A stretch of DNA of 41,788 nucleotides from Alphaproteobacteria bacterium (GTDB lineage: Bacteria; Pseudomonadota; Alphaproteobacteria; Puniceispirillales; UBA1172). Under the pieces are notes generated by a model. That model was not told where the DNA came from and did not search any database. It worked only from the letters and a program-made list of their open reading frames with translations. How positions within the stretch are numbered: position 1 is the first letter of the stretch; each line of letters begins with the position of its first letter. Position numbers and translations under genes: made by a program. Below, one piece after another: positions 1-41,788 of this stretch. The stretch lies in NCBI GenBank assembly GCA_011522975.1, contig WTHX01000063.1, forward strand, positions 1 to 41,788, in the 5' to 3' direction.

Positions 1-1
1 A

Positions 2-361
2 GATGAAACCATATCAATCTGGTTTTGCCGGTTTCAACCGGGCGCTGTGGTGCCGCCCCATGACCATCAAATGTCGGCGACGATCGGTGTTTATCAAGGC
101 ACGGAACAGAATGACCTTTATGATCGTGATGAACAGGACCTGCCTGTGTTGAAATCCAGCACGGCAATACCCGCCGGTCAGGTGGTGCAGATTGCTGAAA
201 ATGCCATCCATGGCGTCACCTGCACCAGTGATGAGCCATCCGAGGCCCTGCATGTTTATTTGGGCGCATTGACCACGGTTGACCGCTCGATCTTTGATAT
301 GGCGGCGGGGCAAGAAATGCCTTTTACCGAAGACAATTACAACATGTTGATCAGCCGGTAA
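2..361 (+). CDS. Small cupin-fold (double-stranded beta-helix) metalloprotein, 5'-truncated by the window edge
   Basis: The frame is open from nt 2 (DETISIWFCRFQPGAVVPPHDH...), so the GTG at 47 in the ORF track is probably internal. The PPHDH ... G.E ... later IHGV arrangement resembles small metal-binding cupins. Convergent with the next gene, 11-nt gap. No HMM run. Confidence 0.5.
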   Translation, partial: DETISIWFCRFQPGAVVPPHDHQMSATIGVYQGTEQNDLYDRDEQDLPVLKSSTAIPAGQVVQIAENAIHGVTCTSDEPSEALHVYLGALTTVDRSIFDMAAGQEMPFTEDNYNMLISR

Positions 362-372
362 TTAGGCGTTGA

Positions 373-1260
373 TCAGCCTTCCATGCGGTAAAATTTTTGA
401 GCAGTGCTGCCAAAGACAGCATCATGCTGGTCTTCTGGGATGAGGGTTTTAAACGCCGTCATCAATCGGTTGTAATCAGAATATAAACGGTCGACAGGGA
501 AGTTAGACCCCACCATACAGCGGCCACTGCCGAAGGCGTCAAGGCAAGTGGTGACGATAGGGGCAAAGCGATCGGTTGTCCAATCATGGTCAAACATCCC
601 CAAGCCTGAAATCTTGCAAAAGACGTGCGGCAATTCCGCCAAGGGCCTCAGTTGATCCTGCCATTTCGCAATGCCTTCCGCGCTGCGATCATAGGGGCTC
701 CCGGCATGGCAAAGCGCAACGTTCAAATCAGGGGTTTTGGCCAATAAAGCCGCCATATCCGCCATAAATTCAGGGATTAATTGCAGATCAAAACTAAGCC
801 CGCGGCGGGCAAGTTCAGCCAAGCCTTCAGCAAAAGCAGGATTATTGATCAACGCATTTGTGCCTGTCTGGGCATCTTCTTCGGGGGCGCGTCCAACGAT
901 TTGGCGAATGCCCCTGACGCTGCCCAATTGTTGCAATTGATCAAGGGTTTGGTTCAGATCTGGCGCGGTTAAATCAGCAAAGGCAACTTGGACCAAAGGC
1001 CAGTCAGGGTTGGCTTTGGCCTGTTCATCGACCCATTGGGCTTCGGCTAAGCCGCTTTCCGCGCCGACTTGGATATGGACCGATCCTGAAAATCCTTCTG
1101 CCATAGCCATGGCGCGAAATTCATCAAGCAAGAAATCACGTTGAATTGGCTGAGGGTCACCGAAAAACCGTTTTTCACCCTTTGCCATTAACCACGGGTA
1201 ATGAACAGCCGATAAATCCCAAAGATGGTGATGCGCATCGATCCTATGAAAACGTGTCAT
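373..1260 (-). CDS. Amidohydrolase-2 family metal-dependent hydrolase, sugar-lactonase-like (L-fuconolactonase type)
   Basis: N-terminal IDAHHHLWD (HxH metal motif), then ALCHAG, CKISG and GSNFPVD, with the spacing expected for PF04909/COG3618 lactonases. I prefer ATG 1260 (MTRFHRIDAHHH) because it forms an ATGA overlap (1257-1260) with the stop of the upstream gene. The ORF-track start at 1314 adds 18 unconserved residues. Confidence 0.8.
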   Translation of the reverse strand: MTRFHRIDAHHHLWDLSAVHYPWLMAKGEKRFFGDPQPIQRDFLLDEFRAMAMAEGFSGSVHIQVGAESGLAEAQWVDEQAKANPDWPLVQVAFADLTAPDLNQTLDQLQQLGSVRGIRQIVGRAPEEDAQTGTNALINNPAFAEGLAELARRGLSFDLQLIPEFMADMAALLAKTPDLNVALCHAGSPYDRSAEGIAKWQDQLRPLAELPHVFCKISGLGMFDHDWTTDRFAPIVTTCLDAFGSGRCMVGSNFPVDRLYSDYNRLMTAFKTLIPEDQHDAVFGSTAQKFYRMEG

Positions 1261-2267
1261 GTGCGCGGCACTTTCGCCATACGGCCCAGAATATCCACCC
1301 CTTGCTGAAGCCAAAAATGCAACAGGTCAATAAAGATCCAGTTTTCAGTCAATTTATCGCCATCACGGCGATAGAGATCAATCACCCGCATATCGCCGGG
1401 CTTATCGCTGGCGGGCATGCCCATAAACCCGCCGGTTGGGGTAAGCGTTAGGTTCGGCCAGCCAAAAAACCCGCCGTAATGGCCTTCGGCAACCCGCGCA
1501 ACATGGCCGTTAAAAATGCGGTCTTTAAAGCCCGCGCGGAACGGCCCTGAATGTTGTTCGGCATAGCGTTCAATGGTGAAAGTCGCGCCAATCCCCGCCG
1601 GCCCCCACCAGACCATATCTTCATTCCAACTGCGGCGGAGTTCTTGAACCAAAGGTTCTTCCCTGCCGCCTTTCCATGTCTTGATGTCTTGCACCATATA
1701 ATCAATAGCAGCGATGGTCTTTTGCCCTTCTTCCGGCGGTTGTGGGTCCATCATGATGCCGTCATGGGTCATGGGCCCGGGCTGAATCATATGCGCGCCT
1801 GTTTGGGGCGGAAATGGATTAAGCCCTGCCTGCATCATCAAATGGGGAATATCAAAATACATGGCGGTTTCGGCAATCTTGCCATCAAACACGCGGTTAA
1901 ATTCAGCATAACGCAACATGGCGATCTTGCCGGTGGGGGCGATTCCCAACCACGGCTGATCAAACAGCCCCATCAGATGCCCCATGGAGACAACCCAAAC
2001 CCCGTCATCACCATCAAGAGTGTTATCCCCCGCCATGAAAATATCAAGGCGGCGTTGCATGGATGTGAGCGATGTTTTTAAAGGCGACCAAAATTCAGCC
2101 GCAACAGCCTCGGCGCCGTGCAATTCATTGAACGGGTGAAACCCCCGCCATTTGTAGTCAGGGCTAACAACCGCTTTTAATGCGTCTGAACTGCCTTTGC
2201 TATCGGCTTGATCAAGGGCTTTGTAGAAATCATGAACCAGTTTTTTTTGGGATTGATAATCAGTCAT
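1257..2267 (-). CDS. Tandem SnoaL/NTF2-like (ester cyclase-like) two-domain protein
   Basis: Two copies of the ester-cyclase signature: WLGIAPTGKIAMLRYAEFNRVFDGKIAE and GDMRVIDLYRRDGDKLTENWIFIDLLHFWLQQGVDILGRM. Paralogous in architecture to the ORF at 8667-9713. I prefer the internal ATG 2267 (MTDYQSQKK). The longer form (2372) would run through the palindromes in the divergent promoter region. Confidence 0.7.
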   Translation of the reverse strand: MTDYQSQKKLVHDFYKALDQADSKGSSDALKAVVSPDYKWRGFHPFNELHGAEAVAAEFWSPLKTSLTSMQRRLDIFMAGDNTLDGDDGVWVVSMGHLMGLFDQPWLGIAPTGKIAMLRYAEFNRVFDGKIAETAMYFDIPHLMMQAGLNPFPPQTGAHMIQPGPMTHDGIMMDPQPPEEGQKTIAAIDYMVQDIKTWKGGREEPLVQELRRSWNEDMVWWGPAGIGATFTIERYAEQHSGPFRAGFKDRIFNGHVARVAEGHYGGFFGWPNLTLTPTGGFMGMPASDKPGDMRVIDLYRRDGDKLTENWIFIDLLHFWLQQGVDILGRMAKVPRT

Positions 2268-2309
2268 TACAGCCTGCACCAAGATAATGGGATGATTTGA
2301 AATAATACC

Positions 2310-2372
2310 TTGCCAAGCCAAATTCACTATGTCTAGAATATTTGCATGCGTATGCAAATTTTTCATGCGCAT
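2310..2372. promoter_or_regulatory. Divergent promoter/operator region: TTGCCA-N18-TAGAAT followed by palindrome ATTTGCAT-GCGT-ATGCAAAT (2340-2359) and ATGCGCAT (2365-2372)
   Basis: Read directly from the sequence. The 8-bp inverted repeat lies immediately downstream of the putative -10, the classical repressor position. The only regulator gene in this operon is the LacI-family gene at 9710. No experimental or comparative support. Confidence 0.35.
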
Positions 2373-2399
2373 TCATAATTTGAAATGGGGAAGGCGCTG

Positions 2400-3449
2400 A
2401 TGGCTGAAATCCAGCTGCGTAATTTGTCGAAGCGATGGGGCAGTTTTGTGGGGGTTGATTGCTTCAACCTGACCATACCTGACAAAGAATTTCTTGTTCT
2501 TTTAGGGCCTTCTGGTTGCGGTAAAACAACCACCATGCGGATGATCGCAGGGCTTGAAGAAGCCACTGAAGGTGAGATTCTCATCGATGGTCAGCGCGTC
2601 AATGATCTGGAGCCTAAAGATCGTGATGTCGCCATGGTGTTCCAATCCTATGCGCTTTATCCGAATATGAATGTCTATGAAAATATTCGGTTTCCGTTGA
2701 AAGTTCGCGGAATTGACGCCGACTCCCATGATGCGAAAGTGCGCCGTGCCTCCGCCATGGTTGAGTTGGATGAGTTTTTGCACCGTAAGCCTGCTGAACT
2801 TTCAGGGGGACAGCGCCAGCGGGTGGCATTGGCCCGCGCCATCGTGCGTGAGCCTAATGTTTTTCTGATGGACGAACCGCTTTCTAACCTCGATGCCAAA
2901 TTGCGGGTATCAACACGGGCGCAGATCAAAAACTTATCCCATGAATTGGCGGTGACGACGATTTATGTCACCCATGATCAGATCGAAGCCATGACCTTGG
3001 CTGATCGTGTCGTTGTGATGGAAAAAGGCATTGTTCAGCAAGTTGGCACGCCAACGGAAATCTATGACAAGCCTGCCAATGCTTTTGTGGCCAGTTTTAT
3101 TGGCAACCCTGCCATGAATTTGATCAAAGGTCATGCCAAAGCAGGCGTTTTTACAGCGGAACATACCGCCATTAAAAAACTCAAAATTGATGACGGGGAC
3201 GTCACTCTAGGTTTCCGTGCTGAAGATGCTGAGGTGGTGTCCTCAAAAGGTGATATCACCGCCCCGATTTATTCGATTGAACTTTTGGGCGATGCCACCA
3301 TGGTCACCGTCCGTATTGGTGAGGCTTTGATCAGTGTGAAAGCTGACAAATCCTATCGTGCTGAAATTGGCGACACGGTTCATATCCATGTGCCTGTCGA
3401 TCATTGTCATCTGTTTGATGCTCAATCAGGTGAACGAATTGGGTCTTAG
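2400..3449 (+). CDS. ABC transporter ATP-binding protein, MalK/UgpC (CUT1 sugar-type) family
   Basis: Walker A GPSGCGKTT, signature LSGGQRQRVALARA, Walker B VFLMDEPLSNLD, H-loop YVTHD, plus a C-terminal TOBE-like regulatory domain. ATG 2400 (MAEIQLRNLSKRWG) has GGAAGG 7 nt upstream. ATG 2385 has no SD. Confidence 0.95.
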   Translation: MAEIQLRNLSKRWGSFVGVDCFNLTIPDKEFLVLLGPSGCGKTTTMRMIAGLEEATEGEILIDGQRVNDLEPKDRDVAMVFQSYALYPNMNVYENIRFPLKVRGIDADSHDAKVRRASAMVELDEFLHRKPAELSGGQRQRVALARAIVREPNVFLMDEPLSNLDAKLRVSTRAQIKNLSHELAVTTIYVTHDQIEAMTLADRVVVMEKGIVQQVGTPTEIYDKPANAFVASFIGNPAMNLIKGHAKAGVFTAEHTAIKKLKIDDGDVTLGFRAEDAEVVSSKGDITAPIYSIELLGDATMVTVRIGEALISVKADKSYRAEIGDTVHIHVPVDHCHLFDAQSGERIGS

Positions 3450-3521
3450 GCCCATGATGCCCCTTAACAGGGGACAACTGAATGTCAGTTCAATGGCATT
3501 CGCAAAAACAGGGAGTTGAAG

Positions 3522-4748
3522 ATGTTTTTGAAAAAACTAACCTTGGCCGGTGCTGCGATTCTGATGTCAGGATCAGCAATGGCCGCATGTAATATCGACG
3601 GTCGCGTCAGCATCGTTGGTAATGAATTCCCCGCCATTCACGCTGTGGCCGATGGGGCCAAGGCATGCTCAGGCGGTGAAGTGAAAGCAAACCTGACGGC
3701 TGATCACCAGAAGATCAATGTTGCTGGTATGACCGGCAACCCTGCTGAATACACGTCAGCGATTATCGCCAATTCATCCATCGTTGCATTGATGAACGAA
3801 GATGTTATTCGTCCATTGGATGATCTGGTGGCAAAGCATGGCCAGTCCTTAAAGCCAAACCAGTTGATCAAGATCAATGGTGAAGTTATGGCGGTGGCGT
3901 TCATGGCGAATGCTCAGCATTTGGTTTATCGTTCTGACGTGCTTGAAAAAGCAGGCATCCAGCCGCCAAAGACCTATGAAGACATGCTCGCAGGGGCTGA
4001 AATCATCCGCAGCAAAGGTCTGATGCAGTATCCTTTGGGTGGTGCTTATAAAGCAGGGTGGAACCTCGCACAGGAATTCACCAATATGTACATCGGTCAT
4101 GGTGGCGAATTCTTTAAGCCAGGCTCTGCTGAAGTATCCATCAACAACGCCCAAGGTGTTGCGACGCTTGAAATGCTGAAAGCGCTGAGCGGTTACATGA
4201 ACCCTGATTTCTTAACCCATGATTCAAACGCGACTTCTGCTGAATGGAAAGCAGGCAATGTTGCGATGATGAACATGTGGGGTTCACGCATGGGGCCATT
4301 GAAAGACCCTGAGCAGTCAACAGCCGAAGTTGTGGCGACAACAACATTGGCCGCGCCAATGACAGTTGGTGGTGGTTCAACCCCTGCAACAACCCTGTGG
4401 TGGGATGGCTGGACTGTGGCAAAGAACGTTTCAGACGCAGATGCAGAAGCCACATTCTTGGCCATGATGAACGGCATCAACCCAAATCGTCTTGATGATG
4501 AAATGGCACCGCTTGCTGTTTGGTTGATCGATGGCTATGAGCCAACACCAGCCGCTGTTGGTGTTTTTGCTGCCGCGAATATGAACGCGACACCATACCC
4601 AATGCTGCCATATCAGGGCCTTCTGCATACCGCCCTTGGTGCTGAAATCGTTGATTTCATGCAGGGCAAGGAAAGTGCTGAAAAAGCATTGGCTGATGTT
4701 GAAGCTGCCTACACAGCCGCTGCGCGTGAAAAAGGCTTCTTGAACTAA
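3522..4748 (+). CDS. ABC transporter periplasmic substrate-binding protein (family 1, carbohydrate/polyol type)
   Basis: Signal peptide MFLKKLTLAGAAILMSGSAMA. Length of about 408 aa and position in the operon fit a CUT1 SBP. GGGAG lies 6 nt before ATG 3522. The ORF-track start at 3516 is a TTG. Confidence 0.9.
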   Translation: MFLKKLTLAGAAILMSGSAMAACNIDGRVSIVGNEFPAIHAVADGAKACSGGEVKANLTADHQKINVAGMTGNPAEYTSAIIANSSIVALMNEDVIRPLDDLVAKHGQSLKPNQLIKINGEVMAVAFMANAQHLVYRSDVLEKAGIQPPKTYEDMLAGAEIIRSKGLMQYPLGGAYKAGWNLAQEFTNMYIGHGGEFFKPGSAEVSINNAQGVATLEMLKALSGYMNPDFLTHDSNATSAEWKAGNVAMMNMWGSRMGPLKDPEQSTAEVVATTTLAAPMTVGGGSTPATTLWWDGWTVAKNVSDADAEATFLAMMNGINPNRLDDEMAPLAVWLIDGYEPTPAAVGVFAAANMNATPYPMLPYQGLLHTALGAEIVDFMQGKESAEKALADVEAAYTAAAREKGFLN

Positions 4749-4759
4749 AACCATATCCT

Positions 4760-4797
4760 TCAGGAAGGGGTTCTCCCCTTCCTGAGTCCAGTTTTTT
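4760..4797 (+). terminator. Intercistronic stem-loop after the SBP gene (11-bp perfect stem, 4-nt loop, distal T6 run)
   Basis: TCAGGAAGGGG-TTCT-CCCCTTCCTGA (4760-4785), then GTCCAG and TTTTTT (4792-4797). It sits between the SBP and permease genes. Hairpins there commonly give partial termination or mRNA stabilisation, raising SBP expression over the membrane subunits. Confidence 0.45.
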
Positions 4798-4812
4798 AAG
4801 GCGCATCCAACA

Positions 4813-5838
4813 ATGAAACACAGTTCATTTTTCTGGTTCATTCTGCCAACAGCAACAGCCATGTTGTTGTTTATTGCGCTGCCTATTATTTCTGTTTTGA
4901 TACAATCGGTGCATACCCCTCATGATGCGGTTTTGATTGAAACTGAAAATTGCGGTCCTTTTGGCTGCACCACCGCCACGACGATTGACCAAGAGGCAAC
5001 CCGCGCGTTACGCGATGAAAAGCCTTTGGGTAAATTTGTTGGGCTGGATATTTATTTTGATCGTGGGCATTTGGCGATTGATGAAGTGGCTGAAACCTGG
5101 GCCAATGCCGATAGCCTTGGCCAGTTTTTTTCTGATTTGAACAATCTGCCATTTTATCGGGCGATGGCTTTTACCTTGACCTTTACCTTTTCGGTGACGC
5201 CATTGATGCTGGTCTTTGGGTTGATGATCGCCTTGGGTGTGAACGCCTTGCATCAACGCATCAAAGGGGTGCTGATCTTCTTTTCATTATTGCCGATGAT
5301 CGTCTCCCCGTTGATCGGGTCATTGGTGTTGTTCTGGATGATCGACAGTCGCGGCATCTTTGGGTCGGCCTTGCAATGGTTATTTGATGATCCTGATTTA
5401 TCGCTGAAAGCCTCAACTGGGCTGACGTGGATCATGTTGATTGTTTATGGGGTTTGGCACGCCGCGCCGTTTTCGTTCATTGTATTTTACGCCGGCTTGC
5501 AAACCTTGCCGCAGGATACGCTGGAAAGCGCGCAAATTGATGGCGCGTCGCGCTGGCAACAGGTGCGCTATGTCATCGTTCCGCATTTGATGCCATTAAT
5601 CACTTTTGTTGCGTTGATCCAATTGATGGATAATTTCAGGGTGTTTGAACCGATTGTCGGGTTTAATTCCGAAGCCCATGCCGCGTCTTTATCGTGGTTT
5701 ATTTTTAACGATCTGGGTGGTGAAACGCGCTTGCTGTCTTCGGCGGCAACATCATCTGTGCTGACCATAATTGGGGTGTCGATTTTGCTGACCCCTGTTT
5801 TGATCCGCACCTGGCGCGATTTCAACGCAAAGAGTTAG
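4813..5838 (+). CDS. ABC transporter permease (MalF/UgpA-like, CUT1)
   Basis: Multiple hydrophobic spans. EAA-loop-like LESAQIDGASRWQQVRYVIVPHLMP. Confidence 0.9.
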   Translation: MKHSSFFWFILPTATAMLLFIALPIISVLIQSVHTPHDAVLIETENCGPFGCTTATTIDQEATRALRDEKPLGKFVGLDIYFDRGHLAIDEVAETWANADSLGQFFSDLNNLPFYRAMAFTLTFTFSVTPLMLVFGLMIALGVNALHQRIKGVLIFFSLLPMIVSPLIGSLVLFWMIDSRGIFGSALQWLFDDPDLSLKASTGLTWIMLIVYGVWHAAPFSFIVFYAGLQTLPQDTLESAQIDGASRWQQVRYVIVPHLMPLITFVALIQLMDNFRVFEPIVGFNSEAHAASLSWFIFNDLGGETRLLSSAATSSVLTIIGVSILLTPVLIRTWRDFNAKS

Positions 5839-5851
5839 TGAAGGTCTGATC

Positions 5852-6745
5852 ATGTCACAATCATACTCTTTAGCCATGAAACGTCAGCCGCTTGGCCTGA
5901 AACTTCTGATCTGGGGCTTTATCAGCCTATGGTTGGTGATCGCAGCCTTTCCATTTTTATGGACGCTTTGGGGTTCATTTAAAATGGAACCTGATTTCTT
6001 TTCCAAAGCAGATTGGTTTAATGCCATTTTAGCACCCCGCACCATCGAAGAACACGGCACGGCTTTTATTGGCGATGGCTATCATGGGGCATGGGTCCAG
6101 GAAGAATTTTGGAAAGCAGTCATTAACACAACCTTGGTCTGTTTCTTTGTGGTCTGCACGTCTTTGACGATTGGAACATTGGGCGGATACGCGTTATCGC
6201 GGTCAAGTTACCGCTATACATTTTGGCTGTTGATCACCGCATTGATCTTTCGGGCCATGCCGCCGATCACTTTGGTGGCGGGGTATCTTCTGCCGTTTTT
6301 TGAATGGAATTTATGGGGTCATTTGACCACAACGGTAATTGTGCTGGTGGCGATCAATCAGCCGTTTACGCTTTGGATGCTGCATAGTTTCTTCCAAAAA
6401 ATCCCGAAAGACCTGGACGAAAGCGCCAAGGTTGATGGCTGTACCCAGTTCCAAGCCTTCCGCCATGTGATTATCCCCGTGATGTGGCCAGGGGTCATCA
6501 CCACAGGGCTGTTTAGTTTCCTTCTGGCCTATAACGATTTTGCTGTGACCTCTATGTTGCTGTCGAAAGAAAACCAAACCATGGTGCCCAAAATTGCAAG
6601 TTTCCTTGGCACCACCCAGACCGAAGGCAATGTTATGTTTGCAGTTTCTGCGGTGGTATCGGCAACAGCACCGTTGTTCATTCTTGTATTATTTTTCCAA
6701 CGTCAGATTGTGTCAGGCCTGACCCAAGGCGCGGTGAAAGGGTGA
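5852..6745 (+). CDS. ABC transporter permease (MalG/UgpE-like, CUT1)
   Basis: Hydrophobic spans. EAA loop DESAKVDGCTQFQAFRHVIIPVMWPG. GTGAAGG lies 7 nt upstream of the ATG. Confidence 0.9.
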   Translation: MSQSYSLAMKRQPLGLKLLIWGFISLWLVIAAFPFLWTLWGSFKMEPDFFSKADWFNAILAPRTIEEHGTAFIGDGYHGAWVQEEFWKAVINTTLVCFFVVCTSLTIGTLGGYALSRSSYRYTFWLLITALIFRAMPPITLVAGYLLPFFEWNLWGHLTTTVIVLVAINQPFTLWMLHSFFQKIPKDLDESAKVDGCTQFQAFRHVIIPVMWPGVITTGLFSFLLAYNDFAVTSMLLSKENQTMVPKIASFLGTTQTEGNVMFAVSAVVSATAPLFILVLFFQRQIVSGLTQGAVKG

Positions 6746-6773
6746 TGGCTATGGCAATTACAGGAGCGGTACG

Positions 6774-7301
6774 ATGAAGGGTTCACGCCCCGAACAAGCG
6801 GTATTAAGCCGCGATACGGACTTGTCTAAAACAGATGAAACCCGCGCGGTAATCGAAGGCATGGTCGATGGCCTTAATGATCACCGTATTGATGATATTG
6901 GTCAGTTTTTTGCCGAAGGTTTTCGGTGGATGGGCAATACAGGTTGCGGCACAAAAGAAGGTCTGAAAGCCTTTCAAGACAATTGGCAGCGGCCATTCCA
7001 AGCCGCCTTTTCCGATAAAACCTGCATTGATGAAGCCCGCCTTTATATGGGGGAATGGGCGGCTGCTTTTGGCCGACAAGAAGCAACACATTCAGGTGAA
7101 TTTATGGGGATTGCCCCAACAGGAAAGAAAGTTGAAATCCGCTATATGGATTTCTGGAAAGTAGAAGACGGTAAAATTACCGACAATTGGGTCATGGTCG
7201 ACTTTCCCCATGTCATGGCGCAATTGGGCGTTGATGTGTTCAACGGCGAAGGCTGGGAAGCCTATGACCGCGGAGAACGCACCCCGCCATCTCCCGAATA
7301 A
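6774..7301 (+). CDS. Single-domain SnoaL/NTF2-like (ester cyclase-like) protein
   Basis: [46 protein letters not shown] matches the motif repeated in the three two-domain paralogs. GGAG lies 7 nt upstream of the ATG. Confidence 0.75.
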
Positions 7302-7359
7302 AACGAAACATGAAGGGGGCCCCTACGGACTGACCCCAATAGAATTAGAGGATAATGTT

Positions 7360-8670
7360 ATGGCTATTGAGTATTTAAAGCGCAGTAAATCAGAAGCAGA
7401 AATTCGCGAGGATGACGCTAAAACGCGCGCCACGGTCGAAGCAACTTTGGCAGATATTGAAAAGCGCGGCGATGCAGCGGTGCGCGAATTATCCCAAAAA
7501 TTTGACAATTACGCGCCTGAAAACTTTCGCCTGTCGGCAAGCGAGATTGAAGCGGCGATGAATAAAGTATCCACCCGCGATATGGAGGATATTAAATTTG
7601 CCCAAACCCAAATCCGCCGCTTTGCCCAAGAGCAAAGAGCCAGCATGACCGATGTTGAGGTTGAAACGCTGCCGGGTGTTATTTTGGGGCATAAAAATAT
7701 CCCTGTGCAATCGGTGGGCTGTTATGTGCCGGGCGGCAAATTCCCCATGGTGGCGAGCGCCCATATGTCTGTTTTAACCGCATCGGTTGCAGGCGTGCCG
7801 CGGATTATCGCATCAGCCCCGCCCGTCAACGGGGAGCCGCATCCCGCGATTGTTGCCGCTATGGCCATGGGCGGCGCCCATGAAATCTATGTCATGGGCG
7901 GCATCCAAGCGGTGGGTGCTATGGCGATTGGCACTGAGACAATCGACCCTGTTCATATGTTGGTTGGGCCCGGCAATGCCTTTGTTGCCGAAGCCAAACG
8001 CCAGTTATACGGCCGTGTCGGGATTGACCTTTTCGCAGGGCCAACGGAAACCATGGTGATTGCTGATACTACTGTTGATGCTGAGATTTGCGCGACTGAT
8101 CTCTTGGGGCAAGCCGAACATGGCTATAATTCTCCGGCTTGCATGATCACCAATTCGCGGCAATTGGCTGAAGAAACGCTGGAAGAAATTGACCGACTTT
8201 TACAGATTTTGCCGACATCTGAAACCGCCAGCATCAGTTGGCAAGATTACGGCGATATGATCGTCTGTGACAGTTACGATGAAATGTTGGCGGTTGCCAA
8301 TGACATGGCCTATGAGCATGTTCAGGTGATGACTGATCGTGATGATTGGTTCCTCGAACAAATGCATTCCTATGGGGCGTTGTTCTTGGGCGCGCGGACC
8401 AATGTTGCCAATGGCGATAAGGTGATCGGCACCAACCACACTTTGCCGACGAAAAAAGCAGGCCGATATACGGGCGGCTTATGGGTGGGCAAGTTCCTGA
8501 AAACCCATTCCTATCAGAAAGTCATGACCGATGAAGCCGCGGCGATGATCGGTGAATATGGCTCACGTCTTTGCATGCTGGAAGGTTTTGTCGGCCATGC
8601 CGAACAATGCAATATCCGTGTCCGCCGCTATGGGGGCAAGAATGTACCTTATGGTGAGGCGGCCGAATGA
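7360..8670 (+). CDS. Histidinol dehydrogenase-family NAD-dependent dehydrogenase (HisD paralog, not in a his context)
   Basis: [34 protein letters not shown] and [13 protein letters not shown] are HisD-family (PF00815) hallmarks. 436 aa from ATG 7360 (GAGGA upstream). The ORF-track start at 7210 would overlap 92 nt of the upstream gene. Confidence 0.85.
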
Positions 8671-9713
8671 CATCAGCCAGCCATCAAGCCGATGTGATTA
8701 AACCGATACGGCAGGCCATGTATGCTTTTGAGGCATCGTCTGTTCAATCGGCTTTGGCGGCTGTGCTGGCGGCGGATGCAGAAATTCATCTTTGTCATCC
8801 TTTTGGGGATTGTCAGGGGGCGGATGATTATTACGCGACGGCGTATCAGCCGTTATTTCATGCGATCCCTGATCTTGAGCGCCGTGATCTGATTGTTATG
8901 TCAGGCCATGATGGTAAGAGCGATTGGATCGGGGCTTGCGGGTATTACGCCGGCAGTTTCATCCGGCCGTTTTTGGATATCCCGCCAACAGGCCATCATT
9001 GTGCCATGCGGTTTCATGAATTTTATCGCATTGAGGGTGGTCAGGTTGTTGAAATACAAGCGATTTGGGATATTCCAGAGATGATGATGCAGGCCAATGC
9101 TTGGCCAATGGCCCCATCATTGGGGCGGGAATGGCAAGTGCCTGGCCCGGCAACCCAAGATGGGCTTGCGCCGCGCCATGACCCTGAACGCGGTGAAAAG
9201 GCAAAACAAATCGTTATTGATATGCTGACTGACATGACACGGCATCCGTTAGAAGGCGATGCCAAGGTCATGAATCTTGACCGTTATTGGCATCCGCGCA
9301 TGACATGGTATGGCCCTGCAGGAATTGGAACAGCGCGTGGATTGGCAGGGTTTAGGCATTGGCATCAAATCCCGTTTTTAAACGCTATGCCTGATCGTAA
9401 AAGCGGGGCGGCGGTTGATCTGGATATTCATTTCTTCGGCGATGGCGATTATGTCGCTGTCACGGGCTGGCCAGATATGGCCATGACAATCACCCAAGAT
9501 GGCTGGTTGGGGATCGCGCCTTCAGGACAGTCAATCACCATCCGCAGTCTTGATTTCTGGCGGCTTGAAGGTGAGTTGATCCGAGAAAATTGGGTGCTGG
9601 TTGATCTCTTGGATGTTTATCGCCAATTGGGGGTTGATGTGCTGGGGCGGATGCGTGAATTCAACAAGGCCAGATCCATGGGTGAGATCAGTTTGGAGCA
9701 TGATTATCAATGA
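8667..9713 (+). CDS. Tandem SnoaL/NTF2-like two-domain protein (paralog of 1257-2267)
   Basis: [28 protein letters not shown] and [54 protein letters not shown] overlap with the HisD-like stop (8667-8670). Confidence 0.75.
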
Positions 9714-10759
9714 CCAAAATGACGGCCAAACAGCGCATGGGTGCATTGAATAAAGTCACTGCCGTTGATGTGGCGGAGCGGGCTGGCGTGTCGCAATCTG
9801 CCGTCAGCCGTGTTTTTACCCCTGGGGCATCGGTGTCTCCTCAAACTAAAAACAAAGTCTTGAAAGTGGCCATGGAATTGGGGTATCGCCCCAACTCACT
9901 GGCGCGCGCCATGGTTTCTGGCAAGAGCCGTATGATCGGCTTGGTGGTGGCTTATCTGCAAAACCAATTTTACCCAGAAGCCATTGAAAAATTATCCAAA
10001 GCCATGCAGGAAAGAAATTATCACCTGCTTGTTTTCATGACGTCCAAAACCGAAGGTGATGTCAGTGAGGTCTTTGACGAAATTTTAGATTATCAGGTTG
10101 ATGGCATCATCGCAGCATCGGTGGCTTTGTCATCAGATCTATCGAAACGTTGCGCCAATGCGGGCGTGCCTGTGGTGCTGTTTAACCGGTCGCAAGATGA
10201 TGACAGTTTATCATCCGTCACGTCTGAAAATTATCAAGGCGGGCGAAAAATTGCTGAACATTTGATCGCAACTGGCCATCAGCGAATCAGTTTTATCGCG
10301 GGTTGGGAAGGGGCATCGACCCAACGTGACCGGCAAGCCGGATTTATCGACGCGCTGCAAGATGCGGGTGTTGATCTGTGGTCGCGCGGTGTTGGAAATT
10401 TCATCATGGAAGATGCCAAAGCCGCCACCCATGCGATGTTTGCGGGTGGGGTGGAAAATGGTCCGGATGCTATTTTTGTGGCGAATGACCATATGGCTTT
10501 TGCGGTGATGGACACATTGCGTTTTGAATTGGGAATTGCTGTCCCTGAGCAGGTTTCAGTGATTGGGTATGATGATGTGCCGGCCGCGTCTTGGCCATCT
10601 TATAACCTGACCACCGTCCGCCAGCCAACCAACCAGATGGTCACAGCGACTGTTGATCTGTTATTGGCGCAAGTCGAAAATACGGACTTATCGTCCACAG
10701 CCCCTCGTCAAATTAAAATTGATGGCCCGTTGATCATCAGAGGATCAGCAAAGTCATGA
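9710..10759 (+). CDS. LacI-family transcriptional regulator
   Basis: N-terminal HTH VTAVDVAERAGVSQSAVSRVF, YRPNSLARAM hinge, and a periplasmic-binding-protein-like effector domain (VIGYDD). ATGA overlap with the upstream gene (9710-9713). Confidence 0.9.
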   Translation: MTKMTAKQRMGALNKVTAVDVAERAGVSQSAVSRVFTPGASVSPQTKNKVLKVAMELGYRPNSLARAMVSGKSRMIGLVVAYLQNQFYPEAIEKLSKAMQERNYHLLVFMTSKTEGDVSEVFDEILDYQVDGIIAASVALSSDLSKRCANAGVPVVLFNRSQDDDSLSSVTSENYQGGRKIAEHLIATGHQRISFIAGWEGASTQRDRQAGFIDALQDAGVDLWSRGVGNFIMEDAKAATHAMFAGGVENGPDAIFVANDHMAFAVMDTLRFELGIAVPEQVSVIGYDDVPAASWPSYNLTTVRQPTNQMVTATVDLLLAQVENTDLSSTAPRQIKIDGPLIIRGSAKS

Positions 10760-10778
10760 ACAATAAAGGAAGAAGAAT

Positions 10779-11762
10779 ATGAAAGGCTTTAGTCAAAAAT
10801 TTATCGATTTTCCAGATTACATTCTGGGCATCACCAAAGAGATTTGGGAAGACCGCGGAATTGCGACGCTGAATGAATATTACGGTGAAGATATGTATTT
10901 GCGCATGCCTTTGGGGGTTTATCGCGGCAATCAAGGCGTGATCAGCAAAACCATGTCCACGCTGGTGGAATTTCCTGACCGTGAATTATTGGGCGAAGAC
11001 GTGATTTGGTCCGGCAATGAAGATGACGGTATGTTAAGCTCTCACCGTCTTTATTGCACAGGCACGCATCTTGGCCATAGCATGTTTGGTGAGCCGACAG
11101 GAAATACTGTTCACTTCCGTGCCATCGCGGATTGCTATGCCATCAATAACGCGATCACCGATGAATGGCTGGTCCGTGATTATGGCGGTGTCGCCAAGCA
11201 AATTGGCTGGACCGCCCAAGAAGCCGCTGCGCAATTGATCGAAGCCGAGGGCGGCATTGATCACTGTGAAAAACCGCTGACCCCCCACAATGATATGGTC
11301 GGGCCATATACCGGCAAGGGCAATGATAATGAATGGGGGCAGAGATATGCCGATGTGCTTAACCGCATTATGTCGGCTGATCTGGCCGTGATCCCAGAAG
11401 CCTATGATCGTGCCATCAAAGGCGAATACCCAGGCATGACAACGGCAAGAGGCTGGGGTGAAGTTGATCAATTTTGGATTGGCCTGCGGGCGGCTTTCCC
11501 GAACGCGACATTTAAAATTGAACATCAAATTGGCCGTGATGACCCGATGATGCCGCCGCGCGCTGCGATCCGCTGGTCTTTGCATGGTAAGCATGATGGC
11601 TGGGGGTCTTTCGGGCGTCCAACAGGGGCAGAGGTCTATATCCTTGGTATGGCGCATGCTGACTTTGGTGCTTTGGTTACGGATCAGCCTAAGATTAGAA
11701 ATGAATTCGCGCTTTATGACGAAGTGGCGATCTGGAAACAAATTTTGATGCAAACGGGCTGA
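10779..11762 (+). CDS. Tandem SnoaL/NTF2-like two-domain protein (more divergent paralog)
   Basis: MFGEPTGNTVHFRAIADCYAINNAITDEWLVRD and SFGRPTGAEVYILGMAHADF...NEFALYDEVAIWKQI. AAGGAAG lies 6 nt upstream of the ATG. Confidence 0.65.
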   Translation: MKGFSQKFIDFPDYILGITKEIWEDRGIATLNEYYGEDMYLRMPLGVYRGNQGVISKTMSTLVEFPDRELLGEDVIWSGNEDDGMLSSHRLYCTGTHLGHSMFGEPTGNTVHFRAIADCYAINNAITDEWLVRDYGGVAKQIGWTAQEAAAQLIEAEGGIDHCEKPLTPHNDMVGPYTGKGNDNEWGQRYADVLNRIMSADLAVIPEAYDRAIKGEYPGMTTARGWGEVDQFWIGLRAAFPNATFKIEHQIGRDDPMMPPRAAIRWSLHGKHDGWGSFGRPTGAEVYILGMAHADFGALVTDQPKIRNEFALYDEVAIWKQILMQTG

Positions 11763-11795
11763 TTGTCCGTGAAGACCAATGAAGGGGGGAATGAT

Positions 11796-12782
11796 ATGAC
11801 AAAAACCGATATTGAAAGCCGCATTGTCCGTTATGGTGATCTGGTGCCATGCCGCACGGCGTTTATTGATGCCCATACCCCTGGGTCGGATCAAAAGGAA
11901 AATTTCACCATTATCGGTGGCGGTGTTTCTGAAGCCGCGGATCAACATGTTCATATTAAAGACACGCCGGGGTTTAATATTGGCGCGGCGGGGCAACCAC
12001 CGAAATGCCGGAATTCTTTGCATACGCACCGCACGGCCGAAGTGTTCTTTGTGTTGTCAGGCCGCTGGCGGTTCTTCTGGGGGAACACGGGGTCAGACGG
12101 CGAAGTCGTGCTGAACGAAGGGGATGTGATTAATATCCCCACCGGCATTTTCAGAGGCTTTGAGAATATCGGCAATGATTATGGGATGATCATGGCGATC
12201 CTTGGGGGTGATGATGCTGGTGGCGGTGTGATTTGGGCTCCGCAAGTGATCAACGAAGCCCAAGATCATGGCTTGATTCTGGGTCAAAATGGCGTGCTCT
12301 ATGACAGCAAAAAAGGTGAGGCTCTGCCAGATGGTTTTGCCCCGATGCCAACCCTTGATGATGATCAGATGGCGTTATTCCCCCATGTCACCAGCGCTGA
12401 ATTTGTGCCGCGTTTTGTCGCCCGCTATTGGGATATGATGGCGATGGCCGACCATCAGCCGGCCTTGGTGATCGATGAGCATGGCATGCTGAAAGACCGC
12501 CCGGGGTTTAGTCTTGAATTGCTTCGTGAGGGGTCGCTTGATGATACGGCTTACTCAACAGACCGCCATGAAGTTTTAATGGTGATGCGGGGGCATTGGT
12601 CTGTGGATCTGGACGATGACCGTGTCACATTGGCCCCGGGTGATGTGTTTGCCATCCCGCCAGGGATGAAGCGGAAACTTACCCCTGCGATGAGCGGTGA
12701 AGCCAGTCTCTTTCGGGTGCGCAACACCGATGATACTGCAGGCCCAACCATGGCCTTTGAAACAGCCGCGCCATCACGGTAA
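11796..12782 (+). CDS. Bicupin protein; N-terminal domain has an HxHxxxE metal motif, C-terminal domain lacks metal ligands
   Basis: Domain 1: LHTHRTAEVFFVLSG (cupin motif 1) and GDVINIPTGIFRGFEN (motif 2, with Arg where His is usual). Domain 2: PGDVFAIPPGMKRKL with no HxH. ATG 11796 has GAAGGGGGGA upstream. The ORF-track start at 11763 is a TTG. Confidence 0.7.
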   Translation: MTKTDIESRIVRYGDLVPCRTAFIDAHTPGSDQKENFTIIGGGVSEAADQHVHIKDTPGFNIGAAGQPPKCRNSLHTHRTAEVFFVLSGRWRFFWGNTGSDGEVVLNEGDVINIPTGIFRGFENIGNDYGMIMAILGGDDAGGGVIWAPQVINEAQDHGLILGQNGVLYDSKKGEALPDGFAPMPTLDDDQMALFPHVTSAEFVPRFVARYWDMMAMADHQPALVIDEHGMLKDRPGFSLELLREGSLDDTAYSTDRHEVLMVMRGHWSVDLDDDRVTLAPGDVFAIPPGMKRKLTPAMSGEASLFRVRNTDDTAGPTMAFETAAPSR

Positions 12783-12801
12783 GGTTATAAGGGAGGAAAA
12801 T

Positions 12802-13935
12802 ATGACCAAAATTTTAACAAGCCATGTGGGGTCATTGCCCCGAACCCAAGAGGTCGTCGATTTCATTTTCGCACGGGAAAATGAAAAGCCTTATGATCAA
12901 TCTGCATTTAATGATTGCATGGCATCTTCCTGTGCCGAAACAGTACGCCGTCAGGTTGAAGCAGGGATTGATATTGTCTCCGATGGTGAGACGTCAAAAA
13001 TCTCGTATGCCACATATGTCAAAGATCGTTATACAGGGTTTTCTGGCGACAGCCCTCGCAATGCCCCTGGCGATTTAAAATTATTCCCAGGCTTTCTAAA
13101 ACGCTTAGCCGATGATGGCGGCACGCCGCAATACGCCCGCCCCATGTGTACTGGGCCTGTGACGTCAAAAGGCCAAGATGAATTAAACGCCGATATTGCC
13201 AATTTAAAAGCGGCTATGGCCCAACATGGGGCTAAACGAGGCTTTATGAACGCGGCATCCCCTGGGGTGATCTCTTTGTTTTTGCAAAATGATTATTACG
13301 CCAGCCGTGATGACTATCTGGCGGCTTTGGCCGATGCCATGAAAGAAGAATACGAAACCATTGTTGCCGCTGGTCTTGATTTGCAATTGGATTGCCCTGA
13401 TCTGGCGCTTTCGCGGCATATGTTATTCGGGGATTTATCCGATGATGAATTTGTCAAAATTGCCAATACCCATGTTGACGCGTTGAACCACGCGTTGCGC
13501 GATGTCGATCCTGATCGCGTGCGGGTGCATATTTGCTGGGGCAATTACGAAGGCCCGCATATTTGCGATATTGATATGGATAAAGTGTTTTCAACATTGA
13601 TGAACACCCGCGCCCGCTATGTTTTGTTTGAAACATCAAACCCGCGCCATGCCCATGAATGGACGGTCTTCCGCGATCGCAAATCTGAAATTCCAGATGA
13701 TAAAATTCTGGTGCCCGGGGTTGTTGATACCACCACCAATTTTGTCGAACATCCTGAACTGGTGGCAGAACGGATCAAACGTTTCGTTGATATCGTTGGC
13801 GCTGATCGGGTGATTGCAGGTTCAGATTGCGGCTTTGGCACTTTTGCAGGTTTCGGGGCGGTAGACCCTGACATTGCTTATGCCAAATTATCCAGCCTTG
13901 CAGAAGGCGCGGCTTTGGCCTCAAACCGTCTGTAA
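12802..13935 (+). CDS. Cobalamin-independent methionine synthase C-terminal-domain-like (MetE-like, Meth_synt_2) Zn enzyme
   Basis: TSHVGSLPR N-terminus. RVHICWGNYEG (His-x-Cys) and GSDCGFG (Cys) match the MetE Zn-ligand positions. GGGAGG lies 5 nt before ATG 12802. Single domain, 377 aa, so not a full-length MetE. Confidence 0.75.
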   Translation: MTKILTSHVGSLPRTQEVVDFIFARENEKPYDQSAFNDCMASSCAETVRRQVEAGIDIVSDGETSKISYATYVKDRYTGFSGDSPRNAPGDLKLFPGFLKRLADDGGTPQYARPMCTGPVTSKGQDELNADIANLKAAMAQHGAKRGFMNAASPGVISLFLQNDYYASRDDYLAALADAMKEEYETIVAAGLDLQLDCPDLALSRHMLFGDLSDDEFVKIANTHVDALNHALRDVDPDRVRVHICWGNYEGPHICDIDMDKVFSTLMNTRARYVLFETSNPRHAHEWTVFRDRKSEIPDDKILVPGVVDTTTNFVEHPELVAERIKRFVDIVGADRVIAGSDCGFGTFAGFGAVDPDIAYAKLSSLAEGAALASNRL

Positions 13936-13939
13936 GAGA

Positions 13940-14644
13940 ATGGCGCGACTTGACCCGCTGGTGATGCTGCCGGGGATGATGTGCGATGAACGGCTGTTCG
14001 CTCCGCAAAAGGCGGTGATCGCCAATGGCCGTGATGTCATCATCCCTAAGTTATATGGTGGGGAGACCATCACTGATTTAGCGCGTCTGATTTTGGCGCA
14101 ATTGCCAATACGTTTTGCGCTGGCTGGTCTTTCTATGGGCGGTATTGTGGCGATGGAAATGATGCGCCAAGCCCCGCAGCGGATCAGCAAAATGGCGATT
14201 ATGGACAGCAACCCCTTTGCCGAAGATTCCGCCCGGCAGTCATTACGCGACATCCAGATCGATAAAGTTAAAAAAGGGGATTTGCGGGCAGTGATGCGCG
14301 ATGACATGAAACCGCATTATCTGGCCAATACGCCCAACCGTCAGCAGGTGCTTGATCTTTGTATGGCGATGGCGCTTGATCTGGGGGATGATGTTTTTAT
14401 TCAGCAATCGCGCGCTTTGGCCAGCCGTCCGGATCAGTCGGGTTCTTTAGCCAAAGTTAAAGTGCCAAGCCTTATACTTTATGGCGCAGAGGACCAACTT
14501 TGCCCTGAGGACCGTCATTTGGCGATGCATGACTTGATTGCAGGATCAAAACTGGTGAAAATCGAAGGCGCGGGGCATTTGCCCTGTTTGGAAAAACCTG
14601 ATGAAACAACAGCAGCATTGCAACGCTGGTTGGAGGAAGAATGA
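13940..14644 (+). CDS. Alpha/beta-fold hydrolase
   Basis: Nucleophile elbow GLSMGG, late GAEDQLCP and GAGHLP (catalytic His region). ATG 13940 lies 5 nt after the upstream stop. Confidence 0.8.
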   Translation: MARLDPLVMLPGMMCDERLFAPQKAVIANGRDVIIPKLYGGETITDLARLILAQLPIRFALAGLSMGGIVAMEMMRQAPQRISKMAIMDSNPFAEDSARQSLRDIQIDKVKKGDLRAVMRDDMKPHYLANTPNRQQVLDLCMAMALDLGDDVFIQQSRALASRPDQSGSLAKVKVPSLILYGAEDQLCPEDRHLAMHDLIAGSKLVKIEGAGHLPCLEKPDETTAALQRWLEEE

Positions 14645-15336
14645 ACGAGACTTTATTGGCGCTGTTACGCCGTATTGATACCCCAAGTGTTTGTAATGCG
14701 ATTGAAACTGCTCAAGGCAAGCGTGGGTTTAATGCTTTTACCCGTGGCACAATGCTGGCGTCTGACCCAACCGCAGGGGCAATTGTCGGTTATGCCCGCA
14801 CCGCTAAGATCGCCGCCAATGAGCCGCCACAAGACCCGCCAGAGGTAATTAAAAAAAGGCGTATGGCTTATTATCAGCATATGGCTGAAGGCCCAAGACC
14901 AGCGGTTGCTGTGGTTGAAGATGTTGATTTTCCCCATGCTGTTGGTGCGTTTTGGGGAGAGGTGAACACCACTGTCCATAAAGGCTTTGGCCTGTCAGGG
15001 GTGCTGACCAATGGCGTGATGCGGGATTTGGGCGATCTGGCCTCTGATTTTCCTGTTATCGCAGGGTCCATTGGCCCGTCCCATGCCTTTGTTCATGTCC
15101 GTGAAATTGGCACACCTGTAACGATTTTTTCCATGACCGTAAATGATGGTGATTTGATTCATGCCGATCGCCATGGCGGTGTTGTGATCCCGCCTGAAGT
15201 GATTCCTGATCTGGAAGCCGCTATTTTAAAAATGTTTGCAACCGAAAAACTGATTCTTGAACCTGCCCGCCAAGATGATTTTGACTTTGAAGCCTTTCAA
15301 AAAGCATGGGCGGCATTTGAGGCGGCGCGGACGTAA
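14641..15336 (+). CDS. RraA-like / 4-hydroxy-4-methyl-2-oxoglutarate (CHA/HMG) aldolase-family protein
   Basis: Size of about 230 aa. N-terminal TPSVCNAIE and the central VVEDV...GAFWGEV...GFGLSGVLTNGVMRD pattern are typical of PF03737. ATGA overlap with the upstream gene (14641-14644). Confidence 0.65.
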   Translation: MNETLLALLRRIDTPSVCNAIETAQGKRGFNAFTRGTMLASDPTAGAIVGYARTAKIAANEPPQDPPEVIKKRRMAYYQHMAEGPRPAVAVVEDVDFPHAVGAFWGEVNTTVHKGFGLSGVLTNGVMRDLGDLASDFPVIAGSIGPSHAFVHVREIGTPVTIFSMTVNDGDLIHADRHGGVVIPPEVIPDLEAAILKMFATEKLILEPARQDDFDFEAFQKAWAAFEAART

Positions 15337-15370
15337 CAATTTGGCCAATAAGATGGGTGTGACTAGACGA

Positions 15371-15398
15371 TTATCGCTTATCGCTTATCGATTATAGA
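15371..15398. repeat. Tandem heptamer repeat TTATCGC-TTATCGC-TTATCGA-TTATAGA in a 126-nt intergenic gap
   Basis: Read directly. Followed by TTGACG (15399-15404). The 12-mer ATTATCGCTTAT recurs at 41770-41781. Confidence 0.7.
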
Positions 15399-15462
15399 TT
15401 GACGGTGATGCAGAATTTCGGTTCTGATAATGGCGTGCAATCAGATCAAAGGATGAGTGATC

Positions 15463-16299
15463 ATGGCCGCGTATCAAAAGCCAGTGAAATGGCAAAACCC
15501 CAAGGTAAAACTGTTTCCGCATCAGGTGGGATTCACCTGCCCGCCCCATGATTTTGACGCCGGGCCGACCGATTTTCTACGCATCGCCCCACGTTCAGTG
15601 GGTGTTCATGGCTGGATGCTTCATGTTCCTGACTATGCCCACCGTTTGGACCAGCGGAAGCAAAATTTCAATATGCTGGAAGACTTCGTCCATAACATGG
15701 CCAATAATGGCGTCGATGTTTGTGGTCAGGTGGGGTCAAACTGGGTTCATGCTTGCGGGCTTGGGGTTGAAGGGGTTCGACAACATTGCGAACGCCTATC
15801 CGATACTTATGAAACGCCCTTCCATATGGCTGGTTATGCCATGGTTGAAGCCTTGCGTGAGATTAACGCTGAAAAAGTCGCGCTCAATGCCTGTTACCAC
15901 CGCGATACTTGGTATCAAGGCACGGTTGGGTTTTTGAAAGAGGCGGGGTTTGACGTTGTCTGGGCGGGCAATTTTTATGACCAAGGCTGGTTCCCCAGCC
16001 AGCAGGATGTTGATGATTGCATCTGGTGCTTTGATGAACAATTGCTTTGGGATTCGTTTGATTATGTTGCGGATAAAGCCCCCAATGTTGACGCCTATTT
16101 GATCAACGGTATGAGCAATTACCGCCGCCCATCCGATGGATTGGCACAGCGTCCATTGCACCATGAAAAAGCATTGGAAGCCCGATTGGGCAAACCCATT
16201 ATCGGGCATGACACCGCGTTATATTGGCGGATTTTCAAAACCCTTGGGCTGGCCCCTGAAACCGACCAAGGCCGATTACTGGCATCATTAAAAGGCTGA
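15463..16299 (+). CDS. Asp/Glu/hydantoin racemase-superfamily protein (maleate isomerase / arylmalonate decarboxylase-like), atypical active site
   Basis: Segment-by-segment resemblance to maleate cis-trans isomerases: AMVEALREINAEKVALNACY, VGFLKEAGFDV, VDAYLINGMSNY, LGKPIIGHDTALYWRIFKTLGL, GRLLASL. ATG 15463 is preceded by AAAGGATGAG. Alignment done from memory only. Confidence 0.5.
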   Translation: MAAYQKPVKWQNPKVKLFPHQVGFTCPPHDFDAGPTDFLRIAPRSVGVHGWMLHVPDYAHRLDQRKQNFNMLEDFVHNMANNGVDVCGQVGSNWVHACGLGVEGVRQHCERLSDTYETPFHMAGYAMVEALREINAEKVALNACYHRDTWYQGTVGFLKEAGFDVVWAGNFYDQGWFPSQQDVDDCIWCFDEQLLWDSFDYVADKAPNVDAYLINGMSNYRRPSDGLAQRPLHHEKALEARLGKPIIGHDTALYWRIFKTLGLAPETDQGRLLASLKG

Positions 16300-16352
16300 C
16301 CAAGTCAGCCCCAAAACTCCAAAAAAAGATTTTAGGTTTAAAGGAAAAGTAA

Positions 16353-17093
16353 ATGCATAAGATTGTTGCTCTTTGGGCGGTGCCGCGGTCCACCTCAACC
16401 GCCTTTGAATGGATGATGCGCCAGCGTGGTGATCTCAACTGCCTGCATGAACCTTTTGGTGAGGCATGGTATCAAGGCGAAGACCCGTTATGGCCGCGGT
16501 TTCAAGATGGCGATAAAACCACCGCTGGCCTGACGCTGGAAAGCGTTTGGGATGACATCAAAGCCAAGGCTGAACAAGGCCCTGTCTTTATCAAAGACTT
16601 TCCCCATTACATCAACCATATGTGGGATGCTGAATTTTTAAGCCATTTCACCCATGCGTTTTTAATCAGGGATCCTGCCAAAACCTTAACATCGCTTTAT
16701 GCCCGTTGGCCTGATTTTGATGAATTGGAAGTCGGTTTCCCTGAACAGCGTGCGCTCTATGATTTGGTCACGGCGTTGAATGGGTCTGCCCCGCCTGTGG
16801 TGGATAGTGATGATCTGCTGGAAAACCCCCATGACATGACCGCTGCTTTTTGTGATGCGGTGGGCATTCCCTTTGTTGAAAGCGCCCTCACGTGGGAAGC
16901 AGGCGGTGATCCGTCCGAGCACAGTTGGTGGGATGGTGGGTCATTCCACGCCAATTTAGCGCAATCCACAGGCCTAACCCCGCAAAAACGCAAATATGTT
17001 GATCTGGAAAACACCCCCGATCGGGTGAAGCGGGTCTATCGCCGCATGATGCCCCATTATCAGCATCTTCATCAGAACAGATTGACGGTCTGA
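16353..17093 (+). CDS. Sulfotransferase-like P-loop-type protein (function uncertain)
   Basis: N-terminal LWAVPRSTSTAF resembles the 5'-PSB (PAPS phosphate-binding) motif P(K/R)SGST of sulfotransferases. 246 aa. AAGGAAAAG SD. Confidence 0.45.
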   Translation: MHKIVALWAVPRSTSTAFEWMMRQRGDLNCLHEPFGEAWYQGEDPLWPRFQDGDKTTAGLTLESVWDDIKAKAEQGPVFIKDFPHYINHMWDAEFLSHFTHAFLIRDPAKTLTSLYARWPDFDELEVGFPEQRALYDLVTALNGSAPPVVDSDDLLENPHDMTAAFCDAVGIPFVESALTWEAGGDPSEHSWWDGGSFHANLAQSTGLTPQKRKYVDLENTPDRVKRVYRRMMPHYQHLHQNRLTV

Positions 17094-17096
17094 TCA

Positions 17097-18341
17097 ATGG
17101 ATAATCCTGCCGCGCGGCTAAATAAAATTATCCAAGACAGGCTTTGCATCGGCTGCGGGTTATGCGCCAGTTTTGCTGGCGATGACGCGATTGGTTTTGG
17201 GCTGAATGATGATGGTGATCTTGTCCCTTTTGCCCGTGATGGCCTGACCGATGCGGTGATGGATCAAGTCGATCAGATTTGCCCATCCATGCGGGTTGAA
17301 GGCCTGCCCCAACACCTGATTGATGACAGCCCCCATCATGATCTGGTCTGGGGGCCTCACCATGGGCTGAAGACAGGTCATGCGGGTGATGCGATGATCC
17401 GTCATATCGGTTCAACCGCAGGGGTGTTGACCGCTTTGGGATGTTTTTTGCTGGCGTCAGGTGAGGTTGATTTTATCGCCCATGTTAAAGTCGCTGATGA
17501 CCCGCCGCATCATGGCATGGCCACGATCAGCACCACCCAAGATGAGGTGATCGCGGCGGCGGGATCACGCTATGGGCCAACCGCGCCGTTGCGGCATATC
17601 ATGGCGCTTTTGGATCGCGGTCAGCCTTTTGCCTTGATCGCCAAACCTTGCGATTTAAACGCGGTTCGTAATCTGGCGCATCTTGATGAGCGGGTTGACC
17701 GTTTGATTAAATATTGGCTGACGCCAGTATGCGGCGGCTTTACCCCTGATGAAGGTTATCAGCAGTTCTTAGACCGCCACCACATCCCGAAAGAAGATGT
17801 TAAGGCCTTGCGTTACCGCGGCTATGGATGCCCTGGGCCAACGCAATTGACCATGGCGTCTGGTGAGACGAAGGACATTCATTATCTTGATTTCTGGGGG
17901 GATGATGAAAGCCATTGGGTCTTGCCCTTGCGCTGTAAAATCTGTCCTGATGGGATAGGTGAAGGGGCTGATCTGGCGGCGTCTGACACATGGGATGGCG
18001 GCTCACCTGATCGTGTTGAGAGCGAAACAGATCTGGGGTTAAACCATATGATCATCCGCACCAAGGCCGGAATGGAATTGGTGGAAAATGCGGTGAAAGC
18101 AGGGTATCTGACCATTACCACTGATGCCACGATTGACGACCTTAACCGCACCCAGCCGCATCAAGTCAAAAAGAAATATGCCGGGCTGGCGCGTGCCCAT
18201 GGGCTTGCCGAAGCAGGTAGCTTTGCGCCTCAACTGGTCAATATTCGTGCCGAAGCCCTTACAGATGCAGCCGGTGAAGATGCCTATGAGCGGGAAAAAC
18301 AAGGCAGTAAGAAAAGAGCATTGGCGTTAAAAAATAATTGA
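17097..18341 (+). CDS. Coenzyme F420 hydrogenase/dehydrogenase beta-subunit (FrhB/FdhB)-like flavo/FeS oxidoreductase
   Basis: N-terminal CIGCGLC cluster motif, GSTAGVLTALG, LIAKPCDLNAVRNL (the G/KPC motif of the FrhB_FdhB C domain), and later C-x2-C (CKICPDG). Starts 3 nt after the upstream stop. Confidence 0.6.
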   Translation: MDNPAARLNKIIQDRLCIGCGLCASFAGDDAIGFGLNDDGDLVPFARDGLTDAVMDQVDQICPSMRVEGLPQHLIDDSPHHDLVWGPHHGLKTGHAGDAMIRHIGSTAGVLTALGCFLLASGEVDFIAHVKVADDPPHHGMATISTTQDEVIAAAGSRYGPTAPLRHIMALLDRGQPFALIAKPCDLNAVRNLAHLDERVDRLIKYWLTPVCGGFTPDEGYQQFLDRHHIPKEDVKALRYRGYGCPGPTQLTMASGETKDIHYLDFWGDDESHWVLPLRCKICPDGIGEGADLAASDTWDGGSPDRVESETDLGLNHMIIRTKAGMELVENAVKAGYLTITTDATIDDLNRTQPHQVKKKYAGLARAHGLAEAGSFAPQLVNIRAEALTDAAGEDAYEREKQGSKKRALALKNN

Positions 18342-18354
18342 CGTCATCATTCGC

Positions 18355-18383
18355 TTGACAGCACCAGAGCCCATGGATAATGA
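18355..18383 (+). promoter_or_regulatory. Sigma70-type promoter TTGACA-N15-GATAAT driving the riboswitch leader
   Basis: TTGACA at 18355-18360 and GATAAT at 18376-18381 (alternatively N17-TAATGA), about 10 nt before the riboswitch begins. Confidence 0.5.
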
Positions 18384-18389
18384 TTTACA

Positions 18390-18610
18390 TATATTGGTGA
18401 CCAAGGCCAAAGGCCGAGGTAGAATAGGGAATTCGGTGCGCCGTATCCATCAGGAAGCAAATCCGAAGCTGTACCCGCAACTGTAGATGGTTGATGTATG
18501 CCCTAACGCCACTGGACGGATCGTATCCAAACCATAGGGGGTTCGTTTGGGAAGGCGGTATGCATCTAAAACCATAAGCCAGAAGACCTGCCAATGTGAA
18601 GCAACCAACT
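18390..18610 (+). promoter_or_regulatory. Cobalamin (B12) riboswitch
   Basis: Conserved core in canonical order: AGGGAA (18426-18431), CGGTG (18434-18438), AAATCCGAAGCTGTACCCGCAACTGTA (to 18485), GCCACTGG (18508-18515), GGGAAGGCGG (18549-18558), B12 box AAGCCAGAAGACCTGCC (18576-18592). Possible P1: TTGGT (18394) with ACCAA (18604). Boundaries are approximate. No cmsearch run. Confidence 0.85.
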
Positions 18611-18640
18611 TGGGGCGGGTGTCCCCTCATGGAGTGAAAC

Positions 18641-18820
18641 ATGGCGCAAACTATCCTCGAAGCACGCGACCAATCCGTCGTGCATCCCAATGGCTCACCA
18701 GACCGAGCAACCCAATCTGAATTTGATCTGACAAGTTTCAGCATCTTTAACGCTTGCCTGATGGCAATGGTGATCGCCGCCCCGATTTGGGCGTCCATCG
18801 CGTACATCTTAATGCGTTAA
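18641..18820 (+). CDS. 59-aa small membrane protein (below the ORF-track length cutoff), first gene after the B12 riboswitch
   Basis: My translation: MAQTILEARDQSVVHPNGSPDRATQSEFDLTSFSIFNACLMAMVIAAPIWASIAYILMR. GGAG (18631-18634) lies 6 nt before the ATG. The C-terminus is a single hydrophobic helix. It fills the otherwise unexplained gap of about 250 nt between the riboswitch and the ABC genes. Confidence 0.55.
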   Translation: MAQTILEARDQSVVHPNGSPDRATQSEFDLTSFSIFNACLMAMVIAAPIWASIAYILMR

Positions 18821-18857
18821 AATCTCTTTCAAGGGATTTCCTTTTTGGAATATCAAG

Positions 18858-19613
18858 ATGCTGAATGTTCACCAGATCGCGCTGGGCTATAATGGCACGC
18901 CGCTCATCCAAGATTTGACCTTTGCGTTAAATCAAGGTGAGGTTTGTGCTGTTATTGGGCATAATGGGTCAGGCAAATCCACTTTGATGCGGACCTTGCT
19001 TGGCATACAGCCGCCGCTTGTAGGCAAAATCGAATGGCAGGATGTTGCGCATGACGGCCAGCCCCGAAATATCGCCTATCTTGGCCAGAGCGCTGATCTT
19101 GACCATCAATTTCCGATGCGGGTCAAAGATGCTGTCGCCATGGGGGCTTGGAAAGGGCTTGGGTTTTGGACAGGCATTGATCAAACCAAGGCAGATCGCA
19201 TCGACTATGCCCTGACGCGAACAGGCCTGACGGATATGGCGAATAAGCCTTTATACGCCTGTTCTTCGGGGCAAATGCAGCGCTGTTTCTTTGCCCGCGC
19301 CATTGTTCAAGACTCCCCAATACTTCTGTTGGATGAACCGTTTTCAACAATTGATCAAACAACGCAATCACGCTTGGTTGAGATCATCAAAGAATGGCGG
19401 CAAGAAGGCCGGGGGGTGATGATTGTTTTGCATGATCTGTCGGCGGTTATGGGGATTGCGGATACGTGTTTGCTGTTGGGGGATGGCCGGGCTTCTTTTG
19501 GTCAGGCTGAAGACATCATCACCATCGATAACTTGATCGCCCATCATTATTTATCTGAAACCCAAGCCGAATGGCTCACGCTCCTGCAACAAAAAGGAGT
19601 GCAGAATGTTTGA
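18858..19613 (+). CDS. Metal ABC transporter ATP-binding protein (ZnuC/MntA-like)
   Basis: Walker A GHNGSGKST, signature SSGQMQRCFFARA, Walker B ILLLDEPFSTID, H-loop VLHDL. Size of about 250 aa, typical of the ABC-3 system ATPase. Confidence 0.9.
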   Translation: MLNVHQIALGYNGTPLIQDLTFALNQGEVCAVIGHNGSGKSTLMRTLLGIQPPLVGKIEWQDVAHDGQPRNIAYLGQSADLDHQFPMRVKDAVAMGAWKGLGFWTGIDQTKADRIDYALTRTGLTDMANKPLYACSSGQMQRCFFARAIVQDSPILLLDEPFSTIDQTTQSRLVEIIKEWRQEGRGVMIVLHDLSAVMGIADTCLLLGDGRASFGQAEDIITIDNLIAHHYLSETQAEWLTLLQQKGVQNV

Positions 19614-20445
19614 GTGGCTTGAGTATGATTTCATGCAGCGCGCCTTGGTGGCGACCTCTGTTTTGAGCGTTTCGATCGCCCCTGTTGGAGCGTTTTTGGT
19701 GCTTCGCCGTTTGTCGCTTGCGGGTGAGGCCATGGCCCATGCGATTGTCCCCGGGATTGTGATTGCTTTTGTGATTTTTGGCTTATCGGCGGTTTCAATG
19801 ATCACTGGCGGGTTGATCGCTGGTATTTTGGTGGCTTTGGGCACGTCGATGCTGGCACGCCGCACCTTGATCAGAGAAGACGCATCATTGGCCTCGCTTT
19901 ACTTAATCGCGCTTGCTCTGGGGATTTTTATCCTATCGGCGGCGGGCTCAGCCATACCGCTTAAGAGTTTTCTTTTTGGCTCTGCTTTGGGGATTGGTGA
20001 TGACACATTAATTTTGATCGGGGTGACAGCCACCATCACGCTTTTGACCTTTGCTGTCATGTTGCGGCCTTTGATTGCGGCGACGTTTGATCCGATCTTT
20101 TATGAAAGCCAATCGCATCGCCCTGGGCTGGTGCAGCAATGGTTTATGTTTGTGCTGGTGTTGAACTTGCTGGCAGCGTTTAAATCTTTGGGCACGCTGA
20201 TGGCGGTGGGGTTGATGATTCTGCCGGCAACAGCGGCGCGATATTGGGTTTCCACCATCACCAGTTATATGTTTCTGACCCTGATCTTTGCGATCTTGAG
20301 TTGTTGGATTGGGCTTATTTTATCCTTCTACCTCAGCCAAGTGCCAACAGGCCCTGCCATTGTGCTGGTTGCAGGTGGGTTCTTCTTTTTCAGTCTATTT
20401 TTTGCCCCATTGGGGATCATCTGGGGACGTGCCGTACAAAAATAG
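19606..20445 (+). CDS. Metal ABC transporter permease (ABC-3 family, ZnuB/MntB-like)
   Basis: N-terminus FMQRALVATSVLSVSIAPVGAFLVLRRLSLAGEAMAHAIVPG is the ZnuB-type signature. 8-9 hydrophobic spans. 8-nt overlap with the ATPase gene. Confidence 0.9.
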   Translation: MFEWLEYDFMQRALVATSVLSVSIAPVGAFLVLRRLSLAGEAMAHAIVPGIVIAFVIFGLSAVSMITGGLIAGILVALGTSMLARRTLIREDASLASLYLIALALGIFILSAAGSAIPLKSFLFGSALGIGDDTLILIGVTATITLLTFAVMLRPLIAATFDPIFYESQSHRPGLVQQWFMFVLVLNLLAAFKSLGTLMAVGLMILPATAARYWVSTITSYMFLTLIFAILSCWIGLILSFYLSQVPTGPAIVLVAGGFFFFSLFFAPLGIIWGRAVQK

Positions 20446-20465
20446 GGCGGTGGATACTGGTTATC

Positions 20466-21359
20466 ATGAAAAAAATATCTCTCTTTAAACCGATTTTTCT
20501 GATGGTCATTGCCCTGGCCAATTCGTCATGGGCCAACCCGTCTTGGGCCAAGGTCAATGTGGTGGCGAGTTTTTCGATACTGGGTGATATGGTTGCTGAA
20601 GTGGCAGGCGATAAAGCCCATGTCACCACCATTGTTGGGCCTGATGCTGATGCCCATCTTTATCAACCCAATACAGGGGATGCGGTTGCAGTCGCCAAAG
20701 CAGACCTTGTGATTGTCAATGGCTTGGGGTTTGAAACATGGTCGGCTCAATTGATCAAAACATCAGGCACGAAAGCCACCATCGCTGTCGCCACTGATGG
20801 CATTACCCCGCTTTTGGTGGAAGGTGCGGTTGACCCCCACGCGTGGAATTCCCTCACCAATGGTATGATTTATGTCAATAATATCGAAGCCGCATTATCC
20901 GCCGCCAGCCCACAAGATGCGGCGTATTTTAAAGCCAATGCCAATGCTTATCGGGCGCAAATGATGGCGCTTCACAACCGTGCTCTGGCGGATATTACAA
21001 CATTGCCCGAAGGCAAACGCATTGTTGTGACAGCCCATGATGCGTTTGGATATCTTGCCGATGCTTATGGTTTGACATTCCTAGCCCCGCAAGGGATTGA
21101 TACCGAAGCCGAGCCTTCAGCCAAAGAATTGGCAGCGTTAATCGCTTTCCTCAATGAACAAGGGGCGGGCGCGTTGTTTGTTGAAAATATCGCCAATGCT
21201 GATCTCATCGAACAAATTTCAAGGGAAACAGGGATTAAAATCGGGGGGCGGATATATTCCGATGCCCTGTCGGTCAAAGGCTCACCCGCGACATCTTATC
21301 TTGCTATGTTTGCCCATAATCTTGACGTGCTGACAACAACGCTTGCGGCGTCCAAATAA
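20466..21359 (+). CDS. Metal-binding periplasmic protein (TroA/ZnuA cluster A-I type) without a His-rich loop
   Basis: Signal peptide MKKISLFKPIFLMVIALANSSWA. Candidate ligands DAHLYQP, DPHAWNS, AHDAFGY, YSDAL (a His-His-His-Asp pattern like TroA). Only a short segment precedes DPHAW, where ZnuA carries its His/acidic loop. The ORF-track start at 20244 would overlap the permease gene by about 200 nt. Confidence 0.85.
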   Translation: MKKISLFKPIFLMVIALANSSWANPSWAKVNVVASFSILGDMVAEVAGDKAHVTTIVGPDADAHLYQPNTGDAVAVAKADLVIVNGLGFETWSAQLIKTSGTKATIAVATDGITPLLVEGAVDPHAWNSLTNGMIYVNNIEAALSAASPQDAAYFKANANAYRAQMMALHNRALADITTLPEGKRIVVTAHDAFGYLADAYGLTFLAPQGIDTEAEPSAKELAALIAFLNEQGAGALFVENIANADLIEQISRETGIKIGGRIYSDALSVKGSPATSYLAMFAHNLDVLTTTLAASK

Positions 21360-21369
21360 CAGCAAAAAG

Positions 21370-21391
21370 AAAAGCCCCAAAAGGGGCTTTT
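21370..21391. terminator. Bidirectional rho-independent terminator between convergent genes
   Basis: AAAAGCCCC-AAAA-GGGGCTTTT. The A-run and T-run flanks allow function on both strands. Confidence 0.75.
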
Positions 21392-21420
21392 CAGACCATG
21401 CAAGGATACATGATGGTGAA

Positions 21421-22611
21421 TTATTCAGCGGCGACTTTCATCGGCTGCTTATTGGCTGTGTAGAAATCAACCGCAGCACCAACGCCAGCACCTGATGTAA
21501 ACGGAATGCCGACATTGCGCATTGCCATTTCAACACCCCCCAATGCTTGTAGCACCATGATTTCATTGAGCCAGCCCAAATGACCAATGCGGAAGACTTT
21601 ACCGTTTAGAATGCTAAGCCCACCGCCTAAAGAGACATTATATTGATGATAGGCCGTTTTAATCACGTCATTGGCGTCAAAACCGTCACCGACTTTAATC
21701 GCGGTGACTGTATCTGAATGCCATTGTGGGTCTTGGCAACAATTAGTCAGCCCCCAAGCCGATACCGCCTGACGAACACCTTCTGCCAAATGGTTGTGGC
21801 GGGCGGCGATATTATCCATGCCTTCATCAAGCAGCATATCGATCGATTTTCTAAGCCCGCGCAGCAATGTTGCGGCTGGCGTATAAGGGAAATACCCTGT
21901 GGCATTGGCTTTGATCATGTCTTCAAAGCTGAAGAAACACACAGGCAAATCAGACGTATTGCGCTTGGCCAAGGCTTTCTGGCTGACCCCAACAATGGCC
22001 AAGCCTGTTGGCATCATAAAGCCTTTTTGCGACCCGGCAACGGCGATATCAATACCCCAGTCTTCCATGCGAAACTCAAGCGAACCCACAGAACTGACGC
22101 CATCAACAAACAATAGGGCAGGGTGACCAAGGTCATCCAGCATATCGCGGACGGCTTTAATATCGCTGGTCACACCAGTTGCGGTTTCATTATGGCAAAC
22201 CAAGACGGCTTTGATGGCGTGGGTTTTATCCGCTTCAAGAGCGGCGCGGTATTCAGCCATAGGCACGCCGCGGCCCCATTCAACTTCCACGTTATGGACA
22301 TCAAGACCAAAACGTTGGCACATATCAACCCACAACCATGAGAATTGACCAAATGATGAGCTCAGGACTTTGTCGCCTGCGTTTAATGTATTGGCGATGG
22401 CTGACTCCCATCCGCCTGTACCTGAGCCAGGGAAAATAAAGACTTGGCCAGTTTCGGTGCGGAAGACTTTTTTCAGGTCCGCCAATAATGGCATGGTAAA
22501 TTCTGGAAAATCTGGGGCGCGATGATCTTCAAGCGGCACTTCCATGGCTTGACGAATTTCAAACGGCATATTCGTTGGGCCAGGAACGGCGAGACATTTA
22601 AATCCAGTCAT
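21421..22611 (-). CDS. sgaA: Serine--glyoxylate aminotransferase (class V PLP aminotransferase)
   Basis: Long colinear similarity to Methylobacterium SgaA as I recall it: VPGPTN, FPGSGTGGWESA, GDKVL...FGQFS.LW.DM.QR.GLDV, KAV.V.HNETATGVTS, GHPALLFVDGVSS.GSL, AGSQKG (PLP Lys), GYFPYTP, VFRIGH.G. I prefer ATG 22611 (GGAG 6 nt upstream). The alternative is 22623. Confidence 0.85.
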   Translation of the reverse strand: MTGFKCLAVPGPTNMPFEIRQAMEVPLEDHRAPDFPEFTMPLLADLKKVFRTETGQVFIFPGSGTGGWESAIANTLNAGDKVLSSSFGQFSWLWVDMCQRFGLDVHNVEVEWGRGVPMAEYRAALEADKTHAIKAVLVCHNETATGVTSDIKAVRDMLDDLGHPALLFVDGVSSVGSLEFRMEDWGIDIAVAGSQKGFMMPTGLAIVGVSQKALAKRNTSDLPVCFFSFEDMIKANATGYFPYTPAATLLRGLRKSIDMLLDEGMDNIAARHNHLAEGVRQAVSAWGLTNCCQDPQWHSDTVTAIKVGDGFDANDVIKTAYHQYNVSLGGGLSILNGKVFRIGHLGWLNEIMVLQALGGVEMAMRNVGIPFTSGAGVGAAVDFYTANKQPMKVAAE

Positions 22612-22711
22612 AACATTCTCCATTTCAATATCTTAAAATGTTCTAAAGGGAATTGGACATTGGCAGGAAAAAACAAACAGAACACGTAAATTAATGTAAA
22701 TGTGTTTAAAG

Positions 22712-22748
22712 TTAACAAAACAACTAAACTATTTGTTAATTTGTTAAT
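22712..22748. promoter_or_regulatory. Candidate operator in the sgaA / regulator divergent region: TTAACAAA-N12-TTTGTTAA plus a tandem TTGTTAAT
   Basis: Perfect 8-bp inverted repeat (22712-22719 with 22732-22739). ATTTGTTAAT-TTGTTAAT direct repeat at 22731-22748. AAACTATTTGTTAA loosely resembles the corynebacterial RamB box A(A/G)AACTTTGCAAA. Confidence 0.35.
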
Positions 22749-22829
22749 GTGCTCTATCTTGATTATTGAGGCTTTTGATCTAACGATTGAATCAAGGCTG
22801 ATCTTTAATGACGGTCAGGAGAATACGAT

Positions 22830-24278
22830 ATGAAGTCTTTTGCTGGAAAACCAAACACGGGCAAGGCCTATACAGGCAAAACATTTGTTGGGCCTCGATT
22901 GCGGCAACTCAGGCGAGACCATGGTCATACCCAAGCGGATATGGCCAGCAGACTGGGGGTCAGCGCCGCTTATATCAATTTGATGGAACATAATCAGCGC
23001 AGCCTATCGGTGCGCGTTTTGGTGGGCTTGCTTGAATCCTATGGCGTCGATTGGCAGGATTTGGTCAATGATGTTGATGACAAGACCTTTGATGATTTGC
23101 GCCAAGCGATGAAAGACCCGTTCTTTGGTGAAGGCCAATTGGACCCGCGGGAAATGCGGTCGGCGATTGATAACGCCCCTAATTTGGTGGAATATTTTCT
23201 GAAAATGCACGGCGAATACCGCAATCTTTTGGAAAATGTCATGCGGATTGGCAATGAACGGATGCCCGATGAATTGCTGGCATCCTCACCTGAAACCGTG
23301 GTGCATGATTTTTTCCGCAACAATTCCAATTATTTCCCCGGGCTTGAACAAGCCGCCAGCCAATTGCGCAGCGCGTTAAAAAAAGAAAGCGACATGACCT
23401 ATATGGCTTTGCGCCAACGCTTGCAGAAAAAGCATGGTATTGATGTGGTCATCACAGCGGTTGAAGACATGGGGGAGGCGTTAAGGGTCTATGATGAAGA
23501 CCAGAAAACCATCCAATTGTCTGAAGGGCTCGACCATATCAACAAAGTCTTTCAATTGGCCCATGTCAGTTGTTTTCTTGAATTTACTGAAGTTTTAGAG
23601 AGCATCACCGACCGCCTGTCAGACCCACGAGATGGCGTGGTGAAACGCTGTCAGGTGGAATTGGCCAATTATTTTTCAGCCGCCCTTTTGATGCCCTATG
23701 ATGATTTCGTCAAAATGGCGAAAGAAACACGCTATGATATCGACCGGCTTGCGGCACGGTTTGAAGTGTCGTTTGAACAGGTCTGCCACCGCCTGACGAC
23801 CTTGCAGAAAGATGGCAATAAAGGCGTGCCGTTTTTCTTCTTGCGGGTGGATAAAGCCGGCAATGTTTCAAAACGCTTTAATGCCACGTCTTTCCAGATT
23901 GCTGAATTTGGCGGGGCTTGCCCTGTCTGGAATCTGCATACTGCTTTTCGCACCCCCGGGGTTGTGATTCCACAATTTGTTGAATTGCCCGATGGTGAGC
24001 GTTTCTTCACCATCAGCCGCACCACAGAACGCCCCGCCTTTAGCCGCGATACCCAAGACCGGCGGCTGGTGTTATCGCTGGGGTGCAGCGTGACTCATTG
24101 CGATGATGTGATCTATGCCAATGCGTTTAAGATGAAAGATCAGCCTGAATTTTCGCAAATTGGCATCAATTGCCATCTTTGCCCAAGAGAAGCCTGCTCG
24201 CAACGTGCGCATCAGCCATTGATGACAGAATTGACGATTGACCCCAACCGCCGTGGCGGCACCCGATACGATGGGTAG
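22830..24278 (+). CDS. XRE-family regulator with ImmA/IrrE-like (DUF955) and Cys-rich DUF2083 domains (RamB / PrpR / ScfR type)
   Basis: HTH LRQLRRDHGHTQADMASRLGVSAAYINLMEHNQRSLS. Central ELANYFSAALLMPYDDF. C-terminal cysteines GGACPVWNLH, GCSVTHC and INCHLCPREACSQRAH. GGAG lies upstream of the ATG. Confidence 0.75.
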   Translation: MKSFAGKPNTGKAYTGKTFVGPRLRQLRRDHGHTQADMASRLGVSAAYINLMEHNQRSLSVRVLVGLLESYGVDWQDLVNDVDDKTFDDLRQAMKDPFFGEGQLDPREMRSAIDNAPNLVEYFLKMHGEYRNLLENVMRIGNERMPDELLASSPETVVHDFFRNNSNYFPGLEQAASQLRSALKKESDMTYMALRQRLQKKHGIDVVITAVEDMGEALRVYDEDQKTIQLSEGLDHINKVFQLAHVSCFLEFTEVLESITDRLSDPRDGVVKRCQVELANYFSAALLMPYDDFVKMAKETRYDIDRLAARFEVSFEQVCHRLTTLQKDGNKGVPFFFLRVDKAGNVSKRFNATSFQIAEFGGACPVWNLHTAFRTPGVVIPQFVELPDGERFFTISRTTERPAFSRDTQDRRLVLSLGCSVTHCDDVIYANAFKMKDQPEFSQIGINCHLCPREACSQRAHQPLMTELTIDPNRRGGTRYDG

Positions 24279-24287
24279 TCCAATTCT

Positions 24288-25304
24288 CTAGGCGCGTGTA
24301 TCCAGCAAGATTTTACCGCGTTGATTGCCGCTTTCCATCAAAGCATGGGCGGCGGCGGCCTCCGCCATGGGGAAAGTTTGAAATGTTGTGGGGCGGATGG
24401 GATGCGGGGCATCAGCGCCAAACAACGGCCAGACTTGTTTTTCTAGATCGCGGGCCACCGCTGCTTTAAACGCATCTGGGCGTGACCGCAGGGTTGAGCC
24501 GGTCAGCGACAACCGTTTCAACATCATTGGCATCAGATCAATTTCAACTTTTGAGCCTTGGTTAAAAGCAAGGCTGATCAATCGCGCGTCATGTTTGGCG
24601 GCTTTGATGTTGCGGGCGATATAATCGCCGCCAATAATATCAAGAATGATGCTGGCGCCGCCGGCGTCACGGGTGATGGGGACGAAATCGTCTTGGCGGA
24701 AATCGACGGCAACCGATGCGCCTAAATCGCGGCAAAACTGGCAAGCGTCTTCACCATCGGCGGTGGTGATCACCTGCATGCCTAGGGCTGTGCCAATTTG
24801 GATGGCGGTTGAGCCAATTCCCCCAGCCCCGCCATGAACCAAAAATACATCACCTTGATTGATGGTTTGGCCAAAGAATGCATTGCTCCAGACGGTGAAG
24901 AATGTTTCAGGCAGGCCAGCGGCATCCACCATGGCGATGCCTTCAGGGATGGATAAAACATGGTCAGCATCCACCGCCACATATTCCGCATAGCCGCCGC
25001 CATTGGTCAGCGCGATGACAGAATCGCCGATTTGCCAACGGGTGACGGATGCGCCAACACCAACAATTTCGCCCGATACTTCGAGACCAAGCAAATCAGA
25101 CGCGCCTTTGGGCGGCGGATAATGGCCGCGGCGTTGCACCAGATCAGGGCCATTGACCCCGGCATGGTGGGTTTTGATCAACACCTCATGGTCGCGGCAT
25201 TCGGGCAGGGGGCGTTCCCCCAGATATAAGACATCCGCCCCGCCAGGCTCACGCATTTCAACAACAGACATGGCGGCAGGTAAAACTGGTGAAGATGAAG
25301 ACAT
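24288..25304 (-). CDS. NAD(P)H:quinone oxidoreductase (MDR superfamily, PIG3/Qor type)
   Basis: GVNGPDLVQRRGHYPPP, GLEVSGEIVGVG, and cofactor loop VHGGAGGIGSTAIQ. No structural/catalytic Zn Cys motif, which fits the zeta-crystallin/Qor type. Confidence 0.85.
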   Translation of the reverse strand: MSSSSPVLPAAMSVVEMREPGGADVLYLGERPLPECRDHEVLIKTHHAGVNGPDLVQRRGHYPPPKGASDLLGLEVSGEIVGVGASVTRWQIGDSVIALTNGGGYAEYVAVDADHVLSIPEGIAMVDAAGLPETFFTVWSNAFFGQTINQGDVFLVHGGAGGIGSTAIQIGTALGMQVITTADGEDACQFCRDLGASVAVDFRQDDFVPITRDAGGASIILDIIGGDYIARNIKAAKHDARLISLAFNQGSKVEIDLMPMMLKRLSLTGSTLRSRPDAFKAAVARDLEKQVWPLFGADAPHPIRPTTFQTFPMAEAAAAHALMESGNQRGKILLDTRA

Positions 25305-25403
25305 ATTTGGGGCTTCCTTTGGGATGGGCGTTTGTTGCGTTTGTAAATTTGATTGTATTTTACCGCCCTTCGAGGGGTTAGGGCAAGGCCGGGCGGAATA
25401 TCT

Positions 25404-25425
25404 GTAAGGTAATGCGTAAGGTAAT
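25404..25425. repeat. Direct repeat GTAAGGTAAT-GC-GTAAGGTAAT in the qor / KPR-like divergent intergenic region
   Basis: Two perfect 10-mers with 12-bp periodicity, read directly from the sequence. Confidence 0.6.
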
Positions 25426-25479
25426 CTTGGGCAATACTGGGCTTAAAGCGCGGAATGTAACAAAAATTAACGGATGAAA

Positions 25480-25498
25480 ATTGTAAATTATTTACAAT
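25480..25498. promoter_or_regulatory. Perfect palindrome ATTGTAAAT-T-ATTTACAAT (core TTGTAA-N5-TTACAA), candidate operator
   Basis: 9-bp arms, about 100 nt upstream of ATG 25596. Extra TTGTAAAT (25341-25348) and TTGTAT (25353-25358) half-sites lie nearer the qor start. The same TTGTAA-N5-TTACAA core recurs at 36667-36683. Confidence 0.45.
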
Positions 25499-25595
25499 TA
25501 TCTTTGTTTCACTTTTTTCCTCGTTTTACCTCTTTCATTCGCGTAAATATAAATCATCAAGACAACGACCTTAAACTCAAAGAAAGGTGGATGCT

Positions 25596-26660
25596 ATGCG
25601 TATTCTTATTCTCGGGGCTTCTTATGGATCACTCCTATCAACAAAACTGTTGATGGCTGGCCATGATGTGACGTTGATCTGCCGTCAGCAATCGGCTGAC
25701 CTGATCAATAAAGAAGGCACGGAAGTCCGCATTAAATTGCGTGATGAAGACCAGCATCGTTCTTTCTTCTCAAAAGACTTGCCGGGTCATGTTGATGCCG
25801 TCACACCAGAAGCGGCCAAGCCCGAAGATTATGATATGATCGCCCTCGCCATGCAGGAGCCGCAATATTCATCAGGCCCTGTTCGTGACTTGATGCAACG
25901 AATCGCCCATTCAGGCAAGCCTTGTCTTTCGATCATGAATATGCCGCCATTGCCATACCTTAAGCGGATTCCTGCCCTTGCAGAAATGGATTTGGACGCC
26001 TGCTTTGATGATGCCAGTGTCTGGGCTGATTTCGACCCTGATCTGGTAACACTCTGCAGCCCTGATCCGCAAGCCTTCCGCCCACCGGAAGAAGGGTCTA
26101 ATGTTCTGCATGTTGGCCTGCCAACCAATTTCAAAGCGGCCGATTTCGCCCGCCCTGAACATAACGAAATGCTTCAGCAATTGGTTGATGACATTGCCGC
26201 GGTGACAGTCGATGGCAAAGATGTGCCGGTTAAATTGCGCCGCCATGAAAGCCTATTTGTGCCCATGGCAAAATGGAGCATGTTGCTGACCGGCAATTAT
26301 CGCTGTGTCTTGACCAATGGTGAACAGCCGATCCGTGACGCTGTCCATGGTGATCTTAACGCATCAATGGCGATGTATGCTTGGGTTGATCAATTGGCCC
26401 AAACATTGGGGGCTGATCCCGCTGACCAAGTGCCGTTCGAAAAATATGCCAATGCGGCTGAAGGCTTGTTGAAGCCATCATCTGCGGCGCGGGCGATTGC
26501 TGCTGGTGCGACCAAAATTGAACGTGTTGACATGTTGGTGAAGACAATCGGTGCGCAAATGGGCATGCAGAACGACACGGTTGATAATATCGTCTCCCGT
26601 GTTGATGGCCGCTTGATGGCGAATGGTGCCAAGGAAGCTGAACTTGAGCGAGCGGGCTAA
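25596..26660 (+). CDS. Ketopantoate reductase (ApbA/PanE)-like NAD(P)-dependent oxidoreductase, divergent
   Basis: N-terminal Rossmann MRILILGASYGSLLSTKLLMAGHDVTLICR. The central PMAKWSMLLTGNYRCVL resembles the KPR catalytic-Lys helix (K.w.N...N). AAAGGTGG lies 5 nt before ATG 25596. The ORF-track start at 25587 is a GTG. Confidence 0.5.
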   Translation: MRILILGASYGSLLSTKLLMAGHDVTLICRQQSADLINKEGTEVRIKLRDEDQHRSFFSKDLPGHVDAVTPEAAKPEDYDMIALAMQEPQYSSGPVRDLMQRIAHSGKPCLSIMNMPPLPYLKRIPALAEMDLDACFDDASVWADFDPDLVTLCSPDPQAFRPPEEGSNVLHVGLPTNFKAADFARPEHNEMLQQLVDDIAAVTVDGKDVPVKLRRHESLFVPMAKWSMLLTGNYRCVLTNGEQPIRDAVHGDLNASMAMYAWVDQLAQTLGADPADQVPFEKYANAAEGLLKPSSAARAIAAGATKIERVDMLVKTIGAQMGMQNDTVDNIVSRVDGRLMANGAKEAELERAG

Positions 26661-26700
26661 TTCCCCGCTAAGACCATCACAACCTTATCTGAATTTTTCC

Positions 26701-26730
26701 AAAACGGCAGATTTGATCTGCCGTTTTTTT
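26701..26730 (+). terminator. Rho-independent terminator of the KPR-like gene
   Basis: AAAACGGCAGAT-TTG-ATCTGCCGTTTT followed by a T-run. Confidence 0.8.
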
Positions 26731-26764
26731 GTTTCTTTAAGTTAGCGGAGTTATAAAGGTTCAT

Positions 26765-26790
26765 AAAAAAAAGGGGCGGAAGACCGCCCC
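26765..26790 (-). terminator. Rho-independent terminator of sucCD
   Basis: Plus-strand A8-GGGGCGG-AAGA-CCGCCCC. On the minus strand this is a GC stem followed by T8, about 75 nt after the sucD stop. Confidence 0.8.
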
Positions 26791-26863
26791 TTGAGTTTTC
26801 CCTTTCTGGCTTGCCCCTTCAGAAAAATCTTAAGGGCAAATCAGTGAGGACCATGGTGGGAGA

Positions 26864-27766
26864 TTATGAATCGAGGAGTTTCACCAAAGTTTCACCCAAT
26901 TGCGCTGGTGATGGTGAGACGCTGACGCCCGCTTCTTGCAGCGCGGCGATTTTATCTTCAGCCCCGCCTTTACCGCCAGAGATCACCGCGCCAGCATGGC
27001 CCATGGTGCGTCCCGGCGGTGAGGTGCGGCCAGCGATAAAGCCAACGGTTGGTTTGGAACGGCCTTTCTTGGCTTCATCGATCAGGAATTGCGCGGCTTC
27101 TTCTTCGGCAGAACCGCCAATTTCACCAATCATGATGATCGATTGGGTTTCATCATCGCTTAAGAACATATCCAAAACATCGATAAATTCAGTGCCTTTA
27201 ACAGGGTCGCCACCAATCCCAACAGCCGTTGATTGCCCAAGGCCAGCATTGGAAGTCTGGAACACCGCTTCATAGGTCAATGTGCCTGAACGCGACAGAA
27301 CACCGACCGACCCTTTGCGGAAAATGCTGCTCGGCATAATGCCGATTTTGCATTCTTCTGGGGTCAAAAGACCAGGGCAATTCGGGCCGATCAGCCGTGA
27401 AGATGAAGCATCTAGTTTTTCTTTCACCTTAACCATATCTTGGACAGGAACGCCTTCGGTGATGCAGGTGATCAATTCAATGCCTGCGTCAATCGCTTCT
27501 GTAATCGCGGCGGCGGCGCCTGCTGGCGGGACATAAATCACTGAGGCATTCGCCCCTGTTTCGGCTTTGGCTTCGGCGACAGTTGTAAACAGCGGTAGGG
27601 TTGTACCATCCGCCGCTGACCATGTCTCCCCACCCTTTTTGGGATGGGTGCCAGCAACCATTTGCGTGCCATGATAGGCGAGGGCTTGTTCAGTATGGAA
27701 CGTCCCTGTCTTGCCGGTCAGGCCCTGAACAATGATTTTCGTGTCTTTATTGATCAGAATAGACAT
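26864..27766 (-). CDS. sucD: Succinyl-CoA synthetase alpha subunit
   Basis: [28 protein letters not shown] and the phospho-His loop [11 protein letters not shown]. Starts 5 nt after the sucC stop. Confidence 0.93.
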
Positions 27767-27770
27767 GGGC

Positions 27771-28964
27771 TTAACCTTTCACTGCTTTAACGATTTTCTG
27801 GGCGGCGTCATCAAGATCATTGGCGGGGATCAGATTAAGCCCGCTTTCAGCCAGTATCGCTTTGCCTTCTTCAACGCGTGTGCCTTCCAGCCGGACCACC
27901 AATGGCACGGTTAATTGCACGTCTTTTGCCGCTTGCACCACGCCTTCGGCGATGACATCACAGCGCATAATGCCGCCAAAGATATTGACCAAAATCCCTT
28001 TAACATTGTCATCAGCAGTGATGATTTTAAACGCGGCGGTGACTTTTTCAGTCGTCGCCCCGCCACCAACATCAAGGAAATTGGCCGGCTCAGCGCCATA
28101 AAGTTTGATGATATCCATGGTCGCCATGGCCAGACCCGCGCCATTGACCATACAGCCGATCTCACCATCAAGGGCGATATAGGCCAGATCATATTTTGAC
28201 GCTTCGATTTCTTTTTCATCTTCTTCGGTCAGGTCACGCAATTCCATAATATCAGGATGGCGGAACAGCGCATTGCCATCAAAAGAGACTTTCGCGTCCA
28301 GCACCTGAACATCATTTGATGTGGTGACGATCAGGGGGTTGATCTCAAGAAGGCTCATGTCTTTTTCAGTAAAAGCGGTGTAAAGCGTCTTGAACAAAGC
28401 CATGCCTTGGTCGCGGGCGCTGCCATCAAGGGCCAGCGCATCGGCAAGGGCGGCGGCGTCTTGATCGGTGCAGCCTGTTGAGGCGGTGATCCCAATAGTG
28501 GTGATCTTTTCAGGCGTGTCATGGGCAACGGTTTCAATATCCATGCCGCCTTCGGTTGAAACCACAAAAGACACTTTGCCTGTTTCGCGGTCGACAAGAA
28601 TCGAAAGATATAACTCGCGGTCAATATCCGCGCCATCTTCGATATAAAGACGGTTCACTTGCTTGCCGCTTTCGCCGGTCTGATTGGTGACCAGCGTTTT
28701 GCCAAACATTTCATGAATATTGGCCAAGGCTTCCTCGCGGGAAAACGAAACCCGCACGCCGCCTTTGGCATCGTCGCCGAGTTCTTTAAATTTGCCTTTG
28801 CCGCGGCCACCTGCGTGGATTTGGCTTTTCACCACCCAAACAGGCCCCGGCAGTGCATCGACTGCTGCTTCGGCTTGATCTAATGACGTCAAGGCAACGC
28901 CATTGGCCACAGGCGCCCCAAATCCCTTAAGAACTTGTTTGGCCTGATATTCATGAATATTCAT
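27771..28964 (-). CDS. sucC: Succinyl-CoA synthetase beta subunit (ADP-forming)
   Basis: [95 protein letters not shown]. Nearly colinear with alphaproteobacterial SucC. AGGAGG SD. Confidence 0.93.
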
Positions 28965-29178
28965 GAGAATCCTCCTGACTTAAAATAGCGATAGAACTAT
29001 TTAAGAGTGAATGTGATGTCGCCATCACGGTGTTTTGCGCGCATGGTTTTGCGTAGGTCGCACTATACCTTGCAGGCTGAGAAATTAAACTGAAAAACAC
29101 ACTTTTGAGTTGCATTTTATACCACAAAATTTAAAGAAATTTTCCCCATTTCCGATGTTTTTTTAAAACAATCTATAC

Positions 29179-29282
29179 TTGGTATACCAGATACCAAAAG
29201 AGCTATAAACCATTTTTTTTACAGGGTTACTGATAAAAATACTCTTGACGCCCTTTATGCTAGGTGTAAGGTATACCAGATA
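29179..29282. promoter_or_regulatory. Two GGTATACC palindromic boxes (TTGGTATACCAGATACCAA at 29179-29197; AGGTATACCAGATA at 29269-29282) flanking a TTGACG -35-like hexamer (29245-29250)
   Basis: The 13-mer GGTATACCAGATA occurs twice, 89 nt apart. TGGTATACCA is a perfect 10-bp GT..AC-type palindrome of the kind bound by GntR/FadR-family regulators. The second box overlaps the predicted -10 region. Confidence 0.45.
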
Positions 29283-29352
29283 ATCAATCGTCATTTGACG
29301 TTAAACAGGCCGAAGATAAAGTTATAACTGCGGCCAAAACTGGGGGCGTGAA

Positions 29353-30102
29353 TTGGTTGATGTCGACCTAAAACCTGTGGTCATCAATTTCACCTTGAAG
29401 GACCATATTTACGAAGTGCTGAGGGATAGTATCCAAGCGCTTGATATTTATGATGCTGAACAAGACCTGCGCCTTGATGAACGCAAATTGGCCGAACAAC
29501 TTGGCATCTCCCGCACCCCAATCCGTGAAGCCTTGGCGCGACTGGCGCAGGATGGATTGGTTGAGATTCTGCCGCGTAAAGGGGTGTTCATTCACCGCAA
29601 ATCCCTCAAAGAAATTCTTGAAATGGTGGTCACTTGGGCGGCGCTTGAATCGATGGCGGCGCATATGGCGTCACGGCTTGCCAGTGATGCTGACCTGAAA
29701 GCCTTGCGCAAATTTGCCATGGCCCATAGTGAAACAGCCTCTAAAGCAGAATTGAGCGAATATTCGGATGCGAATATCAAATTCCACCAGTTTATTTTGG
29801 AATTATCAGGTTGCGATATGCTGAAGAATATCGCCGATGATCTGTTTATGCATATGAACGCGGTTCGGCGCAGGGCTTTGGGTGAAAACAACCGTGTTAG
29901 CCGATCTGTTGCGGACCATATGGAAATTATTGAGGCGCTGGAAGCCCGCGATTCAGAACTGGCATCACGGCTTGTCCGTGAGCATACCATGCGATTGCAT
30001 GACCATATTAAAGACCGGTGGACAAGGCTTGAAAATCTCGCCACCCAGAAAAAAACAACTGACGATTTGGCTATAGTTACAAAGCCTAGGAGGGGATCAT
30101 GA
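29353..30102 (+). CDS. GntR-family transcriptional regulator (FadR/FCD subfamily)
   Basis: w[43 protein letters not shown] plus an all-helical FCD-like C-terminal domain. Apparent TTG start (no in-frame ATG until residue about 90) with GGGGGCG 5 nt upstream. The stop overlaps the oxc start (ATGA, 30099-30102). Confidence 0.85.
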
Positions 30103-31838
30103 GCCCAAGTGAAGACACATCAACGGATACACAGTCACTAACCGATGGGTTTCATCTTGTCATTGATGCATTAAAAACCAATGGCATTGACACGATTTAT
30201 GGTGTTCCCGGCATTCCGATCACGGATTTAGGCCGTTTTGCTCAAGGCGCGGGCATGCGGGTTTTGTCTTTCCGCCATGAACAGCACGCCGGTTATGCCG
30301 CATCTATTGCGGGGTATTTAACCAAAAAACCTGGCGTTTGTTTGACGGTTTCAGCCCCAGGGTTTTTGAACGGCCTGACGGCTTTGGCCAATGCCACCAC
30401 CAATTGCTTCCCCATGATCTTGATCAGCGGGTCTTCCGAACGTGAGATCGTTGACCTGCAGCAAGGTGATTATGAGGAAATGGATCAATTGGCTATTGCC
30501 AAGCCGCTATGTAAGGCGGCTTATCGTATCCTCCATGCCCAAGATATTGGCATCGGCGTCGCACGGGCCATCCGTGCGGCGGTTTCTGGCCGCCCCGGCG
30601 GTGTATATTTGGATTTGCCGGCCTCGCTTCTGGGTCAGGTGATGGATGAAATGGAAGGGCAGAAATCAATCGTCAAAGTGATTGACCCGGCCCCTAGGAT
30701 GATCCCTGCACCGGATGCGGTGGATCGTGCCATTGATGTGTTGAAAAATGCGGAACGGCCGTTGATTATTTTGGGCAAAGGCGCGGCCTATGCCCAAGAA
30801 GATGAAACCGTTAAAGCCTTTGTTGAAAAATCAGGCGTGCCGTATTTGCCGATGAGCATGGCGAAAGGTCTGTTGCCAGATACTCACCCGCAATCTGCCG
30901 GCGCGGCACGATCGCTGGTCCTGAAAGAGGCGGATGTGGTGATGATGGTGGGGGCGCGGCTCAATTGGTTGTTATCCCACGGTAAGGGCAAGGCTTGGGG
31001 CGCGCCTCATAGCAAGAAATTCATTCAAGTTGATATTGAAGCCATGGAAATGGACAGCAATGTTGAGATTGCAGCGCCATTGGTGGGTGATATCGGGTCA
31101 TGCCTGTCTGCTATGCTGGATCGCATGGGTGACGATTGGGCAAAACCGCCGCAAGCATGGACTGATGCTATTGATGAGAAGAAAAACACCAATCTTGAAA
31201 AAATGGCAGGTCGCCTGAAAAGCAACGCCAACCCGATGGATTACCATGGGGCTTTGGGCGCGTTGCGTGAGGTGATCAAAGACAATCAAGATGTGATTTT
31301 GGTCAATGAAGGCGCCAATACTTTGGATTTCGCCCGCAGCATTATCGATATCTACAAACCTCGCCACCGGATTGATGTTGGCACTTGGGGGATTATGGGT
31401 ATCGGTCAGGGGGCTTCTGTTGCCGCCGCTGTTGAAACCGGTCAGCAGGTTCTCGCCATTGAAGGCGATAGCGCTTTTGGTTTCTCTGGCATGGAGATCG
31501 AAACCATCTGCCGCTATAACCTGCCGGTCTGTATTGTGGTGTTTAACAACAATGGGATTTATCGCGGCACGGATCAAAACCCAAGTGGCGGTGATGATGT
31601 CGCCACCACGGTATTTGTTAAAAATTCCCGGTATGACCTGATGATGCAGGCCTTTGGGGGGGAGGGCGTCACCGCCACTAACCCTGATGAATTAAGCCAG
31701 ATGGTACGGGATGCTATCGCATCAGGAAAACCGACATTGGTCAACGCGGTGATCGATGAAGCCGCCGGCACGGAAAGTGGCCGGATTGGTAATCTAAACC
31801 CGCAAAGTGTTGTTTCTAAAAACAAAGCAAGTCAATAA
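30099..31838 (+). CDS. oxc: Oxalyl-CoA decarboxylase (ThDP-dependent)
   Basis: Colinear with E. coli/O. formigenes Oxc as I recall them: TDG.H...[145 protein letters not shown]. Confidence 0.95.
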
Positions 31839-31849
31839 ACCCCATTAGG

Positions 31850-33121
31850 ATGAGTCAAATGAAAGCGCTTGAAGGTATTAAAATTTTAGACTTTACCCAT
31901 GTTCAATCAGGGCCAACCTGCACCCAGTTGCTGGCATGGTTTGGTGCTGATGTGATCAAGGTTGAACGCCCCGGAGTGGGGGATGCCACCCGCAAACAAT
32001 TGGTGGATGTGCCTGGGGCGGACAGCCTTTATTTTACCATGCTCAATCACAACAAACGGTCGATGGAACTCAATTCCAAGAATGAAACCGGTAAGGCTGT
32101 GCTGACACGGATGATTGAAGAATGTGATGTGCTGGTGGAAAACTTTGCCCCCGGGGCTTTGGATCGTATGGGCTTTTCATGGGAACGCATTCAAGAGATA
32201 AACCCGCGGATGATCATGGCATCGATCAAAGGCTTTGGTCCGGGCAAATATCAGGACTGTAAAGTTTATGAAAATGTCGCGCAATGTGCAGGTGGGTCTG
32301 CCTCAACAACAGGGTTTTTGGATGGCCCGCCTTTGGTGACTGGCGCGCAAATTGGAGATTCAGGCACAGGTCTGCATCTTTGCCTTGGGATTGTCACCGC
32401 TTTGTTCCAGCGTGAAAAGACTGGCCGTGGCCAGAAGGTCAGCGCGGCGATGCAGGATGCAGTGTTGAATTTGGCGCGGGTTAAGATGCGCGATCAACAG
32501 CGTCTTGATGCAGGACCATTGAAAGAATATTCGCAATTTGGTGAAGGCATTCCTTTCAGTGATGCCACCCCACGTGCGGGCAATGATTCAGGTGGCGGTC
32601 AGCCTGGCCGTATCTTGAAATGTAAGGGCTGGGAAACTGACCCGAATGCCTATACTTATTTCATTATTCAGGCGGCAGTCTGGGAAAAGGTCTGTGATGT
32701 CATTGGCGAGCCTGACTGGAAAACAGCCGAAGGCTATGCCAGTCCGCCAGAACGTCTCGATAAACTCAATCAGATTTTTGAGCGCATCGAAGAATGGACC
32801 ATGACCAAAACCAAATTTGAAGTCATGGATGCGTGTAACCCGCTTGATATTCCTGTTGGGCCTATCTTGTCGATGAAAGAGATCGCCGAAGATGATGGTC
32901 TCTATGCGACGGGCACAATGGTCAAAGTCGATCACCCTGAGCGCGGCGAATATCTGTCTGTGGGCTGCCCGATTAAATTCTCTGACATGGAAGTGGCGGT
33001 GGAACGCTCACCATTATTGGGAGAGCACACATCTGAAATCTTAAGCCAGGTTCTGGGTTATTCCGAAGATGAAATTAAAGAGATTGCCGCATCAGGTGCG
33101 GTGGGTGAATTGAAGGCGTAA
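31850..33121 (+). CDS. frc: Formyl-CoA:oxalate CoA-transferase (family III CoA-transferase)
   Basis: [131 protein letters not shown]. Colinear with E. coli YfdW/Frc. The start may be ATG 31859 (AGGA 9 nt upstream) rather than 31850. Confidence 0.95.
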
Positions 33122-33132
33122 AGGGGAAGACA

Positions 33133-34047
33133 ATGCGCATCGTATTACATGGACAACAAGCCTTTGGCAAAGCGGTCTTAGAACGCTTGCTTGAGCGGGG
33201 TGAAGATGTCGTGGCGGTATGCTGCGCCCCCACTAAAGAAGGCAAGCCTGAAGACCCATTGGCGGAATTGGCGCGGGAAAAAGGCTTGCCTTTGCATCAG
33301 CCGGCATCATGGAAAACACCCGAAGCCCTTGAATTGATGCAGTCATTTAATGCGGATGTCTGCATGATGGCCTATGTCTTGTTATTTGTGCCAGAGGCGG
33401 TGCGTGATGCGCCGACCTATGGGACGTTCCAATATCACCCCTCGCTTTGCCCGCAACACAGGGGGCCATCGTCGATCAACTGGCCGATTGCCATGGGCAA
33501 GAAACACACAGGGCTGACAATTTTCTGGCCAGATGATGGTCTGGATGAAGGCCCGATTATGCTTCAGAAAACCTGCCCGATTGGCCCTGATGAAACCTTG
33601 GGGGATATTTATTTCAATAAACTGTTCCCCATGGGTGTTGATGCCATGATCGAAGGCCTTGATATGGTCAAGGCTGGGGTCATTATCAAACATGATCAGC
33701 GGCTGGACGATGGCACTTATGAAGGCTGGTTCAATAAAGACGCCGCCGCCATTGATTGGTCAAAGCCTGTTGAAGAAACCTATAACACTATTCGCGCGGC
33801 CAACCCTGCCCCTGGGGCATGGACCACGCTTGATGGTGAGGAAGTTAAAATTTACGATTCCGCCCGCATCGACGGTGATGGCACCCCTGGTGAGGTCATT
33901 GACGTCTCCGATGATGGCGTGGTCGTGCAAGGAAATGGCGGCAGAATTGTCTTAAAAAGAGTACGACCTGCCGCAAGTGGAAAAATTGCGGCCAGCGAAT
34001 GGGCGCAAACTGCAAATCTCAAATCTGGATCTAAACTAGGAACATAA
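33133..34047 (+). CDS. Stand-alone formyltransferase/hydrolase resembling the N-terminal domain of 10-formyl-THF dehydrogenase (Fmt-like fold)
   Basis: [17 protein letters not shown] (FDH: YHPSLLPRHRGASAINW), [16 protein letters not shown] (FDH: FWADDGLDTGDLLLQK), GTYEGW, IDWSKP, PAPGAWT. These fit FDH-N better than Met-tRNA formyltransferase (VHGSLLPRWRGAAPIQ). Comparison made from memory. 304 aa, with no ACT, carrier or ALDH domain. Confidence 0.7.
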
Positions 34048-34049
34048 TC

Positions 34050-35726
34050 ATGAGTTTCAAATCTGACATCGAAATCGCCCGCGAAGCGAATAAAAAACCC
34101 ATTCAGGAGATCGGCGCAAAGCTTGATATTCCGTATGAAGACCTGCTGCCTTTCGGCCATGATAAAGCCAAGGTTTCAGAAAACTTCATCAAAGCACAGG
34201 CTGGCAAGGAAGATGGTAAACTTATCCTTGTGACCGCCATCAACCCAACCCCTGCAGGGGAAGGTAAGACCACCACAACTGTTGGTCTGGGTGACGGTCT
34301 GAACCGCATTGGCAAAAAAGCCGCGATTTGTATTCGTGAAGCATCGCTTGGCCCATGCTTCGGGATGAAGGGCGGGGCCGCAGGCGGTGGTTACGCCCAG
34401 GTCGTGCCTATGGAAGATATGAACCTGCATTTCACAGGTGATTTCCACGCCATTACATCGGCCCATAACCTGTTGGCGGCGATGGTTGATAACCACATCT
34501 ATTGGGGCAATGAGCAAGAAATTGATATTCGCCGCATCGCTTATCGCCGTGTTATGGATATGAACGACCGTGCCCTGCGCCAGATCGTATGTAACCTTGG
34601 CGGTGTTGCCAATGGCTTCCCAAGAGAAGCCGGGTTCGACATCACCGTAGCATCAGAAGTCATGGCTATTCTTTGTTTGGCGACTGATCTGGCTGATCTG
34701 GAAAAGCGTTTGGGCGATATTATCGTTGCCTATCGCCGTGACCGCAGCCCTGTTTATTGCCGTGACATCAAAGCGGATGGCGCAATGACCGTATTGTTGC
34801 AACAGGCGATGCAGCCAAATTTGGTGCAAACATTGGAAAACAACCCTGCCTTTGTTCATGGCGGTCCATTTGCCAATATCGCCCATGGCTGTAATTCGGT
34901 TGTCGCGACAACAACAGCGTTGAAATTGGCTGATTATGTTGTGACCGAAGCAGGTTTCGGGGCTGACCTTGGGGCTGAAAAGTTCATGAACATCAAATGC
35001 CGCAAAGCAGGGCTTAAGCCTGATGCGGTGGTAATTGTTGCTACCGTCCGCGCTATGAAGATGAATGGCGGTGTCGCCAAGGCTGATCTGGGCGCAGAAA
35101 ATGTTGATGCTGTCATCAATGGCTGTCCAAACCTCGGCCGTCATATGGAAAACATCAAGAAATTTGGTGTCCCTGCGGTGGTGGCGATCAACCATTTTGT
35201 CACTGATACCGATGCTGAAGTTGAAGCGCTGATGAATTACGTCAAAGAACAAGGCGGTGAAGCGGTTCTATCAAAGCATTGGGCCATGGGCAGCGAAGGC
35301 ATTCAGCCATTGGCCGAAAAAGTTGTTGAGGTGATCGAAAGCACCCCATCAAACTTTGCCCCGCTTTACCCAAGCGAAATGCCATTGTTTGAAAAAATCG
35401 AAACCATTGCCAAAGAAATCTACCGTGCTGATGAAGTGATTGCTGATCAAAAAATCCGTGATCAACTGCGCCAGTGGGAAGACCAAGGTTATGGTGATTT
35501 GCCTGTTTGTATGGCGAAGACACAATACAGTTTCACCACCGACCCAAATCGCCGTGGTGCGCCTGTTGGCCATAGTCTGCCAGTGCGTGAAGTTCGTCTT
35601 TCCGCGGGGGCTGGTTTTATCGTGGTGATCTGCGGTGAAATTATGACCATGCCTGGTCTGCCAAAAGTGCCTTCTGCTGAATCAATTCACATCAATGATG
35701 ATGGGATGATCGAAGGCCTATTCTAA
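34050..35726 (+). CDS. fhs: Formate--tetrahydrofolate ligase
   Basis: [27 protein letters not shown]-loop, [28 protein letters not shown], 558 aa. Starts 3 nt after the upstream stop. Confidence 0.95.
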
Positions 35727-35735
35727 ACGGAGGAT

Positions 35736-36593
35736 ATGATGCAAAAGATTCTGGTGCCTGTTCGTGGCGATGGTAAAGGCGATAATGTCTTTGCTCATGC
35801 GGTTGCCTTGGCACGTCGGTCTGGTGCTCATATCCAAGTTACACATTGCCGCTCACGCCCTGAGGATATGATCCCTTATGGCGTGGCGGTTTCCCCTGTT
35901 TTAAAAGAGCAGATTATTGAACAATCTGTGAACCTCCTCAACAAACAAGAACAGGGGCTACGCGAAGAAATTCTTGCACTTGCCCAAGCCAATGGGGCGA
36001 TTTTGGCTGAGCCGTCTGATGATGATCATGTCACGGTTTCATTTATTGAAGAAGAAGGCCGCCAAATCGAAGTGATCCGTCACCATGGGCTGTTGTCTGA
36101 TATAACGGCTGTCGCCCAGCCTGATCTGGATCGTAATATCGGCACCAATACGTTGCAGGCGGCGCTGTTTAGCACCGGTCGCCCTGTCATGATGTGCCCA
36201 GAGGCCAAATCAAAAATTCCTGAAAATCTGGGGCAAAATATTGCCCTTGCTTGGGATGGTTCTGTTGAATCGTCTCGTGCGGTGATGCAAACATTAAGTT
36301 TGCTGAAATCAGCAGAACAGGTTACGATTATAACCAATACGACCGATACTATCAAAGTATCACCAGAAGAATTATCAGAGTTTTTGGCCATGCATGGTGT
36401 TCAAGCCAATATTGCAATTATCAGTAAATCATCAAATGTCAGCCGGTCAATTTTGGATCAAGCCGCTGCTATCGGTGCTGATATGTTGGTCTTGGGGGCT
36501 TATGGCAACAGTAAGAATTTAGAGCGGGTTGCAGGTGGGGTGACACAAGATGTTATCGATCATGCAACACTGCCCGTAGTTTTCGTCAACTGA
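35736..36593 (+). CDS. Tandem universal stress protein (UspA-family, two domains)
   Basis: ILVPVRGDG... N-terminal domain. The C-terminal domain ends with the USP ATP-binding-like LVLGAYGNSKNLERVAGGVTQDVIDHATLPVVFV. 9-nt gap after fhs. Confidence 0.8.
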   Translation: MMQKILVPVRGDGKGDNVFAHAVALARRSGAHIQVTHCRSRPEDMIPYGVAVSPVLKEQIIEQSVNLLNKQEQGLREEILALAQANGAILAEPSDDDHVTVSFIEEEGRQIEVIRHHGLLSDITAVAQPDLDRNIGTNTLQAALFSTGRPVMMCPEAKSKIPENLGQNIALAWDGSVESSRAVMQTLSLLKSAEQVTIITNTTDTIKVSPEELSEFLAMHGVQANIAIISKSSNVSRSILDQAAAIGADMLVLGAYGNSKNLERVAGGVTQDVIDHATLPVVFVN

Positions 36594-36666
36594 CGAAAAT
36601 GCTCGCAAGAGCACAAAAAAGCCATCGTTAAGAATGGCTAACAGAGGGGAAGGTTAAATTAGTATT

Positions 36667-36707
36667 TTGTAATATCTTTACAATTTTCTGATTTGCACTT
36701 TTTGCAA
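36667..36707. promoter_or_regulatory. Candidate operators upstream of tctC: TTGTAA-TATCT-TTACAA (36667-36683) and TTGCA-CTTTT-TGCAA (36693-36707)
   Basis: Inverted repeats read directly. The first shares the TTGTAA-N5-TTACAA core with the palindrome at 25480-25498. Confidence 0.4.
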
Positions 36708-36820
36708 TGCCATCTCCGTCTGTTAAAACTATGTTCTTTTTTGAACGTAGGTTTCAAGCCGCAAGAAGCGGTGTAACGAGAAGATGATCTCAATCATGGG
36801 ACGTCTTAAAGGAGGAGCAA

Positions 36821-37807
36821 ATGAATATGTTCAAATCAATGGCTATGGGTGTAGCCGGTATCGCTATGGCAACAGCAATGACTGTTGGTGTGGCGCAAGC
36901 AGATGGCCATGGATGGAAGCCAACCAAGCCGGTTGATTTCATCATTATGGCTGGTAAAGGCGGCGGTGCTGATAAAATGGCACGTCTTATGCAGTCGATT
37001 GTTGAAAAAGAAAATCTGTCCAATCGCCCGTTGGTGCCAACCAACAAATCAGGGGGGTCAGGTGCTGAAGCCTTGATCGCAGCGAAAGGGGCAAATGACC
37101 CAGATCACACCATTATGGTGACGCTGAATTCATTCTTCACAACACCGTTGCGTCAGCCAGGTATCGATGTTGATATCATGCAATTCGCGCCAGTTGGCCG
37201 TATGGCGGAAGACACCTTCCTGCTTTGGGTTCATAAAGATGAAGGCGTCAGCACTTTTGAGGAGTTTTTGGCAAAGGCCAAAGCCGATGGCAATAAGTGG
37301 GTCATGGGCGGTACAGGTAAGAACTCAGAAGATAACATTATCACGGACTACCTGAACAACAATTATGGTCTTGATATCAAGTACATTCCGTACAAGGGCG
37401 GCGGCGCTGTCGCGAAAGACCTTGCTGGTAAGCAGATCAGATCTTCGGTGAACAACCCTTCAGAAGCCCTTGGTTTCTATGAATCAGGTGATGTTATCGC
37501 GCTGGTGGCCTTTACGGATGAGCGTCTGCCGATGTTCCCAGATGTCCCAACCCTGAAAGAAAAGGGCGGTGACTTCAGCTACTTCATGCAGCGTGCGGTT
37601 GTAGGTGCGCCAGGCATGTCTGATGCTGCATTGGCTTATTACACTGACCTGTTTACCAAAGTGTACAATTCAGACGATTGGCAGAGCTATAAGTCGAAGA
37701 AGTCACTGATGGGTGATTTCTTGGCTGGTCAAGGGCTGCGTGATTACTGGACAACTCAGCGTGATCGTCATGAAACGATCTTGCGGGCTTCAGGCGCAAT
37801 TAAATAA
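36821..37807 (+). CDS. tctC: Tripartite tricarboxylate transporter (TTT) substrate-binding protein, TctC/Bug family
   Basis: Signal peptide ending AQA, KPVDFIIMAGKGGGADKMAR, NKSGGSG, YKGGG and size of about 328 aa are TctC-family features. GGAGGAG SD. Confidence 0.85.
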   Translation: MNMFKSMAMGVAGIAMATAMTVGVAQADGHGWKPTKPVDFIIMAGKGGGADKMARLMQSIVEKENLSNRPLVPTNKSGGSGAEALIAAKGANDPDHTIMVTLNSFFTTPLRQPGIDVDIMQFAPVGRMAEDTFLLWVHKDEGVSTFEEFLAKAKADGNKWVMGGTGKNSEDNIITDYLNNNYGLDIKYIPYKGGGAVAKDLAGKQIRSSVNNPSEALGFYESGDVIALVAFTDERLPMFPDVPTLKEKGGDFSYFMQRAVVGAPGMSDAALAYYTDLFTKVYNSDDWQSYKSKKSLMGDFLAGQGLRDYWTTQRDRHETILRASGAIK

Positions 37808-37838
37808 CAGAAAAAAATAGACGGGGGGGATTAACAAC

Positions 37839-38369
37839 ATGCGTCGTGCAGAAATTGTAACAGCAGTTTTATTGGGGATTTTCTCCGTCTATTTAATGTG
37901 GAAAAGCGGTGAGCCACCGTCATGGAACCCTGACGTGCCTCGATTTGCCAATATTGGCATGATCGAAGGTGAAGGCCCAGGCAGCGGATTTTGGCCATTC
38001 TGGCTATCAGCAGTGATGTTGATCTGTTGCATCTGGATCGGGGTGAATTGGTACAAACGGAAATCACCACCATCTCAATCTGAGGAGCCCTTTTTAGACA
38101 GTTACGGCAAGCGGATTTTACTGCTTGTTGGCGCTGGGCTCCTTGGGTTTCTGATCTTAATTCATATCATTGGATTCTATGGCGCCATGTTGGTCTTCAT
38201 GTTCTATTACATGCGCTTTTTAGGCCGTCACAGTTGGGCGCTGACATCCGCTGTTGGCGTTGGCCTTGTGGTCTTTAGTTTCTTTTTCTTTGACATCGCC
38301 ATGCGGATTGTTTTGCCCAAAGGGTATTTAGAACCTTTGTTCATTCCGCTTTATGACATTTTTCTATAA
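37839..38369 (+). CDS. tctB: TTT small membrane subunit TctB
   Basis: About 175 aa, four hydrophobic helices, GPGSGFWPFWL motif, and position between tctC and tctA. Confidence 0.8.
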   Translation: MRRAEIVTAVLLGIFSVYLMWKSGEPPSWNPDVPRFANIGMIEGEGPGSGFWPFWLSAVMLICCIWIGVNWYKRKSPPSQSEEPFLDSYGKRILLLVGAGLLGFLILIHIIGFYGAMLVFMFYYMRFLGRHSWALTSAVGVGLVVFSFFFFDIAMRIVLPKGYLEPLFIPLYDIFL

Positions 38370-38391
38370 GCACGATTGGGGGGATTAAATC

Positions 38392-39921
38392 ATGGATATT
38401 ATCGTCGCATTATTTAACGGAATTCTGATCGCGCTTGAGCCTATTAACCTTGGGCTTGCGGTAATCGGCGTTATTGTCGGTCTGTTTGTTGGCGCAATGC
38501 CAGGGTTGGGATCTGTGAACGGTGTTGCCATCTTATTGCCGTTTACCTTTGTGATTCAAAGTTTCACAGGCGGGGCGACATCACCGATGATCTTCTTGGC
38601 CGCGATTTATTATGGGGCCATGTATGGCGGGGCGATCTCGTCAATCACCTTAGGCATACCCGGGGCATCAACGGCGGTTGCCACAACCTTTGATGGCCGC
38701 CCGCTTGCCATGAAAGGCATGGCTCATATCGCCTTGGTGGCAGCGGCTTTGGCGTCATTCATTGGCGGGACAGTTTCTAATGTCTTGTTCACCGCTTTTG
38801 CACCATTGCTGGCTTCTGTTGCTCTATCATTCGGCAATCCAGAGATTTTTGCCTTGATGCTGCTGGCCTTTGCGACTTTTGTCGGGCTTGGCGGTGATGA
38901 CATTCCGAAGACAATTTTCTCCATCTGTTTCGGCCTTGTTTTGGCGACGGTTGGTTTTGATATTGTCTCTGGTGAACCACGTTTGATCTTCTTTGATATC
39001 ACAGGCTTTACCCATGGTATTCGCTTCCTTGTCTTGGCGATTGGTGTTTACGGGATTGGTGAGATGATCTGGACCATCAACACCTCACGCTATGGCAATT
39101 CCATGTCAAAAGTGGATGTGTCATGGAAAAGCATGGTCGATGCCATGAAGAGTTTCCGTGAGGCATGGCGCGGGACATTGATCGGCTCTTTGCTGGGTTT
39201 CTTTGTCGGGATTCTGCCTGCCGCTGGTGCAACGCCGGGGTCATTGATGTCCTATGGCGTCACCAAGATGTTGTCGAAAAACCCAAAAGAATATGGGGAA
39301 GGCGCGATTGACGGTGTTGCCGCCCCCGAAGCGGCGAATAATTCTGCCTCAACAGGCGCGATGTTGCCGATGATGACTTTGGGGATTCCAGGGTCACCCA
39401 CCACGGCTGTTTTGCTGGCAGGGATGGTGATCTGGGGGCTTCAGCCAGGGCCGTTGCTGTTTAGCGATCAGCCTGAATTTGTTTGGCCATTAATCGGGTC
39501 ATTCTATATTTCAAACCTTGTGGCGGTATTGGTGAATTTGGCCTTTATTCCTGTCTTCCTATGGATGCTGAGGATGCCGTTTACTATTTTGGCACCATTG
39601 ATTTTCGTTCTGTCATTGGTGGGCACTTATGCCGCCTATCTGGATATGTTTGATGTTTGGCTGATGGTGATTGTCGGTGTTGGGGCGTTCTTCTTACGCA
39701 TCCTTGATTACCCTGTGGCACCAGCGGTATTGGCGATTGTATTGGGCCCGATCGCAGAGCCTAAATTGCGCCAATCCTTGTTGCTATCAGATGGTGATTT
39801 TAGCATCTTCTTCACAAGACCGATTGCAGGACCGATCACGGTGATCGCGATTATCCTGATCTTATTGCCGCTGTTAAAGGTGATCCGCGATAAGATTAAG
39901 GGCAAACCTCAAGAGGCATAA
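38392..39921 (+). CDS. tctA: TTT large membrane subunit TctA
   Basis: About 509 aa polytopic protein. GAMPGLGSVNGVAILLPFTF, GGAISSITLGIPG, ILPAAGATPGSLMSYG and APEAANNSASTGAMLPMMTLGIPGS are TctA hallmarks. Confidence 0.9.
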   Translation: MDIIVALFNGILIALEPINLGLAVIGVIVGLFVGAMPGLGSVNGVAILLPFTFVIQSFTGGATSPMIFLAAIYYGAMYGGAISSITLGIPGASTAVATTFDGRPLAMKGMAHIALVAAALASFIGGTVSNVLFTAFAPLLASVALSFGNPEIFALMLLAFATFVGLGGDDIPKTIFSICFGLVLATVGFDIVSGEPRLIFFDITGFTHGIRFLVLAIGVYGIGEMIWTINTSRYGNSMSKVDVSWKSMVDAMKSFREAWRGTLIGSLLGFFVGILPAAGATPGSLMSYGVTKMLSKNPKEYGEGAIDGVAAPEAANNSASTGAMLPMMTLGIPGSPTTAVLLAGMVIWGLQPGPLLFSDQPEFVWPLIGSFYISNLVAVLVNLAFIPVFLWMLRMPFTILAPLIFVLSLVGTYAAYLDMFDVWLMVIVGVGAFFLRILDYPVAPAVLAIVLGPIAEPKLRQSLLLSDGDFSIFFTRPIAGPITVIAIILILLPLLKVIRDKIKGKPQEA

Positions 39922-39924
39922 ATG

Positions 39925-39950
39925 AAATCGGGGCTTCGGCCCCGATTTTT
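39925..39950 (+). terminator. Rho-independent terminator immediately after tctA
   Basis: AAATCGGGGC-TTCG-GCCCCGATTT followed by TT. 10-bp stem with a UUCG tetraloop. It lies inside the ORF-track N-terminal extension of the next ORF. Confidence 0.8.
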
Positions 39951-39963
39951 AATAAGGGTGCAA

Positions 39964-41760
39964 ATGACCCCCGATAAAGACCTTAAAAAAGCAACAGTTA
40001 ACAACAAGCATGATGCTTGGAATCCTGGTCTTGAATCAATAATACCGCCGCATCTTAACAACCTCATTACATTGTTCAACGAGGGCAATGCTTTTGCATC
40101 TTATCAAAACACCCAAGAGGCTGTGCATTTAACAGGTCTTTCCATGGCACGGCTGGCGGATTTGAATTTTGAGCGCATGGCGGTGCATGAATTGCTGATC
40201 AGGGTGACGGCAGAATTATCCGTCCCCGATGGCCCTAGCTATGAATATTTGGGGCTGCAACTGCGCGGCATGGTTGAAACCATCCACCAGCAATATCTGA
40301 AACCTGAATTGTCGGCTCTTAATCAAGCCTATGATGGGTTCAGGGCAGATGCCAAAAAAAATCTGTTATCAATTCTTGCCGGCGAAATTCAAGCCAATCC
40401 CAATCAAGATGCAAAACAAAACAAAGGCTGGCTTGGCTGGCTGAAACCTAAGAAGGCAGAGAAAAGGACGGCATCTACCCTGTCGCGTGATCAGGCTGAC
40501 CTGAATAAAATACAAGACTGGACGAATGCCGCCCATGGGGAATCTGACCCAAACCGATCAGCGCAATTGGCGGCATTGGCCGAAATAGGCCGCGGCATCC
40601 TAGGCCAAAGAGGGCGCTTGTCGCCCGACCATGATTTAATGGCAGATTTAGCCTTGCGGCTTTATTGCCAAGATTACGGCACACTGGAAGTCAGGCGGCT
40701 GGTCGCGCCTATATTTGATAAGGCAGTAGCGGCAGAAGGCTATCGAGTCTTGCCGAACCAAACAAAACGCATTGTGATGAACACCAAAGGCGCATCTGCC
40801 GCCGGCAAAAGCACCATCCGCCCCCATCAACGAAAATTGGCCAAACGGTTGGGCATCCCTTGGAAAGACTTTGCCTTGATCAGTCCTGATTATTGGCGGA
40901 AATACCTGATTGATTATGATGGTTTGGGGGATGATTACAAATATGCCGCCATGTTAACAGGCATGGAATTGGCGGTCATTGACCAGAAACTTGACCGCCT
41001 GATGGCTGAAAAAGCCAAGCGCAATGATATGCCCCATATGTTGATTGACCGCTTCCGTTTTGACAGTTTTATGGTCAGTGATGACGGTGAATATGAAAGC
41101 CGATTGCTGACAAGATTTGGCGATATGGTCTATTTGTTTTTTGTTGTGACCCCGCCACATGAAACGGTGGAACGGGCGTGGCAGCGCGGCTTGACAACAC
41201 AACGTTATAAAGCGGTTGATGATCTGCTTTACCATAATATCGAAGCCTATAAAGGCATGCCTGAATTGTTTTTTTCATGGACTGCCGTGGGCAATAAAAC
41301 CGTTCATTATGAATTCTTAGATAACGACGTCCCCCTTGGTGAAGACCCCCGTACCATCGCTTTTGGAGAAAACGCCGCCATGACGATTCTTGACCCCAAA
41401 GCCATGGATAAGATTGATCGGTTTCGCCATGTCAATATTCACGCCAAGAGGGCGGATGATGTTTTGGAAGAAACCCCCGATCATGATTACGGATTTTTGC
41501 GCCAATGCATCACCATGATGGCGTCGATTACTTGGGCTGATCACGCCACAGGATCAGTCTGGGGGGAGATGAAAAACAGCAAATGGCAAACCACAGACAG
41601 TGATGTTTTGCCCGATGGCTTGAACGATGATCTGGCCAATGATCAGGCCTTTCAAAATGCGTTGAATTGGCCGCTGGACCAAGGCTTGCCAAAACCTGAA
41701 CATCAAATCAATTTGACCGAAGAAAAATTAAAAACAATTGGGCGTTGGGCGGATCAATAA
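39964..41760 (+). CDS. Large hypothetical protein with a central/C-terminal zeta-toxin-like P-loop kinase domain
   Basis: Walker A MNTKGASAAGKST, downstream hydrophobic-Asp strand MLIDRFRFD, and VVTPPHETVERAWQRG, reminiscent of the zeta-toxin/AAA_33 phosphotransferase fold. The N-terminal region of about 270 aa has no motif I recognise. I start it at ATG 39964 (AAGGGTG upstream), which places the terminator hairpin outside the CDS. Confidence 0.6.
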   Translation: MTPDKDLKKATVNNKHDAWNPGLESIIPPHLNNLITLFNEGNAFASYQNTQEAVHLTGLSMARLADLNFERMAVHELLIRVTAELSVPDGPSYEYLGLQLRGMVETIHQQYLKPELSALNQAYDGFRADAKKNLLSILAGEIQANPNQDAKQNKGWLGWLKPKKAEKRTASTLSRDQADLNKIQDWTNAAHGESDPNRSAQLAALAEIGRGILGQRGRLSPDHDLMADLALRLYCQDYGTLEVRRLVAPIFDKAVAAEGYRVLPNQTKRIVMNTKGASAAGKSTIRPHQRKLAKRLGIPWKDFALISPDYWRKYLIDYDGLGDDYKYAAMLTGMELAVIDQKLDRLMAEKAKRNDMPHMLIDRFRFDSFMVSDDGEYESRLLTRFGDMVYLFFVVTPPHETVERAWQRGLTTQRYKAVDDLLYHNIEAYKGMPELFFSWTAVGNKTVHYEFLDNDVPLGEDPRTIAFGENAAMTILDPKAMDKIDRFRHVNIHAKRADDVLEETPDHDYGFLRQCITMMASITWADHATGSVWGEMKNSKWQTTDSDVLPDGLNDDLANDQAFQNALNWPLDQGLPKPEHQINLTEEKLKTIGRWADQ

Positions 41761-41788
41761 ACCGCTCCCATTATCGCTTATTCAGTGA

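Follow-up and report, generated by a model that had tools for sequence, protein, structure and literature searches.

Gene Content and Layout of the Island

The window (the entire 41,788-nucleotide stretch of DNA analyzed here) contains an island of closely packed genes at 373–15336 that probably forms a single LacI-repressed catabolic unit (Table 1). The island is a divergon, with the Amidohydro_2 gene and the gene for SnoaL protein A on the minus arm and the importer and remaining genes on the plus arm. Spacing is tight; the four ATGA start/stop overlaps claimed in the original prediction were all located (at 1257, 8667, 9710, and 14641), and the other gaps measure 3–66 bp. The prediction had the island begin at 1257, but its first gene begins at 373. 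The claim of seven SnoaL/NTF2 domains in four genes was borne out by Pfam HMM searches, which matched PF07366 and PF12680 in all four above gathering scores (E 1e-16 to 1e-23) and placed each ORF in the SnoaL/NTF2 families; the domain counts, given as one, two, two, and two, are in coordinate order two, one, two, and two. The other families named (CUT1 ABC importer, HisD, LacI, bicupin, Meth_synt_2, α/β hydrolase, RraA-like, and Amidohydro_2) agree with the Pfam and NCBIfam assignments. The start of the HisD-family gene was corrected to ATG 7360, which has a GAGGA ribosome-binding site ahead of it, and the true start of the binding protein may be ATG 3522. A 120-bp gap separates the RraA gene from three further genes (15457–18341), found solely in the nearest relative (L001) among the 61 loci described below; the 3′ end of the island may lie further downstream, at 18341.

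Table 1. Genes and sequence features of the island and its downstream flank
Feature	Position	Strand	Basis
Amidohydro_2, COG3618-type lactonase-like	373–1260	-	PF04909, 119 bits
Tandem SnoaL/NTF2 protein A, 336 aa, two domains	1257–2267	-	PF07366/PF12680, two stretches, E 2e-16
Sigma-70-like promoter TTGCCA-18-TAGAAT	2310–2339	+	Best match of the region; consensus match only
Candidate LacI operator, 14-bp palindrome TGCATGCGTATGCA	2343–2356		29 bp upstream of ATPase start codon
ABC ATPase, MalK/UgpC type, TOBE domain	2385–3449	+	PF00005 and PF08402
Periplasmic solute-binding protein, CUT1	3516–4748	+	SBP_bac_1/8
Hairpin, strong 12-bp stem and T-tract	4759–4786	+	3′ of binding-protein gene
ABC permease 1	4813–5838	+	PF00528 (BPD_transp_1)
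ABC permease 2	5852–6745	+	PF00528 (BPD_transp_1)
Single-domain SnoaL protein B, 175 aa	6774–7301	+	PF07366, 80 bits; one stretch, E 2e-22
HisD-family, HpsN-like four-electron alcohol dehydrogenase, 436 aa	7360–8670	+	PF00815, 442 bits
Tandem SnoaL/NTF2 protein C, 348 aa, two domains	8667–9713	+	PF07366/PF12680, two stretches, E 8e-23
LacI-family repressor, inside operon	9710–10759	+	PF00356 and Peripla_BP domains
Tandem SnoaL/NTF2 protein D, 327 aa, two domains	10779–11762	+	PF07366, two stretches, E 3e-19
Bicupin	11796–12782	+	Cupin_2 and Cupin_1
MetE C-terminal-domain-like Zn enzyme, 377 aa	12802–13935	+	PF01717 (Meth_synt_2)
α/β hydrolase, PcaD-like (3-oxoadipate enol-lactonase-like)	13940–14644	+	Pfam, NCBIfam
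RraA-like, putative class II 4-hydroxy-2-oxoacid aldolase or oxaloacetate decarboxylase	14641–15336	+	PF03737
Amdase/maleate-isomerase-like, lineage-specific	15457–16299	+	Pfam; pathway membership uncertain
Sulfotransfer_5, lineage-specific	16353–17093	+	Pfam; pathway membership uncertain
FrhB-like Fe-S flavoprotein, lineage-specific	17097–18341	+	Pfam; pathway membership uncertain

The importer ATPase scored 455 bits against the UgpC subfamily model NF008653 (cutoff 432). Matches of the binding protein to structures in the PDB were weak and involved sugar and SQ-glycerol binding proteins (E 5e-9 to 2e-6). A profile search of the island proteins against NCBIfam returned no pathway-specific equivalog above cutoff, and a full-text literature search found no published pathway with such an enzyme set, in keeping with the prediction that the island matches no pathway that can be named. 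The enzymes are all distant from their characterized relatives, with equivalog scores far under cutoff.

Distribution and Regulation

Close relatives of the tandem SnoaL gene occur in at least 590 GTDB species, and neighborhoods were compared in 61 orthologous 20-kb loci from Rhodobacteraceae, Roseibium, Hoeflea, Thiotrichaceae, Comamonadaceae, SAR324, and Oceanospirillaceae. Island variants are also present in soil rhizobia (Ensifer, Rhizobium) and on a haloarchaeal plasmid. The import-plus-degradation unit that had been proposed recurs as the same gene set, each core gene being found in 45–61 of the 61 loci. The four SnoaL genes, three tandem and one single-domain, are each in 60–61 loci (61 for A, 60 for D), the importer parts in 55–58, the HisD paralog in 57, and LacI in 56. 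The bicupin gene follows with 55 loci, and the MetE-like, hydrolase, and RraA genes with 49, 48, and 45, respectively; the Amidohydro_2 gene is in 24. Most relatives also carry a KduD-like SDR gene that is absent from the window. Protein B is the best-conserved SnoaL protein of the island (median 85% identity across loci), and the binding protein is the least conserved part (median 51%). The SnoaL expansion was called unusual; this holds for an operon, but the expansion is not peculiar to the window, being a constant trait of an island that is itself very common.

The control by LacI that had been claimed is supported by a conserved palindromic candidate operator in the divergent promoter region. 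The palindrome TGCATGCGTATGCA has a single match in the window, which by itself is not significant; one or two copies of the motif TGCAWNCGNWTGCA are present in the A/ATPase intergenic region of 38 of the 40 loci listed (50 were extracted). In the window, the palindrome lies directly downstream of the best sigma-70-like promoter match and is likely the LacI operator. With inducer absent, the repressor encoded within the operon would occupy this site and keep the divergent promoters off. The hairpin after the binding-protein gene may be an intra-operon attenuator or mRNA stabilizer.

These observations bear on whether the island is simply a set of chance neighbors, i.e., unrelated operons in which the SnoaL genes have no connection to the importer. 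Such an arrangement might account for the shuffled gene order in four loci (L058, L064, L068, and L074) and for Microbulbifer, in which the enzymes are present with no ABC genes nearby. It is highly improbable given that the genes, even where rearranged, co-occur in several proteobacterial classes, in SAR324, and in a haloarchaeon, that translational coupling joins different families, and that one conserved candidate operator serves both divergent promoters.

The SnoaL/NTF2 Proteins

Proteins A and C share 32.5% identity over their full length (E 6e-50) and are paralogs; D has a weak BLAST link to B only, and its sequence marks it as a lineage distinct from A and C. The predicted signature (G.aPTG...dfw..dGki.enW...D...lGvd) is visible when the seven half-proteins are aligned, with two degenerate C-domains, those of A (PASD in place of PTG) and D. 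In C, each of the two domains has many invariant polar residues (12 orthologs), and its AlphaFold model (pLDDT 76.5, pTM 0.81) consists of two α+β cone domains, each of which matches IdmH, ChaU, and AclR/SnoaL2 (Foldseek probability 1.0). Protein B matches SnoaL directly (1sjw, E 1e-10), and in the alignment SnoaL Q105, H107, H119, and D121 correspond to Y124, D126, N138, and V140. The catalytic residues of SnoaL are not retained, so that the "ester cyclase" label should not be read as a statement about chemistry.

The source annotations ("ester cyclase" and "polyketide cyclase") and the fold matches to anthracycline cyclases and hydroxylases would suit a biosynthetic cluster of the polyketide type. 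We give this reading almost no weight: the importer, repressor, and aldolase are tied to the SnoaL genes, the catalytic Asp121 and His119 are replaced by Val and Asn in B, and neither a PKS, acyl carrier protein, or ketosynthase nor a glycosyltransferase or exporter was found in the window and the loci examined.

Remaining Enzymes and Neighboring Genes

The Amidohydro_2 gene is predicted to be translationally coupled to the upstream gene for A through their overlap at 1257–1260. Its product has conserved HHH and NFPVD motifs (27 orthologs); the best PDB match is 4dlf (E 4.5e-23), and the best NCBIfam match is L-fucono-1,5-lactonase (131 bits; cutoff 400). All 59 bicupin orthologs compared share H76-x-H78-x3-E82 and have an invariant R120 where the motif-2 His would stand. 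Ligand positions in the C-domain are not conserved, pointing to a single conserved metal site, that of the N-terminal barrel. A moderate AF2 model (pLDDT 70, TM about 0.45–0.5) was placed by Foldseek nearest to quercetin 2,3-dioxygenases, gentisate/salicylate 1,2-dioxygenases, 3-hydroxyanthranilate dioxygenase, and oxalate decarboxylase. Lacking a fourth cupin ligand, the protein could instead be an isomerase or decarboxylase. The MetE-like protein (median 82% identity; gene absent from 12 loci, e.g., Tritonibacter mobilis) scored under cutoff against every methionine-synthase equivalog in NCBIfam, and all 54 orthologs compared have its H243, C245, E277, and C343. Also invariant are the nucleophile Ser65 of GLSMGG in the hydrolase (47 of 47 orthologs) and R128-D129 in the RraA-like protein (50 of 50).

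Genes for HpcH/HpaI aldolases take the place of the missing RraA gene in three lineages (L058, L070, and L089), comprising two betaproteobacterial loci and Microbulbifer. In the haloarchaeal version, from Halobellus, a MetE-like copy adjoins the SnoaL genes, accompanied by an aldehyde dehydrogenase, a HIBADH-family dehydrogenase, and a catechol-2,3-dioxygenase-like VOC protein (extradiol dioxygenase), and further by an MBL hydrolase, an HpaI-like aldolase, and a DesA/LigM-like O-demethylase. We infer that the two dehydrogenases are a two-step equivalent of the HisD paralog; the demethylase, dioxygenase, and aldolase genes might be a separate, adjacent cluster. Genes for methyl handling neighbor the island elsewhere: a SAM methyltransferase in nine Ruegeria-type loci, a DMGDH-like gene in three loci, soxBDAG-purU in Vibrio pelagius, and dmdA with a methanethiol-oxidase-like SBP56 gene on Marinovum pMaD9. 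The Vibrio pelagius version comprises the importer and four tandem SnoaL genes and nothing more, so the linkage to a "lower pathway" is not universal.

A Proposed Catabolic Pathway

With moderate confidence, we propose that the island directs the LacI-repressed uptake and degradation of a compound that is hydroxylated and probably methyl-bearing, with oxidative C-C cleavage and aldol cleavage as the last steps. We infer the enzyme roles and their order, with the steps read in part from the non-orthologous replacements (HpcH/HpaI for RraA, and the Halobellus analogues). The CUT1 system would bring in a small hydrophilic molecule with hydroxyl groups, a -C(OH)-CH2OH terminus of which could be converted to an α-hydroxy acid by the HpsN-like HisD paralog using two NAD+; in most relatives, the KduD-like SDR would oxidize a secondary alcohol. 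The four SnoaL/NTF2 proteins may serve as cofactor-free acid-base catalysts (isomerases, dehydratases, hydrolases, or lyases) on keto/enol intermediates, or alternatively may strip substituents, and the MetE-like Zn enzyme would transfer an alkyl group, methyl or another, to a thiol, e.g., homocysteine. The single-site bicupin, which Foldseek places among ring-cleaving dioxygenases, would cleave a C-C bond or ring in a reaction that depends on metal and probably on dioxygen. The PcaD-like hydrolase and the lactonase-like Amidohydro_2 enzyme would then open ester or lactone intermediates, and the RraA-like enzyme would split the resulting 4-hydroxy-2-oxoacid into pyruvate or oxaloacetate and a small acid.

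The original prediction of a "sugar-like or polyol-like" substrate survives as one option only, as the context in other lineages points to methyl removal and oxidative ring or C-C cleavage. Taken strictly, it describes a plain sugar, sugar-acid, or acyclic-polyol pathway with neither oxidative ring cleavage nor demethylation. Here, a polyol or sugar derivative would enter through the importer, the HisD paralog would yield an aldonic- or uronic-type acid, Amidohydro_2 would open a lactone, the SnoaL proteins would be mutarotases, epimerases, or dehydratases, the bicupin a KduI/IolB-type isomerase, and the RraA-like enzyme would split a 2-keto-3-deoxy acid. The CUT1 importer with its MalK/UgpC-type ATPase, the LacI regulator, the sugars bound by the nearest (weakly matching) solved relatives of the binding protein, the similarity of Amidohydro_2 to L-fucono-1,5-lactonase, the top scores of the relatives' SDR against KduD and gluconate-5-dehydrogenase models, and the inositol-type genes that adjoin the Marinomonas island all fit. 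We nevertheless consider such a pathway rather unlikely, since the island has no kinase, enolase-superfamily/IlvD-type dehydratase, or glycoside hydrolase, known sugar routes offer no role for the strongly conserved MetE-like enzyme, the matches of the bicupin are to Cupin_2 and to dioxygenase folds and not to KduI/IolB, and demethylases and an extradiol dioxygenase appear in the Halobellus, Vibrio, and some alphaproteobacterial contexts. This context is better fitted by a methyl-bearing cyclic polyol or a catechol- or enediol-forming compound than by a plain sugar. LacI, the CUT1 importer, and the KduD-like SDR suit a sugar-type substrate equally.

Comparison with DHPS Dehydrogenase

A methylated onium compound with a 2,3-dihydroxypropyl or similar diol end, such as the deacylated head group of a betaine lipid or a DHPS analogue of the sulfonium or ammonium type, would assign the MetE-like protein to demethylation of the onium onto homocysteine and the HpsN-like enzyme to oxidation of the glyceryl end, leaving residual N-methyl groups to DMGDH or sarcosine-oxidase-type enzymes. 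Glyceryl diesters are taken up by Ugp-type CUT1 systems, and the MetE-like protein retains the Zn ligands together with VGSLPRT and DGE, which we take to be the homocysteine-binding motifs of MetE. The DMGDH-like, soxBDAG-purU, and dmdA-SBP56 neighbors are also consistent with such a substrate, but they occur in few loci and may be coincidental. Betaine-type compounds usually involve BCCT/ProU-type carriers and AraC/GbdR-type regulators, not CUT1 and LacI, and the bicupin, hydrolase, and aldolase would be left with no role; we therefore judge an onium substrate improbable. The HisD paralog itself does resemble DHPS dehydrogenase most, and retains the Asp-Lys pair through which that enzyme contacts the anionic group (PMC11382572). 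The comparison with HpsN made in the original prediction was apt, as HpsN structures (8wwe, 373 bits; 8v35, 356 bits) are its best PDB matches and outscore true HisD (4g07, 259 bits), and alignment with HpsN showed QAEH, EH, GDK, and the C-terminal His to be preserved. The protein is thus nearer HpsN than HisD, but its specificity motif, GKFPM (kept, as is GDK, in orthologs; 66 of 71 for GKFPM), differs from both GRY[AS]H of HpsN and GSAPL of HisD (PMC11382572).

Gene Content and Spread of the Island

The island is a divergon that extends from 373 to 15336, and perhaps to 18341, and combines a CUT1 importer and a LacI regulator with four SnoaL genes and a set of catabolic enzymes. The original prediction of seven SnoaL domains in four genes was borne out by the ORF listing and a Pfam scan, with all domains above the gathering score, but their distribution in coordinate order is two, one, two, and two rather than one, two, two, and two. 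The other gene families that had been named were recovered in Pfam and NCBIfam scans, and all four predicted ATGA overlaps are present; the other intergenic gaps inside the operon measure 3–66 bp. Two boundaries were revised. The HisD-family gene starts at an ATG at 7360, and the island begins with the Amidohydro_2 gene at 373 instead of at 1257.

Features of the window and, for island genes, their co-occurrence in 61 orthologous loci (tblastn, ~20 kb of context)
Feature	Position	Strand	Description	Loci (of 61)	Median identity (%)
Amidohydro_2 protein				24	63
A	1257–2267	-	336 aa, two SnoaL stretches	61	62
Promoter-like site	2310–2339
Palindrome	2343–2356
ABC importer parts				55–58	51–80
Hairpin	4759–4786
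B	6774–7301	+	175 aa, one SnoaL stretch	61	85
HisD paralog	7360–8670			57	80
C	8667–9713	+	348 aa, two SnoaL stretches	61	63
LacI	9710–10759			56	64
D	10779–11762	+	327 aa, two SnoaL stretches	60	62
Bicupin	11796–12782			55	64
MetE-like enzyme	12802–13935			49	82
α/β hydrolase	13940–14644			48	54
RraA-like protein	14641–15336			45	70
Three downstream genes	15457–18341		Amdase/maleate-isomerase-like, Sulfotransfer_5, FrhB-like
Metal ABC importer	18858–21359		ZnuC/ZnuB/ZnuA-type
Aminotransferase region	21421–28964
Oxalate/formate-type module	29353–35726
TctCBA	36821–39921		Tripartite tricarboxylate transporter
612-aa ORF	39922–41760

More than 5,000 homologues of protein C were found at E ≤ 1e-10, and screening of GTDB, with each species represented by one genome, confirmed close relatives of the tandem SnoaL gene in at least 590 species. 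Carriers include many Rhodobacteraceae (among them Ruegeria, Shimia, Planktomarina, and HTCC2150), together with Roseibium, Hoeflea, Halomonas smyrnensis, Leucothrix/Thiotrichaceae, freshwater Comamonadaceae, SAR324, and Oceanospirillaceae; Tritonibacter was found in protein, contig, and plasmid searches. Single protein clusters contain hundreds of metagenomic copies. Protein C is 69% identical to its counterpart in a Puniceispirillales MAG, and the GC content of the window is ~50%, which loosely suggests that the host is a SAR116-like alphaproteobacterium. Gene order in relatives is mostly that of the window, and where the genes are shuffled the set stays together; a chance juxtaposition of the genes is scarcely credible. 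With its four SnoaL genes, the island is a real catabolic unit, well conserved and common in the environment.

Two differences in gene content were seen among relatives. Among the 61 loci, the three genes that follow the RraA-like gene recur only in L001 (a 461-kb ENA contig and the window's nearest relative) and are probably a lineage-specific addition; the FrhB-like protein carries an N-terminal Cys motif, CIGCGLC, and may bind an Fe–S cluster. Conversely, a 254-aa KduD-like short-chain dehydrogenase/reductase (SDR) lies between C and the LacI gene in 64 loci (e.g., 11050–11814 of L002, a Roseobacter-group locus) and is lacking in the window, in L001, and in Marinovum pMaD9 (L084). The window has no room for it, since C and LacI overlap by ATGA (9710–9713). 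Either another dehydrogenase substitutes for the SDR, or this lineage runs a shortened pathway. In L001, the HisD paralog (8695–10004) is called as two ORFs of 232 and 205 aa; the gene may carry a frameshift or be a pseudogene, or the assembly may be wrong.

Beyond the island, the metal importer begins after a gap of 516 bp and is a neighbor of the island in L001 as well. The region that follows encodes a class V aminotransferase, an ScfR-type regulator (HTH plus M78 peptidase; short-chain acyl-CoA metabolism), a Zn-type alcohol dehydrogenase, and, on the minus strand, a two-subunit succinyl-CoA-ligase-like pair. The oxalate/formate-type module comprises a GntR/FCD regulator, a ThDP enzyme resembling oxalyl-CoA decarboxylase, a family III CoA-transferase resembling formyl-CoA transferase, a formyltransferase, and formate–tetrahydrofolate ligase. 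A universal stress protein gene separates it from tctCBA, and the ORF directly after tctA gave no Pfam match at E ≤ 1e-5.

SnoaL/NTF2 Proteins

HMM searches, the check named beforehand, placed all four ORFs in the SnoaL/NTF2 clan through PF07366 (60–81 bits, cutoff 28.4; E 2e-16 to 8e-23) and PF12680 (44–65 bits, cutoff 27); NF033407 scored 40 bits on a SnoaL protein, against a cutoff of 200. Proteins A and C are paralogous over their whole length (32.5% identity, E 6e-50). B is similar to the C-terminal domains of both, and D is a tandem lineage separate from A/C. The AlphaFold (AF2) model of C (pLDDT 76.5, pTM 0.81) contains two α+β cones, each of which matched IdmH, ChaU, AclR, and SnoaL2 in Foldseek with a target-normalized TM of ~0.8 and a probability of 1.0. 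Among the Foldseek matches listed, the only two-domain, full-length partners of C were Lsd19 and MonBI–MonBII (4rzm, 3rga, and 9kw6; E 3e-9 to 4e-8). Identity to these polyether enzymes is 12–15%, and with an rmsd of 16–18 Å a shared domain arrangement is not established.

Catalysis by SnoaL involves Asp121 together with His119, His107, and Gln105. A phmmer alignment of B with SnoaL (1sjw) covered the whole domain (E 1e-10) and revealed Y124, D126, N138, and V140 at the positions of Gln105, His107, His119, and Asp121, respectively. An acidic residue occupies the His107 position in five of the seven domains. Because Tyr, Asp, Asn, and Val replace the catalytic residues, the chemistry of B would differ from that of SnoaL.

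HisD Paralog

The HisD paralog scored 442 bits against PF00815 and 427 bits against TIGR00069 (cutoff 244). Its closest solved structures are (R)-DHPS dehydrogenases (8wwe, 373 bits; 8v35, 356 bits), with true HisD proteins at 259 bits or less. HisD and HpsN bind substrates that coordinate Zn through a 2-OH or 2-NH2 plus a third group, and both characterized enzymes doing so suggests a substrate ending in -C(OH)-CH2OH for the island enzyme. Alignment with HpsN and HisD revealed conservation of the Zn site, QAEH, the Glu–His pair, GDK (Asp–Lys), and the C-terminal GHAE. The specificity loop reads G-K-F-P-M. In HpsN, the corresponding motif is G-R-Y-[AS]-H, in which the final His binds the sulfonate, and in HisD it is G-S-A-P-L (PMC11382572). 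The alignment showed that both are absent from the paralog, with Met in place of the HpsN His. Since GKFPM matches neither published motif and is kept in 66 of 71 orthologs, the protein represents a third specificity class of HisD/HpsN dehydrogenases.

Remaining Enzymes

The MetE-like protein is a single barrel of 377 aa that retains the His, Cys, Glu, and Cys of the MetE Zn site; all 54 orthologs compared have H243, C245, E277, and C343. It differs from two-barrel MetE (~750 aa), and its best equivalog match reached 98 bits against a cutoff of 406. It contains VGSLPRT and DGE, which we take to be the homocysteine-binding motifs of MetE; on that reading of the motifs, alkyl transfer to a thiol is suggested.

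The bicupin retains a conserved site in the N-terminal barrel only, where H76-x-H78-x3-E82 is invariant and an invariant Arg replaces the motif-2 His. Its model (pLDDT 70, moderate) came nearest in Foldseek to quercetinases, gentisate/salicylate dioxygenases, 3-hydroxyanthranilate dioxygenase, and oxalate decarboxylase, and the bicupin fold and these top matches accord with the ring-cleaving bicupin dioxygenases. Those dioxygenases, however, have a complete 3-His(-Glu) metal site, and by sequence YxaG matched only marginally (E 0.004). The α/β hydrolase is PcaD-like with an invariant nucleophilic Ser, and the Amidohydro_2 protein is nearest to the L-fucono-1,5-lactonase group.

In the RraA fold, the Arg is catalytic and the Asp binds metal. 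The RraA-like protein scored 63.5 bits against PF03737, with R128–D129 invariant in 50 of 50 orthologs, and 27.5 bits against the LigK/PcmE model TIGR02798 (cutoff 304.5). Two betaproteobacterial loci and Microbulbifer (L058, L070, and L089) lack the gene and have an HpcH/HpaI aldolase gene at the end of the operon instead. These three replacements by another class II pyruvate aldolase give the strongest, though indirect, support for the assignment of the RraA-like protein as a putative aldolase acting on 4-hydroxy-2-oxoacids. PDB sequence searches with six enzymes and the binding protein returned only remote or uncharacterized matches, HpsN excepted.

Regulation and Uptake

The divergent intergenic region spans 117 bp and contains a palindrome with a central CG, TGCATGCGTATGCA, directly after the best promoter-like site in the region. 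The window palindrome taken alone is not significant; of the 40 loci listed from 50 extracted, however, 38 have one or two copies of the motif TGCAWNCGNWTGCA, which has the form of LacI-family operators, in the corresponding intergenic region. The LacI protein has a PF00356 HTH and a PF13377/PF00532 effector domain in Pfam. Control by LacI through this candidate operator is well supported at the level of sequence. The importer has the composition of a CUT1 system: its binding protein is of the SBP_bac_1 family, its two permeases are BPD_transp_1 proteins, and its MalK-type ATPase carries a TOBE/OB domain at the C terminus. A hairpin with a GC-rich 12-bp stem and a T-tract lies inside the operon, directly after the binding-protein gene; such hairpins often raise binding-protein mRNA relative to that of downstream genes.

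A plain sugar or polyol route, as originally inferred, would fit this importer and regulator, and the KduD-like SDR and lactonase-like enzyme would suit it too. It offers no explanation for the MetE-like enzyme or for the dioxygenase-like context, and the island contains no kinases and none of the usual dehydratases; we regard such a route as unlikely.

Variants and Neighbors in Other Lineages

Searches with tblastn identified variants of the island in Ensifer adhaerens from soil and in a marine Rhizobium, both of which have only one A/C-like gene, and further variants occur in Microbulbifer and Marinomonas. A reduced form on a Vibrio pelagius plasmid (L085, 5382–21984) consists of only the CUT1 importer and four tandem SnoaL genes and is followed on the same strand by soxBDAG-purU. 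This suggests that the SnoaL proteins need no other enzyme to release a product, which then passes to an N-demethylating oxidase.

On a plasmid of Halobellus limi (L086, 12812–19205), five consecutive "ester cyclase" genes, four of them tandem and one single, accompany a MetE-like gene; there would be nine SnoaL domains if the four long genes are tandem like those of the window. This occurrence is a sign that the core has passed from one domain of life to another. Neighboring genes encode an MBL hydrolase, an HpaI-like aldolase, and an aldehyde dehydrogenase with a HIBADH-family dehydrogenase, a pair that is the two-step equivalent of the HisD-type oxidation. Also present are a two-domain VOC protein (248 bits on catechol 2,3-dioxygenase) and a 450-aa aminomethyltransferase (470 bits on the syringate O-demethylase DesA).

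Genes that handle methyl groups recur near the island, soxBDAG-purU of the Vibrio form among them. Elsewhere, a SAM methyltransferase gene lies between those of the bicupin and the MetE-like enzyme in nine Ruegeria-type loci, a DMGDH-like FAD/GcvT protein adjoins the island in three loci, and dmdA is near the island on Marinovum algicola pMaD9. These lineage contexts point to, without proving, loss of methyl groups, oxidative C–C cleavage, and a final aldol cleavage. The demethylation neighbors and the likeness to HpsN would also suit a methylated onium compound with a diol end, but the types of transporter and regulator and the lower pathway do not fit; such a substrate is improbable.

Further features were seen in the flanks of two Roseobacter-group loci (L084, 991–3056 and 18551–23032; L002, 1–333). 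Glutathione S-transferase genes flank the island in both, and the flanks on pMaD9 include, besides dmdA, genes for SBP56 (methanethiol-oxidase-like) and an acyl-CoA synthetase. These associations may be coincidence.

Discussion

The island is very probably one catabolic unit for uptake and degradation. The explanation that we favor overall, and hold to be moderately probable, is that LacI represses the island and the CUT1 importer takes up a hydrophilic, hydroxylated compound. The HpsN-like enzyme would oxidize its hydroxymethyl end to a carboxylate, and in most relatives the SDR would oxidize a secondary alcohol. Several cofactor-free steps (isomerization, dehydration, hydrolysis, or lyase action) may fall to the SnoaL proteins, a methyl or alkyl transfer to the MetE-like enzyme, and a metal-dependent, probably O2-dependent, cleavage to the bicupin. 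Ester or lactone hydrolysis and then aldol cleavage would yield pyruvate or oxaloacetate. The assignment of individual steps to enzymes is tentative; the order of the steps, their substrates, and what each SnoaL protein does are proposals built on the observed gene content, conservation, operator, conserved residues, and gene replacements.

One specific substrate can be put forward as a long shot, on purely chemical logic. Mycosporine-like amino acids (MAAs) and their 4-deoxygadusol/gadusol core are C7 cyclohexenones that bear a methoxy group and a -C(OH)-CH2OH group. In a bacterial pathway for these compounds, the tandem SnoaL proteins could serve as cofactor-free hydrolases that strip the various imine- or enamine-linked amino acids, the HpsN-like enzyme would oxidize the hydroxymethyl group, the MetE-like enzyme would take off the O-methyl, the bicupin would cleave the resulting cyclic reductone, and the RraA-type aldolase would split a 4-carboxy-4-hydroxy-2-oxoacid. 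The spread of the island in algal-associated, saltern, freshwater, and soil organisms is consistent with MAAs as substrates. Bacteria are reported to convert shinorine and porphyra-334 to mycosporine-glycine and 4-deoxygadusol, with no genes assigned (review PMC3083659, citing Dunlap and Shick). None of the best 120 homologues of the Vibrio copy belongs to Vibrio harveyi, and that link lends MAA breakdown no support.

Whatever its identity, the compound consumed is likely a common aquatic metabolite without an assigned sink, given how widespread the island is. Its identification would put one more term into gene inventories of the marine carbon cycle. Three families of tandem NTF2 enzymes, the GKFPM dehydrogenase class, and a short MetE-like Zn enzyme working in catabolism would gain functions. 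The database names "ester cyclase," "histidinol dehydrogenase," "methionine synthase," and "demethylmenaquinone methyltransferase" are probably all functionally wrong for the island genes.

The original view that the enzyme set matches no nameable pathway held. No pathway-specific NCBIfam equivalog scored above cutoff, where only the UgpC ATPase subfamily and hisD domain models passed, and a full-text literature search, with subscription-only papers outside its scope, returned no description of the cluster. The recently described homarine operon homABCDER is unrelated; it encodes an FAD enzyme together with an aldehyde dehydrogenase, and SnoaL, HisD, and cupin proteins go unmentioned in the paper.

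Among known systems, catabolism of DHPS (HpsN with HpsO/HpsP in Cupriavidus pinatubonensis and the Roseobacter group) shares with the island a HisD-family enzyme most similar to HpsN and, in relatives, an adjoining adh_short_C2 SDR, as HpsO adjoins HpsN (PMC11382572). In contrast, the island importer is CUT1 rather than TRAP or MFS, and the seven SnoaL domains, bicupin, and MetE-like enzyme have no counterpart there. SuyAB, Xsc, CuyA, and a Zn-ADH HpsP are absent from the island both in the window and in the loci examined, and the missing sulfonate-binding His together with the lack of a sulfolyase rules out identity with the DHPS pathway.

With the lower pathway of protocatechuate/gallate 4,5-cleavage and its LigM/DesA O-demethylation (lactonase LigI and aldolase LigK in Sphingobium sp. 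SYK-6), the island has in common a lactonase-like Amidohydro_2 protein, an RraA-fold aldolase candidate with the conserved Arg–Asp pair, a ring-cleaving-dioxygenase-like enzyme, and a hydrolase. In Halobellus, a DesA/LigM-like demethylase and an extradiol dioxygenase adjoin it. Unlike that pathway, the island lacks LigAB, LigC, LigJ, and LigU, its Amidohydro_2 protein is closer to sugar lactonases, its dioxygenase candidate is a bicupin, and its importer and regulator are of sugar type. Identity with 4,5-cleavage is ruled out by the absence of LigAB, LigC, and LigJ and by scores far below cutoff.

The SnoaL proteins share their Pfam family and fold with the methyl-ester cyclases SnoaL, AknH, and DnrD and the hydroxylases SnoaL2 and AclR of anthracycline biosynthesis, but the island is catabolic in setting and contains no PKS, and three of its four proteins are two-domain fusions. 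That the island is itself a biosynthetic cluster is very hard to credit. Lsd19 and MonBI–MonBII, polyether epoxide hydrolases/cyclases, also pair two NTF2-like domains and set a precedent for paired domains working successively on one substrate, whereas they are biosynthetic and come from actinomycete polyether clusters. For catabolic C–C cleavage by an NTF2 fold, a precedent is LdpA of sphingomonad lignin-dimer catabolism, a diarylpropane lyase that acts without a cofactor on a methoxylated compound, beside a -CH2OH group. The island differs in having no lignostilbene dioxygenase.

Collectively, pieces of the island resemble DHPS oxidation, the 4,5-cleavage lower pathway, and the anthracycline SnoaL enzymes, and it fails the defining tests of each. 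It belongs to the repressor-controlled, uptake-plus-catabolism type and is not a new category; what sets it apart is a new HisD/HpsN specificity class and an unusual reliance on NTF2-fold enzymes.

Follow-up and report, generated by a model that had tools for sequence, protein, structure and literature searches.

The question raised by this locus is which metal is carried by an ABC importer whose family, cluster A-I, is described in reviews as serving zinc, manganese and iron only, when the operon encoding it lies behind a cobalamin riboswitch. Every metal transporter so far assigned to a B12-riboswitch regulon is a cobalt transporter (PMC3766115), and an earlier note on the same DNA had proposed that the operon imports Co(II), or another B12-linked metal, and is shut off by adenosylcobalamin (AdoCbl). 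We examined the window, i.e., the whole stretch of 41,788 nucleotides in which the operon lies, together with about 110 related loci, 76 of which have enough upstream DNA to be tested for a riboswitch. The regulatory half of the proposal turned out to be strongly supported, with a riboswitch directly before the operon in 39 of the 76 testable loci and a covarying expression platform, whereas the cobalt half is circumstantial and draws on cobalamin biosynthesis (cob) genes lying next to the operon in SAR116-type relatives and on the exclusion of zinc-starvation markers from riboswitch-bearing loci. On these comparisons, we consider it fairly probable that the operon encodes a self-contained, AdoCbl-repressed, high-affinity divalent-metal importer of the AztABC type (cluster A-I group III, ABC-3), the metal being most likely Co(II) for cobalamin synthesis.

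The leader is confirmed as a genuine full-length cobalamin riboswitch. The RF00174 model, run with cmscan, matched positions 18378 to 18609 of the plus strand over its entire length (model positions 1 to 189 of 189, with a P6 peripheral extension), and the score of 97.9 bits (E = 2.2e-23) is well over the gathering score of 31.5 bits; it was the sole Rfam match within the whole window. The core elements that had been read from the letters alone are all where the earlier note placed them, including the B12 box AAGCCAGAAGACCTGCC at 18576 to 18592 (plus strand). The L5 loop carries CCCGC at 18474 to 18478 of the same strand, a core found in 37 of the 39 riboswitch-bearing loci.

Immediately downstream of the aptamer, the alignment of related loci revealed a conserved and covarying hairpin, P13 (GGGG-CGGGUGU-CCCC, plus strand, 18612 to 18626), with compensatory changes in three of its five pairs, a covariation score reached by none of 500 shuffles and, in the slide control, a covariation peak at 0. 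Its GCGGG loop core, present in 37 of the 39 riboswitch-bearing loci, is complementary to the CCCGC of L5, which makes the two a candidate kissing loop. Directly 3' of P13 follow the Shine-Dalgarno sequence GGAG (18631 to 18634, plus strand) and the ATG (18641 to 18643) of a small ORF, and this layout of hairpin, Shine-Dalgarno sequence and start codon is kept across related loci. Given this position of the two translation signals, control is probably translational, and the 59-codon ORF is the gene predicted to be directly gated by the riboswitch; a terminator scan detected no terminator-like site in the leader. Thus, when AdoCbl is bound, the CCCGC of L5 would kiss the GCGGG of the P13 loop, the kissed structure would abut the Shine-Dalgarno sequence and the ATG and block their use, and the expression of the ATPase, the permease and the binding protein would fall along with it via coupling, polarity or mRNA decay; at low B12 the operon would be expressed. 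Since the Shine-Dalgarno sequence lies 3 to 8 nt downstream of P13, outside the hairpin and not within it, the exact mechanism of occlusion is one that we infer. Riboswitch-gated regulation of the ABC-3 operon as such is strongly supported by the comparative evidence.

Upstream of the aptamer, a TTGACA-N15-GATAAT promoter had been proposed, and its hexamers do occupy the positions assigned to them on the plus strand (18355 to 18381; -35 at 18355 to 18360, -10 at 18376 to 18381, 15-nt spacer). A promoter scan of the single sequence found four sites where 3.9 are expected, i.e., it performed at chance level. Support for the promoter comes instead from comparison, because 15 of 17 related loci have a TTGAC(A/G/T) hexamer before the aptamer with the same spacing, and the conserved TTGACA promoter is most likely the site at which transcription of the operon starts.

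The description of a 59-codon ORF followed by a complete ABC-3 system is borne out by four co-directional genes on the plus strand, the three larger of which are supported by Pfam. The first, at 18641 to 18820, encodes a conserved microprotein of 59 amino acids, hydrophilic in its N-terminal part, that carries an EF-x-L-T-x-(L/F)-S motif and a C-terminal transmembrane helix with an invariant Trp. After a gap of 37 nt follows an AztA-like ABC ATPase gene (18858 to 19613; PF00005, 95.4 bits), which is overlapped by 8 nt by the gene of an AztB-like ABC-3 permease (19606 to 20445; PF00950, 168.7 bits). The last gene (20466 to 21359; PF01297, 267.2 bits) encodes an AztC-like periplasmic binding protein (SBP) of cluster A-I; a TTG at 20244 was rejected as its start, and the ATG at 20466 gives 297 amino acids with a signal peptide. 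The co-occurrence of PF01297, PF00950 and PF00005 in one operon, all over their gathering scores, identifies a cluster A-I metal ABC importer. A G+C-rich hairpin at 21369 to 21392, where the SBP gene and a bhcA-like gene converge, was called by the scan as a minus-strand terminator; on the plus strand, the same stem comes after the stop codon of the SBP gene, and the hairpin is the probable end of the operon.

With regard to family, the label of a ZnuCBA/TroA-type system held as far as an ABC-3, cluster A-I importer is concerned, but its nearest family turned out to be AztABC, not ZnuABC or TroA. All three core proteins have their best match in AztABCD, the zinc importer of Paracoccus denitrificans, in which AztC belongs to cluster A-I group III, and the two systems agree in fold (TM 0.72 to 0.81), in having an ABC-3 permease and in the His3-Asp site. 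However, all three miss the equivalog cut-offs of the corresponding NCBIfam models NF040873, NF040871 and NF040870, with 184.8 bits against 220 for AztA, 221.4 against 280 for AztB and 263.4 against 350 for AztC. Different from AztABCD, which is under Zur control, the window operon follows a cobalamin riboswitch, begins with the extra microprotein gene and has no AztD chaperone gene flanking it, and its SBP is devoid of the D-loop, the His-containing loop by which AztC receives zinc from AztD. ZnuABC of the E. coli type was rejected on the basis of scores far below the cut-offs (ZnuA, 68 against 268; ZnuB, 65 against 284; ZnuC, 92 against 306) and of the missing His-rich loop.

The binding protein retrieved AztC in a PDB sequence search (E = 5e-72, about 45% identity), and its AF2 model (pLDDT 76.8) has holo-AztC 5W57 as best structural match, with AztC, YfeA and PsaA as its best matches overall. 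The predicted structure shows the two alpha/beta lobes and one long rigid helix (residues 149 to 178) of this fold. The proposed His-His-His-Asp site corresponds to His64, His125, His191 and Asp266, which are invariant in all homologues; Trp127 of the DPHAW motif is invariant too, and alignment to AztC structures, including 5W56, showed neither the D-loop of AztC nor the His-rich loop of ZnuA. Glu is the third ligand in Mn/Fe binders like PsaA, MntC and YfeA; a site of this His-His-Glu-Asp type was rejected, as His191 is third in all homologues and the Mn models score under their cut-offs.

The succession of cobalamin riboswitch and ABC-3 operon recurs in several alphaproteobacterial lineages and follows SBP similarity, the riboswitch-bearing loci amounting to 11 of 11 at an identity of at least 75%, 25 of 30 at 60 to 75%, three of six at 50 to 60% and none of 29 below 50%. 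Zinc-starvation markers occur in none of the 39 riboswitch-bearing loci, and a search of the DNA before their operons yielded no Zur-box-like palindrome, whereas each of the eight homologues that lack the riboswitch at an SBP identity of at least 50% has zinc-cluster markers, be it DUF1636, a Zn-type COG0523 gene, WD40, folE2 or a Zur box. Because riboswitch and zinc markers strictly exclude each other, cells evidently treat the two versions of the operon as serving different needs. The Zur-regulated DUF1636-microprotein-ABC-3-COG0523-WD40 clusters (L015, L016, L057, L060 and L061) share the gene order and the same first microprotein, and their SBPs are 58 to 64% identical to that of the window and fall in the same clade (98/100). 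They differ in lacking the riboswitch, in having a Zur box (GATATGTTATAACATA in L016), in having COG0523 and WD40, both zinc-starvation genes, as neighbors, and in belonging to Gammaproteobacteria or unclassified Pseudomonadota, not to Alphaproteobacteria. Two such Zur/COG0523-linked subclades nest within the riboswitch-linked clade (98/100 bootstrap), monophyly of the riboswitch-only SBPs was obtained in 0 of 100 replicates, and we found no residues separating riboswitch-linked from Zur-linked SBPs. It follows from the nesting and from the missing discriminating residues that the protein sequence itself gives no cobalt signal.

The indication for cobalt comes from gene neighborhoods. In eleven SAR116-type loci the operon adjoins cob genes, in two independent arrangements. 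Nine loci (including L002, L003, L026 to L029, L031 and L032) have the cob genes downstream, and in L026 to L029 and L032 these form a full aerobic cluster (CobS/T/U/C, CbiB, CobD, CobQ, CobO, CobW and CobN), which in L026 to L029 also contains DUF1636; in L026 and L028, the roughly 20 kb of cob cluster contain no riboswitch other than that of the transporter. In L005 and L006, cobU-cobT-cobS lie upstream and co-directional. The roughly 18 kb to each side of the window operon contain no cob genes, nor do the 6- to 10-kb flanks of riboswitch-bearing loci outside the SAR116 lineage.

These observations also bear on other readings of the operon. A general scavenger that takes zinc or cobalt, whichever is available, and that lineages put under either Zur or the B12 riboswitch, with selectivity arising from CobW versus a zinc-type COG0523 protein, would fit the nested Zur-linked subclades, the identical ligand set without discriminating residues, and the occurrence of DUF1636 and COG0523 partners both in a cob flavor (DUF1636-CobW-CobN in L026) and in a zinc flavor (Zur box-DUF1636-operon-COG0523-WD40 in L016). 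It would also fit the behavior of Pseudomonas aeruginosa ZnuA, a zinc-type cluster A-I SBP that in vitro is stabilized by cobalt second only to zinc (PMC4542158), an observation that also speaks for cobalt as the metal of the window importer. Such a scavenger is nonetheless unlikely, given that riboswitch and zinc markers never occur together, and it overlaps the reading as a cobalt importer, the emphasis alone being different. We regard as improbable a zinc importer switched on at B12 scarcity and feeding zinc-dependent, B12-independent enzymes that stand in for B12-dependent ones, for example MetE, which is a zinc enzyme. Even though the closest characterized relative, AztC, is zinc specific with the same His3-Asp site, the nearest riboswitch-less sisters are Zur regulated, and B12 riboswitches do control B12-independent isozymes (PMC2770081), the SAR116 relatives link the operon to cob biosynthesis genes and not to metE. 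Moreover, none of the riboswitch-linked copies is associated with COG0523, folE2 or a Zur feature, a zinc transporter in a B12 regulon is unreported in the literature, and producers that sense low AdoCbl need cobalt most directly.

An importer of manganese or iron serving the B12-independent class I ribonucleotide reductase at low B12 would be in line with the secondary NCBIfam matches to MntC and MntA, with the metals typical of cluster A-I group III (PMC7731109) and with the control that B12 riboswitches can exert on a B12-independent reductase (PMC2770081). It is made very unlikely by His191, in place of Glu, as third ligand, by AztC as the best match in both sequence and structure, and by the absence of nrd genes from all neighborhoods examined. 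Hardly credible, finally, is the reading in which the riboswitch controls the small ORF alone, or is placed there by chance, with the ABC genes expressed independently; the 37-nt gap before the ATPase gene in the window would allow it, but the layout recurs in 39 loci, the stop codon of the small ORF overlaps the start of the ATPase gene in some relatives (for example, TGATG in L015 and TAATG in L016), no terminator lies between the two genes, and the small ORF accompanies Zur-regulated operons too.

In the favored reading of a cobalt importer under AdoCbl control, the periplasmic protein would capture the metal at its His3-Asp site and hand it to the permease, and the imported cobalt would pass to CobW and CobNST in the cytoplasm. 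The importer is probably not cobalt exclusive, because zinc-specific relatives have an identical binding site, and its role is probably set mainly by the regulator. A precedent is offered by the COG0523 GTPases, one family split between cobalt (CobW) and zinc and told apart mainly by genomic context and by regulator, B12 riboswitch or Zur (PMC2770081), although these are cytoplasmic chaperones and not transporters, and the analogy with an importer is one that we infer. More tentatively, it is possible to hypothesize that one tight cluster A-I clade has been rewired repeatedly between Zur and the AdoCbl riboswitch with its metal site unchanged, that zinc or cobalt import is set by regulators and by the COG0523 partner (CobW or zinc type) and not by the SBP, and that the microprotein is a fourth subunit linking the permease to cytoplasmic hand-off.

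Among known cobalt importers, CbtJKL of Sinorhizobium meliloti, likewise of the ABC type, is preceded by a cobalamin riboswitch in a B12-producing alphaproteobacterium (PMC7689651) and shares with the window operon the regulatory logic and the proposed role. However, CbtJ is BtuF-like (cluster A-II), different from the PF01297 cluster A-I protein of the window, so that SBP and permease belong to other families (PMC7689651), and the cobalt role of CbtJKL is backed by 57Co and growth experiments, that of the window system being a predicted one. CbiMNQO, CbtAB, CbtC/D/G, NiCoT/HoxN and HupE belong to the same B12 regulon with the same inferred purpose (PMC3766115, PMC2667541), but these ECF or secondary transporters have unrelated folds and use no periplasmic cluster A-I SBP. 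As the earlier note had supposed, the published lists of B12-regulated cobalt importers hold no cluster A-I/ABC-3 system (PMC7689651, PMC2667541, PMC3766115), and no prior description of a riboswitch-controlled AztABC-type importer was found, literature coverage being incomplete on key papers.

Surface seawater contains little cobalt, and a minority of bacteria produce the B12 that limits algae and other microbes. [quoted passage not shown] The comparison of about 110 loci suggests that the importer supplies cobalt for B12 synthesis in these abundant marine bacteria. Should the operon be the gate by which cobalt enters for B12 synthesis, a Zn/Mn/Fe family would gain a fourth metal, the expression of "zinc transporters" of these bacteria in metatranscriptomes would become a sign of B12 or cobalt limitation, and the riboswitch- and Zur-regulated sisters with identical metal sites would represent a natural experiment on metal selectivity.

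The microprotein matched no Pfam or NCBIfam family; it is called by gene callers, and where it is named, it is a "hypothetical protein." Because it is found with Zur-regulated operons as well as with riboswitch-linked ones, the small ORF appears to belong to the transporter, and the microprotein is, judging from this conservation, a putative fourth component of the operon that annotation pipelines leave unnamed. In some of the zinc versions, its N terminus is His tagged.

The window holds a match to a single Rfam family, the cobalamin riboswitch (RF00174), whose full-length aptamer at 18378-18609 on the forward strand was scored by the Rfam scan at 97.9 bits (E = 2.2e-23, model positions 1-189 of 189), well over the gathering score of 31.5 bits. 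The aptamer read by eye in the earlier note was thus confirmed, with all the motifs listed there present, and its B12 box lies at 18576-18592 (+). The promoter proposed in the same note, TTGACA at 18355-18360 and GATAAT at 18376-18381 (+), is found just upstream of the aptamer; taken alone these hexamers are weak, since promoter-like sites in the single-sequence scan were not above chance (4 observed versus 3.9 expected), but 15 of 17 related loci keep a TTGAC hexamer equally far from the aptamer, which makes the candidate promoter credible.

Downstream of the riboswitch, four genes on the same strand were recovered as previously described, namely, a 59-codon small ORF (18641-18820), an ABC ATPase gene (18858-19613), an ABC-3 permease gene (19606-20445) that shares 8 nt with the ATPase gene, and the gene of a PF01297 binding protein (SBP), which starts at the ATG at 20466 and encodes 297 aa including a signal peptide. 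Between the operon and a convergent bhcA-like gene lies a G+C-rich hairpin (21369-21392). The best curated models were AztA, AztB, and AztC, each scoring under its own equivalog cut-off, and the ZnuABC models scored far lower. Furthermore, the top match of the SBP among solved structures was Paracoccus AztC (E = 5e-72, about 45% identity), with His64, His125, His191, and Asp266 aligning with the His3-Asp zinc site, and its AlphaFold model (pLDDT 76.8, pTM 0.77), which has the long helix that joins the two domains in cluster A proteins, was closest to holo-AztC (5W57). Different from Paracoccus AztC, the SBP lacks the His-containing loop. The model ranking and the AztC matches in sequence and predicted structure indicate an AztABC-like cluster A-I importer, without the AztD chaperone, and rule out a ZnuABC or Mn-type identity. 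Of the earlier description, the ABC-3 importer with a His-His-His-Asp site stood, and the ZnuCBA/TroA-type label gave way to AztABC as the nearest family.

A protein of 37 to 77 aa is encoded at the place of the small ORF in nearly all loci whose spacer was examined, riboswitch- and Zur-linked alike; the exceptions are L009, a homologous locus with a divergent copy, and L019 and L020, two Pseudomonas loci in which none was seen. Copies of this microprotein occur, besides that of the window, in the homologous loci L001 (1531-1710), L007 (4132-4269), L012 (3749-3982), L015 (4115-4228), L016 (4133-4267), L021 (4118-4243), and L022 (4208-4336). It features a hydrophilic N terminus, an EF-x-L-T-x-L-S-like motif, and a single C-terminal transmembrane helix with an invariant Trp, and the zinc-type microproteins of L021 and L022 start with HHHHH. 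Neither Pfam nor NCBIfam gave a match even at E <= 10, which rules out CbtB or another known family. Gene callers predict the microprotein, which is termed "hypothetical protein" where a source names it. Its conservation shows that the 59-codon ORF is no artefact of the leader; being the first gene of the ABC-3 subfamily operon under either riboswitch or Zur control, it is treated here as a putative fourth component of the transporter subfamily.

In nearly all loci a short hairpin lies 3' of the aptamer (18612-18626 in the window, GGGG-CGGGUGU-CCCC). Folding of the expression platform alone was uninformative (minimum free energy z-score of 0.15), and covariation was therefore used instead: compensatory changes occur in three of the five stem pairs, the covariation score was equalled by 0 of 500 shuffles, and the register control peaked at zero. 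The GCGGG of the hairpin and the complementary CCCGC of aptamer loop L5 are each present in 37 of the 39 riboswitch loci; this arrangement corresponds to the canonical L5-L13 kissing loop of cobalamin riboswitches. Only a few bases 3' of the hairpin come a GGAG Shine-Dalgarno sequence and then the small-ORF ATG. No U-tract follows the hairpin, and transcription attenuation was rejected, since the single-sequence scan found no intrinsic terminator in the leader. Adenosylcobalamin probably represses translation of the first gene, the small ORF, and coupling or polarity would carry the effect on to the downstream genes; the stop of the small ORF overlaps the ATPase start in some relatives.

Loci with close homologues were gathered (25 from genomes, 80 from metagenomes, and 5 contigs), and riboswitches were called by Rfam scans and by an aptamer HMM, which reproduced every Rfam call. 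The pairing described in the earlier note recurs: among the 76 loci whose upstream DNA was long enough, 39 have a riboswitch directly before the operon. In particular, it was found in 11/11 loci with an SBP at least 75% identical to that of the window, in 25/30 at 60 to 75%, in 3/6 at 50 to 60%, and in 0/29 below 50%. All named carriers are Alphaproteobacteria (Puniceispirillaceae [SAR116], Thalassobaculaceae, Rhodospirillaceae, Hyphomicrobiales, Mangrovicoccus, and Hwanghaeella), and the closest loci identify the source organism as a marine alphaproteobacterium of the SAR116/Puniceispirillaceae type. On a 2.4-kb contig (L056, 664-1825), the gene of a 300-aa SBP comes immediately after the riboswitch, without intervening genes for a microprotein, ATPase, or permease, and may encode an orphan binding protein under riboswitch control. 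In another homologous locus (L046, 10920-11113 and 11205-11453), the SBP gene is directly followed by a second cobalamin riboswitch, which is uninformative, because only an unannotated, family-less 82-codon ORF and then an Mrp/Mnh antiporter cluster follow.

As for the metal, the importer probably supplies cobalt for B12 synthesis, a reading supported by comparative evidence. In eleven SAR116-type loci, cob genes adjoin the operon in two arrangements. In nine (L002, L003, L026 to L029, L031, and L032 among them), they lie downstream and convergent; L026 to L029 and L032 show the full aerobic cluster (CobS, CobT, CobU, CobC, CbiB, CobD, CobQ, CobO, CobW, and CobN), which in L026 to L029 includes DUF1636, and the remaining contigs end before a full cluster could show. 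In the other two, L005 and L006, cobU-cobT-cobS is directly upstream and co-directional. Where the aerobic cluster is visible from CobS to CobN in L026 (7905-20879) and L028 (702-13675), the only cobalamin riboswitch in about 20 kb is the transporter's own, so that the B12-controlled step may be metal supply rather than the enzymes. Cobalt transporters, but no zinc transporters, are found in published B12-riboswitch regulons (PMC3766115). There are cobalamin producers in SAR116, and corC and rcnA are the only cobalt entries given for them (PMC12262181). In a zinc-type cluster A-I protein, only zinc gives more stabilisation than cobalt (PMC4542158). Counted against a firm assignment to cobalt, no cob genes surround the window's own operon in 41.8 kb, and none adjoin riboswitch-bearing loci outside SAR116 in the retrievable flanks (6 to 10 kb).

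The alternative that the genes import zinc for B12-independent zinc enzymes such as MetE appears quite unlikely. In favor of cobalt, none of the 39 riboswitch-bearing loci carries zinc-starvation genes, and zinc-cluster markers (DUF1636, zinc-type COG0523, WD40, folE2, or a Zur box) accompany all eight riboswitch-less homologues with an SBP identity of at least 50%. Locus L016 presents a textbook Zur box (GATATGTTATAACATA, about 3532-3547) followed by DUF1636, the microprotein, the ABC-3 genes, COG0523, and a WD40 propeller, a layout (3530-9520) common to L015 (3303-9233), L057, L060, and L061; L086 has DUF1636 as its only marker, and the Pseudomonas loci have folE2 and COG0523. In the SAR116 cob cluster, DUF1636 precedes CobW-CobN (L026, 18088-18525), and the DUF1636-COG0523 pairing therefore occurs in both zinc and cobalt settings. 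The distant homologues L021 and L022 (44 to 46% identity) show a Zur-box-like palindrome (TGTTATGTTATAACAA; about 4020-4040 and 4130-4150, respectively), and in both an ArsP_1-family permease gene (6924-8009 and 6954-8099) directly follows the SBP gene.

The proteins themselves also count against a firm assignment to cobalt: the metal ligands are identical in all homologues, and a bootstrapped neighbor-joining tree places the SAR116 group together with the remaining riboswitch-linked proteins and the two Zur/COG0523-linked subclades in a clade of 58 proteins (98/100), monophyly of the riboswitch-linked SBPs being rejected (0/100). Such proteins would also fit a dual Zn/Co scavenger that is given its role by regulation, an unlikely reading. 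A first pass for discriminating residues gave two weak positions only, S93 and V118, and none separated riboswitch-linked from zinc-linked SBPs at the 85% threshold (36 versus 7 sequences). The protein sequence thus encodes no obvious cobalt preference; the two groups differ in their regulator and neighbor genes, much as COG0523 is known to divide into CobW and zinc-type members (PMC2770081). Import of manganese or iron for class I ribonucleotide reductase is very improbable; the Azt matches point elsewhere. Least probable of all is a riboswitch unrelated to the ABC genes, given how often the two recur together.

The known riboswitch-controlled cobalt importers are CbiMNQO, CbtAB, CbtC/D/G, NiCoT, HupE, and CbtJKL (PMC3766115, PMC2667541, PMC7689651); CbtJKL, the only canonical ABC example among them, has a BtuF-like binding protein (PMC7689651), unlike cluster A-I, whose members are reviewed as carriers of zinc, manganese, or iron (PMC7731109). 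In agreement with the earlier note, the literature searched gave no description of a cluster A-I/ABC-3 cobalt importer behind a cobalamin riboswitch, nor a publication defining the family as such, although an earlier passing mention is possible. The principle of regulation has precedents. In a cobalt-import role the transporter family would be new, and it comes with an unannotated microprotein.

Around the operon, the downstream genes (21421-41760) suggest C2/C1 acid metabolism. They include a BhcA-like aminotransferase, which at 587.9 bits misses the 650 cut-off, accompanied by a ScfR-type regulator, succinyl-CoA-ligase-like genes, a formyltransferase, a formate-tetrahydrofolate ligase, a TctABC transporter, and a thiamine pyrophosphate enzyme with a family III CoA-transferase, resembling an oxalyl-CoA decarboxylase/formyl-CoA transferase pair; the ORFs at 25587-26660 (357 aa) and 39922-41760 (612 aa) have no Pfam family. 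Upstream, a large co-directional island (373-18341) looks like an uncharacterised catabolic cluster, with a sugar-type ABC transporter, a LacI regulator, five SnoaL-like proteins, a cupin, a short MetE-like (Meth_synt_2) protein, an alpha/beta hydrolase, RraA-like, Amdase-like, sulfotransferase, and FrhB-like proteins, and a histidinol-dehydrogenase-like gene. The homologous locus L030 shares synteny with this island from Meth_synt_2 to FrhB.

Follow-up and report, generated by a model that had tools for sequence, protein, structure and literature searches.

The protein encoded at positions 33133..34047 on the + strand of the window, the whole 41,788-nucleotide stretch of alphaproteobacterial DNA analysed here, is a stand-alone formyltransferase of 304 residues that resembles the N-terminal domain of 10-formyltetrahydrofolate dehydrogenase (FDH) and is a candidate formyl-CoA:tetrahydrofolate (THF) N10-formyltransferase. 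From synteny, and by analogy with the thiol chemistry of FDH and HypX, this protein (FT) may catalyze reversible formyl transfer between formyl-CoA and THF, a reading to which about half of our confidence is given and whose CoA substrate, reversibility and physiological direction we infer. Neither a free formyl-CoA:THF formyltransferase, nor any free enzyme linking formyl-CoA to the folate C1 pool, nor an FT gene between frc and fhs was found described in the literature searched.

The FT reading frame begins with ATG, is preceded by an AGGGGA Shine-Dalgarno sequence at a distance of 6 nt and stops 2 nt ahead of the fhs start codon. Comparison with orthologues gave a dN/dS of ~0.05, which indicates that the gene is real and constrained. 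The gene order is GntR-oxc-frc-FT-fhs-usp-tctCBA. Upstream of FT are a GntR/FCD-family regulator (29353..30102, +; Pfam GntR and FCD), which shares 4 nt with the start of oxc, the oxc gene for oxalyl-CoA decarboxylase, the enzyme that makes formyl-CoA (30099-31838, +; TIGR03254, 996 bits against a cut-off of 739), and the frc gene for formyl-CoA:oxalate CoA-transferase (31850-33121, +; TIGR03253, 698.6 bits against 504.2). Downstream follow fhs for formate-tetrahydrofolate ligase (34050-35726, +; PRK13505, 938 bits against 652), a tandem universal-stress-protein gene conserved 3' of fhs (35736..36593, +; Pfam Usp), and tctC-tctB-tctA for a tripartite carboxylate transporter (36821..39921, +; Pfam TctC/TctB/TctA), a candidate oxalate uptake system by its presumed substrate. 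The position between frc and fhs, claimed earlier in a sequence-only reading, was confirmed, and the flanking genes pass their NCBIfam equivalog cut-offs. Seawater metatranscriptome contigs span each of the oxc-frc, frc-FT and FT-fhs junctions; the operon is transcribed in situ across gene junctions in seawater. A search with Rfam gave no riboswitch or other RNA element in the operon, the single match being a cobalamin riboswitch far upstream.

Homologues of FT with 49-87% identity were compared in 80 genomes of Alpha- and Gammaproteobacteria, Chloroflexota and others, yielding 73 scorable loci. In 50 of these, from several orders and phyla, frc lies directly upstream of FT on the same strand, and in 35 of the 73 fhs lies directly downstream. 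The subfamily synteny with oxc/frc that the sequence-only reading had proposed to check is thus present, and FT-bearing oxalate operons were found in many marine and soil bacteria. The GntR/FCD regulator is kept ahead of oxc in most compared loci and forms an in-frame fusion with Oxc in L002-L005; the Usp gene follows fhs in many loci, and tctCBA is tied to the operon in many, either upstream or downstream. In 15 of the 50 frc-FT loci oxc is swapped for a 2-hydroxyacyl-CoA-lyase (HACL)-like ThDP enzyme while the frc-FT pair is kept, and in Dehalococcoidia a HACL-like gene, FT and a CaiB-type CoA-transferase are grouped together. Formyl-CoA is the common denominator of the FT neighbourhoods with Oxc and with HACL-like enzymes.

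This genomic coupling to enzymes making or using formyl-CoA does not extend to the whole family. About a quarter of the FT homologues are outside oxalate clusters, and at 17 scorable loci none of frc, oxc and fhs occurs within 8 kb. The genes nearby include those for a 2OG oxygenase, xanthine-dehydrogenase-like proteins, a Dyp peroxidase, FolD (once), AllG, a 2-hydroxyacid dehydrogenase, GNAT, an ABC transporter and defence genes, and no recurring partner gene was found around the 17-19 homologues outside oxalate clusters. The heterogeneity at the 17 loci may point to a broader folate role for the family or to partner genes located elsewhere.

Pfam assigns FT a Formyl_trans_N domain (1.4e-25, 90.6 bits) and a Formyl_trans_C domain (1.1e-19, 70.9 bits), both above cut-offs, and nothing else, in agreement with the earlier claim that ACT, carrier and aldehyde-dehydrogenase domains are absent. 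The protein has the formyltransferase superfamily features (PF00551 plus PF02911) with the H102-P-S-L-C-P-Q-H-R-G111 motif and D138, and both catalytic-region motifs quoted earlier were recovered, as stretches of 19 and 16 residues. The AF2 model has a pLDDT of 94.3, with a Foldseek probability of 1.0. Residues H102, S104 and D138 correspond to H106, S108 and D142 of FDH. This triad and Y196 (Y200 in FDH) are present in 100% of 55 frc-linked homologues, and the pterin-stacking Phe F85 in 91% of them. The roles of the FDH residues, including that of the formyltransferase catalytic Asn, have been described (PMC4388273). At the position of this Asn in Fmt and GART, FT has Gln100, and its homologues have Gln or, in one clade, Cys. 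No CoA-binding motif could be identified in FT; two basic residues conserved specifically in FT, R276 and K284, give no more than a hint of CoA binding.

In a phmmer search against the PDB, FT matched the FDH N-domains 4qpd, 1s3i and 2bw0 with E-values of 1e-52 to 1e-55 (181-192 bits) and the Fmt structure 1fmt with 6e-40 (141 bits). By sequence FT is therefore nearer to the FDH N-domain than to Fmt, as the sequence-only reading had held; among the NCBIfam matches listed at E<=1e-5 there is no PurU model. In a midpoint-rooted NJ tree the Fmt-type group stands apart, and the eukaryotic FDH N-domains branch within the bacterial stand-alone proteins. Structure comparison does not discriminate, since TM values of 0.88-0.93 were obtained for FDH-like and Fmt/ArnA-like structures alike. 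Longer FT representatives were considered as Rosetta-stone fusions and rejected: P0142, P0228, P0123, P0168, P0179 and others show no further Pfam domain and resemble products of frameshifts or misassembly, and among the longer relatives only the eukaryote-type P0215 has an Aldedh domain.

The "hydrolase" activity of the FDH N-domain requires millimolar beta-mercaptoethanol as the thiol for attack on the formyl group; in the full enzyme this thiol is that of 4'-phosphopantetheine. For the HypX N-domain, transfer of the formyl group from N10-formyl-THF to CoA, giving formyl-CoA, has been proposed from crystal structures; this was the sole reaction of its kind found in the literature searched. 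The earlier suggestion that FT is a formyl-group transferase with a new donor or acceptor therefore has, for formyl-CoA, a chemical precedent by analogy. FT would be thiol-directed and folate-dependent, with free coenzyme A as its thiol partner, and would catalyze the near-equilibrium reaction formyl-CoA + THF <-> 10-formyl-THF + CoA via His102, Ser104 and Asp138. We estimate from textbook values that 10-formyl-THF + CoA -> formyl-CoA + THF has a cost of ~+7 kJ/mol.

Within the operon, Frc would join formyl-CoA to formate as oxalate is converted to oxalyl-CoA, Fhs would join formate to 10-formyl-THF as ATP is converted to ADP, and FT would close the triangle from 10-formyl-THF to formyl-CoA. 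Fhs and FT together would thereby amount to a formyl-CoA synthetase that is reversible and forms ADP. The likeliest use of this pair would be in priming the autocatalytic Oxc/Frc cycle and topping it up, with the net reaction oxalate + ATP + CoA -> oxalyl-CoA + ADP + Pi, in which formate and THF would be catalytic. Refilling would be needed whenever glyoxylate and serine-cycle assimilation draws off oxalyl-CoA or some of the labile formyl-CoA is lost; with formyl-CoA in excess, FT would send the C1 unit to the folate pool. That the Oxc/Frc cycle has a priming problem is acknowledged in the YfdE paper. The earlier argument that transfer from formyl-CoA to THF would bypass the ATP cost of Fhs is, by our own reasoning, incomplete in its thioester bookkeeping: formyl-CoA that leaves the Oxc/Frc cycle takes with it the activating thioester of the next oxalate, so that the cost is paid elsewhere. 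The opposite flow, from formate and ATP via Fhs and then FT to formyl-CoA, suits the oxalyl-CoA-reductase-like and serine-cycle genes at least as well.

These genes lie in an island around the operon that has a counterpart in Marinibacterium sp. La 6, a strain for which allelic exchange has been demonstrated (PMC5934484) and whose LA6_005544 is the only true FT orthologue in the plasmid collection. A PanE/ApbA-like reductase (25587..26660, +; a weak Pfam ApbA match of 23.8 bits) shares 62% identity with the La 6 island protein named "ketopantoate reductase" and is a candidate oxalyl-CoA reductase of the PanE2 type; M. extorquens PanE2 is cited in PMC7486775 as a CoA-acylating glyoxylate dehydrogenase. 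At the island edge, a class-V, serine-glyoxylate aminotransferase-like protein (21421..22623, -; Pfam Aminotran_5) is 70% identical to the product of a La 6 gene between glyA2 and hprA_2. The La 6 island also has glyA2, a class-V aminotransferase, hprA, ppc and a formate dehydrogenase. The PanE2-like reductase and the La 6 serine-cycle genes together suggest a drain of oxalyl-CoA that would require net thioester input. An HTH/Peptidase_M78/ScfR-type regulator (22830..24278, +; Pfam) has a 54%-identical orthologue in the La 6 island and others in L002-L005. Divergent from the operon is a sucD-like plus sucC-like ADP-forming dicarboxylate-CoA ligase (26864..28964, -), which scores above the NCBIfam cut-off for SucC/SucD and below that for malate-CoA ligase; its La 6 orthologues are annotated sucC_4/sucD_4 and adjoin ppc, and it is possibly a malate thiokinase or a supplier of CoA esters. 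The Frc of some organisms can accept priming by other acyl-CoAs, and with the ligase adjoining the operon a dedicated priming route is not strictly needed. On the far side, 3' of tctA, a conserved 612-residue protein (39922..41760, +) has orthologues in L001-L006, L015, L058, L064 and L073; it has no match in Pfam, NCBIfam or the PDB and no hydrophobic segments.

A broader scheme is unlikely. In it, Fhs and FT would also run in reverse, with formyl-CoA + THF -> 10-formyl-THF followed by 10-formyl-THF + ADP + Pi -> formate + ATP, so that, with formate dehydrogenase keeping formate low, the formyl-CoA thioester would be saved as ATP by substrate-level phosphorylation. The oxalyl-CoA for this route would come from glyoxylate or glycolate oxidation in abundant marine heterotrophs. 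In the forward direction the pair would convert formate to formyl-CoA at a low ATP cost and, with the HACL-like enzymes of some of these operons, might even serve formyl-CoA-based C1 condensation in nature, and the FT family would be a free-living relative of the ALDH1L1 N-domain.

Sequence does not reveal the acceptor, and the superfamily covers diverse activities (ArnA, sugar N-formyltransferases, Fmt, FDH), its two-domain layout with a C-terminal OB-like domain serving large acceptors in Fmt and ArnA. FT could thus formylate an amine, such as a small metabolite, a sugar nucleotide or an amino acid, or pass the formyl group to a thiol or carrier other than CoA, such as the phosphopantetheine arm of an ACP or a low-molecular-weight thiol, perhaps in relation to oxalate stress. 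We regard this as unlikely, though it is the strongest competitor, because the Asn of N-formyltransferases (Fmt, ArnA, GART) is Gln or Cys in the FT family, where thiol-directed FDH has Ile, because carrier-protein, sugar-nucleotide and amine-pathway genes are absent as conserved neighbours, and because there are no informative domain fusions.

Somewhat less probable still is a plain 10-formyl-THF hydrolase, a functional analogue of PurU that would free formate and THF and act as a valve for the folate pool, which Fhs would be filling as the cells grow on oxalate or formate. The isolated FDH N-domain has been described as a hydrolase, the triad is conserved, and one of the homologues outside oxalate clusters is found beside folD. 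Yet hydrolysis coupled directly to fhs would be an ATP-wasting cycle, and the FDH N-domain hydrolyses in vitro in dependence on an added thiol. Moreover, a hydrolase leaves unexplained why frc rather than fhs is the more conserved neighbour and why the frc-FT pair persists with HACL-like enzymes, and strain La 6 is described as having PurU already (PMC5934484). That FT is a second methionyl-tRNA formyltransferase, the label given by JGI, NCBI and Prokka and suggested by the shared two-domain fold, is very improbable, as FT scores 137.9 bits against the TIGR00460 equivalog cut-off of 201.5, lacks the Asn of the N-x-H motif, belongs to a family that differs from Fmt-type sequences in pI (5.4 against 7.1), in charge (-9.6 in its N-domain, against +2.1 in the Fmt-type C-domain) and in a loop segment of 16 against 20.6 residues (~5 fewer), all of them indirect proxies for the tRNA-binding surface and loop of Fmt, occurs in La 6 as "fmt_2", which implies another fmt in that genome, and has oxalate catabolism, not def/fmt, as its conserved context.

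To our knowledge, natural formyl-CoA is almost only a shuttle of the oxalate cycle, a product of 2-hydroxyacyl-CoA lyase and a bound intermediate of HypX. A formyl-CoA:THF formyltransferase would account for the start of the autocatalytic Oxc/Frc cycle and for its refilling while biosynthesis drains oxalyl-CoA. The widespread label "methionyl-tRNA formyltransferase" that the gene carries in very abundant marine bacteria would then also need correction; the FT matches listed from ENA, JGI, NCBI and Logan, which hold metagenomes and genomes, number at least 120, all at least 85% identical. Formyl-CoA-based pathways have a known bottleneck in formate activation, and Fhs plus FT would give synthetic C1 biology a natural means of turning formate into formyl-CoA for one ATP -> ADP. 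Finally, such an enzyme would hint at where the first domain of animal ALDH1L1 came from in evolution.

Among known systems, the acetyl-CoA:oxalate CoA-transferases of the YfdE/UctC type share the proposed role, supply of a first or replacement thioester to the oxalate cycle. They are class III CoA-transferases of an unrelated family with acetyl-CoA as donor, whereas FT with Fhs would use formate and ATP. PurU would share the substrate if FT were a hydrolase, but it consists of N-terminal ACT domains and a PurN-like catalytic domain without Formyl_trans_C; FT has no ACT domain in Pfam, and at E<=1e-5 matches only PurN (3e-10) and no PurU model. Fmt has the same two Pfam domains (TM 0.88-0.93), from which FT differs in falling below the equivalog cut-off, in the missing catalytic Asn, in its acidity and in its shorter loop. 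The N-domain of HypX (HoxX; PDB 6j0p etc.), which serves formyl-THF-dependent CO synthesis for [NiFe]-hydrogenase, has the same fold as FT but is distant from it (E 1e-12, ~18-20% identity, TM 0.69) and has Asp80 where the FT triad has Ser. In HypX, CoA serves as a bound prosthetic group, and most of its binding is provided by a fused enoyl-CoA-hydratase-like domain, which decarbonylates formyl-CoA; FT lacks such a domain and has an oxalate-catabolic context rather than hyp genes. The best match in sequence and in Foldseek is the N-domain of FDH (ALDH1L1; E 9e-56, 34% identity by Foldseek, TM 0.88), which shares the HP-S-L-x-P-x-x-R-G motif, the His/Ser/Asp triad, the pterin-stacking Phe, the Tyr200 equivalent and the absence of the catalytic Asn, and from which the formyl group goes to a pantetheine thiol. 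Unlike FDH, FT ends at residue 304 without PP-binding or Aldedh domains, as the counterpart of a single FDH domain outside the fusion family, and has Gln, or Cys in one clade, at the position of Ile104. It is bacterial and set in an oxalate/formyl-CoA operon, where the thiol would be that of free CoA and the transfer would run in both directions.

The stand-alone formyltransferase gene FT (33133-34047, +) comprises 304 codons from an ATG start, contains both motifs quoted in the sequence-only reading and encodes a protein in which Pfam recognizes Formyl_trans_N (residues 2-160), Formyl_trans_C (202-293) and no other domain. The neighbours named in that reading, frc (formyl-CoA:oxalate CoA-transferase; 31850-33121) and fhs (formate-tetrahydrofolate ligase; 34050-35726), were borne out by Pfam/NCBIfam labelling, although the operon proved larger than described. 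Both genes, as well as oxc (oxalyl-CoA decarboxylase; 30099-31838), scored above their NCBIfam equivalog cut-offs, and the scan also identified a GntR/FCD regulator (29353-30102). A gene for a tandem Usp protein (35736-36593) and tctCBA (36821-39921) follow fhs. Directly 3' of tctA lies the gene for a conserved, soluble 612-aa protein (39922-41760, +), which had no match in Pfam, NCBIfam or PDB sequences and whose position is kept in the related loci L001-L006, L015, L058, L064 and L073 (42-51% identity). The frc-FT gap is 11 nt and includes an AGGGGA ribosome-binding site, and the FT-fhs gap is 2 nt. FT has a dN/dS of ~0.05 against its orthologues. The operon is covered by seawater metatranscriptome contigs, possibly including contaminating DNA, that bridge each of the oxc-frc, frc-FT and FT-fhs junctions.

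Close relatives (85-88% identity) on Puniceispirillales-type contigs keep the entire island, i.e. formate dehydrogenase, a PanE-like gene, sucCD-like genes, GntR, oxc, frc and FT, and also fhs, usp, tctCBA and the 612-aa protein gene. When one genome per species was scanned, with ORFs called and labelled within this analysis, 80 FT loci (49-87% identity) were found in Puniceispirillales, Rhodobacterales, Hyphomicrobiales (including Methylobacterium), Rhodospirillales, several Gammaproteobacteria, Ca. Entotheonella, Binatia, Methylomirabilota, Longimicrobiales and Dehalococcoidia. An frc gene (at least 60% identity) is located directly 5' of FT on the same strand in 50 of 73 scorable loci, and fhs directly 3' in 35 of the 73. 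The placement of tctCBA differs among loci, whereas the frc-FT pair is constant. True oxc precedes frc in 24 of the 50 frc-FT loci, and another ThDP enzyme, 25-28% identical to Oxc, does so in 15. Seventeen loci had no frc, oxc or fhs within 8 kb of the FT homologue; a comparison of their neighbours revealed nothing shared, and they are scattered among the frc-linked loci in a neighbour-joining tree, a rough distance-based one that carries no support values.

The best solved relative of the ThDP enzyme is the actinobacterial 2-hydroxyacyl-CoA lyase (7pt3), with 268 bits versus 163 for E. coli-type Oxc (2q27). About a fifth of the related operons (L010:3033-4775, L036:4732-6495, L064:4885-6624 and ~17 further loci) have this ThDP enzyme in place of oxc at position -2 relative to FT, while their frc is 69-86% identical to that of the window. 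The enzyme could represent a kind of oxalyl-CoA decarboxylase not recognised before, or a lyase acting on a different 2-hydroxyacyl-CoA. On two Dehalococcoidia contigs FT clusters with an HACL-like gene and a CaiB-type CoA-transferase. On four contigs from different samples (L002, L003, L004 and L005) the GntR regulator and Oxc share a single ORF; in L002:6004-8652 it is unbroken over 882 aa, with a Ser/His/Gln/Glu-rich linker of ~70 aa between GntR/FCD and Oxc. In the window, GntR and oxc are separate genes that share only the four nucleotides ATGA. It would be unusual for a regulator to be fused to an enzyme.

FT had been placed closer to the N-terminal domain of 10-formyl-THF dehydrogenase (FDH) than to methionyl-tRNA formyltransferase (Fmt), and a search of all PDB sequences agreed: the zebrafish, rat and human FDH N-domains matched best (E 9e-56 to 4e-52; 181-192 bits), followed by Fmt (6e-40), ArnA (~1e-26) and HypX (1e-12). 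The NCBI fmt equivalog model gave 137.9 bits, below its cut-off of 201.5. Among 1.84 billion cluster representatives searched, 577 match FT at E<=1e-30. The stand-alone prokaryotic proteins of ~300 aa have the common signature [IF]-[QC]-[YF]-H-P-S-L-L-P, whereas Fmt-type sequences read I-N-V-H-[AG]-S-L-L-P and eukaryotic FDH I-[ICS]-Y-H-P at this position. With midpoint rooting, the distance tree separates the N-x-H (Fmt-type) sequences as a group and places eukaryotic FDH N-domains among the bacterial stand-alone proteins. The FT family is acidic (pI 5.4 versus 7.1 in Fmt-type sequences), and an Fmt-type loop is ~5 residues shorter in it.

In 55 frc-linked homologues, His-102, Ser-104, Asp-138 and Tyr-196 are 100% conserved and Phe-85 is kept in 91%; they correspond to FDH His-106, Ser-108, Asp-142, Tyr-200 and the pterin-stacking Phe-89, whose roles are described in PMC4388273. 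Residues conserved in the FT family only include Pro-112, Pro-118, Pro-133, Phe-161, Arg-276 and Lys-284. An AlphaFold model from a 14-sequence alignment was confident (pLDDT 94.3), and Foldseek ranked FDH N-domains on top by E-value. However, the fold does not discriminate, because Fmt and ArnA superpose as well as FDH (TM 0.88-0.93 for all three; HypX 0.69).

The FDH N-domain acts as a "hydrolase" only with millimolar beta-mercaptoethanol; the authors of PMC4388273 proposed that the formyl group is attacked by the thiol, and suggested a possible equivalent role in full FDH for the carrier domain's 4'-phosphopantetheine thiol. FDH has Ile-104 in place of the Asn needed by amine-directed formyltransferases, and I104N retains <10% activity (PMC4388273). 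For HypX, which has the same fold, formyl transfer from N10-formyl-THF to CoA, yielding formyl-CoA, was proposed from crystal structures (PMC6802093). Since FT lacks the Asn, directly follows frc and co-occurs with whichever ThDP enzyme makes formyl-CoA, formyl-CoA:THF N10-formyltransferase is the simplest reading of its core activity, and we give it about an even chance. Use of another acceptor, an amine or a carrier thiol, is compatible with the sequence but appears unlikely, as FT does not have the catalytic Asn and its conserved neighbours include no gene of an acceptor pathway. A plain hydrolase or valve would agree with the name historically given to the FDH domain as well as with the non-oxalate loci, but it leaves the frc linkage unexplained and beside fhs would waste ATP, which makes it rather improbable. 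A second Fmt, although this is the public annotation of FT-family proteins, failed in three tests and is hardly credible.

From textbook free energies we estimate that 10-formyl-THF + CoA -> formyl-CoA + THF is ~7 kJ/mol uphill and thus near equilibrium. As a formyl-CoA:THF formyltransferase, FT coupled to Fhs would constitute a reversible ADP-forming formyl-CoA synthetase. The autocatalytic Oxc/Frc cycle loses one thioester for each oxalyl-CoA reduced to glyoxylate, and formyl-CoA from formate and ATP would start and refill it; a need for priming has been recognised for E. coli YfdE (PMC3720670). In reverse, FT would deliver C1 units to folate. The earlier idea of an ATP bypass overlooks that this direction would use up the thioester on which the next oxalate depends; ATP would be saved only if oxalyl-CoA comes from glyoxylate oxidation.

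The cultured marine methylotroph Marinibacterium (Paracoccaceae) sp. La 6 also has an oxalate island with an FT homologue, located on its plasmid pLA6_002 and arranged as formate dehydrogenase, ppc, sucD_4/sucC_4, GntR, oxc, frc_5, "fmt_2" (49% identical to FT), fhs_2, usp, tctCBA, ScfR-type regulator, "ketopantoate reductase", glyA2, class-V aminotransferase and hprA_2. The label "fmt_2" implies another gene annotated fmt in this genome; the strain description lists PurU and FtfL and reports working allelic exchange mutagenesis (PMC5934484). Orthologues of the La 6 genes flank the window operon: a PanE/ApbA-like reductase (25587-26660, +; 62% identity), a candidate oxalyl-CoA reductase, and a serine-glyoxylate aminotransferase-like class-V aminotransferase (21421-22623, -; 70%). 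Their La 6 counterparts are grouped with glyA2, hprA and ppc. The ScfR-type regulator corresponds to 22830-24278 (54%). PanE2 of M. extorquens is a CoA-acylating glyoxylate dehydrogenase, i.e. an oxalyl-CoA reductase, according to work cited in PMC7486775. The island therefore brings together oxalate degradation, reduction of oxalyl-CoA to glyoxylate and assimilation by the serine cycle, and its gene content suggests that a marine bacterium of Puniceispirillales type assimilates oxalate through this cycle. The sucCD-like ADP-forming CoA ligase (26864-28964, -; 66%), divergent from the oxalate operon, could be a malate thiokinase, or it might activate a different dicarboxylate, perhaps even oxalate; its La 6 orthologues adjoin ppc and bear the annotation of a fourth sucCD copy.

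Elsewhere in the window, a cobalamin riboswitch (Rfam RF00174, 97.9 bits; 18378-18609, +) is located 5' of an ABC ATPase/ABC-3 permease/ZnuA-like binding-protein operon (18858-21359) and downstream of an FrhB/FdhB-like gene (17097-18341). The region 1257-11762 holds an unusual concentration of five SnoaL-like (polyketide-cyclase-fold) ORFs, several with two SnoaL domains, interspersed with a sugar-type ABC transporter, a histidinol-dehydrogenase-family gene and a LacI regulator, and looks like an uncharacterised catabolic cluster.

In full-text searches of the literature, of which coverage was incomplete, neither a free formyl-CoA:folate formyltransferase nor mention of the FT gene between frc and fhs was found. 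If the activity is confirmed, FT would bring this chemistry into the core of oxalate and C1 metabolism in abundant bacteria; the reaction would be that of FDH and HypX, but carried out by a free enzyme with free CoA.
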